Part shown: positions 1 to 64,000 of the stretch, piece by piece
Layout: every line of letters starts with the position of its first letter
Position numbering within the stretch: the stretch's first letter is position 1
Assembly (NCBI GenBank): GCA_038496445.1
Contig: JALMLS010000447.1
Coordinates: 186,001 to 250,000, forward strand
Source: Trichosphaerium sp. ATCC 40318
Taxonomy: Eukaryota > Protista > Tubulinea
Length of the DNA: 64,000 nt
Reading direction: 5' to 3'
Position numbers and translations under genes: made by a program
Notes under the pieces: model-generated
The model's input: only the letters and a program-made list of their open reading frames with translations
Told to the model about the DNA's origin: nothing
Database searches by the model: none

Positions 1-3000
1 GTATTGAGTTGAAGGCATAACACCATCAGCTGTATCGAAAGAGTACATGCCCATGTTGTCTGTAGTTTCTCTATCGATAACCATGCCGTTACCTGTGTCT
101 GTGATTGAAACATCTCTGTTTACAACAGGCATATCTCCAGCACCTTAAAATACAACGGTAAGTACTTAAATAACAAAGTAAAAGTTGGAGGCATACTTTG
201 AGTGTTGTCACTGTCCAAGTCAAAGAAAACGAGGTCTCCGATGTTGACAGTGAGTGTAACAACAAAACCGAAATCATAGTCAATATTCATCATATTGATT
301 GAAGGTGAGGTCTAAAGAACAGGAAGCATGAGTAAATATAGAAAAGTTGGTACAACACAGAAACGTACAAAGTCAACGCAAGATACACGTTCGGCCATGC
401 CACCTCCAATATCGACCATACGTTCATCACCATCAGAATCAATGGTGTCATCCATACCAGCGCCAGTGGCTGTTGGGTCTGTATTTGCTGGAACTTGAGC
501 ACAAATGGTGTACATTGTGTCAGGTAATAGGCCATCTGTTTCGTCAAAACCATAGATACCACTCATGTCTGTCATATCTGTTGCGATAACTGTTCCACCT
601 TGGATCAGTGCAACAGTTATGCCGTTGATACCAGTTTCGCCAATTGAAAGACCATTGTTATTAGAGTCGGTAAACACAAGGTCTCCAACTGAAACAGTAC
701 CAGCGACGATACCAAAGTCAATGGTATCGTCTGTAGTACCACCATTTGGAGAGGTGATATCAACACATGAGGCACGCTCTGGAGTACCATCGCCATCAAA
801 GTCAAAGGTAGTTATTGTACCGTCTGAGTCGGTGGCTGCTGTACCCATTCCTGTTTGTGCAGGGACATCAAGAACGTCAAGTTCAATACAAATGGTATAA
901 TCTGTGTTTGGCACAAGACCATCTGTTTCATCGAAAGTGTATTCGCCGTTCATGTCGGTGACATCGGTAGCGATAGGAGTGACATCATTGCGAAGGGTAA
1001 TCACAACTGTTCTTCCTGGTACGTCTGCGTCACCACCGTCTTGTATACCGTCATTGTTGTTGTCCATGAATACACGGTTTCCAACACTGACTGGTTGATT
1101 GACAAATCCAAAGTCAATTGTCAAGTCATTAACACCAGCATTAGGTGAGGTCTTTATCATAAAAGTTAGAGAAAGTTCAAGAATTATTTTCAAATTATCA
1201 ACGTACAATCATAACACATGAAGCACGGTCAGGAGTGCCATCTCCATCAAGATCAATCATTAGTTCAGCGCCATCAGAGTCAATGGTATCATCTCCACCA
1301 GAGTTGGCAGTGATTGGATCTTGGTTTGTTGGTACTTGGGCACATACTCGGTAGTCTGTGTCTGGAAGTAATCCATCGGTTGTAGAGAACATGTAGTTGC
1401 CCATTGCGTTGGTCATTGTGTTGGCAACTTCAACGTCCATTGAGTCGAAAAGTACGACAAGTACGTTGTTAATTTCAGTGTCGCCTCCATCTGTAAAAAG
1501 TAGAGTAAGAAAAGGGAAAGTGATTCTTTTAACTAAGACAGACGAAAAAATGATAAGATCAAGAAATAGTACCTTGAACGTTGTCTCCATTTTCATCAAC
1601 AAAGACAAAGTCACCAATAAATTGAGCTGGTGCATTGATAATACCAAAATCGATTGTATCGTCAGTGCCACCACCATTTGGAGAGGTGATGTCAGCACAT
1701 GAGGCGCGCTCTGGAGTACCATCGCCATCAAAGTCGAAAGTAGTTATTGTACCATCAGAATCAGTAGCTGCGGTACCCATTCCTGTTTGAGCAGGAAGGT
1801 CAAGAACGTCGAGTTCAATACAAATGGTGTAATCTGTGTTTGGAATTAAACCATCTGTTTCGTCGAAAGTGTATTCGCCGTTCATGTTGGTTACATCGGT
1901 AGCGATAGGAGTGACGTCATTGCGAAGGGTAATCACAACTGTTCTTCCTGGTACATCTGCGTCACCGCCATCTTGAATACCATCGTTGTTGTTGTCCATG
2001 AATACACGGTTTCCAACACTGACTGGTTGATTGACAAATCCAAAGTCAATTGTCAAGTCATTAACACCAGCATTAGGTGAGGTCTTTATCATAAAAGTTA
2101 GAGAAAGTTCAAGAATTATTTTCGAATTTTTGAAGTATCAACGTACAATCATAACACATGAAGCACGATCAGGAGTGCCATCTCCATCAAGGTCAATCAT
2201 TAGTTCAGCACCATCAGAGTCAATGGTATCATCTCCACCAAAGTTGGCAGTGATTGGATCTTGGTTTGTTGGTACTTGGGCACAGACTCGGTAGTCTGTG
2301 TCTGGAAGTAATCCATCGGTTGTAGAGAACATGTAGTTGCCCATTGGATTGGTCATTGTGTTGGCAACTTCAACGTCCATTGAGTCGAAAAGTACGACAA
2401 GCACGTTGTTAATTGCAGTGTCGCCTCCATCTGTAAAAAATAGAGTAAGAAAAGGGAAAGTGATCCTTTTAACTAAGACAGACGAAAAAATGATAAGATC
2501 AAGAAATAGTACCTTGAACATTGTCTCCATTTACATCAACAAAAACAAAGTCACCGATAAATTGAGCTGGTGTGTTAATACCAAAGTCGTTGTCGAGGTC
2601 AGCGTTGCCAAGTGTTGGACTCATCTAGAGGAAATAGTATTAGTGAATGTGACCAAAACAGTTGTGGACATACAATATCAACACAAGAAGCGCGATCAGG
2701 AGTGCCATCACCATCGACATCGAACATTTGAAGAGATCCATCAGAGTCGATGGTATCATCTCCTCCGGCATCAGCAGTAACAGGTGCTTCAGTACTCAAA
2801 AGAAGTACACAGATCATGTACTGAGTTGAAGGCATAACACCGTCAGTAGTATCAAAAGAGTACATGCCCATGTTATCTGTGGTTTCTCTATCGATAACCA
2901 TGCCGCTACCTGTGTCTGTGATCGACACTTCTCTGTTCATTACAGGCATGTCTAGACCACCTTAAAATACATTGTTAGAGACCAAGTTTGTACAAGGTTA

Positions 3001-6000
3001 AAGGGCTTACTCTGAGCATTATCACCATCCAAATCGAAGAAAACAAAGTCTCCGATATTGACAGTTTGTGCTACAAATCCAAAGTCGTAGTTAAGGTTCA
3101 TCATGTTGCCTGATGGTGAGGTCTAAAAAATATCAATAAAAGGAGTACCAACCAAAACGTCAAACAATTTTTCAAAAAAAACCAAAAGGAACATACAAAG
3201 TCGACGCAAGATACACGTTCAGCCATGCCACCTCCAATATCGACCATACGTTCGTCACCATCAGAGTCAATGGTGTCGTCCATACCAGCTCCAGTGGCTG
3301 TTGGGTCTGTATTTGCTGGAACTTGAGCACAAATGGTGTACATTGTGTCAGGTAATAAGCCATCTGTTTCATCAAAACCATAGATACCACTCATATCTGT
3401 CATATCTGTTGCAACAACAGCTCCACCTTGGATCAGTACAACAGTTATACCGTTGATACCAGTTTCGCCAGTTGAGAGACCATCATTATCAGAGTCGGTA
3501 AAGACAAGGTCTCCAACAGATACAGGACCAGCGACAATACCAAAATCGATTGTATCGTCAGTACCACCTCCATTTGGAGAGGTGATGTCAACACATGAGG
3601 CACGATCAGGAGTGCCATCGCCATCAAAGTCGAATGTACTCAAAGCGCCATCAGAGTCAGTAGCTGCTGTACCCATTCCTGTTTGAGCAGGGAGGTCAGG
3701 AGCTCCAAGTTCAACACAGATGGTGTAGTCTGTGTTTGGTATTAAACCGTCAGTTTCGTCGAAAGTGTATTCGCCGTTCATGTTGGTGACATCGGTGGCA
3801 ACAGGAGTGACATCATTGCGAAGGGTAATCACAACTGTTCTTCCTGGTACGTCTGTGTCACCACCGTCTTGAATACCATCACCATTGTTGTCCATGAATA
3901 CACGGTTACCAACACTCACTGGTTGATTGATAAAACCAAAGTCAATTGTCAAGTCATTCACACCAACATCAGGTGAAGTCTAAACAAGAAAACAATTAGT
4001 TCTGAAAGTAATTTCAAAAAAAAGTTAATAAAAGACATACAATCATAACACATGAACCACGATCATTCATGCCATCTCCATCAAGATCAATGGCGACTTC
4101 AGAACCATCAGAGTCAATGGTATCATCGCCACCGAAGTTGGCAGTGATTGCGTCTTGATTTGTTGGTATTTGAGCACAGACTCGGTACATTGTGTTTGGA
4201 AGCAAGCCGTCCATTGTTGTGAACATGTAGTTGCCCATGGCATTTGTCATTGTGTTGGCAACTTCAACGTCCATTGAATCGAAGAGTACAACAAGTACGT
4301 TTTCAATTTCAGTGTCTCCTCCATCTAAAAACAGGGCAGTAAGCAAAAGGACAGTGATTCATCTTAAGAAATAGTACCTTGAACGTTGTCTCCGTTTTCA
4401 TCAATAAAGACAAAGTCACCGATAAATTGAGCTGGTGTGATAATACCAAAATCGATTGTATCGTCAGTGCCACCACCATTTGGAGAGGTGATGTCAGCAC
4501 ATGAGGCGCGCTCTGGAGTACCATCGCCATCAAAGTCGAATGTAGTTATTGTACCGTCTGAGTCGGTGGCTGCTGTACCCATTCCTGTTTGAGCAGGAAC
4601 ATCAAGAACATCAAGTTCAATACAGATGGTATAATCCGTGTTTGGAACAAGACCATCTGTTTCATCGAAAGTGTATTCGCCGTTCATGTCAGTGACATCG
4701 GTGGCAACAGGAGTGACATCATTGCGAAGGGTAATCACAACTGTTCTTCCTGGTACATCTGCGTCACCGCCGTCTTGAATACCATCGTTGTTGTTGTCCA
4801 TGAATACACGGTTACCAACACTCACTGGTTGATTGATAAAACCAAAGTCAATTGTCAAGTCATTCACACCAACATCAGGTGAAGTCTAAACAAGAAAACA
4901 ATTAGTTCTGCATCAATTTCAAATAAAAGTTAATAAAAGACATACAATCATAACACATGAACCACGATCATTCATGCCATCTTATCAAGGTCAATGGCGA
5001 CTTCAGAACCATCAGAGTCAATGGTATCATCGCCACCAGAGTTGGCAGTGATTGCGTCTTGATTTGTTGGTATTTGAGCACAGACTCGGTACATTGTGTT
5101 TGGAAGTAATCCATCCATAGTAGTAAACATGTAGTTGCCCATTGCGTTTGTCATTGTGTTGGCAACTTCAACGTCCATTGAATCGAAGAGTACAACAAGT
5201 ACGTTTTCAATTTCAGTATCTCCACCGTCTAAAAACAGGGCAGTAAGCAAAAGGACAGTGATTCATCTTAACAAATAGTACCTTGAACGTTGTCTCCGTT
5301 TTCATCAATAAAGACAAAGTCACCAATAAATTGAGCTGGTGCATTGATAATACCAAAATCGATTGTATCATCATTACCACCAGCGGTTGGAGAGGTGATA
5401 TCGGCACATGAAGCACGATCAGGAGTGCCATCACCGTCAAAGTCAAAGGTAGTTATTGTACCATCTGAGTCAGTAGCAGCAGTACCCATTCCTGTTTGAG
5501 CAGGAAGGTCAAGAACGTCAAGTTCAATACAGATGGTGTAGTCTGTGTTTGGTAGTACACCATCAGAAGTGTCGAAAGTGTATTCGCCGTTCATGTTGGT
5601 TACATCGGTAGCGATAGGAGTGACGTCATTGCGAAGGGTAATCACAACTGTTCTTCCTGGTATGTCTGTGTCACCGCCGTCTTGTATGCCGTCGTTGTTG
5701 TTGTCCATGAATACACGGTTACCGACACTCACTGGTTGGTCGATAAATCCAAAGTCGATTGTCATGTCGTTTACACCAGCATTAGGTGAAGTCTAAAAGT
5801 AAAAAAAAAAGTTAGAAAACGTTTTCTTAATAACTTAAGATTATTGACGTACAATATCAATACAAGAACCACGATCATTCATGCCATCATTATCAAGGTC
5901 AATGGCGACTTCAGAACCATCAGAGTCAATGGTATCGTCACCTCCAAAGTTGGCAGTGATTGGATCTTGGGTTGCTGGGATTTGAGCACATACTTGATAG

Positions 6001-9000
6001 TCTGTGTCTGGAAGTACGCCATCCATAGTAGTAAACATGTAGATGCCCATTGCGTTTGTCATTGTGTTGGCAACTTCAACACCCATTGAATCGAAGAGTA
6101 CAACAAGTACGTTTTCAATTTCAGTATCTCCACCATCTATAAATAGAATTGTAAGAAAACCGACAGTGATCAGCTTAATGAATCATACCTTGAACATTGT
6201 CTCCATTTTCATCAACAAAGACAAAGTCACCGATGAATTGAGCTGGTGTATTAATACCAAAATCGTTGTCGAGGTCATCATTACCAAGTGCTGGACTCAT
6301 CTGAAGAAAAGTAATTAGCAACAAATCGAGCTAAGCAAAAATCAAAGGCGTACAATATCAACACATGAAGCGCGATCAGGAGTGCCATCACCATCGACAT
6401 CGAACATTTGAAGAGATCCATCAGAGTCGATGGTATCATCTCCGCCAAAATCAGCAGTAACAGGTGCTTCAGTACTCAAAAGAAGTACACAGATCGTGTA
6501 CTGAGTTGAAGGCATAACACCGTCAGTAGTATCAAAAGAGTACATGCCCATGTTATCTGTGGTTTCTCTATCGATAACCATGCCGTTACCTGTGTCTGTG
6601 ATCGACACTTCTCTGTTCATTACAGGCATGTCTAGACCACCTTTGACAAGTTACAAACTTAAGTAAAAGTAGAAGGCGTACTTTGAGTGTTGTCACCATC
6701 CGAGTCAAAGAAGACAAAGTCTCCAATGTTGACAGTCAATGGTACAAATCCAAAATCATAGTCAGGATTCATCATGTTGATTGAAGGTGAGATCTAATAA
6801 ACAAATCAATAAAAACATTTTACAAAAAAAAAGGGAACGTACAAAGTCAACACAGGATACACGATCATCCATACCATCTCCATCAATGTCAACAGCACGT
6901 TCGTCACCATCAGAATCAATGGTGTCGTCCATACCAACTCCAGTGGCTGTTGGGTCGTTACCTGCTGGAACAAGAGCACATATAGTGTACATCAAGTCAG
7001 GTAATAGGCCGTCTGTTTCATCAAAGCCATAGATACCACTCATATCTGTTGTATCTGTTGCAATAACAGTTACATCTTGGATAAGTGCAACAAGTACACC
7101 ATTGATTCCGGTTTCACCCATTGAGATACCATTGTTATCAGAGTCGGTAAACACGAAGTCTCCAACAGATACAGTACCAGCGATGATACCAAAATCGATT
7201 GTATCATCTGTACCAGCAGTTGGAGAGGTGATGTCAACACATGAAGCGCGATCAGGAGTGCCATCACCATCAAAGTCAAAGGTAGTTATTGTACCATCTG
7301 AGTCAGTGGCTGCAGTACCCATTCCTGTTTGAGCAGGAAGGTCAAGAGGGAGAAGTTGAATACAGATGGTGTAATCTGTATTTGGTAGTACACCATCATC
7401 GGAATCGAAAGTGTATTCACCGTTCATGTCAGTGATATCGGTAGCGATAGGCGTGACATCATTGCGAAGGGTAATCACAATTCCTCTTCCTGGTATGTCT
7501 GCGTCACCACCATCTTGAATACCATCGTTGTTGTTGTCCATGAATACACGATTACCAACAACGACGTTGACAAATCCAAAGTCGAAAGTCAGGTCATTAA
7601 CACCAACATTAGGTGAAGTCTAAAAGTAATAAACAAGTTGAAGTGCTTTAAATAATTAACGTACAATTGTAACACATGAAGCACTATCGTCCATACCATC
7701 ACCATCGAGATCAATCATTGTTTCAGAACCATCAGAGTCGACAGCGTCATCGCCTCCAAAATCTGCAGTGATTGGAGCACGGTTTGTTGGTATTTGAGCA
7801 CAGATTTGGTACATAGTGTCTGGAAGTACACCATCCATAGTAGTGAACATGTAGATGCCCATGGCGTTTGTCATTGTGTTGGCAACTTCAACACCCATTG
7901 AATCGAAGAGTACAACAAGTACGTTTTCAATTGCAGTGTCTCCACCATCTTAAAAAAAGATCAGTAAGATTGTTTGTTATCACTTGAATTTTGTTATCTT
8001 TTTACCTTGAACATTGTCTCCATTTTCATCAACAAAGACAAAGTCACCGATGAATTGAGCTGGTGTATTGACACCAAAATCTATAGTCAGATCATTGGCA
8101 CCACCCGATGGGCTTGTCTAAAAAAAGCACGTGAGTTGCTGGCTGAATCATCCAGGAATCAAAGAAAAAAAAGAGGAAAAAAAAGTAAACGTACGAAATC
8201 AAAGCAAGAAGCACGATCGTCCATTGAATCACCATCAAAGTCGAAAGCTCCCAAAGCACCATCAGAATCAATACTGTCATCACCACCGACATCTTGCGTT
8301 ACAGGTACTTCAATAGGCAACAATTCGACACAGATTGTGTATTGTGTATTAAGGGTTAACCCATCACCTAAGTCGAAGCCGTAGTTGCCCATTGGGTCTG
8401 TTGTGTCTGTAGCTATTACTTGACCATCACTTCTTCTTATAAGTACGACTGTTCTACCATTTATAGGCATATCTCCTCCAGCTAAACATAAAAAGGTTAA
8501 CAAAGCCAAACAAAGGAAAAAAAGAAAAAAGTTCGAAAAAAAAGCAAAAAAAAAAAAAGCTTTTCAGCTCTGCTGTCACAAGTCGATTTCTTTTAATCAA
8601 GTTTTCTTTAAAACACAATTTCCTTGTTATAAATAGTATCTAATTACGGTAAAGATATCAAAAAATAATACGTACATTGTAGATTATTACCATCCATATC
8701 AAAAAATACAAAATCACCAATTAGTGTTGGAGGAACTATTCCGAAATCAATAGTAAAGTCGTCATTTCCATTTGGAGGTGTTGTTATATCTGCACAAGTA
8801 GCATCATCATCAGTTCCATCACCATCAAAGTCAAAAACACCCATAAGTCCGTTAGAGTCAACAGTGGCGTCCATCCCAACGCCATCCGGTGAAAGACCTT
8901 CATCACCAATGATTTGTACGCAAATTCTGTAGTTGGTATTTGGGGTCAACCCATCACCCGTATCAAAGGTGTATACACCGTCCCTATCGGTTTGAGTAGT

Positions 9001-12000
9001 AGCTACCACAGTACCATCTGTGAGTAGGATTGCAACATTACGACTTGCAACAGGTGTATCTCCTGCATCTAAAAGATTTGTTAGTCAAAAATATGTATTG
9101 GTTTTTGAAGAACATAGTTTTTTTTTTCTTAAACCGTACCTTGCAACCCATCTCCGTTATTATCGAAGAATACTTCATCTCCTACCTGTACTCTAGGCAC
9201 ATTTATAAAACCAAAATCAAAAGTTAAATCTGTATTGCCAAGAGCAGGTGAAGTCTATGAACGTTGTCAAAAAAACATATCAAAAATAAAATAATAATGA
9301 TAAAAAAAAGTGCGCCGTACGATCATCTGACAGAGTCCATCATCAAGGGATCCGTCACCATCAAAATCAAAGGCATTTAATGTTAATGTACCATCGGAGT
9401 CTATGGTATCATCCATTCCTGTGTTTGAGGCAGTAGGTACCATACCAGAAGGAAGAGGAACACAGATTGTGAAGTCTGTTGCGGCTTGTACATCAAATGT
9501 ATAGATACCCATTGCGTCTGTCAGTACGCTTTGAGAAAATACACCATTACTATCAAGAAGTACAACTATAGATGCTATTGGACTATCACCCATATCTAAT
9601 GATGATTTTTAGTTACAGTCCAAGAGCGTACATGCGAGGCAAAGAGTTTTTTTGTCCCCCCTGATTCTTATTTTTTTTCTTGAATAAAGTCGTACCTTGA
9701 ACACCGTCTTCGTTCACGTCAAAAAATACAAAATCTCCGATAGTAACAGGTGTAGGACAGATACCAAAATCAGCATTATGATCACGGAAAATGAATGTTG
9801 ACACAGGTACAGAAAACTCATAAGTGCTTCCACTTGCTAACATGAAATCGCTGTCATGTCTATCATTTGTACCAGCATCAGCTGGAGCTACTGTCGCTCC
9901 CCCTGTTAGTGCTGTGATGACAGCTTGTGAGACATCCACTGAGATTGTCCATGTTTCCATTGTAAATATAGGATTATTTAGGATCGTGAAGTAATAGTAC
10001 CTGCACAAAAAAGAGTTAAGCCCAACCAAAGAAAAAATTTGAAAAAAAAAAGCAGGTTTTAAGTTTCCGCGTACCCGCCGTTTGCTGTGGTCTCCATGTC
10101 TACAGCCATGCCATTATTACGGTCTAATGAAACAACAACATTGTCTATTCCAACCTCTATAGGGTCTTGTATACCATTACAGTTGAGATCAAACCAAATA
10201 AAGTTTCCTATCTGTGAAGGAGGCGCATCACATATTGGCTCTATCTCACCGACACCAGTTGCTTTATCAACAAAAAGGTCGCTACCATCAGCTCTGTCAT
10301 AAAAAGCATATGCAAGCTGCTTTACTCCAGTTTGTGTATTTTGGTTCGTAACACCTCCTGAGAAATCTCCTCTATTATCAAATGGATCTAACTGAGTGAA
10401 GATCATCTCTCCGGTACCTTGTTCAAAAAGTCAGAAAAAAAAAAACCCCAAATCACGTGATAATCCACGTGGTGTAATTTTTGTGCAAAATTTTTACTGA
10501 AATGAACTAGCTGTCTTGTAGATAACTAAGATACATACCAAGGATAGTAGTGATTGAACCCATGAATGTTTCTTGATGAAATTCTACTTCATCGCGCATC
10601 ATAGGATCATTAATGCGATCAGTGTAAACATCATCAGAAAAAAATTCGCCACCACCATCAGGTCCAAGTCCGAAATCAGCTCTGTTTCCAGGAAGCGCAT
10701 TATAGTCACCACACCGTGGACCGTTATTAATACCGCCAGAACCAACCTCAAGCGCGTATGTATCTATAAACAGAATATGTAAACAAATAATCTTTACCCA
10801 AAAAATAAAAAATCTTTTTGAAGTCCGTTTTAGTGACTTTGTTTAAAAAAGTGCTTACCGGAAGCTCTGTCATAACTAACACATAGAGCGTCACCTGTTA
10901 GATGAATTAGTTACAAAGTTGCTGAGTGATTCAAAAACAAATGAAAGAAGAAACTGGTTGTACCTCCGATATCTCCTAGATAATCAGTGTCAGCATCACC
11001 TGACTGACTTCCAAACCTATCACCAAAAGTGAGAATCATGTATCCATTCTCGTCGAATTCAATTCCACTCAATATAGGTTGCGGAAAGGCGGCTGTGGTT
11101 AAACAAGTAAGTTAACAGAACAAAGTATTTTCAGAACGTACTTTCAGGAAATGTTGAAAAAGGACACAGTATTGCGTCGAACTTTGTACTTTGCCAAGGG
11201 TTCCATTGTTGATATGACTCGATATTTAGTGTGGTACATAAAAACGCTTGTTCTCTTTGCCAGTCCATTGGAGCAGAAATAAGCTAAGAACGGAGAGAAA
11301 AGGTGAGACACGGTAGAGTAAAAAAAAAAAAACAAAAAAAACCCTCGTACAAGTGTCCATGTTAACCCAGATCCAAAGTTTGTAGGATCAGCTCTGTATA
11401 CATAAAAAGCCAAGTCGGCTGTATTGTTTGTACTTTCAGCACTGCAAACAACGCCAATGTATAAAAAGTCGTCGTGAAACCTTATTTTTGGTTAGTCTTT
11501 CGAAGAGACTTGTGTGCTGGGTCACGTGCACAAAAAAAATTACAAGTTTAAAACACTAAGACTTACGTTACTGCAAATGGTCTAACATCTTCGGTTGGAC
11601 ACTCACTGACCGCTATAAGAATGAAGAACGTCAGGAAACAAAGGAAAGAAGAATAGTAGTAAAATAATAAAAAAAAGATCACAGTTCATGAACAGTTAAA
11701 AAAAAAATCTGTTTGCTTTCGCCATCCTCCCTACTAGTACGTACGTGGGAATTGTATTGGTTCCGATGTAGCAACAGTAACGTCTCCAGGCGTTGCGCTA
11801 ATATCTGAAAATAGTGAGTGAGTTGTTTGCAAGAGCACAGTGATCCACAGTTTAATATGTTACAAGAAAAACAACAACATACCAACTTCCAATCGAAGTA
11901 CTTCTCTTGAGAACAAGTTCATAACAAACAAGAATTCCTCGTCATCACTCAAGTCCATACCACCAAACCCGTGTTTGAGAACAGTAGGGAATGCAGGGTC

Positions 12001-13788
12001 GTCAGCCACGTCAGTATTCAAACCACTTGGTTCCAAGTCATTATAATCATGAAGTGCATTTCTGCCCAAGTCAGTGGCTGGGAAACCCAGTGCTGCAGTG
12101 TCTATGAGTTGTGCCATATCGCAAGATGCCAGACTATTTATCCTAATTATAGTAGAAGGGCTTTGATTTGTGAGGTAGCCAGAAAATGACTTCTGATACG
12201 ACCCTAAACACTTCGTTAAAAACAAAGTAGTCCAAAAAAAAAAAAAAAAAAGGCCACTATACTAAGCCCTAGTATGTTCCTCTCCCCTTTTATCACCAAG
12301 ATATGAAATACGCACCCATGAATAACTGTCCTGTCAAAGTACTGTATGCCAGACCATAAACAGGGCCAGTTTCCGAACCTGTACAAATTCTAACAGGTGG
12401 GTCGTCCCTGCCATCATCTTCGTCCAAGAAAGGATCCACTACACCATCAGTATTCAATTTGGTTATCACAGTATCGTCGTCAGTTAAACTGTCAGGAATC
12501 CCTAATACACAAAATCTTGTTAGTTCTCAAAAAACAAAACCAAAGAGGGCGGGAAACACAAAACAACATTTTTCTTTTTCGTCCAAAGTCTTTTTGGCTG
12601 GGCCTTTATTGGCAAGACTACGTGCTATTTTTTTGTACTAGCATTTTCCATAGTGGGATTATACTAAAAGAGCTTTTTTTTTCCAGTCTGTCACGTGAAA
12701 ATTTCGCGAAGTTTCCAAAATACGGTAAAAAAAAAAGAAAAAGGGTTTGGGAGTCCCAAAGTCCACAACAAAAAAAAACCAAAAACACACCAGTTACGAA
12801 ACAAGAGGCGATAATATCTACCGAAACTCGTGAACCATCGACAACATCACCAACACAATAATCGTATGGATTTGAAAGAGGTATATCAGCAGATGCCGTA
12901 TTATCAAACGTGTATGTTCCCACGGCTGAAAAGAAGGAAAAAAAAAAGTTAGTACGAAAGAAAAGTGAACGAATGTGATTCAAGAAGTTTTCTTTTTGTA
13001 CCTCCGCCACCTACACCACTTGAATCTACAAATAAGCTTGGCATATCGAATATTTCTAGACGATGAGGGCCTAGTACATAGTCAACATAAATACTCCGCG
13101 AGTCTAGCTGGTCACGTGATAACAAAAAAAGTTCAAGATTATTCGGTGGAGAAAAAATCTCGAAGTGCTTTTTTTTTTTGTATCGATATTTGTTAATCAC
13201 GTGGCCATAGTTACAGTAAACTGAGTGTATATATATCTTTACCTGTAAGACCAGGGAAAGAATATTGACCATTAACATCTGTTGTTTGAGTTCCCACATC
13301 AGTATTTGTAGCATCAAAAGCATGTATCTCAACACCTTGTATACCTAAACACAAAAAACAATTATGGTTGGGCGTTTCGTGTGAGACGGTATCTAAGCTA
13401 CTAAAAACCTAACAAATATATAGACAGTGCTATAATGTATCTATGAATCTTGTACTTTCATCTGTTTTTATCACGAAGAGAAAGTTGTGTCACAAAAGGC
13501 ACCAAACTTCAAAAAAAAAAATTTCAAAATACAAAAAGTAACCCCGAAGGTTGTTAATCAATCGGAAAAAAGGCACGTGATAAGCACTTTTTTAGTAGGT
13601 CCGAGCGGTAAATGAAAAAGGTAATACTTTGGTCGGAGGATAAGATAGAGAGTCATACCAGGTTCTAAGGAGTCTCTGAACCCATCAAAGTCGAAATCTC
13701 TGTATACCGTTCCGGCTATCTGAGATAACGTAGGCGAAGCGAAAAACGCCAAGATCGCTATAACGATCATCGCCTTTGTATTATACAT
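1..13788 (-). CDS. Giant secreted SdrD-B/Cna-B-like repeat protein (colossin-like), multi-exon, 3' end beyond window
   Basis: N-terminus MYNTKAMIVIAILAFFASPTLSQIAGTVYRDFDFDG (signal peptide followed by a B-domain start). It is followed by a unique region of about 3 kb and more than 20 repeats of about 120 aa of the form (I/V)GD(F/L)VFxDxxxDGxQ...T(T/D)xxGxYxF...DSDG...TIDFG. Short GT-AG introns recur at equivalent positions in the repeats. Confidence 0.88.
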
Positions 13789-16017
13789 GATGTAACGCTA
13801 ATTTGAGGAGTCGCAGCGTCTGCCTTTTGGCTATTTCGTTTAACTTAAGTCAATCTCCTTTTTTTTTTTTTTCGTTGTGACAAAAAATGAGCACCTTTCA
13901 CTACATCGATACAACAACCTCAAAGAACAAGTCCCTTTCAGAAATTAAATATTGAGAGTCTCGCGTATTTGTGTAGTTCGTTTAACTTCAATACTGCGCG
14001 CCAAAGTGAGACTCACAATATGAAACCAAACCCAAACAATAATGGTATACATACAACAAACAACGCTTTTTGCGTCCCTATCTTCTAGCCTCAATTGTGC
14101 GTTCACACTCACACTCTCCGTCACAACCACGCTACCCTTTAGTGCATTTCTGTGTTGGCCGTAAAACGTACCTGATCTTTTTGCTTATCACGTGGACTAA
14201 GAAAGGAGAAATTGGGAAATAAAGAGGGTAGAAATTAAGGTACTCCCGGTGCTTTTTTAAGCAAATAGTTTCTTTGCCCTTATTGCGCAATGAAATTGAA
14301 TCACCAATTGTTTAATGACGACATAGCAGAATGTCTGAATGATCTTTTAAGAACGTCACATGACAAACTTCTTAGAGCACGGAGTACCTCCTCACGGAGC
14401 TATTTTTGTTATCTCACAAACAAGCAGCGTGTATCTCACAGAACCAGCGTGTATCTTGTACTTTTTTTAACCCAGTCAAGTTCTTTTGGAGCTTGGAAAC
14501 CGCCTCACAGCCAAGCAATTTTGACTTTTTTCTTTTCTTTCGAAAAAAACATAAAGAAACGGTCAACGCGATTTTGAATCGCCACTGTTGTGTTGACGTG
14601 GTATCAAAAGACAGCAAAACAGCGTTTATAGTGCCTTGACAGGGAAACACATTTTATCGAAGAAGACGAATCTTTTGTGCGTTATTTCTCTACCTGCCGC
14701 GAACGCCATCAAAAGCAGCACCTAGTTACCACTCGAAGTCGCTGTACCAAACTACCGAAGCGAACGCGTTTTTGTTGTAGGCTACAGACACCTCTGGTGT
14801 CCCTCAAGAGATAGGTACACCGTTTGTGTAACTCTACAAAATGCGCCAAAAAGTGGCGTTGTAGCGCTGACACTCACTACGTATCAACCGACGCGTGCAG
14901 GGCTACAATTACGGCTGAGACTACAAGTTATGGCGAATAAGCAAACACTCACGCTTGTTTGTCATGACAGTACAACGGCGACAAATTGCGTGTTAGTACG
15001 AGTAATTTTGAATCTACAAGCGCGGGAGATAAGTTGAGAAAAAAAAACATTGAAATAATTTTTTTTGAAGTCTCATTTTTTTGGCTTCTTGCAGTACTTG
15101 AAAAATAACACCAGGCTCTCTTTTATCTTCAATAATTTTCAGAAAACTACGAAGGTTTCCCTAGTCCACAAAATTGTTTAAAACTACAGCAATCACGTGA
15201 GATCGTGATTGTACAACTTTATGTTATGATTTTTTTTCTTTATTTTTCTAATTATTTTCACACTTCACGTTAGTTTTCAACTACACGGGATATTAATCAC
15301 GTGTACATTTCTTTAATTAATCAGCCTGATTTTTATAAATAGCTATACACAATTTTTAATATAACACGAGAACCTTGAGGGCTACAGGGCTACACTGCGC
15401 ATCGCGAAAACTAATCAAATCTTCAAACGTATTTAACTCCACCATAGACGCTCTTTAGACGAAACCTTTAATCTTATTCGCGTGTTTATATAAACAACAA
15501 ACACCTTAAAACAGTTACGTTATACAATCAATTGATGGGTTGTTTATTTCTGTGATTTAAAAGAAAAATCAACAAACCTATTACTTTTTTTATTATTTTC
15601 GTGAGTTATTAAATCTCTACTTTGGCACTACTGCTCTTCGCTTTAAAACCTCACCAGACCTTTATTTTATATTGTGAGTCCCTCACGTGAGGTGAACGAT
15701 GTGAAACAAAAGCCCTTAAACCTCCTTTTTCATTCTTTCTGTTTTTATGTTTTAGACGCTCATTTGGGTATTTTTATGGCGCGAGCCGTATCTTCTGGCG
15801 TTATACGTTTCTTTATCATAACGAGCACCAAACAATAAATATAACGCTATAAAGCATGTGAGCCTATTCTTACGCTCTGGAATACTTTCCTTTAAGGTGC
15901 TAACGCCGTTAAAATGTACTCACTTAAAAGTGCATCAATGAGATTCATTGTGTTTTTTTTTCTTACATTCGGCTTATACACCACCACAAAAGCACATCAA
16001 GATAATAAAAAGGAATT

Positions 16018-19000
16018 ATGAACCATTTGGGTTGGTTCGTAACGCTAGCAGTGTTTGTAGTTGTGTCATGCGCTCAAGAAAATAATACGACATGCCATGC
16101 GTATGTACCAGCGCTTAGAGGAACACCACATCGTTGTGACGAGGTTATAACGAATAACACCCTCGTTCACTATTACGGTACTCTTACAACTCAAGAAGAG
16201 GCACTAAAGTACGTTGGCGCCATGTTTTACAGCTTTATCGCCCGGATAAGTTTGTCCTAATCACGAGATAAAGGGTTGTGGACGGAGAGTTATTTAATGG
16301 CTTGATTGACAACACTGGTAAAGAATGCAGAGCATCCGCAGTGGCCTTTGCTTGTTTGGCCTCTTTTCAGAGTACGTCATCCTAAAATGGTTTGCAGGCA
16401 ATTTCGTTAGTCTCTATTATACCTCTTTCTCCCCAGCCATGCTAATTGTTTAAACTTGGAAAGTAACATTTTTTACCTATTCTTGTCCATAACGTCAACA
16501 TCAATATACCCAAACTATTTTTACGACGTTGGTAATGTACTGCAAGTTTTTAACTATCAATGGCGTTATTTTGACGTATTTGCAACTTTGAGCTTTTTTT
16601 TTGCTCAAAATGGATTTTTTAAAGGTTTATCGGGCTTTGACGCATTTTTTTTGCCTCGATTGTTTGTAATATCAGCTTCTTTTGTGTTTTTGTCGATTTT
16701 TTTTTTTCGTTTTTTTTAACTTCTTTTTACAGTATGTGACAATTCTATACCTCTTGGGTATAGAATACCATGCAAGTCACTATGTGAGAACGTAACTGTA
16801 CACTGTGGGCCTGTCCTTCAAAAAATTGGGTTTTCTCTTGATCTACTTCCAAACTGCAACAATGAGACTATAGCTATTGAGGAATGTAGTGCTACTGAGG
16901 TTAATATTAGTACGTTTTGAGAAAAAGAAAAACCTTTGTTCTTTTTAGGCAGTACGTCTAGTGCGTTGCCTTAAATTGGTAATATTTCGTGTATTCTGGC
17001 GTTTTCAGGCCCTGTTTTAAGTCATACAATAGGTGATGTTGAGTGTAAGGCACCTCTTCTCTTCGATCCGCTGGCGGATTCTTCTAAAGGTATTTATTAG
17101 AGGTACAAAAAAGAAATTAGTTTAACATTCTCTTAGGCGAGCCAGTATGCTGGAAATGCCCTCCGCCAGTCTTTACGCGTGCGTTACAAGCGATTAACAC
17201 TAGTTGTATTGTTTGACAATGATTTTGTAGAGAGAACGCTTGATCTCGCTTGGATTTTTAAAATAGTTGGAGGTGGCCTATCTATGATATTTATGGGTTT
17301 TTCTGTCGTTGTATTCGCCGCAAATCCAAAGTACGGGTTTTTTGTTGACACTTGTTATTAAATGTGTTTCTCAGCACTTATTGTGCGTCTTTAACCTTGC
17401 TGACAACTTTTGATTAGGTATAGACGGTTTCAGACACATTTATTTATTATTATCTCAGCGGACTCTTTCTTGCTTGGTTTGGGTTTATTTATGGTTGGCG
17501 TAGCGCCTTCTAAAATTGTACGTATCGAGAGATGCAGTTGAAGAACTTTAAAAGTAACTCTGAAGGAAGAAATTAACTTTTGTTTTTTCTAGCTGTGTGA
17601 GAGCCCTGCACGAGATGCAAAACCATGGCACGTTCTTTGTACTATACAAGGTACACGCGTATGATATGTGGTTATACTCTTAACGCTTGTTGTAGGTAGT
17701 ATTTTTGTATTCTTTGGCGTACAAATTATTACAGCGTGGCTGATATTGTCGTTAAACTTGGTACGTCTGCAACACCTTCGGGGTTATGTTTTCGTGCATT
17801 TTTGTTGAAAATCGTTGATGTACCTTCCAAGCAATTACTAACATGTCTTTATAGGTTTGGATAACAGTCAGAGGTGTGAGATTTGCTAGAGGAAAGTTTC
17901 CGCTACCATACAGGATTGTGCGCTTTTTTTTTCGAGATTTTTCAAAAAAGTCGTTTAAATACCGCTACATCTTACGCGAAACTATTCGTCTACGCGAAAA
18001 AAATAAGTTTTACACGTTACGCGAGTAGCGGTAGATTTTTTTCTTTGTTTTTCTTTTTTTACATTATCTCTTGACTGGTTAGATGAAACATTTCTAAACC
18101 TTATAAAATAAATCACGTGCTTTTGGGATTGCTACCTTTCTCTTTTCTCGAATATGTCATCTTTTACTCAAAAGTCATTTCTTTTGCTTGATGATTGTTT
18201 CTTTTTTGCTAAAGTAGATTTTAGACAATGTATATTCTGCTATGGGGATTACCTACTCTACAATGGGTAATTGCACTTGCTTTTCAAAGCATAAAACCAT
18301 TCATTGGCTTTACTTCTTGCTTCGGTATGTATTTTGACGTCTTTTTTTACCATGTTGTTTCTGTAGTAATAATTGTTTTTCTACAGTTACAAATGACGAC
18401 AGTTTTCAGTGGGGTGTATTCTTTGGATGGCCACTCATTCCTATTACTATTGTTGGTATTACAAGCTTCTCTTATGTGTTATACCGATTGAGCATGGTAA
18501 GAAGCAAGAAGAGCAACTGCCTCTACTTTTTGTTTTTTTGAGATAATTCTTAACACATTTTAGGGTCCTAAGACTGCAAAGGGCCATAAATCTCACAAGG
18601 ATGAAGCTAGGAAGCTTGTTCTTGGTTTTATGGCTGTATATATAGTTCTTGCTTTGTATATACTTATATGGCGTATCCAACAAGACGTGGTACGTGTTAA
18701 AAAGAAAAGTTCAAAAAAAAAAGAGAATTAGCTAATTTTTTGTAAACAGGCGAATAATAGTGCAAAGAAGAAGGTTGAAAGTATGCTTCAGTGTCTTCTT
18801 CAAGTAGGCGGTGAGAACTGTATAGAAGATATAATTAATGTTCCTGCTTTGATGATACTATACATGTGTGCTATAGGTACCTAATCATGCCGTTGAGTGG
18901 CCGGCTGTCGCTTTTTTTTTTGTTGATATAAACAGCTTGTATGGTTGGCTTAAACTCATTTTTTATTTAAGCGAATGGTATTCCTATTTTCGTTCTTTGG

Positions 19001-19585
19001 GTTTCTTCTAGGTACGTTTCACGTTTTTTTTTTCTCGTGTTGGTTTTACGTGTATTGTGGTGGCAGTGTTGTAACTTTTTAACAATAGAGCGTACAGGAT
19101 TGCTGTCTTGCAGTTGTTTGGTATGAAGGACATGAATCTTACTAAAAGATCGAGTAAAGCGTCTATGAAGAGTGGTAGTATTAATACACTTACTTCTCGG
19201 TCTCGTGTTGGGTAAGTATTTATTTGAAAAAGAGTTTTCTTATTTTTTTCTAATTTGGAACAAAAACAACCTTGATGGTCAGTTTTCGCTCTTTGTTTAA
19301 TTTTATTTTTGTAACAACATTATTTTATATATGCATACATAGTTTTAAAATATATTGAGATGGTGCATAGCTTGTCAAGCATTGTTTGTTTATCAGTTTT
19401 TTTTAATCTTTTTTTTTATTTCTAGACATGACGATGCTCTTTCTATTCGTAGTGGTGAAGCGATATGGACTCCACGTGAGAATGGGTCAGACTCAGATGT
19501 TGTAAACGAAGAAGAAGAAAAAGCTGCAGAAGCTAAGGAGTTGAAAACAGAGCGAGATGTAGAAGAGCAAGCAGAAGAGTCTTAA
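16018..19585 (+). CDS. Frizzled/Smoothened-like GPCR (CRD + 7TM), multi-exon
   Basis: Signal peptide MNHLGWFVTLAVFVVVSCA. Cys-rich Fz-CRD-like exons (ECRASAVAFAC, PCKSLCENVTVHC, LPNC, CKAPL). Multiple hydrophobic TM exons (e.g. CTIQG...FFG, ILLWGLP) and an acidic/charged C-tail ending at TAA 19585. Exon boundaries approximate. Confidence 0.8.
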
Positions 19586-20967
19586 TACCAATTTTTGAAA
19601 GAACTACCAATGTATTTTTAAATTATAAAAAATGTACTTAACAACTCACTTAAAATGTTTTGTACGCAAGATCTTTAAGAGTATTCGGTAGATTGTTAAT
19701 TAACGTATCTTGAAATTGTTACAAAGTTGTCACGTGGCGTGTAGAGTTTGTCTTTGCTTGTGACTAAACGATTTCTAAATTTTTTAAAGTACAAAAGCTA
19801 GTGATAACAAAGCTTGATTGAACCTGGCGGGACACTTCTTAGAATTGCCCGTTGATATCAACTCAACTGGTAACGAATTATTTGTATCTGTAGCATCTTA
19901 GATTTCTTTGTACCTGGGTCTTGTACGTTGTGGAAAACAAGGGTATTTCTCTTCTTGTCGTGTTGGCCAATGAGAAATTGGAACGCACTGGTACAGTTCT
20001 TATTCTCGAGTATCCTTGGCTGGTGCATTCCATTATCAATGAAAAAGCGTTGTGGGCTACAATGAGAGGATGTTTGCTCTGTATATCATTGTGTTTGGTA
20101 ATGATTGATACTGAAAAAGACGTCTGCAAACAGTTGGAGTAGGGTACTGTTCTAAAGGAAGTATAGCTTGTGGCTACGCCGAAAGGCGATCAAATAAGTG
20201 CCACTTACTTCAGTTCACTTAATGCATGCTTGAGTAAGAACTCGTACAGCTCACATTTCTTTGCTATTAATGTCGTTATCAGTCAAATTGATAAGCTTCA
20301 CTGTTGTACTTTGTTCTTTATCAAGTGGTTCAATCAAGCTTTATAATTACATGTACATTGGTAGTCAAGGTGAGAACTTCCATCAATTTATCCACATCGT
20401 TAATATTCCCAGCCTTTTTACCATTTGAGCAATGTTACCAACAATGCCGAGTTACTGTTGCTCTGGCTAGCCCACAATTGACTATATACAATTTTCTATC
20501 CTTTTTATTGGAGCAAGGTAAATTTATTCCTCTCGATGTGGCTACTAGAGTTATTAAGTAACAAGACAAATATTGGCCTTGTGCACCTTTTTATGTCCAC
20601 GTTACACCCTTAGGCATTTTTTGTGTTTCAATCCAATTGTTTATCCAGATAACCTCCGCTGGTTGTTAGCTTAAAATTGTACGTACAGGGTACACTACCA
20701 GCACTGTTAGATAATAAACATCCGGAGTTCAAAAATGAGCTATTTAAAGCTGTGAGTGTATTAATATTGCGTTGAGCGTCCTGTTGTTTGCCACTTAGTA
20801 AAATTATTTTTACGTTTATTAGTTGCTGGTGATATTGACTTTGGTTTTTTTGCTACATGGCTCTTAGAACACTATAGTTCATAGAATGGCCCCTTGCTGC
20901 TTTCCGTTTTGGTCACGGAAGCTTAATTAATTTGACCAACAAGCTCAATATTTGGCTTTCAGCAGAA

Positions 20968-22795
20968 ATGGCAAAGCTTAACGTGTTGACACTCTTTTTC
21001 TTTGTTTATATTGGCCAAAGCACGTGTGGTTTGGTTTCAAGGTGTACATGGCAAAATAATACATACGCTCTGTATAATGATCTAGACGCTGACTCTTGCG
21101 AAATGGGTACGGTTTACTGCATTTAATAAAGTGGGCGAGCTCCTTGGCTTTATTGTTTTGTTTGCTTTGTAACACGTTATTATCGCTTTAGGCTACAATC
21201 ACCTCATATTAGACAGTATTATGGAAGCATCTGTAATGACTTTATTTCCCGTACGTTGGATAAACGATACACAATTCTGCCGTTTTCGTTTTTCTTTTTT
21301 TTGCCGTTCAAAATCACGTGCGTTTTCTTTATGTGTTTTCACTTTTTTTATTTTTTAGCCTTTGAGTTTGAATGTTACCTCGATAAACACCACGGCAGAC
21401 GTTATTGATTATTTTTGGTATGATGGCTCTCTTGTAAGTCCTATTGTGAGTAGAACTTTTGCTGGTAATTTGGTTGATGATAACAACTGTCCTTCACTTG
21501 TCGGAGGTGTACGCAACTTTCTCGTAATTAAAACAGTTCGAGTTTTTTCTTACATTCAACAGTTCATTCGGAATAATTGTGAATCAACCAATTTTGTTTG
21601 TGAAGCGCCTTCAGAGGATGTCCAACCAGTATCAACTCCTTGTGTTGAAATAACTCCGAATATATCTTGTGATCATAGAAGCTCTGTTTCATGTGCGGAA
21701 AAATATGAAGAAATGTTTTGTTCCTTTTTTTCTGATTTGTCTTTTCAGTTGCTTGCTATACAACTTTTTTGTCGCGACGTACATGGCCTGAAGCTCAAGG
21801 TAAGTATCAATAGTTTGATAATACATGTAACGTATATAGGCCTTTGTTTACAACAAGGTGGACACCTTGCAACAATAAACAGCGCTGAGGAGTTTGAGTT
21901 TGTTGGCGGTTTGTTACCTCTAGATAACACAAGTACAGGTAACTGTACATGGATAGGATTGACAAGTGGATACAGAAACGATCACTTTGACTTTCAATGG
22001 GTACGACAACTGCTAGCTAGCCATTCTATTTTTAGGATTTATTCGTATTCAAGGCAGTAACAAATGAACCACGTGTTTTTGGTGGTGAGTTTATGAAAAG
22101 CCCTTGGGGTTCTGAGGAGCCACAGAGCGTAGTGATTAGAGAAAATTGTGTATTGATGTGTGGGAATGAGTCTGTTGTTGAATGGGCTGATGTACATTGC
22201 CATCGAAGAGAACTCTTTGTTTGCGAGATTCAGCAACCTGGTATGAGTTAAACTCCTTGAGAGTTTGTTCATTCAACTCAACCTAGACATAACACTTATA
22301 TTTCTACTTAGGAGACTTTATACGAAATGATGTTGTTGTCCTCGTTGATTCAGACCTTTCCATTGATGGTACGAGTTTTGAAGTACCCACCAATACAAAC
22401 ATAGCAGTCTGATAACCTCCTTTAGGTACAGCTCGGTTCAACAACACGACACTTGAGATACGAAAAGTAAATACAATACTTAATGTTACTGGATGTATTG
22501 TGGGTTCATTTAAGCTTAATCTAATGTCAATTGTGGTACACACTCAAATACCTGTTGGTGATTCGAACTAATCACTTTATTGTATTTTTAGGAAAATTCA
22601 GTACTAATATCACAGAGTCAAGTGTGTGTAGAGGTAACGCCATCAGTTATCTTGCGTACAAACCAATGTCAGGAGCAAACAAGGGCATCAACATCATTAA
22701 CAAGAACTCTTGATATTTCGACTTTCAAGTGTGCTAGTAACACTCTCATTGGGTGTATTGTATTAATGCTTGCCATGGTTGTTTTGTTATTGTAG
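20968..22795 (+). CDS. Signal peptide + C-type lectin + GPI-signal protein, paralog A
   Basis: MAKLNVLTLFFFVYIGQSTC...SCEMG. CTLD motifs TWPEAQ, CLQQGGHLATINS, WIGL, PWGSEEPQ...ENCV...WADVHC...FVCE. Hydrophobic C-terminus CIVLMLAMVVLLL*. Confidence 0.85.
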
Positions 22796-24081
22796 AAGCA
22801 ATAAAACTTGTACAAAGTAAACCCATTTCTACGAATATCACGTGGGAAATAAAAAGGAATAAAAATCCACATACAACTTTGTTGGACTTCGATGGTAAAA
22901 GCAAGAGGCTTTATATAACTCTTAAGCGTTCTTTGTGACTACCTTACCTTTAAAGCATTTAATTATGTAACACCACAAGAGTGAGAGAAACTAAAGCAAA
23001 AGAAGAACATATTCATCTCTGTTAAAAACGAGGAAATAGTTGTTTTCTTTTCTTTAGTTCGCAACAAAAGCGGACATCAAGGGTATCGAAGCTTAGACGT
23101 ATAATCTATGAACTCCTGAGAGGGCTTTAAACTTCTTTTGTAATACCATTACAGCCATTTTATGGCAGTACCTATTGACACTGTACTGGTATGTGATACA
23201 TTGCGTTTAAATGTATTGTACGCCCATTTAACTCAGGCTCAGCAAGCATCTGTTAAGGGCTGACCTGACCAGTTAACCTAAAGTTGTTTATAGATCAAAC
23301 ATTCTCACATACCAACACAGCGCGCACTCACTGCATTGTTAGGTCCAGCATTTTGTTTTTTTCAAAACCACAACTAGCAATTTAATACCTTCATCTGTAG
23401 CATGATTACAGCCAATAAGGCCAATAGTATGAACTCCAGCAAATCTTGATAAAATACTATCAGTTACAGTACGAATCAGTGAGATTCTTGTATTCCATAG
23501 AATGCCACTGTCTGCTACCTTGTGATAATCAGACCTCAACTTTTTTTTGCAAACAATAAGCAACGTTGACTGTCAGTACTTTTTCTCATTACTACAAGAA
23601 CGAATCACAAAATGTTTTTTATATCAACAAGTATAGCATCTTGGTGCATGTTGAAAGACGCGATAGAGGTGAAAAATACTTCAGTGGTGAGTAAAAACGC
23701 CTTAAAGATTCACTGAATTTCACTAAACATTTCTGTGCCCGTCTCAACTATAAACGCCGCTGCCGTAGCGGTGTTATTTATACGTGTATAAATAGGAAAA
23801 ATAATTTTGTCGGAATATAAAAAAACCCCCTCAAGACAAACCATGTACTCTACAAACCAATAAACAAAAACCTTATCTGAAAAAAGAAAGGTTCTATTTT
23901 TTGCACGTGTCGTAGATAACAAAATCCTAATTTGTTGCTCCTATTATTATAGAAAAACATCATTCTTACTTGTATCACTATTTTGGAGTAATGAAGTGGT
24001 TGGTAGCACCAAAACAATTCGATCTTTAAAATTTTCTACATTGCAATGTCATTTGTGTCACAAATAACAGGTTTAGTTATT

Positions 24082-24425
24082 GGGCAGCACAGTTTTTGCA
24101 ACAAAGTTTACAATTTGTCAAAATTGTAGAAATTGCAGAAATACATAAAATAGCAATTGCTACTTTTACTGCATTTTATGGAATCTTTACAATACTATTT
24201 CTCATCACTGCAATCATTGTTGTACTATTGATTGTGCCTCATAGTATACAGTATACTATAGAGTACTTTGAAGTAATGAGAAATTATTTCGTTAATGCAC
24301 TGGTGAGAAAAGGTAGTGCCAGTGTTGCCAATGTATTTTTCACCTTGTAATTTTAGGTGTTTTCACAAATTCTCATTTAAGGCAATTCGGCAAATTGTAA
24401 AAATTAAACAAAAACTGTGCTGCCC
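24082..24425. mobile_element. MITE-like element
   Basis: Perfect 17-bp terminal inverted repeat gggcagcacagtttttg (24082-24098) / caaaaactgtgctgccc (24409-24425), extending imperfectly to about 45 bp. AT-rich interior. No clear TSD. Confidence 0.65.
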
Positions 24426-24715
24426 CACAAATACATAGTCTTTTTTGGCGGTCTCTTCCTACGGTTTAGTTACTTTACGCACTAAAGGGGCTTCAGATGG
24501 TCGCGACATTTTTGTATACATTTAAAGTACTCCAATAATCTTCTATAAATACTTGAATCTCTTCTGTCTTTTTACTGTTCACAGCCTTAAGTATTCTAGT
24601 TTGATACGGTTAATTTACGAGATGAAAAAAAAAAAACCTGAAATGAACAAAAGGACTTAAGGCAATACGTCTTAACCAATACCGTGTTTTGTACTGCGTA
24701 TAGCACCTCCTTGAC

Positions 24716-25425
24716 ATGAGCCAAGACAACGTAGCGTTACTGGGTACATCTACAGACCAATGCGCTCTGGATATGCCTGACACTTCCGAAATTGTATCTG
24801 AAAAACACTACAAAGTACGTGAATTGTTTCTAAGCACAAACTACGAAAAGTTGTGGCAATTTGGTCATCACGTGTTCAAATTTTCAGGATTCTCTGAAAT
24901 TACTTTCCTTGTGTGACTGCGATTGACTGTATGCAGTAATGTTGTCCTAAAACATCCTCTATGTCACGACAATAGTTTTTGTTTTGAAACATTCTATCTA
25001 ACTTGTCTGACCAGGCACTAAAAGAAGTTTACCCTGATGCATACATGCATCCAAGACAACTACATGTTTATCAACACAAAAATGTTGGCGATTTCTTCTG
25101 GGATGCACATGTCCCTGTAGACCTTCAAGACCGCGATGATATTGATCCAGCTTATTATTCTGAGTCAATTGAGGACTTGAATAAGAAATCACGAGAAATA
25201 ACATCTTGTTGTGGAAGTAAAATGCTATGGTGTATAGTAATCTTTATATTGTGTATTCTGATGATTCCTGTTTTATTATATGTATTTTGTTGGGTGCCTT
25301 ACATTGAACGAAGACGAGAGAGAATGAAAGAAAAGATAAGAGAGATAAATACACGTTGGAAAAAACAGAGAATATTTTTTGTGCTAGATGACACTCAAGA
25401 GCTGAAGATAATCCATGAGTTTTAG
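24716..25425 (+). CDS. Erf4/Golgin A7-like small membrane protein (2 exons)
   Basis: Exon 1 MSQDNVALL...KHYK with gtacgt donor at 24815, joined after gaccag to ALKEVYP...PVDLQDRDDIDPAYYSESIEDLN. This is followed by a Cys-rich hydrophobic hairpin and IREINTRWKKQRIFF, the pattern of the Erf4 domain. Confidence 0.55.
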
Positions 25426-25928
25426 ATGGTGATTAACACTGTAATTGTAAACAAACCAGGGCAATAATCATTTTATATTTTACATTCTTAGATTCATTTT
25501 GACGATTCAATCACTGCTTAGAAAGAAAATGTAGCTATTTCTAATAAAGCATGTGATACTTATTACTGGCTTACTGACGGCCTATTGGCGTATTATTTAC
25601 GTTACGTTTACTCTCCTTTTCCGCATGTTCTGCATTCTATTCTATTCTATTATCGTGCTCAAGTCCAGGTCTTGTTCAAGGAGCTCCATTCGGAGTCTGG
25701 CTTAAAGCAGGCAACGTGAGTTGCCTCCAGGCCCTTGGGCCTGGCTCCTTGTCTAACCACTTGTCAGTCTGGTATATATACATCCAGCTGACCAGTGTCT
25801 GCATTTTTGGATAAAATTTTGGTAAGGTAAAGAATGACACGTAGGACTTGAAGGCCATTTTATGAATTTCGTTGAATTTTGAAGACAAAAAAAACCGCTA
25901 AAAGCAAAAAGCCTTGTTTCACTTTAAT

Positions 25929-28900
25929 ATGGAAAAGCGTGAGCCTAGTTATGAGGAGCTTGTATCAGTACATGGTAGATTCATTCCCACAGATATTGTG
26001 TTGGAAATCTTTAACCATTCATCTGATAATGACATATTTCAGTCGTTTGGGAAGGTTTGCGTACGTAGAGAATAAAACAAACGATAGAAAACGATTTAAA
26101 CGAATTCTGGTATTAAGTTTTACCGAATGAGATTTCTTTTATCCGCATAGCGCTAATAACGCGTGTGTAGTGGCAATGGCACCATCTAGCAAATCGTAAA
26201 CTGGCAGATTTGTTTAAACTCTTTGAATACAAACTAATAAGCGCCGATGGTCGTTTTCATACGTTTCCTGAAGAGTTGAGCCAAGTATCAGTATACGGTA
26301 TGCTATTTCACCAGTTTTAAAACTATCTTTGGCTTACGCGCTTAGACGAACTTGCTGGGAGCGGACAAAGCGTTGAGAGTAGTCTACTAGTTGTGTTTGA
26401 TGTTATAAAGCAGTATAAGATGAATTTAACGAGATCTAAGAGTGCGGTTGGACTTTTCTTTTCAATATTTTTTTTTTGACTTTTTTTTAGATTTGCCGTT
26501 CAGTCTTGAAAAACATTGCTCTATCTTTAAGAAATTCGATTGTGATGCTTTTATTAAGTCTTATCATCTATGGAGTTGGGAATTTCGTGAACTTGGAACC
26601 CAGGATTATAAATTCGCTATTTATCTGAACACGAGAAGGTAATGACATCATTTTTTCTTTTTTTTTTTCTTGTTTTTCATTAAATTTTCTTTTCGATTTC
26701 TTCTCTTCGCACGTGGTTTGTATAAACCATCTTCAGTGGTGGTTTTATTTTAACCACAATGTTGTTATCATTAATTCATATCTTTTGGAGCTAATTATTG
26801 ATGTAGTTTGGCAGCAATGCTTTGTAATGAGCATGTTCCAAATGGAACTTTTTTAAACGAATACTATAAAGAGCTTTTACTTTACCCTATGTCTAAGGCA
26901 TTAGATGAATTTCTTATACCAATATCTGATCCTATACACCCAAAGGTAATATTTTCTTTAACATCAAAAAAAAAAAAAGACACACTGAAGAGCGCTATAT
27001 TCCAGCAGAACTTCGCATTTGCAATCTCGTTTTTCACAATATTTTTTCAAACCTGTATGTACTTCTCACGTGCTTAATATTTTTAGCTTATATATGGTCT
27101 CTGTGAACAACCAGCATCTATTAAAACACAGCTATTATCTTATCAACAATATTGTTTGAGTTGGATGCTTGCCATAGAGAAACGCGCTGAACATAAAGCT
27201 GGTACTTTTTTTTTTTTGTATACAAATAGTGTTTTTGTGATTAATCACCTGTTTTAGGTTTTGAATTGTACGAGTATCCTCATGCAGAATCAATGCGTTT
27301 TGTAACATATGACATACGTACGGAAAAGTTTGGTCACTGTGCTTCACAGGATAGAACAACAAATGTTGTTTTTCCAGGAGGTGTTTTAGCTGATGAAGTA
27401 GGTCTTGGAAAGACTTTAGAAGGTAGGTGCTAAGTGTTGCATAACATTCTCACCACATATAGCACTTAGTCTTATAATGGCAAACCCACAAAGAGTGGAT
27501 TATCCAAGTTCATTGAGAGGATTGAAGACGTCCAAAGCGACCATAGGTATGATTAGTCTGTTGTTTGAAGGGTTGAGTTTTTCTTTAGTTTTTTGTCCGA
27601 GTCACGTGGCTCCTGAATGGCAACATGAGTCTTCAAAGCATCTTATAGATAATTTAAACATCATAACTCTTATTACACTTAATGATTGGCGAACAAAGAC
27701 GGTCGGTGAATTCATTGAAGCTGGTAAGAGTGTAACTTTTGTTTCAGTTTGTCATTTTTTTTTTCGAAAGTGTGGTGCTATTCTGTTTTTAATTTACTGA
27801 TTGACGTATTAGATATTATTATCGTATCGCATAGCTTATTGATAAACCAAAATTACCTGAACACAAAGGTGATTGCTCCTGTTGGCGCGTATGTCTTTTC
27901 TTTCTCTTTTTTTTTTTTCTCCTTTTTTTCTTCGGCAAGAGCCCTGACTGTTGTACCTCATTGCTTATTATTTCTTATTCATTTTCTAAGCCCTTTGACT
28001 ATGCAAAATGTAAGCCTTGAATCTTTTCATTGGCATAGAGCTATAGTAGATGAAGGTCATGAGTTGCTTGCATCCAATTGTAGACGTTAGCATTTCTCGT
28101 ATTTTTCTTGATTGCTCATAACAACTTTTTGTAGAACAACTATTAAATACGCAAGCAACATGTTATTGGTATCAATCAGGAACACCATTTCCAAACAAGT
28201 CCGTATTTAAGATAGAAATTCACAAATAGATTTTGCTCCTTTTTCTGTTTTTTCCGGTTAACAGTCAAACTTACTTTTCTTCGATAGATTCATTGTGCAA
28301 CAAGTTATACGTTTCTTACATCCTACACCACAAAAAAGGAATAGTATATATCACTTGAATCGCCATAATAACGTATTTGATACCACTGGAGGTTCTGTGG
28401 CTTCTGGTCTTGAACCAAAATTCGTATTGTATGTATTTTTTTAAAATCCGCTCGAGCATTTCCTTACTCATTGCATAGCATCAATTTACGGAATGTTATT
28501 ATGAATAATCTAATATGGCGTAATACAAAATTATCTGTAAAAAGCGAAATGACTATTCCTGAGTACGCCATCACATCAAAAAAAGCTAGTTCTTCCTTTT
28601 TCTTTTTCTTATATTTTTCGGTTTTTTTGATTTGTTTTTCCCCGTTTTCAGCTACTCTTAGGCCTTGTACCTTGTGACTGTTTAGTACTAACATAAAAAT
28701 TATAGGTACCAAGAGGATGTTAGGGTCGTAGATTTCTCACTAATGGAGCGTTTGAGATATGAGTTGAAAGCGAGTCGATATCCCAGAAATACATTACACC
28801 AATATTGTAGTTTCTCTGGTTCTGAAAATAACTTTTATATTCCATCTCTTATAAAGTCTTTGGAAGGAGAATTATATACTAGGCCATCAGAAGCTCTTAT

Positions 28901-30352
28901 ACAAAAGTTCAAGTATGCCATGAGCTTTGTTGAGGTTCGTCTTTGTTCTGTTCTTCTTTTTTCTCTGAAAGTTCGTTTTTGGCTTATGGTTTTCATAGCA
29001 TCCGTCTCATAGACTTCCACTTGAAACGGTTCTATCAATTCCAAAATGGAGACGTTATGTATATGGTACAAAGATGGCAGCTTTATTAGGCTTCTTAGAG
29101 AGCTTGTGGGCTAAAAACAGCAAGTCAAAGGTTAGAATTATTTTTTTTCTTTTCTTAGAATCTATTCGTTTCATACACTATGACCCTTTGAGACCCTTAA
29201 TTGAAGTGGCATACAAACAAATTTCTTTTACTGCGGTTTTAAACAATAACACTAGTGGTTTTATTTTGCAATGTTTCTATCCGATGACCGATGACGGAAG
29301 TACATGGTATTCTTATTTTTTTTGTAGGTTATTCTTTTTTCAAAATTTCCGAGAGTCTTGGAACAAGTTGGTGTAGTTTTGACAAACAACAATATCGATT
29401 TTACATGTCTTACAAGGTAACTTAAATATTCTGTTCAAAGGTATAAGTACTAAAGATTTTTCTAGTGCTCTGAATGATAGGCATCGCTTTGAAGCTATAA
29501 ATAGGTTCAAAACGCTAAAAGAAACAAAAGTTATCTTGCTTAGCCTTGATGAAGGTGCTTCAGGTATGCATACTCACCTGGTTTTATCACGCTTATAATT
29601 TTTGTAATTAGGCACAAACTTACAAGCAGCACATCATATTGTTATGCTTGGTACGCAAGAAGTGTTTTTTTTTTCTTTTCAGAATTTCTAGTTTTTGTTT
29701 GTTTTCAAAGTTTGTTCGTCTTGATCTCTCTTCTTGGTTTGAAAGTACTTTTTCTTATTATTTTCGTAGATCCAGGGAGTGGCACTAAAGAAGAAATGCA
29801 TTCAACTATGACTCAGGCAATTGGTAGAGCACACAGGTACTTGTTTATTGTAAATGGAGAAATAGTTATTTAATTTTTTACTTTGCAAAGGTTAGGACAA
29901 ATGAAGACAATCACAGTTGTGTGGTTCCTTGTTCGTGATACAATTGAAAGTGAGAATTACTTTGAACATGCAGCTTCACTTGCAGTCATGAAACATGAAG
30001 TTATACCTAACAAAAATGAGGTACAACCAAAACAACACACTCAACAAACTTTTCTTCCTTCCGCAACATCTTATCCAAAACACGTGATAATTTTTGAACG
30101 AAGCAAAAACTTCATTTGTTCAAGGGCCTAAGTGATATCTTTCTTCAGGGTTTAAATGACTTATATCTATACTAGGACTCAGATAGACTTCGTTTGGCGA
30201 ATGCACAAGTTATGATTATAAAAGAAGAACGTAAACTTAAAGATCTTTTAGCTGCTGGGTTTATAACTACAGAGCAATTTGATGAACGTAAAAGAATCAT
30301 TCACGATACTTATGCGCCTTCTGATAAAGTGTCAAAATTGTTCGGAGTATAA
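25929..30352 (+). CDS. F-box + SNF2-family (Rad5/16-like) ATPase with SHOCT-like C-terminus, multi-exon
   Basis: Exon 1 IPTDIVLEIFNHSSDNDIFQSFGKVC|WQWHHLA is F-box-like. Helicase motifs GGVLADEVGLGKTLE, WHRAIVDEGHE, SGTP, YGTKMAAL, GASGTNLQAAHHI, QAIGRAHRLGQ. Last exon LKDLLAAGFITTEQFDERKR...FGV*. Confidence 0.85.
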
Positions 30353-30746
30353 GAAAAACACGTGTAAAACATGTCACTGTAAAATTTAAATGTTTACCAT
30401 TTGTTAACTTCCATACCAGTTGGCTATAAGTCGATACTATACCGCGCAAGATGCTGTTTTGTTGTAAGAAAGAGGTCTTGACCGCCTTTTGGCGTAGCTG
30501 TAAGCTAGACTTCCCTAAATTGTACCACTCCATCCAGATATTCAACAAAAATGTTATCTACCTAGTACTGGTTTTCTAATGACTTCTGAAGTTCTATAGT
30601 GCGGCTGTAGTCGTTGTCTTTGTTTTTCTGTTGTTAACATGGCGTTCCATTCTATAGACCTTGTGATGAGAAGGAGAATTTCTACCAAATGATTTGGCGT
30701 ATTTTCTATTTGCTTGGCTCTCAACAACTTTTTTTTGAAAATCAAA

Positions 30747-30903
30747 TGTACCACCAACGACTCTACCTCCAATGACAACAGATCCTCCAACTATGACAGA
30801 CCCGCCAACAACTCTACCTCCAACAACATTACCACCAACACTTCCACCTACTGCACCTCCGATAACTTCGCCACCAACTACCACACCTCCTACACGGCCT
30901 CCT
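30747..30903 (+). repeat. Pro/Thr-rich low-complexity coding-like repeat (PPTT)n, probable gene relic
   Basis: PPTTLPPMTTDPPTMTDPPTTLPPTTLPPTLPPTAPPITSPPTTTPPTRPP. Upstream frames are interrupted by stops. Confidence 0.5.
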
Positions 30904-31384
30904 GTGTATGCACTTTCAGGAAGGCAGGGATGTGTGCGGAGATTATCCCAAACTCAGGAAAGTAAATAAGCACATGTAATTAATGACTTTGTTTCGTTTT
31001 TGTTTTGTTTATGTTGTCCATTGAGAAACTAGTTTTTTTCCTACAAAACCTAACATCAAGAAATGGTGTGAACTATTTGTGTGACAATGTATGGTTACGC
31101 AACTTATACTATTAGATGCTCCTGTTCAATGTGATTGGAATGTAACACTTGAATATAAGCGTATTTGTCCATGGCTATGATGCAAGGGACAAAAGATACA
31201 AAATTTAGAAATCACGTGATAAAACTACGGAACAAGTTAACCAATGCCTTAAGATTACAAAAACACTCACTGTATGAGTCTTTGAAGGCCAATAAACAAG
31301 GTACACGATTTGAGAATAACTTCCCGATTATTTTTTTTTTGCTACCAAATACCAAATACTTGAATTTCAAAACAAGCTTCGACT

Positions 31385-33217
31385 ATGACTTCAAGAGTTA
31401 CATTACTGGCATTGTTTATGTTTATTTATATCTCTAACAGTATGTGCGCAGTTGTTTCGAGATGTTTTTGGCAAAATACAACATACACGCTCCATAATGA
31501 TACAGACAACGATTCATGCGAAATGGGTAATGTTTCTATGAGAAAGGACCTTTATTTTCCCCACTTATTTATTTTCTCGTAGGATTTAACCCTCTTGTAC
31601 TTGACAGTATTATGGAAGCATCTGTAATGACTTTATTTCCTGTACGAGAGCACAAATTTTAATCCTTTTATTTTATCTCCAAATCATGTGTTTGTTGTTA
31701 AAAAGGTTGAATAGCGATTACGTTTGAATATCACCACTTCAAACAGGACTGATTACTTTTGGTATGATAACTCACTTGTCAATACCATCGCTATGCATCT
31801 ATTGGATGCATATAGAGGAAGCCCTATTAATGATACCAACTGTCCTACACTCCATAGAGGCGTACAATGTTTTTTCGCAAAATAATTTGTTGACGTTTTT
31901 TAATCTTTTGATAGTTCATACAAAATAGTTGTATTTCAGATCATTTCGTTTGTGAAGCTCCCTCTATCAACGTTCAATCAGTAACAACACCTTGTGTAAA
32001 ACCACCAGATAACGTATCTTGTGATCACTACAACACCTCCGTCTCAGGTATTGAAAACAAAAAGAAATATGATATTCTCCTTATTTTTTACAAACAATTT
32101 CCAGGTAATTGCTACAACCCTATTCTTTTGACTTATACATGGCCTGAAGCTCAAGGTACTCTTGCGTTTTATTAAATACTCATCAATTACAATAATAATA
32201 TGTTATCAATAGCACATTGTTTACAACAAGGAGGACACCTTGTAACAATCAACAACAACGCAGAGCTCAATTTCGTTGGCAGTATAGTACCACTTGGTGT
32301 AACGCTAACACGTCAAGCATGGATAGGATTGGCAAGCGGATACAGAGATCACCTTGACTTTCAATGGGTGCCTTAGTTTGTTTTCTTATTTAGCGAGTAA
32401 CACTGAATGCAATCAGGCAGTAACAAATGAACCACGTGATTTTGGACAAGAATTTAACGTATCCCCTTGGCGTGAAACTGACCCAGGAAGAGATGATAAA
32501 GAAAGTTGTGTACTAATACTCCAATACGAGGGAACATTATCATGGCATGATATAATATGCGATTCAGCGCATTACTTTATATGTGAGATCGAATCAGCAG
32601 CTCCTCCAACACGTATGTGATTAAACATTAATATTTTATGAGTTATACTTACATCCACACCAACAGATTCTCCAACAAAAGGTATTCAAGATAACTTTAA
32701 TAATGCCGTAATATCGGTTCATCTTCATGGTGTTGTGAGGTGTTAGTTACTAACTTGTTGTTAGATTTTATACCAACTGATAGTGTTGTTGTACTTGACT
32801 TTGATGTTTCTATTGATGGTACAAGCGTATTTCATTATTTAGTGACTAACAGACTTCAAAGGCGAAGCAAGGTTCAATAACACAATAATTCAGCTGAGCA
32901 AAAGCCAAACAGTATTTGAAGTGAGCGGTTGTATACTTGGTCCATTTAACATTGATGCAACATCAATTGATGTACACTACAATTTACTCATTTTAGCATA
33001 ACGTGGGTTGTAGGAAGCTTCAATACAGATATCGCAGAGTAAAGGATGTGAAGAGGTTACACCAATGGTTCTTTTGGATGGAACTCAATGTGATGAGCAA
33101 ACAAGATCAACAACATCAGCTTTAAGTATATTCACAGTGAGGGTTTTCAAGTGTAGCACTCAAACACTCAGCGTGTGTATTGTATTAATTCTTTTCATGC
33201 TACTCTTGATATTGTGA
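31385..33217 (+). CDS. C-type lectin GPI-signal protein, paralog B (about 11 exons)
   Basis: MTSRVTLLALFMFIYISNSMC. CTLD HCLQQGGHLVTINN...AWIGL...PWRETDPGRDDKESCV...WHDIICDSAHYFICE. C-terminus CIVLILFMLLLIL*. Confidence 0.88.
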
Positions 33218-33866
33218 ATTGAAAACACGTGTTAATATTAATATCTCAATCAAACACTTCTTTTCTAATCAACGAACATTACTTCCTTGCGCTTGCTTTT
33301 TAGCAAAGCGTTGTCACCTTTGTAAAGGTATATAATGAAACTCACATAGTTCTTCTTTGTCAGTGTAGCTTCTTTGTCTCCACGCAATCACAAGATAATA
33401 AACGTATTACAGGAGACAAAAGGGTTGAAATATAATCACATCACTCATTCTACAAACTACGGACAAATTGAACTTAAAAAACGCTTGTTTCTATCTCTAT
33501 CAAAGCGCACTAAACGCTTTTAGCATGCCAAAGCTCAAACCTTATCGATAGGCCTATTCAAACCATCAACAAATACAATTCTTGTACTTTGGGTAAGGAT
33601 TTTACGAGATGTTTATATATCTTGATAGCTGACAAAGCAGGTACAGATATTATCTGTCTCATTCAAGGTTTACTATTATTTCCTATAAAGTGAGTTCTTA
33701 ACACTTTTAGCAGCTCTAGCAAGAATTGACGCCTTTATTGTTTGGTTGACATCTGTACCTTAACTCGCCAACCTTCCTTAGGTCTCAAACGTCCATAAGA
33801 CAGTTTTACGCATTAAATTAATAAGATACGTATGTATTTTACTGGAATATAAATACCTCAAGAACC

Positions 33867-36800
33867 GTGATAGTAACTTTGTCAACTTTTTTTGTCAATA
33901 TTTACAATGTTGTCAACTTTGTTACAAAATGCTGTAAAAATTATTTTCAGCACGCACAGCCAGAAACAACGTATTTGAGTTGAAAATACAGAGTGATGCC
34001 CGATTTAGAAAAAACACGTGTTGGGTTTTTTTTTTGCTTTAAATGTACCATGTGGTTTTACACGTATCTCACATGGTATGTACTACTACACCTTAAACAG
34101 TACATAGTGATGCATTTTGCAAATTTTTAACCCGTTTAAGGTTTTTATTTCACAACAGCAGCATATTGTACTGTAAGAGAGTTTTTGCGCGTAGAAAAGC
34201 ATAGTGTAGGTACTTGCGAGATGGTTTACTTTATTATCTTTTGATTTTGCCCCATACTTTTTTACAATTGGTGAAATATGTCTACAGTGCTTCTAACATA
34301 CCATGAGATATCAATAGTTACTTTTTTGTAACATGGGAGGTAAGTATAACAAAAATCTGTAAACAACTTCAAGAAGTGTATACACAGCCTTGAACATTGT
34401 GTTATGAGCGTTTGAAAGATCCTACATCACTTAACAAGCCATACTTACTATTTGTGTTTGATGTTGGACGCTAATGAGCCACCATTACGGCCAGCAATAC
34501 CATCAATAGGTAACGTCAAGCTGCTTGCATGGAACCAAGGAAACAACCCTGTTTTTTATTGTTCAAAAGAGAAAAAGTGGGCTCGACAATATAGTCACAT
34601 ACGCCATGCAAACACACACAAAGGGATTACATGGTATTACCGTTGCAAAAGACGCAGGATTTGTACAGCTAAGTTACAGATTGTCTCAAGAGCTGGTAAA
34701 GACGCTGAACATGCTCAAGTGTTGGATATCAGACAAACAGAAGGTACTATAAACAACAACAGTTTAATTGAAGTTTAAAATAACCAAAATTGTTAGGGCA
34801 TTCTCTACAGTGCCTCCCTATTCCCATTCATAAATTAAAACTTGGAACTGGCGCAAAAACTAGCATTAAAAAAGATCTGGCACGCAAAATACCAAAACGA
34901 AGTGTGGTACGAAAAATGACATCAGCATCTATCACTAATTGTTTTTATGTACTAGTATAAAGCTTTTTTACAAGATGAATCTAAAGATCCTCTTAATGGC
35001 TATGAGGTTCCTAACGCTAATAACATGGCATACCTGGCGCGTAGAGTGCACCACGAAAAGGATATGCACCATGAGGTATTGGTTTTTTATTATGCTTGGA
35101 TTAACATGCCCACAGGTTTACTCAAACATTTGGATGATGTACCCCGAATCATCTAGAATTGTTCAAGCCACAAATGATGTAATATCATTTGTCGAGCCAG
35201 ATTGTGACAAAAAAATACGCAACCTTGATACCAGTGTCCTCTTTGTTGATGGCACCTTTGGCATTGTGGATATTAACGCTCAAGTACGTGTAGTAAAAGT
35301 AAACAAGATTTTTTAGCTCATATATTTTACTTTAGGTTTTGTTTTTTTGGGTAAAGGCTGTTGGTGAACACTACACCAAAGGAACTTGTATTAGCTTCGC
35401 CATTATGAAGAATAAAACACTGGCAGAGTATGAATATGCGTTTATGCACCTATAGAGTGTATGTGGTGCTCCTTTTGAGCGTTTGATGACTGACGGAGAG
35501 ACAAACATGAAAAGAGGTACTTTTTTTGCCAACATTTGTTTTACAACTAGTAATATTTGTTTAGCCGCTACAAATGTACTGGGACCCTTAAAAATAGCCC
35601 AGTGTATTTACCATATAGCAGAAGCTCATAGACGAAGGCGAGCAAGGCTAGGATTGAAAAAAGAAGGGCGTGAAGAAGAGAATAGATGGTGTAAGCTTGT
35701 TTCTTCTGAGCTGATATACGAAAAAAATGAGAAAGCATTCTATCGTAAATGGCACGCCTTTAAAAAAGAAGTGATTGAGAAGAGCGATGACTGCAAACAA
35801 TTTATTAAATACTTAGCTAATACTTACATTGAGGTTGCAAACGAAATAACCGAGTACACTACATAATTCATACCACAACCTTTTTCTTATTTTTTCCTTA
35901 CTTTTCGTTTTAAACTTTTTTTTTTACTAGCTCTCCTCCATCTACTTGGGCTCTTTGGACTGTTAAGAATACACCTTGGGAGCACTGTCGAACGAATAAT
36001 ATCAGTGAGGGCAACAACTGCGATGTCAAGAATGTGTTAACATTTGAGGGTACTACTAAGCGAGCTTGTGATGTTGTGTTTTCTTCTCTGGCAAACTATG
36101 CAAAGTGCAGCTTAAAGGATGGCATGCATACAGTAGAAGGAATACCTGTTGGCACTCCCAAAGCTGTCACAGAGAAGAGGCGCAAAGAGCAAGCTGAGAA
36201 AATCAGAAAGCGGTGCATGTGCTAATGCTACATTAATTTTTGCTTATAATGTTGTTTAGTGAAACGGCTTAATACTCTGCTGCTAAAATTAAAAGCACAA
36301 CAAAAAGCTGCAAGAGAAGCTAAAGAAGCTAAAAGAATCCAAAAAGAAAAAAAACAACGCCTTCAACATAACCAACGCCTTACAGTGCCATTAAAGGTTA
36401 GAATCTTGGGTAAATTTAAGCTATTAACTTTGCTCATAGCTTCGAAAGAATAAAACAATCATAATCAAAAAAAAATCAATGAAAAAATACCTTGCTACCA
36501 AACTTTAATAAACTTCATTTCCTCCTCTATTGTGGCGTTTACTTGTGGCTGATGAGACGCCTGTAGTATATATATAAACGGTGAAGTTCTTGGTTTGTTT
36601 TTAAATAGCTTAGTTGTGGTTCAGGGCTTCATTTCTACCAACTACTTACTGATTTTTTGGTCAACTTTCTGTCAACTTTTTGTGTCAGCAATTATTACTG
36701 TAGGTATTTCATGAAACGTAATATTAAAGGTCTTTCAACCTAAGCAATATATATGTGCTTCGCAGGATATGCTTTGTTAATAATAAAAAAACAGCTGAAG

Positions 36801-36868
36801 AGGTTGAGAACAGGTTCACAGAAAGTTGACAAAAAAAAATTGACAGAAGTTGACATATTACCTGTCAC
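33867..36868 (+). mobile_element. Mutator-like (MULE) DNA transposon, full length
   Basis: Direct repeat ctcaagaac at 33857-33865 and 36869-36877 (9-bp TSD). Imperfect TIRs gtgatagtaactttgtcaac... / ...gttgacatattacctgtcac, with reiterated tgtcaact subterminal motifs. Internal transposase. Confidence 0.85.
34278..36453 (+). pseudogene. MULE transposase (intron-containing) with in-frame stop
   Basis: WRKY/FLYWCH-like YYRCKRRRICTAKL. Catalytic motifs LFVDGTF, LMTDGE, CIYH, RTNNISEG. In-frame TAG at 35453-35455 between the first two Asp motifs. Start and end approximate. Confidence 0.75.
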
Positions 36869-36975
36869 CTCAAGAACACTATGTGAAAAGACGAAAACAA
36901 GCAAACACCAAGTGTTCGTGCACAGTTGATAAGAAAGAAGTAGTTTGATTTTAACACGTGTTTTCTTATTCAATT

Positions 36976-38803
36976 CTACAATATCAAAAGTAGCATGAAA
37001 AGAATTAATACAATACACACGCTAAGTGTTTGAGTGCTACACTTGAGAACCCTCACTGTGAGGATACTTACAGATGATGTTGTTGATCTTGTTTGCTCAT
37101 CACATTGAGTTCTATCCAAAAGAACCATTGGTGTAACCTCTTCACATCCTTTACTCTGCGATATCTGTATTGAGGCTTCCTACAACCCACGTTATGCTAA
37201 AATGAGGAAATTGTAGTGTACATCAATTGATGTTGCATCAATGTTAAATGGACCAAGTATACAACCGCTCACTTCAAATACTGTTTGGCTTTTGCTCAGC
37301 TGAATTATTGTGTTATTGAACCTTGCTTCGCCTTTGAAGTATATTAGATAAACTGGAATTAAATCAACAACAGTACCATCAATAGAAACATCAAAATCAA
37401 GTACAACAACACTATCAGTTGGTATAAAACCTAACAACATTGTTAGTAACTAACACCGTGAAGCTAGAACTGATACTAGGTCATTAAAAAGTTTTCTTGA
37501 AATACTTGTTGTTGGAGAATTTGTTGGTGTGGATGTATGTAAGTATAACTCATAAAATATTAATGTTTAATTACATACGTGTTGGAGGAGCTGCTGATTC
37601 GATCTCACATATAAAGTAACGTGCCGAATCGCATGTTGTATCATGCCATGATAATCCTTCGTATTGGAGTATTAGTACACAACTTTCTGTAGCATCTCTT
37701 CCTGGGTCAGTTTCATGCCAAGGGGATACGTTAAATTCTTGTCCAAAATCACGTGGTTCATTTGTTACTGCCTGATTGCATTCAGTGTTAATCAACAAAC
37801 GCTAAATAAGAAAACAAACTAAGGCACCCATTGAAAGTCAAGGTGATCTCTGTATCCGCTTGCCAATCCTATCCATGCTTGACCACGTGTTAGCGTTACA
37901 CTAAGTGGTACTATACTGCCAACGAAATTGAGCTCTGCGTTGCTGTTGATTGTTACAAGGTGTCCTCCTTGTTGTAAACAATGTGCTATTGATAACATGT
38001 TATTATTGTAATTGATGAGTATTTAATAAAACGCAAGAGTACCTTGAGCTTCAGGCCATGTATAAACCAAAAGAATAGGGTTATAGCAATTACCTGGAAT
38101 TGTTGTAAAAAATAAGGAGAATATCATCTTTCTTTTTGTTTTCAATACCTGAGACGGAGGTGTTGTAGTGATCACAAGATACGTTATCTGGTGGCTTTAC
38201 ACAAGGCGTTGTTACTGATTGAACGTTGATAGAGGGAGCTTCACAAACGAAATGATCTGATGTACAACTATTTTGAATGAACTATCAAAAAGATTAAAAA
38301 ACGTCAACAAATTATTTTGCGAAAAAACATTGTACGCCTCTATGGAGTGTAGGACAGTTGGTATCATCAATGGCGCTTCCTCTATATGCATCCAATAGAT
38401 GCATAGCGATGGTATTGACAAGCGAGTTATCATACCAAAAGTAATCAGTCCTGTTTGAAGTGGTGATATTCAAACGTAATCGCTATTCGACCTTTTAATA
38501 CATACACGTGATTTGGAGATAAAAAAAAGATTAAAAATTTGTGCTCCTCTCGTACGGGAAATAGAGTCATTACAGACGCTTCCATAATACTCTCAAGTAC
38601 AAGAGGATTGAATCCTAACCGAGTAAATAAACTATTTGGGAAAATACACTCGGTCTCATACCCATTTCGCACGAATCATTGTCAGGATCATTATGGAGCG
38701 TGTATGTTGTATTTTGCCAATAACATCTCGAAACAACTGCGCACGTACTGTTGGAGATGTAAATAAACATAAATAATGCCAGTAATGTAACTCTTGAAGT
38801 CAT
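36976..38803 (-). CDS. C-type lectin GPI-signal protein, paralog C (inverted near-copy of B)
   Basis: MTSRVTLLALFMFIYISNSTC; PWHETDPGRDATESCV...WHDTTCDSARYFICE. Most introns are near-identical to paralog B. Confidence 0.88.
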
Positions 38804-39795
38804 ACTCGAAGCTTGTTTTGAAAGTCAAGTATTTGGTATCTTTTAAAAAAATGTGATCGGAAAGTTCTCAAATTGTGTACCTTGTTTGTTGGCCTTCAAA
38901 AACTCACGTAGCGAGTGTCTTTGTAATCTTAAGGCGTTGCTTAACTTATCGTAGTTTTATCACGTGATTTCTAAATTTGTTATCTTTGGTCTTGCATCAT
39001 TGCCATGGGCAAATTACATTTCAATCATTGAACAGGAGCATCTAATAGTATAAGTTACATACCCATACATTGTCATACAAATAGTTCGCACCATTTGATA
39101 GAAGTGTCAATTCTTGGTAGAGCTGCTAAAAGTGCTAAGAACTAACTTTCTAAAATAATACTAAAACCTTGATTGAATTAGCAAAAAAAACGTTCCAAAT
39201 TCGCACCAACTCCGCAGCTACGCTTGCTAGTAAACTCAACCAAATGCTAACTACTCTCCTATATGCGAAATACCGATTTAGACGCAAAGAAACTATCCGC
39301 ATAATGTTACATTTTTCCACAAGTTGCTTTTCGGCCCAGTTATGCAACGAATGAGACAGATAATATCTGTTCCTGCTTTGTCAGCTATCAAGATATCTAA
39401 ACATCTCGTAAAATCCTTAGCCAAAGTACAAGAATTGTATTTGTTGATGGTTTGAATAGGCCTATCGATAAGGTTTGAGCCTTGGCATGCTAAAAGCGTT
39501 TAGGACGCTTTGATAGAGATAGAAGAAAGCGTTTTTTTAAGTTCAATTTGTCCGCAGTTTGTAGAATGAGTGATGTGATTATATTTCAACCCTTTTGTCT
39601 CCTGTCATACGGTTTATTATCTTATGATTGCGTGGAGACAAAAGAAGCTAGACTGACACAGAAGAACTATGTGAGTTTCATTATATACCTTTAAAAAGGT
39701 GACAACGATTTTCTAATAAAAAAGGAAGAGTAATGTTCGTTGATTAGAAAAGAAGTGTTTGATTGAGATATTAATATTAACACGTGTTTTCAATT

Positions 39796-41625
39796 CTACA
39801 ATATCAAAAGTAGCATGAGAAGAATTAATACAATACACACGCTAAGTGTTTGAGTGCTACACTTGAGAACCCTCACTGTGAGGATGCTTAAAATTGATGT
39901 TGCTGATCTTGTTTGCTCATCACATTGAGTTCCATCCAAAAGAACCATTGGTGTAACTTCTTCACATTCTTTACTCTGCAATATCTGTATTGAAGCTTCC
40001 TAAGGTACATGTGATTAAGTTAGAGTGGATATCGTTGTTTACTTCAATTGATGTTGCATCAATGTTAAATGGACCAACTATACAACCGCTCACGTTAAAT
40101 ATAGTATTGCCTTTGCTCAGCTGAATTATTGTGTTATTGAACCTTGCTTCACCTTTGAACTCTGTTACTAAATAATGAAATACAAATTGTACCATCAATA
40201 GAAACATCAAAATCAAGTACAACAACACTATCAGTTGGTATAAAATCTAACAACATTCCAACCTTAGTAAACATCTTTCAAAGACAATACCTGTTGTTGG
40301 TGTATCAGATGGTGCGGCTGTTGGCACTGATGTTGGCAAAACTGAAATGAACAATATTGTTATATCTTTGTTAAGTTCTAACAATATCCTTACCTGTAGG
40401 TGCTGCTATCGTTGTAGGTACTGTTGGTGGGTCTATCTCACATATAAAGAGTTCTGTTCTGTCACAAGTAATATCACCCCACAATACCCCTGCAGTATAA
40501 TTGCGCATGAATACACAATTTTCTTTGCTGTCGTTTCCAGGCTCATTTTCCTGCCAAGGTACTACAAAAAACTCTCTTCCAAAATCAAGTGGTTCATTCG
40601 TTACTGCCTTTGTATGTGTTAATTGATAGTAGGGTTAAGACCTATTAGTACCCATTGAAAGTCAAGGTGAGTTCTGTATCCACTTGTCAATCCAATCATT
40701 GCAGTATAACCTCGATCTACACTTTCTAGAGGTAAAATAGTTCCAATGAACTTATACTCCTCATCGCTGTTGATTGTAACAAGATATCCGCCTTGTTGCA
40801 AACAATGACCTATTTGATACCGTTATTGATATCTACTTTTTCGGTAGTACCTTGGGCTTCAGGCCATGTGTAACGCATTTCAAAAGGATTATAGCAATGA
40901 TCTATATTAAATCAACAAATAACGGAGAACGAAACAAGTTTTTAACTGAATACCTGAGCTCATATGCTCACAAGATATATTTTGTGATATATCTATGCAA
41001 GGTTTTGATACTGGTATAGTATCACTGGAGGGTGCTTCACAAACGAAATGATCTGAGGAGCAATTACCGTTTTGTATGATCTACCACAAAATAGGTGATT
41101 TAATACTGTTTGCAAAACCTATTGTACGCACGCCTCCCTGAAGTGTAGGGCAATTACTGTCGTTTATAACACTTCCTTGATATGCTACACCCATAGCAAT
41201 GTTATTGACAAGCGAGTTATCATACCAAAAGTAATCAATACTGTTTGAAGTGGTAATATTCAAACGTAATCGCTAATCAACCTTTTAAACAAAACACGTG
41301 ATTTGGAGATAAAAAAACATAAAAAAAACCCACGTGATTCTTTCATCGGTTAGTTTTGTGGACGTACGGGAAATAAAGTCATTACAGATGCTTCCATAAT
41401 ACTGTCTAGTACAAGAGGATTGAATCCTAACCAAGGAAAATGTAATTATTACGGTAAATAAGGCTATTCAGTTTGGCAGTTACCCATTTCGCATGAATCG
41501 TTGTCTGTATCATTATGGAGCGTGTATGTTGTATTTTCCCAAGTACACCTTGAAATAACTGCGCACGTGCCCATAGTTATGTAAACATATAAAGCGAGTG
41601 CAGACAGAGCATTACTTGAGGTCAT
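39796..41625 (-). CDS. C-type lectin GPI-signal protein, paralog D
   Basis: MTSSNALSALALYVYITMGTC; QQGGYLVTINS; PWQENEPGNDSKENCV...WGDITCDRTELFICE; C-terminus CIVLILLMLLLIL*. Confidence 0.85.
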
Positions 41626-42056
41626 ACGAGCTTTTGATGTCAGGCGTATGTAAAAAATGTGATTGGTTTTGTTATATTTAAGACGACTACCGCATGCGTC
41701 AATCTTCAAACATGTACCATCGAGGACCTTTTTCTATGTACTTGACACTCAAATTGGCTGTTTCGTTTCAATACCAGAATTTATTGTCACGTGCTAACAA
41801 ATGTATCGCAAACCATCTAAAATTGGTCTTATCACAAGTGAACATCTTATCCACTTTGCTTTTAACCACGTGATGACTTGTCATTCCAACATGCATTCTC
41901 CTGATGAGTCTTCGTTTACTATTTCCAAAATTAATTGATAAATAGTGAAGATTTTTTCAACTGACTGTTCTTGGCGCCTGCAAGAATCTAGCGTGTAGTA
42001 ACATTTAAACATGCGGTATAGTTTAGTGGTTTTGAAAAGTTTATTAAGACACGTGA

Positions 42057-43251
42057 TCAAACACGATCAATCTTACATGCTTCTTCACAAGTAATTTGAG
42101 TGCCATCATAGTAAAACTCAACGCAATTCTCCATCAAATATGGTATACACTCATTTGTTACCAGACCACAGGAATTTACCATAATACATTCAGCTTTCGT
42201 CAAAGTCTTAATACCTTCATCAGTAACAAGTGAACATTCGCTCAAATCGATTACTTTAACACCTTTTAAGCCAACAGCTCTCACTCCAACATCAGTGATG
42301 GCTGTGCAACCTGAAACATAAAGAATGCTAATACCTGCAAGAGCTATGAGTGAAGCATCTGTTATAGAAGTCTGACAAAGAACTGCAGAATAGCAACCTC
42401 TAAGTGCTTTGACACCTTCATCTGTTACACGAGTACAACTGTTAATATTGATCGTATGTACACCTGCCAATGCCTTTAGGCATTCATCTGTTACAGGTAA
42501 GCGTCTTAAATTAACAGTATGAACACCAGAAAGCGTAAAAAGTCCTTTAGAAGTCAGATTATTGCAACACGTGAGGTCTATTGTTTTCACTCCTTTAAGT
42601 GCTTCAAGACCCTCATCTGTGATAGCTGCACCGGCAAGATAGATAGTATGGACTCCTTTTAATGCTTTAATACCTGTATCAGTGATAGACTCGCAATTCT
42701 CAAGCAGTATAGTATGGACACCTTGAAGTGCTATCAACGACTTATCGGATATCTTAGTTGCTGATAAATCGATTGTATGGATCCTTCTCTTGTTGTTTGA
42801 AACAAGTGACAACACCCCAGTATCAGTTATCTCAGAGTGCGACAAACCAATGGCATGTATGTTGCTGAGCTCTGCCACACATTCATCTGTGATATTAGGA
42901 GTATAAGAAGCATCAACGTCTCGTACATTAGCCAAAGATTTAAAGTCCGAAACTGTCAAATCGTTCATTTGAGATAAAATGATTTTTGTGTTTTTGAGAA
43001 GCGGATTGCCGTCTAGTAGTTTTAATGCGCTCCTTGAGCGTATACGTATTTCACCATAGCCAATACGGTGCCTAACGATGGTCGATAAGGCTTTACAAGT
43101 TTGAGCGGCTGTATAACGCAATTTGATATTGCCAACGCGTATAATAAGCGTTAGCATATCTATTGGTAGGTCCAGAATACATTGTGGACGCAAGTCGCTA
43201 CAGCTGAGTTAAATGATGTAGAAAAACCCTTAATTTGCTTTTGTACCTCAT
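42057..43251 (-). CDS. F-box-like + leucine-rich repeat protein (FBXL/AMN1-like)
   Basis: 5-nt first exon ATGAG|gtacaa...ctgtag (intron 43198-43246) gives MSDLRPQCILDLPIDMLTLII (F-box-like). About 12 LRRs of the type LxGVHTIxLxxxxITDxG lie in one uninterrupted exon. Confidence 0.85.
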
Positions 43252-43679
43252 GCTGGCGGTGGAAATCGAATGTAAGCGCTTTGTTGTGTCTGTTCGTTGA
43301 TTAAAAGACATTACTGTGGCCGACTTACATCGTTTCGGAGAAAACGAGCTAAAAAGGGAATGTCGTTAATCTTTTTTATCTATAGTCTGGGTCAACCCTA
43401 CAAGGATACACAAGCATGTTCACACATTAACCGAACGATCAATACTCCCTTAGGGGGTCTGGAAAACGTGCAATCAAAATCTGTTTTTCTGAAAATTAAT
43501 ACAGATCGATTGATACTAACGCTTGCACTCACCTATTTGAAACTCAGATTGGTTGATTCGTGGCGGAAGTAATACTATTATTATTGTCACATGCCAACCA
43601 ATGTAACAAACCGTCTAATAGTGGTACTATCTTAACATCAACTTGAAAGAAACTAGCAAATGACTTTTGAAATTTAATG

Positions 43680-45402
43680 TCACAATATCAGAAATAACAT
43701 GACTAGAAGCAGTACAGTACACATAGTGAGTCTCCGAGAGCCACACTCGAAAATTGAAATATTTAGAGTGCTTAACAGTGATGTAGATGATCTTGTTTGC
43801 TCTTGACACTGCTTTATACCCAAGAGAACCATTGGTGTCGCTGCTACACACTCTGGTTTTTGTGATATCAATACCGAAGCAACCTATAAATACATATGTG
43901 ATTAAATTCGAAAAAACAATATTGGTTTTACCCTGACTGACTTTACATCAACAATAAATGTTCCAATAATACAACCAGTCACATTGACTATTGTATTAGT
44001 GTTTCTTATCTGAAGTGTCGTATTATTGAACCTAACAGTGCCTATGATAAAGAGTTGAGTTAGTACAACATACATTCCAACCACACAAGTACCATTAACA
44101 ACAAGATTTGAGTCTAGTACAACAACACTATCGGGTGTAAACTCTACAACATATTAGTAACCAACCTGATTACTCACAATAGTGTTTATGTACGTGTTGG
44201 AATTTGTTCTATCTCACATATAAAGAGTTCTTCTCTGTGACAAGCTATATCAGCCCATATTACTTTTGTAGTATCGTTACGCATGATCACACAATTTTCC
44301 TTAGTATCGGCGGTGGTTGATGGCTCATTTTCAAACCAAGGGAATACAAAAAACTCCCTTCCAAAATCACGTGGTTCATTCGTTACTGCCTTTGTATGTG
44401 TTAATTGATAGTAGGGTTAAGACCTATTAGTACCCATTGAAAGTCAAGGTGAGTTCTGTATCCACTTGTCAATCCAATCATTGCAGTATAACCTCGGCTT
44501 AAACTTTCCAGAGGTAGGATGCTAGCAATGAAATTGAACTCATCAGTGCTGTTTATTGCCACAAGGTATCCGCCTTGCTGTAAACAATGAGCTATTTGCT
44601 ATAGTTATTCTCTATTTGTATAGCACAGACTTTTTTCTAGACCTTACCTTGAGCTTCAGGCCATGTGTATCTCATTTCAAAAGTGTTGTAGCAATGACCT
44701 GGTAAGTAATCAAAAAAATGAATAGGTTCGTCGCACACTACCCGAAATAGAGTTGTAGTGATCACAAGGTATATTCTGTGCAACCTCTATACACGGTTTA
44801 GATACTGGAGGTACATCACTAGAAGGTGCTTCACAAACGAAATGCTCAGTGGTACAATTACTGTTGTGTACGAACTAGAAAGAAGTGAGATAAATGAAGA
44901 TAAACTTGAATAATGTCACAGCACGAAATGCACTCACGCCTCTATGTAGTATAGGACAGTTTGTGTTATTAATGGTACTCCCTCGAAATGTTATATCCAA
45001 AGCAATTGTATTTACAAACGAGCTATCATACCAAGAATAATCTGAACTTCCTTGAGATATATTTAACCTTAGCTGCTAATAACGCTTTATTAAAAAAAGA
45101 CACGTGATTTCGGAGATTCAATTAATTTTTGCCTCGTGGACGTACGGGAAATAAAGTCATTATAGATGCTTCCATTATACTGTCAAGTACAAGAGGATGG
45201 TAGCCTAAAATCGTAAAAACGGTTTAGCCTATTAATGATACAATCTTTATTATAACATACCCATTTCGCATGAATCATTCCCTATATCGTTATGAAGCGT
45301 GTATGTTGTATTTTCCCATGTACATCTTGAAATAACGTCACAAGTGCTTGTAGAGATATTAATATACAAAAAGATTACCAGCAGGGCAAATCCGGAACTC
45401 AT
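43680..45402 (-). CDS. C-type lectin GPI-signal protein, paralog E
   Basis: MSSGFALLVIFLYINISTSTC; PWFENEPSTTADTKENCV...WADIACHREELFICE; C-terminus CTVLLLVMLFLIL*. Confidence 0.85.
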
Positions 45403-45754
45403 ACTTGATGTTTGATGTTATAATTATACTATGATTAGATCATTCCGGTACAATGTGATTTCTAGCCTGTCATTTGATTACTAACGTGTTCGCCTTTCTC
45501 CATGGTACTAAAAGTCGGCTTTTCAAAACGAAGGGCCTTATCTAGGATCAAAAAACTTTGAAATCACGTGATTAATACACAGGAATATTATAAGATAGTT
45601 GAACGAATAAAGACACTCTAGTATTGTTGATTTTAACAGGATTTACTTTATTTGTTGGCCCAGTGGTTGGAAAGGCAATGTTGCTCCACAATCTCTTTCT
45701 TAGGACAAGAATATAAAACTGGTAAAGTGATGCTTGGACTAATAATCTTCGGCC

Positions 45755-47592
45755 TTACAATATAAAAAATAGAATGATTATCAGTAATGCAATACAAACA
45801 GTAAGTGTTCGACTGCTACACTTGAAAACCTGTATATTGAGAGTGCTTGATAGCAATGACGATGTTCTTGTTTGATCAAAGCATTGGTTTGAACGCAAGA
45901 GGACCATTGGTGAGATCTCTGTACATTCTTTTAGATGCGATAACATAATTGAACCTGCCTATAAAATAACATGTGCTTAAGTGTTTGTATAGGATATTTG
46001 AGTTGGTACCTCAATTGATGTTGCATCGATGTTAAAAGTGCCAACTATACAGTCGCCCACTTCAAATATTGTATTTGTTTTGCTCAGTTGAAGTGTTGTG
46101 TTATTGAATCTAGCTGTGCCTTCAAACGTATATTAGATTGTAAAGATTCCTAGTCCTAAAAATTACCATCAATAGAAATATCAAAATCGAGTACGACAAC
46201 ACTGTCAGTTGGTATAAAATCTAACTACAAGTTAGTAACTAACACTTGGTATTTAAGTTGAAACAAACTTGTTGTTGGAGCACCAGATGGAGCATCTGTT
46301 GGAGCATCTGTTGGCGTGGATTAGGTAAAACTGATGAGGTATTAATATTTCGCAACTTCATCACATACGTGTTGAAGGAGCTGGTTCAATCTCACATATA
46401 AAGCGAAACCGTCTATCACATGTTATGTCATGCCATGTAAAATTTCCTATTGTGTCGTTCCGCATAATTACACAATTTTCCTTGCTTGTATTGAAGAATT
46501 GTGGTTCGTTTGGTCCTTGCCAAGGGAATACATAAAATTCTTGTCCAAAATCACGTGGTTCACTCGTTACTGCCTAAGTGTATGCGTTAGTTATACAAAT
46601 CGGCAAAATATAATAGTACCCATTGAAAGTCAAGGTGATATCTGTATCCACTTGTCAATCCAAGTACTATAGAAGTTATGGGATAGTCGTAAGGGAAAAT
46701 ACTTTTAATAAAATCAAACTCTTCAGCACTGTTGATTGTTACAAGGTATCCATTTTGTTGTAAACAATACGCTAAGATTATTATTGTAATTAGTGTATAA
46801 TATTTGAATATAATAGTACCTTGAGCTTCAGCCCATGATAAATACGACCCAATAGAGTTGTAGCAATGATCTGTGATCTGCTTTAAAAAAAGGGAGAATA
46901 CTAATAAAGTTTCTTTTCGTTTATAATACCTGTATCGTTGTTGGGGTGCTCACAAGGTACGTTATCCGATATCTCTACGCAAGGCGTTGTTACTAGTGGA
47001 ACATTGCCAGAGGGAGCTTCACAAACGAAATGATCTGATGTACAACTATTTTCTATGAACTATCAAAAGATTAAAAAAAACTTCAACAAATTATTTTGAG
47101 AAAAAACATTGTACGCCTCTATCGAGTGTAGGACAGTTGGTATCATTAATAGGGTTTCCTCTATATTCAATCAATTGTTCCATAGCGATGTCATTGACAC
47201 GCGAGTTGTCATACCAAAAGTAATTAAGACTGTTTGAAGTGGTGATATTCAAACGTAATCGCTATTCGACCTTTTTAGCAACAAACACGTGATTTGGAGA
47301 TAAAATAAAAAGATTAAAAATTTGTGCTCTCGTACGGGAAATAAAGTCATTACAGATGCTTCCATAATACTGTCAAGTACAAGAGGGTTAAATCCTACGA
47401 GAAAACAAATAAGTAGGGAAAATAAAGGTCCTTTCTCATAGAAAAGTTACCCATTTCGCACGAATCGTTGTCTGTATCATTATGGAGCGTGTATGTTGTA
47501 TTTTCCCATGTACACCTTGAAACAACTGCGCATGTGCTGTTGGTGATGTAAATAACCATAAACAGTGCGAACCAGGCAAGTCTTGAAGTCAT
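45755..47592 (-). CDS. C-type lectin GPI-signal protein, paralog F
   Basis: MTSRLAWFALFMVIYITNSTC; PWQGPNEPQFFNTSKENCV...WHDITCDRRFRFICE; longer Pro/Thr stalk (PTDAPTDAPSGAPT); C-terminus CIALLIIILFFIL*. Confidence 0.85.
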
Positions 47593-48003
47593 ACTGGAAG
47601 CTTGTTTGAAAGTCTATGTCTTTTGAAAATAAAAGAAATATGTGATCGGAAAGTAAAACAAAATGGTGAAAAAAAATTACTTTAAGAAAGTAACGGAACT
47701 TGCTTAAGTGCACTTAATATATCTTAGTTACTCGGAAACGATACCAATTGATTAACCTGGATCTCCGTTTTTCCATGAGAGAATTGGCTCCCGCAGTTCA
47801 GAGAATACCGGAGTTGAAAAATACAGCATGCGTCAACACGGCACGAGCACTAAACTGGCTATGTTCGCATTATGCATTGATTTAGCTAACAACAGTAACT
47901 AGAAGTATCTCGTGTAGTAATTTTATAAGCACTCTAAGAAAAAAGCGTTGTAAATTTAAACGCCTGTTTTGGTAATACACGCGATTATTGAAAACTAAAT
48001 AAC

Positions 48004-48290
48004 ATGGAGATTAAAAAAATTAAAGATTATTTTGGTATGATGACTCACTTGTATATCGTTGCTATGATCAAAGAATACCCTGGTACTAATGTTGATAGTA
48101 ATTGTCCTAAAATGGGTGAATACTGACATTGTTTACACTTTGAGAACATTTCAAAAATGACTTCCATTGCTAAAGTACATTTTGTTTGTGAAGCACCTTC
48201 AATTGATATCCCTATACAATAAAGCCTTGTGTGAAAAAAGCAACACAGAAACTACCTTGCGAGCAAAAGAGTTCTGAATCAGGTATAGCA
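48004..48290 (+). pseudogene. Degenerate relic of lectin family (exon 3-4 fragments)
   Basis: Recognisable family segments ttattttggtatgatgactcactt (YFWYD) and cattttgtttgtgaagcacct (HFVCEAP), with deletions and stops. Confidence 0.65.
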
Positions 48291-48676
48291 ATTGTTTTCT
48301 CATACTGGGGTTTGCTCTTAGGTCATAAGCCGGCTACGAAAATAAAGGAAAACTCTAACAACCTTTTTTGTGTGATACTAGTATCGAGCACAAACGAATT
48401 TCAAAACCAATGAGAGCATGTAGAACTTAAAAAGAGCATGTGGTGCCATGGTACAATACCAACAAAATCTCATAGGTTCCTTAACCGGCGCTACAGGTTT
48501 TTGTAGCCGGCTTTGACGGACCATAAGAACCTCTTAAATCAGGCTCTGGTTTATCTTCTGTCTTGTGTTGCATTGTAGACGCACATTTTATAGAATTAAG
48601 TGACTGTTTGTGTTCGTGTCAATTTTTTTTTACGTTCAGACCATCAATATACGACGCCTACATACCACAAATCGCT

Positions 48677-50560
48677 ATGACTGACTGCAATGACATGGAT
48701 ATTGATAACAGTACAGAGGTTCCTAGAATTGAAGTTGATAAAGAAGCTTCCTGGGCCGTTTGGTGCTCTGGAAAGCAGCTTTACATGAAGGTAGAGCCTT
48801 TTTATCATGCTGATGAGTATTTGGTTCACCACTTGTTTTAAATGTCACGTATACCATCCTCATGCGTAGTAGCATAATGTTTTAGCATGTATGGTCGCAT
48901 CAGCTGTTGGTGGTGATACAACAGAAGTACCAACAGGCGTCAAAACACCCGTAAATTACGCTGATACCCTTCTAATATGGCAAAAAGAATGTCAGGGTAC
49001 TCCACTATCCATTAAACTGCCCGCATCGCCAAAACCAAATAAAAAACGTAAAAAACCCGAAATGAATAGTGAACTGGACGCCATTGACGAAGACGAGCTT
49101 ACAGATATCACACGAGCACGCTTTTTACGCTTAAGCCTTTTTCGAAGAAACCACGTGTCAAAAATCAAACCCAGGAACTTACGATTGTTGCTTAGATGTC
49201 ATCATCAAGGGAAGAAAAAACGCCAACAAAAACAGTATCAAAGAAACGAAAAGTTGTCATCTCTAGAACGGATAGTGATATTGCACGCGAAATGCAGAAG
49301 GAGTTTGATACTGAAATTAAAAAACGAGATCAAGCTAAAGCTGATAAAGACTATGCACTGGGTACCAAGAGACATAGATAAAAAATCAATGACCAACATT
49401 GAATGCTCAAAGTACTTTTTTTAGCTTTTTACCTACAGAACAGAGGTGAAGAACCAGTGTACTCCTTACCTGATAAAACTGCTCAAGTGATTCCATTGGA
49501 GTATGGTGTCATTCTATTCAAGAACTATCTCAATGTGGTATGTATCTTTCGACAACAACATTAAGTCTGAGACTTATTATTTTTTTACAGAGCGAACAAG
49601 TTGGTATTTATACAATGTGCTCGGAACTCAACAATGCCAGTTAGCAATAGTAACAGAGATTCCCAATATCCTTATATTATATTCTAGGTATTCCTAAAGC
49701 TACTACAGCAACTCATCCTGCTACCGTGTTCATGTACAACTGGGCGAATTATCAACAGTAAGTTCTCTTTGAAACTCTTCAACTCGATTCTATCTACAAA
49801 TATCTTGTTTGCTTGTATGTCTTAGTGATTTTTATTATTACAGACCAATCATGAAATTGCTAAACCAAAAGATTTATTTGCTTGGGGAGAAGGGCTATAT
49901 AAAAAGGCACACTATTATGCCAAAGAAAATAACATTTTAATGGACACAAACGATCATAAATTTCGCCACCCCACAACATTCAAACCAGATCAACTTATTG
50001 GATTATTGTATACTGGTAAGTAATGTATCTTGTACTTGAGTACATTGAATTCATACTAAAATCAAACAAGAGTTTGAGACTTATTAAGTCACTTTGCGCT
50101 GGAGTTAACTTAATCTACATAAGTTTGTGGTCTTACTCTTTTTTGTAGAAACGGGCAGCTTGTACTGCCATAAAGATGGTGTACCCGGATGGGTAATAAG
50201 TACCACAATAGGTAACGATGTTATATTTTATGTTGCAGGCAACCAAAAAGGCACTGAAGGACGTTTTGGTTAGTTGATCATTTAAATCACAAAAAAACCT
50301 GTAAATACTCACGTTTATACGTAGATATGAGACTTCAATCTGGTGATGTTGTATTGTTCAATGGTAATGATACTTTCCATGGTATTGAAAAAGTATATAA
50401 TCACACTGTAGGTGTTCTAGAGATCAATATTTTTCTTTCTTTCCTCGAAAAGTGAATCCGCTTTATTCTCATTTTTTTCTAGGCTCCCTCCTTTTGGAAT
50501 GACTTAGAAACGTTTGGATATGCGAGATTCAACTTGCAGTTCAGGGAGAGACAAAAATAA
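48677..50560 (+). CDS. AlkB-like 2OG-Fe(II) dioxygenase, multi-exon
   Basis: Spliced C-terminal domain: YGVILFKNYL...FKPDQLIGLLY...LYCHKD (HxD)...VISTTIG...LQSGDVVLFNG..TFHGI...RFNLQFR, the AlkB-family signature. The N-terminal half is low-complexity and basic, with DSDIAREMQ and DYALAFYLQ UIM-like motifs. Confidence 0.8.
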
Positions 50561-50689
50561 CTCATACCTTATGACAGCTTGTACATTTTGTAAATACAGT
50601 AGATCAGTATTAAGTAAACCTCAAATAAACTTGCGCAACATTTCGTAGTCAGTGAAGGCTATACTTTCATCGTATACAAGCTTCGAGTA

Positions 50690-51190
50690 TTGACATCAAG
50701 ACTTGCATTATTCGCACTGTATATGTTCGTTTACATCACCAACAGCACATGCACAGTTGTTTCGGGATGTACTTGGGAAAGTACAACATACACGCTCCAT
50801 AATGATACAGACAATGATTCGTGCGAAATGGGTAATGTTTTAATGAGAAAGAACTTACTCGCATTTTATTTGCCCTAACATTGCTTTGTTAGCTAGGATT
50901 CAATCGTCTTGTACTAGACAGTAAACATGGAAGAATCTGTAATTACTTTATTTCCTCTGTATGAGAATGCTATAGAAATCACAGACTATAATTGTGGTTA
51001 TCACAAAAAAAAAAAAAAAAAAAAAAGGCAACCTTCTCCCTCTTTTTAAAGGCTTTACAGGTCATTGCTACAGCCCTGTTCGCTTGAAGTACACGTGGCC
51101 TAAAGCTCAAGGTACCCTACAAAAAAATAGTATCTCTGAAATATTAATATATTAATAGTTCATCTCAAGGACATTGTTTACAACAAGGTG
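50690..51190 (+). pseudogene. Truncated lectin family pseudogene
   Basis: Exons 1-2 are homologous to paralogs, but the ATG is disrupted (agtattgaca vs agtatgact). Internal deletions, a poly-A tract, and an end after HCLQQG. Confidence 0.75.
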
Positions 51191-51411
51191 TACTAAAAAA
51201 GAACCTATCCTTTGTGTTCTTGTTCGCCACTTGTCATTGTTGTTAACTGATTTGCTTCTTTGTTGTGTATTGTATGAGAATAGAATAGAGTCGGTTCACT
51301 CAGTTCAAACGCGTGAAATAATCGAAAGTCATTCAAAAACAATTGTTTACGTTGTACGACTTTTTTTTCTTTTCTCTTTATTAATCTTGCGGGCAACCCT
51401 TAACTCCATTA

Positions 51412-52374
51412 ATGACATCCAAAACACCAAAATACAATGTACGGTATAAACGACGTCACACTACGACTAACAACAACAAAAACTAGTTACCATCCGAGGA
51501 ATGTCTTGTATTGTGTCTTCCGTTGGAACTACATTGTGAAATCATTGATTTAAGCTTTGAAGTTTATCAAAAGTGGTCGTTGTTATCAAAATACACAGCA
51601 ACAACAACAAGGTTTGACAACGAGTTGAATAAACGTGGGAAATGGATAAAAAAAAGAGATAAACTGCTAACTGTTTTATTTCACGTGCATTTCAAAAACG
51701 GTTTACGTCATGGATATTCGAAGAGTTGGTATGATGACGGCCAAGTATCATCTCAAGTACAGTTCGTGAATGGTAAAGAACAAGGAGAGTTTAAGAAGTT
51801 CTATCCTAGTGGTACATTGAGGCAATGTTTCAATTACATAGATGGTAAAAAAGACAAAGAGTTTAAGCAGTTCTATAGGAATGGTCAAGTATCTACGCAC
51901 CGTAATTATTCCAATGGTGTACTAGAAGGAGAGTACAAAGAGTGGTATACTGATGGTAAAATGAAGATGAAGGTATTTTATGTCAACGGTAAAAGAGAAG
52001 GAGTGAGCAAGCGTTGGTATGAAAATGGCCAATTGAGAGCTCACTACAATTATGTGAATGGTAAAGAAGAAGGAGAGTGTAAGTACTGGTATGAGAATGG
52101 CCAACTGAGAGATCAGTACAATGCTGTAAATGGTAAACATGAAGGTGAGTGTAAGCGGTGGTATAACAATGGGCAATTGTGGAGTAATACATACTACAAA
52201 AATGGTACTATTGAAGGAGAAGCCAAGGAGTGGTATCAAAATGGACGAACAAAGAAAATAGTTTATTATGAGAATGGCAAATATAATGGCACTTTTAAGA
52301 GGTATGACTTACGGGGCAACTTGACTTTACAGTGTAGATATGTAAATGGTTTGAGAATGAAAAAAAATAGCTAA
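51412..52374 (+). CDS. F-box-like + MORN-variant (MORN_2/YwqK-like) repeat protein
   Basis: Exon 1 MTSKTPKYN, intron 51439-51486 (gtacgg...ctag), then LPLELHCEIIDL (F-box-like) and about 9 repeats of G(E)xKxWYENGQLxxxxxYxNGKxE in a single exon. Confidence 0.85.
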
Positions 52375-53471
52375 AACTAAATAAAAAAGGTTGATTGTTT
52401 GAACACTGACACCAGATGCTGCACCGTATAATAAGGTATTCACTGCTTAATCTTCTTCAAGTCGAACATGCAAGTCATGCACTAATGAATCGTAGACAGA
52501 CACTGCATGATAATTCAATATGAAACCAGCACACCACGTGTTTTTTAACAACACTTGTCTTAAATAGCTCACACTGAGTCTTTACAGGTCATTAACCCTA
52601 TTACTGCTAAAGGTTGGCTACCATGAGATGTCATCTTCATCAAACCTGTACTAAGTGTCCAAAATGTTGAGATCCGAGTAAGTGTTGTCCGTTTTATATT
52701 ATCCGTCTCATTTTCGTCTTACTATTTTCTAGAAAGTGAGTTTCTAGCACTTTTAGCAGATCTAGCAAGAATTGACACTTGTCAAATGGTGTAGATCTAT
52801 CACCATGTGAACTATTTGCATTACTATATTGTTTCATAGTATGACTTGCGTACCTGTAAGGTGAACAAAAATGCGTGTATGTCAGTTTCAACAGACCACT
52901 TAAGATTGCAGCATTTTAACTACGCAAACTGTACACGGTACGAGCCCACAAGAGTGCTCAATGAGGTAAAAGCGAATTAAAAAGGTATGATGCCCTACAA
53001 AGCTATTGCATTACCGCCAAACACGATATGAATGGCCTCAAACACCGTTTGCTGTATGTTTTGTTACAACAATTCAACGTAAGTGTATAACTTACTAGCG
53101 CTACACTGGCGCCTACCCCACGCTAACAAAAGTGCTACGGCAGCACCCAAACAGCAAGTCAGGTGTAGCAATATTAAACCTTCCCAAAGTGCCACTAGCG
53201 TTGCTGTAGGCTTTGTAAACGCCGCCAGGTGTCAAATATTTGTAACAAAAAATTTTGCAATGGGTTTGTTAAATCACGTTTCCACGTGGGTTTAAACTGT
53301 TGGATTCACTCGACAGGCAGGAGGCTAGATTATTTGAAAAAAGATCTATCGGAAGTGGCAATCCGTCAGATAATGGATAGACAATGTTAAGGTTTTCTTT
53401 GGGAAATGGTAAACGACTTTCTTTAGTTCACAGCATATTCTAGAAAATAAGAAGCTACTCTTGAAAGTAAT

Positions 53472-55274
53472 ATGATAAAGCTGACCTTAGCACTTCTTTT
53501 TCTATGTATTTATACGAGCGAAAGCACGTGCTCAGTCGTTTCGAGGTGTTTTTGGGAAAATACGACCTACACGCTTCATAATGATACAGATAACGATTCA
53601 TGCGAAATGGGTATGTTATAATAAATGGGTAAATGACTTTTACTTACCAAAAGTTTTTTACGGATTTAGGCTACAATCCCCTCAAACTGGACAGTATTAT
53701 GGAAACATCAGTCATGACATTATTTCCCGTACGTCGCGTAACATCTTTTGAAGCGACTTGGATTTTTCTTCAAATCACGTGGTTTTTAAAAAGTTGTTTA
53801 GCCGTTACGTTTGAATATAACCAGTTCAAACAGTACTGCTTTTTTTTGGTATGACAACTCACTTGTAAGTCCCATGGCTATGTATAGAGCGTATCCTATA
53901 AGTTTCATTGATGATAGCAACTGTTCTACACTTGTAGGAGGCGTGAGTGCTTTTTTTTCTGTAGCGTGAGATAATGTTTTATTGATCGCTTTTACATAGT
54001 TCATTGCAAATACTTGCACCTCAGAACATTTTGTTTGTGAAGCACCTTCGGACACTGTCCCTTTTGTATCTACACCTTGTTTTAATCCAATACCAAGTGT
54101 GTGTGATTACAGGAGCTCTGTTTCAGGTATGTAGAAAATGAATCAAGAAATATTTTGTCTGATACAAAATTTCTTTAATTGATGTTTAGATTCTTGCTAC
54201 AATCCTGTTTCAACACGTCGTATATGGCCTCAAGCACAAGGTACATAACAAAAAAATTATCGCATTTATAAACAAATACAAGTTCTATTAGAAGCCAATT
54301 GAACAGTACAATAACTTTTACAATAGCGCATTGTTTACAACAAGGTGGATATCTTGTTACAACCACCAACGATGATGAGTTGGATTTTATTTCTGGTTTG
54401 ATACCACCAGGTGTACGAAACTGTACATGGATTGGATTGACAAGTGGATATAGAAACGATCACTTTGACTTTCAATGGGTACTCCCACAAACTATTAAGT
54501 CTTAAGGGTGCACGTGCCCCCTTAAATCACAAGTCAATTTAATCCAAAATACACTTAGGCAGTAACAAATGAACCACGTGATTTTGGTGATGTATTTAAG
54601 GAACACCCTTGGAGTCCAGTTGAGCCAAATGATCATACAATTGATGGCGGTATCAAAGAAAATTGTATTATTATGTGCAATAGTAGGCCAAGTATATGGG
54701 CTGATGTACATTGCTATCGGGGCGAGTTCTTTATTTGCGAGATTGAAATACCCAAGGGTATGCTGAGATAAGTGATTTGTCCGTCAGTAACTGGTTTTTT
54801 GTAGGGTCTTTTATACCTACTGATAGTGTAGTTGTAATAGACTCGGATCTTATTATTGATGGTAAGGTATTTCATGTTTACACTCACACTGATTCTTTTC
54901 AAGGTTTGGCACTGTTCAGCAACACAACACTTCAATTAAGAAAAACCAATACAATATTTAATGTGAGTTCATGTATCATTGGGGAGTTTAACATTGATAC
55001 AACATCTGTTGAGGTACCACACCTGAATTAATTGTCACGTGATCAAATTAATCGCTCAATGTATTTATAGGCAGCTTCAATACAGATATCACAACTAAAA
55101 GGATGTGACGAAGCTGATCCAATGGTTCTCTTGGGCAGAAATCAGTGTCTTGAGCAAACTAGATCATCTACATCACTGTTGAGCACTCTCAATGTAGCGG
55201 TTTTAAAATGTAACAGCCATAAGCTTACTCTGTGCGCTGCATTACTTCTCATCATAGCTTTTTTGGTATTTTAG
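53472..55274 (+). CDS. C-type lectin GPI-signal protein, paralog G
   Basis: MIKLTLALLFLCIYTSESTC; HCLQQGGYLVT; CTWIGL; PWSPVEPNDHTIDGGIKENCI...WADVHCYRGEFFICE; C-terminus CAALLLIIAFLVF*. Confidence 0.85.
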
Positions 55275-55813
55275 GAATAAAAAACTATTCTCAAAGAACC
55301 CATGTACAAGTTAGCAGAAATATGAACTGAGAATGTTCAGCTTGGAGGTTATGTGTCAATGAAAACTGATTAACAGTATCAACATCATCAGTGCAATAAA
55401 TGAGTTACAAAGAAAGAATGTGTAGCCATTGCAGTCACTCGAACAGCTGAACAAAATAGTACTAACAAAATTAAATTCCTCAGCTCTTCATCACATTAAA
55501 AGACAGTCGGCAGTTTAACCCTTGTTCCCCGTTGGTGTTGGCAAACAACACAATACACAAGTATAGTCTACTAAAACCAATAACATAATTATCTAGTCAA
55601 TGCAGTAGAAGATTGTGAGTCCCCCATAACATGTTCAAATTCAAAAAAAAAAAGCAGAAAAAAGAAGGAAAAAACTGATTACAATTCTACAACCTTATTT
55701 CTTCTTTATTACCAACTCCTCTTCATACAACATTCTAATATAACCCTATTTCTTTCAATAAGGGATACAAATACAAAATAAACCTTGTTCCGTAATAACA
55801 TAAAAAAACCAGA

Positions 55814-56587
55814 TTATCGCTTTCTCATAGGCTCTAATCTATCAAAAATATAACAGTTTGCCTCGGCTGCAACGATCTCTCTATCTTCATCTTTGCTATT
55901 CTTCTTACTATGATAACTTTCTACTAGTCTCTTAACCCTTAACGAGTCTGAAGAGTCGCTATAAGGCAATGATGATATCAACTCTTGTTCTGTTAGTTTA
56001 TCGACGTTTATCTTTTGTTCGACGCTGTTCTTCGTTATAAGTATCTGTTTGCCATCCTTGAACTTGGACATAGCTTGTTCTAAGAGCCTATTGATTGGGA
56101 GGAAAGGATATTCAAAAATAAACGTAAACATAGCACCGCGAGGGCCAAATGTTGTATTATGAAGGGGCATCATTGGATTTGCAGCGTTATGAAACGAATG
56201 GTTGTAAAAAGCTACAGAAGGCATTTCTTTTATCGGTAACACTTCCATTGCGCCCATTATACGCTGTACGTTCTTCGCTGATATCAAAGAATCATGATTT
56301 GGTTCTACGTCTCTGGTATCGTTTACAATATAGTTTGATATCTCGCAACCACTTTGGTAAAGCTCTTGAGACAATACTACGTCAGCTGAAGCGTTTCCAG
56401 ACCCTAAACTCAAAATGCGTAGCTTGTTCAGAGTCGTAGGCGGTGCGTTCCTGTTGATGTAATCAACTACAACTCCAGCATTACTCGATTTAAGCATGTC
56501 AGAACATGTGTTAATCGCTCGAACACCTATCGTTTTCTTACGCGCATAAGTTGTTTGTTGTGTGGCGAACCGCGTGGCTCTAAACAT
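55814..56587 (-). CDS. Intronless putative class I SAM-dependent methyltransferase-like protein, possible mitochondrial presequence
   Basis: 257-aa ATG ORF. Arg/Thr-rich acid-free N-terminus MFRATRFATQQTTYARKK. Motif I-like LRILSLGSGNASAD, motif II-like YIVND, and AFYNHSFHN. Confidence 0.5.
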   Translation of the reverse strand: MFRATRFATQQTTYARKKTIGVRAINTCSDMLKSSNAGVVVDYINRNAPPTTLNKLRILSLGSGNASADVVLSQELYQSGCEISNYIVNDTRDVEPNHDSLISAKNVQRIMGAMEVLPIKEMPSVAFYNHSFHNAANPMMPLHNTTFGPRGAMFTFIFEYPFLPINRLLEQAMSKFKDGKQILITKNSVEQKINVDKLTEQELISSLPYSDSSDSLRVKRLVESYHSKKNSKDEDREIVAAEANCYIFDRLEPMRKR

Positions 56588-56959
56588 TGTGCTCGAACAA
56601 AATGAATGACAGAACAGTTTTGACTACAGGACTAGAGTATTAACGCGCGTGTGGAACTCATGATACACTTTATAACTGTACACGGCTAAAGAAAAACCAC
56701 ATCAAATGGAAAAAGGAAATACAAGACAATCCTGACTGTAATTAATGTCTACGTAGCTATTACAACTGTTTTTTGCCAAAATAACACTGTTTAAATAAAA
56801 ATTGATGCGCTTTCGCGTAAGAACGATAGACATTGATTTCTGTTATACGTAAAAGCCAACTACACCACGCAATCTTTACTTCTATAAATGGGAATTATTG
56901 ACAAAGTCTGACTTTCTTTTTTGCTCGGCTTTCATTTTACTGAATTCGGAATCATAAGT

Positions 56960-59014
56960 ATGGCATCTCATAGAGCATCTGAAACCATAAATAAGCCACC
57001 GGAAGCAAAAAGAGTTCCTCCAGGCACGCTGATTTTTTTGTAGTAACAAAAGCGTGTAAGAGCGATCTAATTAACAAGTAAACTCTATACCTTTCGTATT
57101 TATAAGGTTTAAAACATTAAAAACATTATTAATGCTAATTGAGTAGATGAACTGTTAAAATGGACTCTCGTTACCCTACCAAATGAAATGGTGCTTGAAA
57201 TTTACTACCACCTTGATCTTTCCGATGTAAGCAGCATTGGAACTGCTAATAAGCATCTAAGAAGCATTGTACAAGGTCATAGGGCTGCTAAAGTGCGTTT
57301 GAAACATTTTCTGATAAACGCGACTTCCGTAATTCCAAAATACGCGTATCCATTCTACAATCAAACTATAACTAGTTGTATAGCGAAACAAAATAGTCAG
57401 AGTGTTAACAAATGTGCACCTCCGTTTTTCTGAATGAATCAAAGTTTTTTTTTCCGTTTTTTTACGATTCATTGTGCAGTTTTTGTTTGGTTTGAATTTC
57501 CATTCTGATGATTGTATTAGCAATGTTTGCATGTGTTTAATGTTGATATGATAGTACCCGATACAGGTATTACTGCTGGAATTATATTTAACTCCAAAGG
57601 ACACGTGCGTAATCGCTAGAGTTTTTTTATTTTTAGCTTTTTTTTTTCATAAGATCTTTTTTTGGCGTTTTATTTTTGCTATTTTCTACGTATGTCTTTG
57701 GATTTACTGAAAGGATGATACGAAAAAAATACCAAGTATTTTTAGGCTATTAATAAACTAAAAGCAAAACTCAAAGGCGCATGATCGCCGGTTTTAGGTT
57801 TAAATGTTCAGAATTTTTTTGGAAAAAATGTTATTCCTTCTTCTTACCCTCTTTCGTTTAGCTTATATTTACTGACTTTGGAAGACACAGTATATGTTCT
57901 TTTGATATGGATACACGCACTCTTAAAAAGCTTATACCCTGTGGAGATCAACCCGAAGAAGAAAATGAAGAAGACTTGAAACCACAAACTGGCGATTGTC
58001 CGTTAGAAAAAGCAAAAGTGAAAAGTCCTCATAGCCTAGCTCTTGACAAGCATGATAATATAATATTTTCAGATGCTTATAATCATGTGGTACGTAGAAT
58101 AAATGTAACATTAAATATTGTGGAGACATTGGCTGGACAGTCTGGATTGTTTGGATACACAAATGGTAGTAAGGCCAAAGCAACTTTTTATTATCCTTTC
58201 GGGATTGTCTATAATGATGATGGTACTATACTTGTTTGTGACGATTGGAATCATTGTGTAAGAATAGTAGAACCTTGTGGGGATGTTAAAACTCTTGGTA
58301 CGTCTTACATTCGAATAGAAACAAAAAAAAAAAATGCAAACAACTTTTTCCTATTTTTTTCTCATCAAAGTAATGCTCTTTTACTATCGAAAACAAGTAT
58401 TATACATCCTTTTTATATATCCTCAAATCTACAGGATATCCACAAACGTTTTATAAATAGTAAGCGTACAAGAAAACGAAACGTTTCGACGTGTTTTTTT
58501 TTTGTATATTTACTGCTTGGTCTGATTGTACTAATTGTTTTTCTCCTTTACAGTCGGATCTCCGGCTCATATGCAATATAAAGACGGACCTATTAAAGAA
58601 GCACATATGGTATATCCAGGTTATATATGTAAAAACGATAAAACAGGAGAGTTATACATTGCAAGTGAACATGGTATTAGAGTAATTAAAAAAAATATTG
58701 TTTCAACAATTTGGGCGCATGCTTCGAATGTACAGACGAATTATTTAAGAATATCTGGTATAGCTATTGATAGATATGGTGACTTATACTTTTCTCTTGC
58801 TGAGAGTAAGAGTGATGACAGGACAACCGAGATACATAAATCTGAAGGTATTTACAAAATATTTTTATCAATGGAAAAAAGACATGTTGTTAAGTTACGG
58901 TTAAATGTTGTTTTGGATAACATTTTTGCTTTAAAGTATTATAAAGGATCTATATATTTTAAAGGAACAACAAGAGCAAATGAGCAAAATATATACAAGA
59001 TGCAGTGTTTGTAA
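56960..59014 (+). CDS. F-box + NHL-repeat (beta-propeller) protein, multi-exon
   Basis: TLPNEMVLEIYYHLDLSDVSSIGTANKHLRSI (F-box), spliced via AGIIFNSKGH|LIFTDFGRHSIC to NHL repeats SPHSLALDKHDNIIFSDAYNHVVRRI and FYYPFGIVYNDDGTILVCDDWNHCVRIV. The first exon depends on a GC donor at 57024. Confidence 0.7.
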
Positions 59015-59382
59015 AAAGTGATGTTTTTCAAAAAAAAGAAAAGACTAATAAATCAACCCATATAACTTACTATTTGTATCTACGTGTATAGTTGACTCTA
59101 GCGCAATATTTTTTCAAGGAAGTGAACCTTTCAAGCGTGTGAATGCTGACCAAACTATGATGTGTGATGTCTCAATTTAGTATGGAACATAATAAATCAG
59201 TTAGCATATACACTTTTTCCGTTACTTTTGGTTTCGGCCAAAATTAGCACACGTAAGCTAAATTTGTTTATCGTAGCTCATGTTTCAGCACATCTGAAGA
59301 TTGTGTCGTCAACTGATCCAATAATTTAGAAACAGTCCTGGTTGCGATATTCAAGCAATCCATCTGAATTTGCTATTTCGCA

Positions 59383-59760
59383 GTGGCCCACATTATGCTG
59401 AAATGCGAACACAATGTAAACTCCTTAGATCACGAGGCTCAAGATTGGCTCAAATTGTCAAAAAATCCGTCACCACCAACACAATTTAGATACAATGCTA
59501 TATCTTATTCTTTAATAGACTTACCGAGAGGTATACATAAGTTGTACGGATGTACAAGCACGTGTGCTGGAGAAACTTTTATTTCAACAAACCAAGGTGT
59601 TTTCATTTATGTTGATGGAAAGAACACGCTAGGGAAGTTAAAGATACAAGTGGATGGTCATGTCGGAGCTATTTGGTTAAGTGAATGTATAATGTATGGT
59701 GTAGTGGAGAAGAATAACATTGATGGGAATAATGTAAGTTTATTTAAACTTGACTTGTAA
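59383..59760 (+). CDS. Uncharacterised ORF/exon, possibly beta-propeller fragment
   Basis: 125-aa open frame with beta-strand-like segments (TFISTNQGVFIYVDG). No ATG start. Its 5' flank is duplicated at about 62910-62980. Confidence 0.3.
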   Translation: MAHIMLKCEHNVNSLDHEAQDWLKLSKNPSPPTQFRYNAISYSLIDLPRGIHKLYGCTSTCAGETFISTNQGVFIYVDGKNTLGKLKIQVDGHVGAIWLSECIMYGVVEKNNIDGNNVSLFKLDL

Positions 59761-59792
59761 GTCTACAATCACTTGGGTTTTTTTTTTCAAAA

Positions 59793-62505
59793 TCACTTTA
59801 TTGCTTCTTGTCTTCTTTCCCACCATGACTTACGTGGTTCATCATGGCGAGATTTTTTACGCCACCAGTACTTGTTTTCTCCTTCTCCGCAGAAAGATTC
59901 AAAGTGGGTTCTGTGCAGTTCAGTGTACAAGTGTTTGAAAGCGTCCATCCTTACTTCCTGTGTTGTATTATTAATATGTTGTTTAGACACAAAATGTGAT
60001 TACATACTGGAATATAAGCAGCTGTACGATCGCAATTATACATAAACTGAGGTTGTGTTTGCGTGACGTGTAAATCAGCAAGCATAACAGCAGTGCCAAC
60101 ATCTTCAAAGTAATTTAATTTGGTCTTTTTTCTATTGGCTATTTTGTTCATAGTAAGTTTTACCTCAATGTTGAATCTAAGCAATGCTGATTTTGTACGC
60201 ACAAGCACCCAGTAGCTATTATACATATGTAATGCAAGATCATGTGATAAGATATAAGCTCCACCAATAGCGTACTGCAGAGGAAGATATTTTTGTGGTA
60301 CAATAGAAGTTGAATCGTTGTATATTGCTGTCCGCCCGTAGTACACTCGCCTCTTTGGGAAGTACTTTGAATACTCTAAAATTTTGTTGGGAAGGATCCA
60401 TGTGTCATCATCACCTTTGAAAGTGTTAGATCAGATTGTTGCTAGCAATTGTTTATAAATGTTGAATGTTCAATATGTGAATGTACATTTTAGGATGTAG
60501 TCAAAGTTGTAAGTCTCAATCGCGTATTTGATAAACAACATTGTCTTCATTGATAGGTCCTCGTATTTATCTTTCATTGGAAGTAGTTTAATGTCTCCAT
60601 ACGTATCGTTCTCTATCAATATTAGAGCCAAAACAAAAAATTAAAAAAATGGATTCCTCGAACAAGATAGTACCTCTTTTAAGTTCCTTCATGATATCAG
60701 GACCTTTATCATCAATAAGTCATAAAAGTGCTTTAAATTTAACAGGCGTATGTATATGTTTACCACCCATTATCCAATACGCTTCGTACTCCGTACCTCG
60801 TGTACCTTTAGGGAATCTAGGGACGATTTTTGTAAGCAGTTCACACTTTCAAAAAAATTCTAGCACACCTCAAAAACGTTATTTTTGGCCAAATTTTGGG
60901 TATGCTTCAGAGCACATTTGTGTCTACAATTTGGTAGCACCAGAACTTGCTGGTAATTAATAGTGTACTTCAATCAACTATTTCATTGAATCCAAAAACG
61001 AGTTTTTTCTGCCTGGGATCATATTCTTCTCCTCTAACACCACCATGTTTTGCAGGTAATTCTTGAACACCATAGTGATTAAGGATTACATTCTGTCGTT
61101 TCTTGCATTTTTTATCACTTTTAGTGTTCCACATAAAGCTATCATCACCCGTCTCTATACCTGATTGCTGTAAATTGGTCATTGTTTTGAACAATCATTC
61201 TAACCCACAGATACCTTTTTCAAATCTTTCCTTTTGACGGCAGGTGCTCAATAAACCATTGTCTACCTATAAGCAGTTATAGAGTATTTGATAATTTAGG
61301 TATCAAAACACGGAGACAACTTTTTCATAGAAGTTGATGAACATAATATTTAAATGAAAATGTCAAAATACTCACTCTTGCTTGGTATTTTATTGAATCA
61401 GAGGTCCATACAGCTTGCTGTAGTTATGTTTTACCACTACAGAAGTTTTAGAGACAGAACTTACTTTTTACATGGAGATAACTTCAGTACTTACCAAAAA
61501 CAGTTTCTTTGAAACTATGCTGCTACAATTGTTTAACTATTGCTGAAATTTATGCTGTATCATATACAGTGTATGGACTATACTTTCAAAGAGTACAGGA
61601 CCTTCAATAACTCATTTTATTTCATAAAATGTAAAACTGCTTGTGGTAAATGGAGTAGGAATATTGGAATTTACAGATTACGCAAGGCTGTACAGACTTG
61701 AAACCCTTCTTGACATATTTCAAATAGCTATTAAATGTATGTACACCATTTAAACGCTTGTACACGCTTGCCCTACATCGGTATTGGGGAACTCGATTTG
61801 ACTACAATATTAACACAGCAAACCAACGTTTTAAGCGTTTTCCGAGCGATAAATGTCGTTTAAAGGTACATTGTACATACACGTTCATATTGTGGTACCA
61901 TAAGCTTTATTTTAGCCCATAACGCATAAATTTATTTGCAAGAGCCATTTATGATGATTTCAGGCTCGAATCATCTGTTTATTCTCAATGAAGCTCGATT
62001 GAAGCTTTTTTAGCTATGTATTAAAAAAATACGCCAAAAAACATGTAAAAAAGTAAATAATTTATTTCACACTTAGAACATAACAATAGAGCCATTCGTT
62101 CTAGAGATACATTAACACACGCTAAAGCATTGATATAAGAGGTGTGAACCGCTTACAAAAATAGTCCCTACATCAAAACGTTAGCCCCTTAGAAAAAATC
62201 TATTTTTAGATGTACAAGTTCCACCACGTGTTTCTTACAGGTCTTCGTCTACGTATGTATTGTGGTGATGAAAACACTCCAAAAATTATTTTCCTGTGCG
62301 GTACCGATTTGTTTCTTAGTTTAGCAACGTGTGGAACTATTTTATCAACAAATTTTGGCATATCTGAGACTTTTGAGACTTCCGAGGGTTCCAGAAGGCT
62401 GTTTTGCTCGATTTGATTTTTCGGCTTTGTACTCATAATATTTACGAGAACCAAGATTAATATAACATTGTAGAATAAAAGCCAATACGATTTCCAGAGT
62501 ATCAT
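59793..62505 (-). CDS. GT31 beta-1,3-galactosyltransferase-family type II membrane protein, multi-exon
   Basis: N-terminal TM segment; IIFGVFSSPQYIRRRRPVRNTW; ENDTYGDIKLLPMKDKYEDLSMKT; FDYILK|GDDD (DxD); YAIGGAYILSHDLA; FEDV. First intron about 1.4 kb. Confidence 0.85.
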
Positions 62506-63405
62506 TTACATAACCTTACGCCAAGGAATCTTGACAATTTATGACCATGATACTGATTGTTGAAAGATTATCTGAGATGTATCTCGTTCTATCACTAAGG
62601 GCAATGACCTACAAGTGTTATGTGGTTATGACGGATCGGTCATAATAGCTTGTTGGTGTAACAACAGCTAGCGAGATGACTCAAGGAATAGATTTATTGA
62701 ATATTTGAAGTTTTCACGTGCTCAAATACTTTGTTATTACATCGCTATCTTGCGCTTGTGTGACGTCTAAGTTTTGTAACTCCATCTGTTGTTTCGCCAG
62801 TCTTTTTTTCGCTGACAGTGCTCTGCAATTCATTTAAAGTGCTTTCAGGGGAAAAATACAACTATTCTGTTACTGTTGGTATACTCTAACTTTTGAGTAG
62901 TCTCATATTGCGACATTCAAGCAGTCTATCTGCAGTTACTATTTCGTAGTGGCCCACATTATGCCGAAATGCGAACACAAGTAAAATCCTTGTCAATTCC
63001 TCCTTAAAAACAATACCGATTTATTGTTAGATGAGAGAAGTAAGAAAATTCTCCTTTACAACCAAATATAGCGCTATGTACTTAACATGTTAATACATGG
63101 TTTAGTTTCCATACCTAACCTTTGTACCCTTACAATGTTGTTGTATTCTATTGTTGCTATTTCCTTTCTTTGAATACATTCTACTTATGTTCGTGTTCTC
63201 ATGTGGCATCATCAATACTTGGAACATGTGAATTGTATTTGGATTCAAGAATATTGAATTATCTATTGCATTCTTTTATGTTGTTCCAAAGAACGACATG
63301 ACCTGTTGATGTCATTGCTCCAATTACAAACTCAATAGAGAATTTTTCTCTAAGCAGTTGAAGAAAAAGTAAAAAATGTGTCAGTGACACAGCAGTCAGC
63401 TACTC

Positions 63406-63600
63406 ACCTGAAACTGCCGTATGCGATAGGTTAAGGTTTGTATTTCAAGGGGAAGATCTAAACAGAGATGCACAAGAAGTACATTATATGCAATTATCAT
63501 AGGAAATATGTGCCTTGCTCTTTTCAGCAAAAAAGGAACTTTTAATGCCTTATTTAAGAGCAACAACACCTTTTTCTGTCAAATGAATGGGCCAGATCTG
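63406..63600 (-). pseudogene. Possible LRR gene relic
   Basis: Fragments LTEKGVVAL and IQTLNLSHTAVS, interrupted by a stop and frameshifts, resembling the LRR repeats at 42057-43193. Confidence 0.3.
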
Positions 63601-64000
63601 CTTAAACAGTAATGTACTTATCCCTGATATGAGGCATGCGCATGTCGAATACAATACATCATTTTTGGCTGTTTGGGATGTTGCATAAGTTAGAAAGAGG
63701 AAAAAAACTGTAAACATTTTTGGTAAAAGTGCACTACAACAAACGAAAAGCGGTTAGCTCGGTTTTATATCGCTAATCAAGATCAATAAGCTGAACTTGA
63801 CGTTTTTTGCGGAGCCACGACTAACGTTTTAGTGTGCACACTCAGGTTCGATGCACTACTACTCTTTACTTTCAAGGTATAAATGATGAACAAAAATAAC
63901 CTAGCTAGAAGATTTTCACATTTTACAATAACGTCATACCATAAAAACAGTAAAACGTATTTTTCTCACGGCTACAGGTTTATATTAGGCTCTCATACTT

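Follow-up and report, generated by a model that had tools for sequence, protein, structure and literature searches.

CACGTG as a candidate highly iterated palindrome in the nuclear DNA of the protist Trichosphaerium sp.

Described systems based on short palindromic or iterated words

The closest described system is the cyanobacterial highly iterated palindrome HIP1 (GCGATCGC), the cause of which is described as unresolved (PMC5861425). The word CACGTG in the window, i.e., the whole 64-kb stretch of Trichosphaerium sp. DNA analyzed here, resembles HIP1 in being a short exact palindrome that is found roughly once in every kb or gene, within coding sequence as well as outside it, that is positionally conserved beyond background and that has no evident gene-level function (PMC5861425). 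A many-fold excess over Markov backgrounds, present in coding and non-coding DNA and independent of the reading frame, is found at this locus, and sites are conserved beyond background among paralogs. In contrast to HIP1, the word resides in a eukaryotic nuclear genome with introns, the locus being intron-bearing with spliced transcripts, and it is a 6-mer with a CpG centre, whereas GCGATCGC is an 8-mer containing GATC. The excess differs as well, with 15-300-fold for HIP1 and 6-8-fold here (16-fold in introns). HIP1 has further been linked to cognate orphan methyltransferases and to a periodic distribution over long ranges (10-90 kb).

CACGTG is also the core of the E-box/G-box, which is bound by bHLH-ZIP and bZIP dimers such as Cbf1, USF, Myc/Max, TFE and the plant GBFs. 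The palindromic core, recognized by two-fold symmetric dimers, is common to both, the flanks found here are symmetric and suited to a dimer, and the T preferred before the core (TCACGTGA) resembles Cbf1/USF/TFE-type sites. However, known E-box/G-box sites cluster in promoters and enhancers, accept variant words and are not known to exceed expectation several-fold throughout introns, exons and UTRs genome-wide. In enterobacteria, very-short-patch repair makes its cognate word (CCWGG-related) more frequent and near-cognate words rarer. It thereby constitutes a precedent for a sequence-specific repair that boosts its own word, and a drive of this type has been proposed for very-short-patch repair and considered for HIP1. 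Very-short-patch repair is, however, a bacterial process that depends on Dcm methylation and the Vsr nuclease, and in the window the CpG-transition neighbour CATGTG is not depleted. Furthermore, intronic DNA signals that license expression are known, such as the periodic A/T clusters of the C. elegans germline and the motifs of intron-mediated enhancement in plants. Like CACGTG, these are DNA-level motifs enriched in introns or transcribed regions, acting on chromatin or expression, but they are degenerate, A/T-rich or non-palindromic, and none is known to be an exact 6-mer palindrome with a further enrichment at synonymous exon sites.

Abundance and distribution of CACGTG in the window

The window contains 62 copies of CACGTG by exact count, which matches the about 62 of an earlier first-pass annotation in number and in the positions listed. 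All copies lie within 8128..62720 (no strand assigned), the first starting at 8128 and the last at 62715, with a mean spacing of 895 nt (CV 0.83); positions 1-8127 hold none, as had been noted for 1-8100. Markov models predict 7.3 copies at order 0, 11.0 at orders 1 and 2, 15.0 at order 3 and 30.2 at order 4, and across 100 dinucleotide-preserving shuffles the word turned up 10.4 times on average (sd 3.2, maximum 19). As the expectations from Markov orders 0-2 and from the shuffles run at 7-11 against 62 observed, the measured excess is 5.6-8.5-fold, so that the over-representation reported earlier stands but its size of about 10-fold does not. CACGTG is the top non-homopolymer hexamer at every order from 0 to 4: at orders 0-1 it is the most deviant 6-mer behind the A6/T6 runs, and at orders 3-4, where it is still in excess, it ranks first outright. 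The excess in the window is thereby confirmed as real.

That base composition, paralogy or dispersed repeats merely simulate this excess has next to no probability. It would be in line with an artefact that the paralogous repetition of five positions accounts for 15 of the 62 copies and that the order-4 model halves the excess; yet under that model, which already holds the pentamers of the word itself, CACGTG remains 2-fold over and at rank 1. Duplication of the lectin genes accounts for only part of the excess, as had been supposed: 47 positions are independent, and with all later paralogous copies masked 40 sites are left in 42.4 kb against 4.7-6.3 expected (O/E 6.4-8.6). The flanks do not behave like those of a dispersed repeat or MITE, as no position carries more than 0.3 bit of information and almost none is left beyond the four letters next to the word on each side; an extended palindrome was found at 54511 only, and Rfam and tRNA scans gave nothing overlapping CACGTG sites. 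As a negative control, the same count on 23 unrelated contigs, which are distant relatives (24-45% identity) from a protein-guided scan with the LRR gene, gave an O/E of 0.8. Protection of the CpG from methylation decay was rejected as sole cause, since CpG O/E is 0.71-0.92, which leaves little decay for CACGTG to escape, and protection cannot raise a word above expectation. A general perfection of quasi-palindromes was rejected too, as no other palindromic hexamer stands out.

The excess extends to every compartment. Compartments were taken from our own approximate gene models, and because the gene finder (third parameter set) still fuses neighbouring genes, predicted introns longer than 250 nt were counted as spacers. 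On these approximate models short introns hold 21 copies in 12.9 kb (O/E about 16; three of the intron sites, at 13113, 13198 and 49152, may be exonic), spacers and UTRs reach an O/E of 7-12, and exons hold 17 copies in 32.3 kb (O/E 2.4, exon range 2.4-4.3). Longer introns are favoured, in agreement with the first-pass annotation, the word being present in 18 of 73 introns of 70-250 nt and in 1 of 105 introns below 70 nt. The closest pair, 12 nt apart, lies in a predicted 121-nt intron (10454..10471, no strand assigned). Exonic copies occur at synonymous positions in all three codon phases, with 16 observed against 4.0 expected (3/8/5 against 0.45/2.8/0.8 by phase, from codon statistics on joined coding sequence, homology searches having used single exons); the two most securely exonic ones are 42568..42573 (minus strand) within a long LRR open reading frame and 51682 in a MORN exon. 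The spacing of the copies fits an exponential distribution (KS p 0.54), i.e., a Poisson-like scatter without clustering and with even density over 56 kb.

The flanks of CACGTG are two-fold symmetric (AAtCACGTGaTT, read as AA-T-CACGTG-A-TT) and show no bias relative to the gene strand. AAAA runs oriented toward the core are found at 25% of non-coding half-sites and at 13% in controls (p 0.008), and TTTT runs are not enriched at these half-sites. Only the exact word is enriched (CATGTG O/E 0.92, CAGCTG 1.2), without the graded enrichment of CANNTG or CACGTN words expected of E-boxes: all one-letter neighbours together amount to 191 against 214 expected, and the outer neighbours NACGTG/CACGTN are depleted (52 against 76 expected), whereas the central variants CATGTG, CAAGTG and CAGGTG show no depletion.

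Two stretches lack the word. The first, 1..8100 (minus strand, GC 42%), belongs to an intron-bearing gene of SdrD_B repeats in tandem units of about 900 bp; 6.9 kb of it is exon of this SdrD-like repeat protein and only four of its introns reach at least 70 nt. Only 5 of the 82 amino-acid contexts of the window that are compatible with CACGTG fall within the whole gene model. The gap is thus explained by a protein composition that hardly permits the word and by minimal introns. The second stretch is a putative MULE, which a Pfam search did not confirm and which, with 1.8 kb free of CACGTG, is too short to count statistically. The idea, based on these stretches, that foreign or young DNA lacks the word was rejected as evidence, and the hint at self-marking that had been drawn from them is not supported. 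Searches with the SdrD-like exon returned only giant repeat proteins (32-44% identical), one of which, when looked up, sits in a bacterial context, and for an orphan gene of 257 aa no homologue was found; these results give no indication of a recent transfer and reveal no close relative.

Conservation of the word among lectin paralogs

The lectin paralogs are 61-89% identical. In comparisons tested among these paralogs, which are not phylogenetically independent (about 10 groups), CACGTG is kept in 56-63% of cases against 16-27% for other hexamers, i.e., about three times as often, in exons and non-coding DNA alike. Group A is an orthologous intron site (21315..21320, plus strand, with further copies at 38505, 41295, 45101, 47286 and 53776; the seventh paralog carries CATGTG at 31685), where AAATCACGTG forms an invariant island within an otherwise indel-rich intron of seven paralogs. 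Group B is an orthologous exon site (32433..32438, plus strand, also 22070, 37750, 44368, 46552 and 54575), in which the codons CCA CGT GAT (Pro-Arg-Asp) of the C-type lectin domain are identical down to the synonymous choice in six of seven paralogs, position 40586 reading CACTTG. Group C lies in exon 1 (41564..41569, minus strand, also 21021 and 53525; an RNA contig covers 41483-41627), and five other paralogs carry variants differing by one or two letters, several of them CpG transitions (CACATG).

Persistence is thus uneven, with groups A and B retained in six of seven copies and group C in three of eight. In the youngest pair of paralogs (89% identical) three of five sites are common, which is about the neutral expectation. 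The introns of lectin D are supported by transcript-like contigs over 36900-42899, obtained from three small sequencing runs; its 95-nt intron at 41273..41367 (minus strand) contains two copies of the word, at 41295 and 41331. An exact 29-nt lectin exon pattern gave no match among metagenome contigs.

Possible causes of the excess

The excess, the symmetry and the conservation suggest that the exact CACGTG duplex would be favoured at fixation at all places where the sequence can vary freely. As cause we tentatively favour, with somewhat less than even confidence, dense and weakly selected sites for a dimeric E-box-type reader over a repair or conversion drive specific for the word. CACGTG would then be a genome-wide iterated palindrome of the nuclear DNA of this protist, and its reader would most likely be a dimer with two-fold symmetry that recognizes the DNA duplex, probably an abundant bHLH-ZIP factor of the E-box type. 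The sites, at a density near one per kb or two to three in each gene, may be kept through weak selection and would serve as a general mark of chromatin or transcription units, not as gene-specific promoter switches; possible benefits are that genes are kept open or that nucleosomes are shaped beside the outward-facing A-tracts. The excess and its survival of paralog masking, its strength where coding constraint is absent, the symmetry, the oriented A-tracts and the conservation among paralogs were counted in favour of such a reader, and the uneven persistence of groups A and B versus C fits selection on a subset of sites. Against it speak the enrichment of the exact word only, as selected binding sites usually show graded tolerance, the synonymous sites hit in all three phases, which look like a blind push at the DNA level, the exponential spacing together with the lack of a distance preference from gene starts, and the near-neutral sharing in the youngest pair. 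Chromatin organization and methylation, both named in the first-pass annotation, are possible roles, and its interpretation is partly supported overall.

It is conceivable, though short of probable, that CACGTG represents the first case of a highly iterated palindrome in the nucleus of a eukaryote. A fixation bias specific for the word would have brought it to about one copy per kb across introns, spacers, UTRs and synonymous exon sites, be it through a repair or conversion system directed at CACGTG or through a genome-wide "self" or chromatin mark with a dimeric reader, and its strength would suffice to reshape codon choice. In cyanobacteria, exact palindromes in great excess have posed an unsolved puzzle for decades; as far as literature searches reach, they have not been described for eukaryotic nuclei, and a comparable excess was found reported for no other eukaryote. 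A eukaryote with introns, chromatin, sex and CpG methylation enzymes would offer a second independent system of iterated palindromes, in which it can be asked whether words are kept by function or by selfish or repair-driven bias. Practically, the excess distorts codon usage and splice-site statistics, will mislead gene finders and the discovery of motifs in this genome, and may serve by composition to tell native from recently acquired DNA.

A neutral word-specific drive is possible but rather unlikely. A CACGTG-specific protein would bias mismatch repair or gene conversion toward the exact word, for instance an enzyme that nicks DNA or repairs mismatches in connection with a site-specific methyltransferase, and the word would accumulate without serving the cell. 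The exact-word specificity with depleted outer neighbours, the excess in all compartments including synonymous sites of three phases and the Poisson-like scatter agree with this, and a fixation bias would likewise yield above-background conservation among paralogs. It is at odds with the undepleted central variants, with the strong differences in persistence from site to site and with the conserved flank AAAT and oriented A-tracts, which extend past the six letters. To our knowledge no eukaryotic drive of this kind is known, and literature searches found none.

Ordinary E-box/G-box elements in promoters or enhancers, through which a bHLH or bZIP factor would co-regulate its genes, are an improbable cause, even if the word is the classical core and every position of a compact genome lies near some promoter. 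Some sites do lie 160-300 nt upstream of lectin gene starts (31213, 38961, 41788), among them 31213..31218 (plus strand), which precedes the ATG of lectin B by about 170 nt and has its paralogous copy at 38961. Most sites, however, are found within introns, exons or 3'UTRs of unrelated genes, at uniform density and without a preferred distance from gene starts in the window, and synonymous exon sites are affected too. The 12-16-fold excess in introns is also far higher than promoter motifs are known to reach. The earlier view that the word is not an ordinary promoter element holds; the sites scatter over introns, exons, UTRs and spacers, and lectin duplication does not explain them.

Still less probable is an RNA-level signal, i.e., an intronic splicing enhancer or branch-region element combined with a 3'-end signal past stops. 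It draws on the peak of density in introns of at least 70 nt, on the conserved group A site, which in several paralogs precedes the 3' splice site by 20-25 nt, and on five genes with the word 1-15 nt past the stop. These are a SNF2-like gene (30359..30364, plus strand, 6 nt past the stop), a single-exon F-box/LRR gene at 42057-43193 (42050..42055, minus strand, 1 nt), lectin B (33226..33231, plus strand, in the 3'UTR 8 nt past the stop) and the paralogous copies of the latter at 36955 (15 nt) and 39781 (9 nt in lectin D, a gap read by eye from the flanks, within an mRNA contig). The proximity to stops reported earlier is real, but as three of the five genes are paralogs only three cases are independent, and a role in termination is not supported as it was put forward. 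Nor is one in splicing: only about 10% of introns carry the word, offsets from splice sites vary, the flanks are symmetric relative to the transcribed strand and spacers and exons hold sites as well, so that neither strand specificity nor a fixed distance in most introns or genes was found.

Very improbable, finally, is that the sites are left behind, or are targeted, by mobile DNA or programmed DNA elimination, for example as a palindromic target that precise excision restores or as tiny palindromes that are inserted. The density of about one per kb recalls that of eliminated sequences in ciliates, and two singleton sites lie in copy-specific insertions, namely 41331 in one specific to lectin D and 54511 in one absent from the other lectin paralogs, the latter at the centre of a near-perfect palindrome of 24 bp that is flanked by TTAA (54500..54526, no strand assigned); but insertion at existing sites followed by precise excision creates no new copies, 60 of the 62 sites have no extended palindrome or common flank, and the other gains and losses among paralogs are point changes or a 3-nt indel.

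Excess of CACGTG and its sequence context

The palindromic hexamer CACGTG, the core of the E-box/G-box, occurs exactly 62 times in the window as counted by pattern search (first copy at 8128, last at 62715), in accordance with the number and positions reported in the first-pass annotation. In 100 dinucleotide-preserving shuffles of the window, a mean of only 10.4 copies was found (sd 3.2, maximum 19), and Markov models predict 7.3 (order 0), 11.0 (orders 1 and 2), 15.0 (order 3) and 30.2 (order 4) copies, so that the observed-to-expected ratio (O/E) is not near 1 at orders 3 and 4. The excess persists under the order-4 model, which already includes the pentamers of the word itself. Among 6-mers, CACGTG is the most deviant after the A6/T6 runs at orders 0-1 and ranks first outright at orders 3-4. 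The over-representation is therefore real, while the ten-fold excess initially claimed is reduced to 5.6-8.5-fold. No other palindromic hexamer is conspicuous in the window, and the same count in 23 unrelated contigs yielded 34 copies vs 43 expected. The analysis covers this single 64-kb window, in which spacing of the copies fits an exponential distribution (CV 0.83, KS p 0.54) and the variance/mean ratio per 2 kb is 0.78.

The enrichment is limited to the exact word: its 18 one-letter neighbours amount to 191 vs 214 expected, with the outer neighbours NACGTG/CACGTN depleted (52 vs 76 expected) and the central ones not. Escape from CpG decay as the cause was rejected due to the CpG O/E of 0.71-0.92. 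The flanks carry little information, the preference being for T at -1 preceded by A at -3 and -2, mirrored on the other side (AA-T-CACGTG-A-TT). When the sites are aligned by gene strand, their two sides differ no more than by chance. AAAA runs toward the core are found at 25% of non-coding half-sites vs 13% of controls (p 0.008); TTTT runs near non-coding copies are not enriched. Extended palindromes around the word are absent except at 54511, where a 24-bp near-perfect palindrome (54500-54526; TTAAGGGTGCAC/GTGCCCCCTTAA) is part of an intron insertion missing from the other lectin paralogs and may represent a very small mobile or hairpin insert.

Distribution over introns, exons and gene ends

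The window is without annotation, and gene models were built with a small self-trained gene finder of our own making, which fuses adjacent genes; hence, predicted introns above 250 nt were counted as spacers. A spliced transcript contig from a public run, covering the C-type lectin paralog lectin D, agrees with the models for introns 40247-40290 and 40607-40650 (boundaries within 1 nt), and the small exons predicted at 40851-40901 and 41368-41426 are compatible with the parts of the contig that did not align. The gene finder missed the 43-nt intron 39999-40041, placed the next intron 11 nt off and added a false 28-nt intron (40366-40393). By this contig, the copy at 39781 is in the 3'UTR and that at 41564 in the 5' exon. 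Copies 41295 and 41331 lie in an intron taken from the gene-finder model, which the contig's unaligned 58 letters fit. Lectin D introns in the contig are very short with 40-44 nt (39999-40041, 40151-40190, 40247-40290, 40607-40650). The 5' splice-site consensus of the 178 predicted short introns is GTACGT instead of the usual GTAAGT (+4 C 56%, +5 G 57%; e.g., 31642, 41272), GTACGT being the commonest donor hexamer (23/178); none of the five predicted GC donors reads GCACGTG.

With these approximate gene models, short introns contain 21 copies in 12.9 kb (O/E about 16), spacers and long gaps 24 in 18.8 kb (O/E 7-12) and exons 17 in 32.3 kb (O/E 2.4, or 4.3 without the SdrD gene, a gene with SdrD_B repeats at the window start). 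The copies at 13113, 13198 and 49152 are intronic by model, yet fall within long open frames and could belong to exons, which leaves the ranking unaffected. Longer introns often carry the word, as had been noted earlier: 18 of the 73 introns of 70-250 nt do so vs 1 of 105 below 70 nt, a near-absence to be expected if no sequence is free to vary in minimal introns. Given amino acids and codon usage, 16 exonic copies were observed where 4.0 are expected, and these occupy all three codon phases (3, 8 and 5).

The word follows the stop codon by 1-15 nt in the SNF2-like gene, the LRR gene and lectins B, C and D, the 9-nt gap of lectin D being read by eye from the flanks as the gene finder misplaced the end of this gene. 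All five cases named in the first-pass annotation thus stand, but only three are independent among about 14-20 gene ends since the lectins are paralogs; roughly 0.4-0.5 are expected, and placement at gene ends is suggestive, if thin.

Paralog comparison and possible causes

The lectin genes form a set of 7-8 paralogs with identities of 61-89%, as shown by window self-comparison, which also revealed a tandem SdrD-like array. Five orthologous positions recur: an intron site (21315, 38505, 41295, 45101, 47286, 53776), an exon site with the codons CCA CGT GAT (22070, 32433, 37750, 44368, 46552, 54575), an exon-1 site (21021, 41564, 53525), a 3'UTR site directly past the stop (33226, 36955, 39781) and an upstream site (31213, 38961). 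Their repeats account for 15 of the 62 copies, leaving 47 independent positions, and after masking of later paralogous copies (21.6 kb) 40 remain in 42.4 kb vs 4.7-6.3 expected. Lectin duplication explains only part of the excess, as had been supposed, and the data exclude an artefact of composition or paralogy.

Among aligned paralogs that are 60-89% identical, CACGTG is kept in 56-63% of comparisons vs 16-27% for other hexamers, in exons and non-coding DNA alike; these figures derive from about 10 orthologous groups with non-independent comparisons. Most clearly, six paralogs share AAATCACGTG unchanged within the second lectin intron, the seventh having CATGTG, while substitutions and indels abound in the remainder of this intron. 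Losses are mainly CpG transitions (CATGTG, CACATG). Among the gains, the one at 37884 came with a 3-nt in-frame insertion, and those at 41331 and 54511 with insertions confined to a single paralog. The youngest pair, lectins B and C (89% identical), has 3 of 5 sites in common, near the neutral expectation. Separately, a 29-nt exon start, GCAGTAACAAATGAACCACGTGATTTTGG (32417-32445 and paralogous positions), is nearly identical in nucleotides, synonymous positions included, in six lectin paralogs that are elsewhere 61-75% identical.

What emerges is a preference for exact CACGTG at the DNA level, symmetric between strands, wherever the sequence is free to vary. Tentatively, the word may be kept because densely spaced binding sites for a putative dimeric reader, a DNA-binding protein probably of E-box type, are weakly selected. 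A drive by CACGTG-specific biased repair or conversion, which we regard as only slightly less likely, is favoured by the exact-word specificity, the depletion of neighbour words and the effect at synonymous sites; the conserved flank, the oriented A-tracts and the uneven persistence of sites lean toward a functional reader. As both are fixation biases they predict the same equilibrium, and the data do not separate the two. An ordinary promoter element, already doubted in the first-pass annotation, and a dispersed repeat are excluded by the data, as is the splicing or termination role it had proposed, at least as a general signal, given flanks that are alike by gene strand and only three independent gene ends.

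The nearest described phenomenon is HIP1, the highly iterated palindrome of cyanobacteria, which is likewise over-represented, positionally conserved and unexplained (PMC5861425); another word, another strength and a eukaryotic genome set the present case apart. Full-text literature searches, with incomplete coverage and hence as absence of evidence only, turned up neither an excess of CACGTG across a genome nor a highly iterated palindrome described for any eukaryote.

Window start and other loci

The reported absence of CACGTG from 1-8100 was confirmed. The first 8.1 kb consist of 6.9 kb of exon of the intron-bearing SdrD gene and 1.2 kb of introns, only four of them at least 70 nt long, and the whole gene model supplies just 5 of the window's 82 amino-acid contexts able to spell the word, so that no special explanation is needed. 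The giant SdrD gene (1-10430, minus strand) consists of tandemly repeated units, each about 900 bp long, and has a GC content of 42% vs 36% elsewhere. Its best relatives, giant repeat proteins, show 32-44% identity; the one examined (P0007, locus L001) adjoins groEL/groES on a bacterial metagenome contig.

The stretch 34416-36225, labelled MULE in the first-pass annotation, is indeed free of the word over 1.8 kb, which is uninformative, and its identity as a MULE was not confirmed, no single open frame matching Pfam. A single-exon ORF of 257 aa (55814-56587, minus strand) belongs to no Pfam family and had no homologue in a word search of 5.8 billion proteins. The LRR repeat segment 42396-42520 is partially matched by very many distinct transcript contigs (summed depth about 258 vs 2-25 nearby), which points to an extensive family of related LRR genes that are expressed.

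Follow-up and report, generated by a model that had tools for sequence, protein, structure and literature searches.

A tandem family of probable surface C-type lectin-like proteins with a non-canonical Ca2+ site in the amoeba Trichosphaerium

The tandem array of lectin-like genes in Trichosphaerium sp. ATCC 40318 raises the question of whether a free-living amoeba maintains a repertoire of sugar-recognising surface receptors. The array occupies positions 20968-55274 of the window (the whole 64,000-nucleotide stretch of DNA that was analysed), and an earlier note had read it as a diversified set of GPI-anchored C-type lectins with a hypervariable binding loop. We favour, with a probability of roughly 0.6, a reading in which the genes form a lineage-specific tandem family of likely cell-surface binding proteins, built on the C-type lectin-like domain (CTLD), that carry a non-canonical Ca2+ site and have been shaped by duplication, loss and gene conversion.

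Seven intact paralogs, A to G, lie where the earlier note had placed them (Table 1). All seven have open frames of 412-436 amino acids with no internal stop after splicing, and their introns (40-148 nt, all GT-AG) are homologous, with positions and phases conserved in every copy. The common architecture thus stands, but the proposed figure of about 11 exons applies only to B, D and F, which have an additional Pro/Thr mini-exon; in A, C, E and G the number is 10. In C the acceptor AG of the mini-exon has become AA, and the exon is therefore skipped in our model. The exon 4 donor of copy A (GTGCGG) was picked by homology to the other copies, an alternative (GTTCCT) being located 27 nt downstream. 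Four close comparisons contain 46 intron indels, mostly not multiples of three, and only four exon indels, three of which are 3 nt long; the sole 1-nt exon indel belongs to the comparison of B with C (94.5% amino acid identity, dS 0.10), in which the mini-exon is kept in B and lost in C. This pattern supports the exon-intron models, and from the sequence we would expect A-G to be spliced as modelled. The Pro/Thr stalk that had been described does exist, but it is only some 4-30 residues long, and copies A, E and G have next to none.

Table 1. Coordinates of the paralogs and relics in the window; exons are numbered from the 5' end of each gene.
Feature	Position	Strand	Exons	Exon coordinates	Protein (aa)	Site motifs	Remarks
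Copy A	20968-22795	+	10	20968-21106, 21192-21250, 21359-21508, 21563-21692, 21749-21799, 21840-22000, 22054-22240, 22312-22368, 22426-22535, 22592-22795	415	EPQ/WAD	
Copy B	31385-33217	+	11	31385-31526, 31583-31641, 31715-31861, 31915-32047, 32105-32155, 32213-32367, 32417-32612, 32667-32681 (mini-exon), 32765-32818, 32862-32971, 33014-33217	421	DPG/WHD	Pro/Thr mini-exon of 15 nt
Copy C	36976-38803	-	10	38803-38662, 38614-38556, 38482-38336, 38281-38149, 38093-38043, 37985-37828, 37771-37579, 37430-37377, 37331-37222, 37179-36976	416	DPG/WHD	Inverted near-duplicate of B
Copy D	39796-41625	-	11	41625-41484, 41426-41368, 41272-41132, 41080-40954, 40901-40851, 40809-40652, 40607-40394, 40341-40291 (mini-exon), 40246-40193, 40152-40043, 39999-39796	436	EPG/WGD	Longest Pro/Thr stalk (~30 aa)
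Copy E	43680-45402	-	10	45402-45261, 45204-45146, 45075-44938, 44874-44742, 44698-44648, 44591-44434, 44389-44194, 44143-44093, 44041-43932, 43883-43680	413	EPS/WAD	
Copy F	45755-47592	-	11	47592-47451, 47394-47336, 47261-47115, 47059-46930, 46870-46820, 46771-46620, 46573-46369, 46307-46269 (mini-exon), 46220-46167, 46119-46010, 45958-45755	430	EPQ/WHD	Weak mini-exon donor GTTTGT
Relic 2	48025-48281	+		Exon 3 pieces FWYDDSLV and NCP segment, 48030-48114; exon 4 piece HFVCEAPSIDIP, 48157-48216 (E 0.001-0.004); PC..PCE, 48222-48281			Exon 3 and 4 fragments; all by tblastn, which found no further exons nearby
Relic 1	50690-51189	+		Exon 1, 50690-50830 (tblastn E 6e-24); exon 2, 50899-50956; exon 5, 51063-51110 (tblastn E 1e-4); start of exon 6 (HCLQQG), 51172-51189			First codon TTG, not ATG; exon 2 frameshifted (tblastn match divided between two frames); exons 3, 4 and 7-10 not found by tblastn
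Copy G	53472-55274	+	10	53472-53610, 53670-53728, 53802-53942, 54000-54126, 54190-54240, 54327-54478, 54559-54757, 54805-54861, 54904-55013, 55071-55274	412	EPN/WAD	

Exons 5-7 encode a genuine CTLD. Taken exon by exon, copies A, B, F and G match the Pfam family Lectin_C (PF00059) in exons 6 and 7 at 20.2-23.7 bits, some of these scores falling below the cut-off of 22.6 bits (A: exon 6 22.9, exon 7 20.9; F: exon 6 20.2, exon 7 21.0; B: exon 7 23.6; G: exon 6 23.7). An alignment of exons 5-7 from 23 paralogs, compared with 81 outside CTLDs by local hhalign, gave a probability of 99.9% and an E value of 1e-31, which bears out the domain assignment made earlier. The four framework cysteines (in α1, in β3, after β4 and in β5) are present in all seven window copies, in the invariant contexts AQxxC, ENC/ESC, WxDxxC and F[IV]CE, and the WIGL-like strand reads WIGL in A, B, C and G, MIGL in D and E, and VLGL in F. 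No family member has a stop-free read-through from exon 6 to exon 7. A search of 1.84 billion proteins returned no full-length relative; the nearest matches resemble the family only in the N-terminal part of the CTLD, a generic half of the domain.

Profile alignment places EPx, E-N-C and WxD of the family on the EPN, Glu-Asp/Asn-Cys and WND of the collectin/mannose-binding protein Ca2+/sugar site, so the positions are homologous as had been proposed, and the motif pairs previously listed for A-G are exact. All 23 paralogs keep the Trp and Asp of WxD, and all keep the Glu of E-N/S/H-C, which aligns with E-D/N-C of collectin-11 and MBP-C and which we take to be the equivalent of Glu193 of MBP-A. 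Across the family, Glu/Asp-Pro, the Glu after it and the WxD Asp change little or not at all, and the two canonical Asn positions vary. WND occurs in none of the 23 paralogs (WAD, WHD, WGD, WSD, WVD, WID or WRD stands in its place), EPN is confined to copy G (the others have EPQ, EPG, EPS, DPG, EPE or QPQ) and QPD is absent from all 23. In CTLDs generally, EPN or QPD together with WND sets specificity for mannose or galactose, and the Asn of WND is a ligand of both the Ca2+ and the sugar. The lack of WND and the single EPN mean that the mannose/galactose rule, which the earlier note had cited, cannot be transferred to these paralogs, and classical Ca2+-dependent sugar binding by them seems doubtful.

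Many CTLDs bind no sugar, and the proteins could instead be non-lectin components of the surface or coat, serving as protein-binding or structural scaffold of, for example, a fibrous test or glycocalyx, with loops under weak constraint. The missing WND and rare EPN agree with this, and Trichosphaerium does bear a fibrous test (PMC10521059). However, the near-invariance of the acidic residues across 23 paralogs suggests that a metal or ligand site has been retained rather than allowed to decay, and we consider a non-lectin scaffold a tentative alternative, on the unlikely side.

The remaining parts of A-G would fit a GPI-type surface protein. In all seven copies a hydrophobic 12-mer lies within residues 2-18 (Kyte-Doolittle 1.8-2.7) and is followed by small residues (S-T-C), and the protein ends in K-C-[SANG]-[ST] followed by an uncharged tail of 16-17 residues (Kyte-Doolittle 2.95-3.25); there are 9-13 N-glycosylation sequons. 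A signal peptide and a GPI-like tail are therefore plausible, both putative, the alternative for the C terminus being a tail-less transmembrane anchor rather than a GPI signal. The N-domain, which contains Cys, probably represents another CTLD, now degenerate: aligned from 23 paralogs and compared with the 81 outside CTLDs by hhalign, it matches end to end over 114 columns with P 9e-4, in one single planned comparison, and with a probability of only 9%. Exon by exon it has no Pfam or PDB match, and its similarity to the CTLD of the same family is not significant. Neither this domain nor the C-terminal module, an orphan of about 120 residues, has significant relatives.

Animal CTLD proteins, among them sea urchin spicule matrix proteins, perlucin and ovocleidin-17, direct the deposition of calcium carbonate, and the family keeps the acidic Ca2+-site residues and lacks the sugar-type Asn ligands. 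A role in biomineralisation or in a matrix might thus be entertained, since Trichosphaerium has spicules as a schizont (PMC10521059) and the title of a related paper terms these amoebae calcifying (PMC11575492). The isolate that was sequenced is, however, described as spicule-free (PMC10521059); a membrane-anchor-type tail and paralog-specific loops are atypical of matrix proteins, and A-G have no acidic or Gly/Pro/Gln-rich repeat regions. We judge such a role very improbable.

Measured in windows of 9 residues, the variability of the protein has its three highest peaks in the CTLD. The loops there are more variable than the rest (Mann-Whitney p 2e-11), and 0 of 2000 column shuffles reached the value of the maximum window. 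The loops differ in length too, through indels, and 106 columns are invariant among 12 paralogs. The claim of a hypervariable binding loop thus holds in that variation peaks in CTLD loops, but the most variable window (exon 6, residues 27-35) is the loop between helix α2 and strand β2 and not the EPx-WxD segment. In the loops dN is 4-6 times as high as in the framework; dN/dS is 0.37-0.44 overall, 0.24-0.46 outside the loops (0.3-0.4 as a summary value) and 0.6-1.0 within them, raised but not above 1. Nonsynonymous and synonymous counts are 53/16 in loops versus 112/82 elsewhere (Fisher p 0.006). In close pairs loop dN/dS is 0.96 (binomial p 0.62 for an excess above 1), and by maximum likelihood over 23 paralogs loop omega is 0.58.

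These data invite the reading that the repertoire is adaptively diversified: each paralog would have a glycan of its own to recognise, be it on prey, on pathogens or on symbionts, and diversifying selection would hold the loops apart against homogenising gene conversion. The peak of variation and the indels in the CTLD loops, a loop dN/dS two to three times the framework value, and canonical Asn positions that vary beside invariant acidic Ca2+ ligands all point that way, as do the eight nonsynonymous versus one synonymous changes of the α2-β2 loop in close pairs and the pair Hh-I, whose framework pS is 0.00 yet whose loop pN is 0.3-0.4. The loop ratio is raised but does not exceed 1; values of 0.58-0.96 fit relaxed constraint, which is what the scaffold explanation would expect of loops at 0.6-1.0, as well as they fit diversification. 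Close pairs show raised synonymous divergence in their loops as well (Hh-I: pS 0.33-0.55 versus 0.00 in the flanking exon parts), so the loop differences are at least in part old sequence, either imported or spared by conversion, and not the product of fast point substitution. Nor does any member possess WND. A second copy of the region, 95-98% identical to the first, differs from it at 3 nonsynonymous sites of about 510 in the loops versus 39.5 of about 3980 elsewhere. Polymorphism is hence not enriched in loops, which speaks against the kin discrimination suggested earlier and counts against an adaptive repertoire more broadly.

The paralogs are, moreover, mosaics produced by gene conversion, introns included. 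B and F are 93-99% identical over exons 1-4, B and D 90-96% from exon 9 to the 3' flank, and D and E 100% at intron 6 and its flanks. Such exchange invalidates simple tree-based tests of selection. All told, adaptive diversification of the loops strikes us as a possibility to be kept in view and an unlikely one.

In the family as a whole, about 24 loci have a complete exon 7, with a further dozen or so partial or divergent exon-7 matches; exon-level matches total 44-49, and modules of exons 8-10 without a lectin head occur at no fewer than five loci. Gene gain and loss are unequal between the two region copies, breaks and one partial duplicate being found on one copy only. Copies H and G are each broken in one region copy, G in the second (C299) by a 6.7-kb LTR retroelement inserted after codon 3. 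Both relics of the earlier note could be located, and together with the one-sided breaks and partial duplicates they substantiate its picture of birth and death. The relics, the broken copies and the complete lack of family members in the 1.84-billion-protein library could be taken to indicate a decaying, unexpressed array with no present function, but this is extremely improbable: the frames of all seven window copies are open across 10-11 exons, dN/dS outside the loops is well below 1 at 0.24-0.46, exon indels are nearly all multiples of three, and the 106 invariant columns persist.

We therefore return to a family of surface CTLD binding proteins as the preferred reading. Each gene would encode a glycoprotein of the secretory pathway in which the signal-peptide-like N terminus is followed in turn by the Cys-rich N-domain, the genuine CTLD, a short variable Pro/Thr linker, the orphan module and the GPI-signal-type tail. 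The paralogs differ chiefly in their CTLD loops, which lie around a putative non-canonical Ca2+ site composed of Glu/Asp-Pro-x, the invariant Glu and Trp-x-Asp. The family would evolve by duplication, loss and frequent gene conversion, the last of which makes the framework uniform but leaves the loops different. Most likely, we infer, they serve at the cell surface as a set of binding proteins with which the amoeba would adhere to, or take hold of, food particles, the surfaces of algae or bacteria, or its own coat.

Among solved structures, the exon-7 profile best matches collectin/MBP-type domains in the PDB (MBP-A, MBP-C, collectin-11 and mannose receptor CTLD4, E 1e-7 to 1e-8). In common with them, the amoeba family has the framework of four Cys and a strand resembling WIGL, and its Glu-Pro-x, Glu and Trp-x-Asp occupy the positions of the primary Ca2+ site. 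Unlike them it lacks WND and has EPN in copy G alone, is without a collagen or coiled-coil neck, and sets its CTLD between a probable degenerate CTLD-like domain and an orphan module with a putative GPI-type tail. C-type lectins of nematodes (clec), mosquitoes, shrimps and bivalves also show lineage-specific tandem expansion, with tandem CTLDs within one protein and variant EPx/QPx and WxD motifs. The amoeba family resembles them in its tandem, lineage-specific expansion and non-canonical sugar-site motifs; they are mostly secreted immune lectins of animals, whereas it is non-animal and has its own C-terminal module and putative anchor. CTLD genes are known from other protists (Radiolaria, Apicomplexa, Guillardia, Aureococcus, Reticulomyxa and choanoflagellates), where cell-cell or symbiont recognition has been proposed and WIGL-like motifs accompany often non-canonical sugar motifs (PMC4362344). 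Beyond the generic domain, no sequence relationship between these and the amoeba family was found in the 1.84-billion-protein library. Those reports concern transcript fragments or single genes (PMC4362344); in Trichosphaerium about 24 loci make up a genomic array, whose paralogs are mosaics of gene conversion and whose gene content is not the same in the two region copies.

The window lies in a eukaryotic genome of 70.3 Mb in 642 contigs and has a GC content of 34-42%; for the Trichosphaerium draft genome, a size of 70.87 Mb, 37.7% GC and intron and exon means of 75 bp and 154 bp, respectively, are published (PMC10521059). A human origin was rejected on gene structure and genome context (introns of 40-148 nt, 70 Mb in total, amoeba-type features). 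Peptides from the first copy (A) matched seven collinear sets of ten exons, and the junction sequences show that intron positions and phases are conserved among all seven. Exons 1-4 encode an N-domain, exons 5-7 a CTLD (C-type lectin domain) and exons 8-10 a C-terminal module. The seven models contain no internal stops, and every intron is GT-AG and 40-148 nt in size. Copies B, D and F have an additional Pro/Thr mini-exon between exons 7 and 8, which C has lost because its acceptor AG is changed to AA. Two observations support the models indirectly. In four close comparisons, only four indels fall in exons, of which three are 3 nt long, and the introns carry 46, mostly non-multiples of three; outside the CTLD loops dN/dS also stays well under 1. 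A copy of the family that lacks introns or can be read through them was sought and none exists. The spliced proteins were compared with databases one exon at a time, and their joined forms served for alignment, dN/dS and one local profile comparison. The outer limits of the array and the EPx/WxD residues listed for each copy in the earlier note proved exact, and both relics it claimed are present.

Features of the window, with explicit exon models for copies A-G and their EPx/WxD residues, and the three most variable stretches of the protein
Feature	Position	Strand	Remarks
Copy A	20968-22795	+	415 aa; EPQ/WAD
Copy B	31385-33217	+	421 aa; DPG/WHD
Copy C	38803-36976	-	416 aa; DPG/WHD
Copy D	41625-39796	-	436 aa; EPG/WGD
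Copy E	45402-43680	-	413 aa; EPS/WAD
Copy F	47592-45755	-	430 aa; EPQ/WHD
Copy G	53472-55274	+	412 aa; EPN/WAD
Relic	48025-48281		parts of exons 3-4
Relic	50690-51189		exon 1, frameshifted exon 2, exon 5, start of exon 6
Variable stretch	exon 6 residues 27-35		alpha2-beta2 loop; most variable of the three
Variable stretch	exon 7 residues 41-49		beta3-beta4 hairpin, before WxD
Variable stretch	exon 7 residues 26-34		directly after EPx
Long repeat gene	1-13000	-	very long, many repeated units; match to SdrD B-like domain PF17210 (E 4e-31) in open frame 315-1208
Pro/Thr-rich open frame	30739-30966	+	PPTT-type repeats; no Pfam match; Gly/Val-rich frame on opposite strand
Spacer ORFs	34416-36222	+	four consecutive, 103-136 aa; no Pfam match
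Leucine-rich-repeat protein	42060-43208	-	single exon; LRR_6, E 6e-16
MORN_2 repeat ORF	51487-52371	+	E 2.5e-34
NHL-repeat gene	57862-59011	+	PF01436, E 2e-8

Several other genes accompany the array. The long repeat gene encodes an adhesin-type repeat protein and adjoins the lectin genes, the leucine-rich-repeat gene sits between D and E, the MORN_2 frame lies directly downstream of the second relic, and the NHL-repeat gene follows the array. The Pro/Thr-rich frame is ~400 bp upstream of B. The four spacer ORFs occupy the 3.8-kb interval of the inverted pair B/C and may represent a mobile element that came along when the pair was duplicated and inverted.

Exon 6 and exon 7 each match Pfam Lectin_C separately at 20-24 bits (cut-off 22.6), and the exon 5-7 alignment of 23 paralogs matches a profile of 81 outside CTLDs with a probability of 99.9% (E 1e-31). 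Collectin-11, MBP-A/C and the mannose receptor match the exon-7 profile at E 1e-7 to 1e-8, and in the alignments with them E-P-x, E-N-C, W-x-D and C-E of the family pair with EPN, E-D/N-C, WND and CE; the motifs singled out in the earlier note thus correspond to the primary Ca2+/sugar site. The acidic ligands (the Glu/Asp of EPx, the next Glu and the Asp of WxD) show little or no variation in the 23 paralogs. However, none of the 23 has WND, the middle residue being A, H, G, S, V, I or R, and EPN occurs in G only. On sequence criteria, then, the domain is a member of the CTLD superfamily that lacks two defining features of the mannose/galactose-type sugar-binding domains.

Variation is concentrated in the CTLD. 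Among 12 paralogs, the three most variable nine-residue windows of the whole protein all fall within the CTLD; the loops are more variable than the rest (Mann-Whitney p 2e-11), the top window was reached in 0 of 2000 column shuffles, and dN in the loops is 4-6 times that of the framework. Pooled over the three closest paralog pairs, dN/dS is 0.96 in the loops against 0.36 elsewhere in the gene (Fisher p 0.006 on counts), and it does not exceed 1 in the loops of these pairs (binomial p 0.62). Over 23 paralogs, GY94 omega is 0.58 in the loops (tree length 30.7) and 0.285 in the framework (tree length 11.1); gene conversion weakens all such tree-based rate estimates. The loops of close pairs have also diverged strongly at synonymous sites; in one such pair, Hh-I, loop pS is 0.33-0.55 compared to 0.00 in the flanking exon parts. 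The earlier note had proposed a hypervariable loop under diversification. The idea survives, since divergence is not uniform and the loop ratio is not far below 1, but the ratio does not rise above 1 either. Several tests speak against clear positive selection, and diversifying selection is not demonstrated; relaxed constraint combined with patchy gene conversion accounts for the loop data equally well. The suggestion of kin discrimination is weakened by a further comparison, which likewise counts against clear positive selection. A second copy of the region, on contig C299, is 95-98% identical to the window, and the nonsynonymous differences between the two show no enrichment in the loops (3 in ~510 sites, against 39.5 in ~3980 elsewhere).

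The N-domain has a CTLD-like pattern of landmarks, and its end-to-end alignment with the profile of outside CTLDs has P 9e-4 in a single planned comparison, at a probability of only 9%; hhalign against the family's own CTLD was not significant. We suggest that it is probably a degenerate CTLD. Nothing significant was found in Pfam for exons 1, 3, 4, 8-9 and 10 or in PDB profile searches with exons 3, 9 and 10, and the ESM Atlas score for exon 10 (below 0.8) was uninformative; no relative of the exon 8-10 module was found in these three resources. The module, with its hydrophobic tail, does recur in the same genome with no lectin exons upstream (C72:267653-268143 on the contig carrying the window, sub-stretch L021:2581-3071, and loci on C100, C40, C406 and C494), and it is therefore shared with other head domains; ORFs upstream of such modules on contig C48 have no Pfam match. 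All seven proteins begin with a hydrophobic segment, contain 9-13 N-glycosylation sequons and end in an uncharged tail of 16-17 residues following K-C-small-small. This tail would fit a GPI signal, and the proteins are probably surface-anchored.

Whole genes, introns included, are mosaics in sliding-window identity. Identity between B and F is 93-99% across the stretch of exons 1 to 4 and 60-75% outside it, B and D share 90-96% between exon 9 and part of the 3' flank, and D and E are 100% identical around intron 6. Counting the family genome-wide, as the earlier note had proposed, gave 44 places with the exon-7 profile and 49 with the exon-10 profile; after removal of second-copy and contig-overlap duplicates, a complete exon 7 is found at ~24 loci. 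The last 13.4 kb of C72 are collinear with the start of C48 (96.7-99.9%), which carries eight further tandem copies at 19.7-37 kb, and the whole array would therefore probably comprise about 17 genes.

The two copies of the region differ in gene content. The eighth array member, H (C72:254473-255914, - strand), just outside the window, has lost most of exon 7 through deletions of 171 bp and 83 bp, and its counterpart at C299:36199-37895 is whole. C299 alone carries a partial inverted copy of G (26785-27636, - strand; exons 6-10, 93.6% identical to G, with a TGA) between the positions that correspond to 59164 and 59188 of the window. In C299, a Ty3/gypsy-like retroelement of 6.7 kb (14283-21023, 6741 bp) that is absent from the window interrupts G itself after codon 3; the element has terminal direct repeats of ~80 bp and ORFs with reverse transcriptase, RNase H, integrase zinc-binding and dUTPase domains. 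Birth-and-death evolution, as first claimed, follows from these differences and is well supported.

Relatives outside this genome were sought with a 233-aa stop-free frame of copy A (exons 3, 4 and 6 with intron read-through). HMMER against 1.84 billion proteins returned neither a member of the family nor a full-length relative; the 36 matches, of which the examples are ordinary multi-CTLD proteins, are all confined to the generic half of the CTLD (query 140-223), and not one reaches the N-domain or has E below 1e-30. Scans of viral and metagenome contigs with the exon-7 and exon-6 alignments, sensitive to the level of one or two peptide patterns, were blank, and we rejected a giant-virus origin as these scans found no viral relative. 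CTLDs are known from several protists (PMC4362344), the candidate pattern-recognition receptors of Acanthamoeba include a C-type lectin (PMC4053784), and lectins go unmentioned in the paper on the Trichosphaerium genome (PMC10521059).

The observation of the earlier note is confirmed and its interpretation partly supported: the array is a lineage-specific, probably surface-anchored CTLD family that varies most in its loops. A more specific reading is that a free-living amoeba keeps some two dozen surface lectin-like receptors as a germline repertoire, in which conversion would even out the scaffold and selection would keep distinct loops at a re-engineered Ca2+ site; we consider this unlikely, with a probability of roughly 0.2. 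If true, a unicellular organism outside the animals would have its own equivalent of the diversified families of innate recognition, discriminating prey, algal surfaces or microbes. Should the proteins be surface-expressed and bind ligands, they would offer a tractable system for food or partner recognition by a phagotrophic protist and show how a CTLD site works without both canonical Asn ligands; if they bind nothing, the array would be an ordinary lineage-specific expansion of surface proteins.

The best-known C-type lectin domains are those of immunity and adhesion in animals; in other organisms they are known mostly as isolated genes or transcript fragments. In contrast, the present family is a whole genomic array in an amoebozoan, with a domain architecture of its own, clear gene conversion, sharply localised loop variation, and gain and loss of genes visible between two copies of the region.
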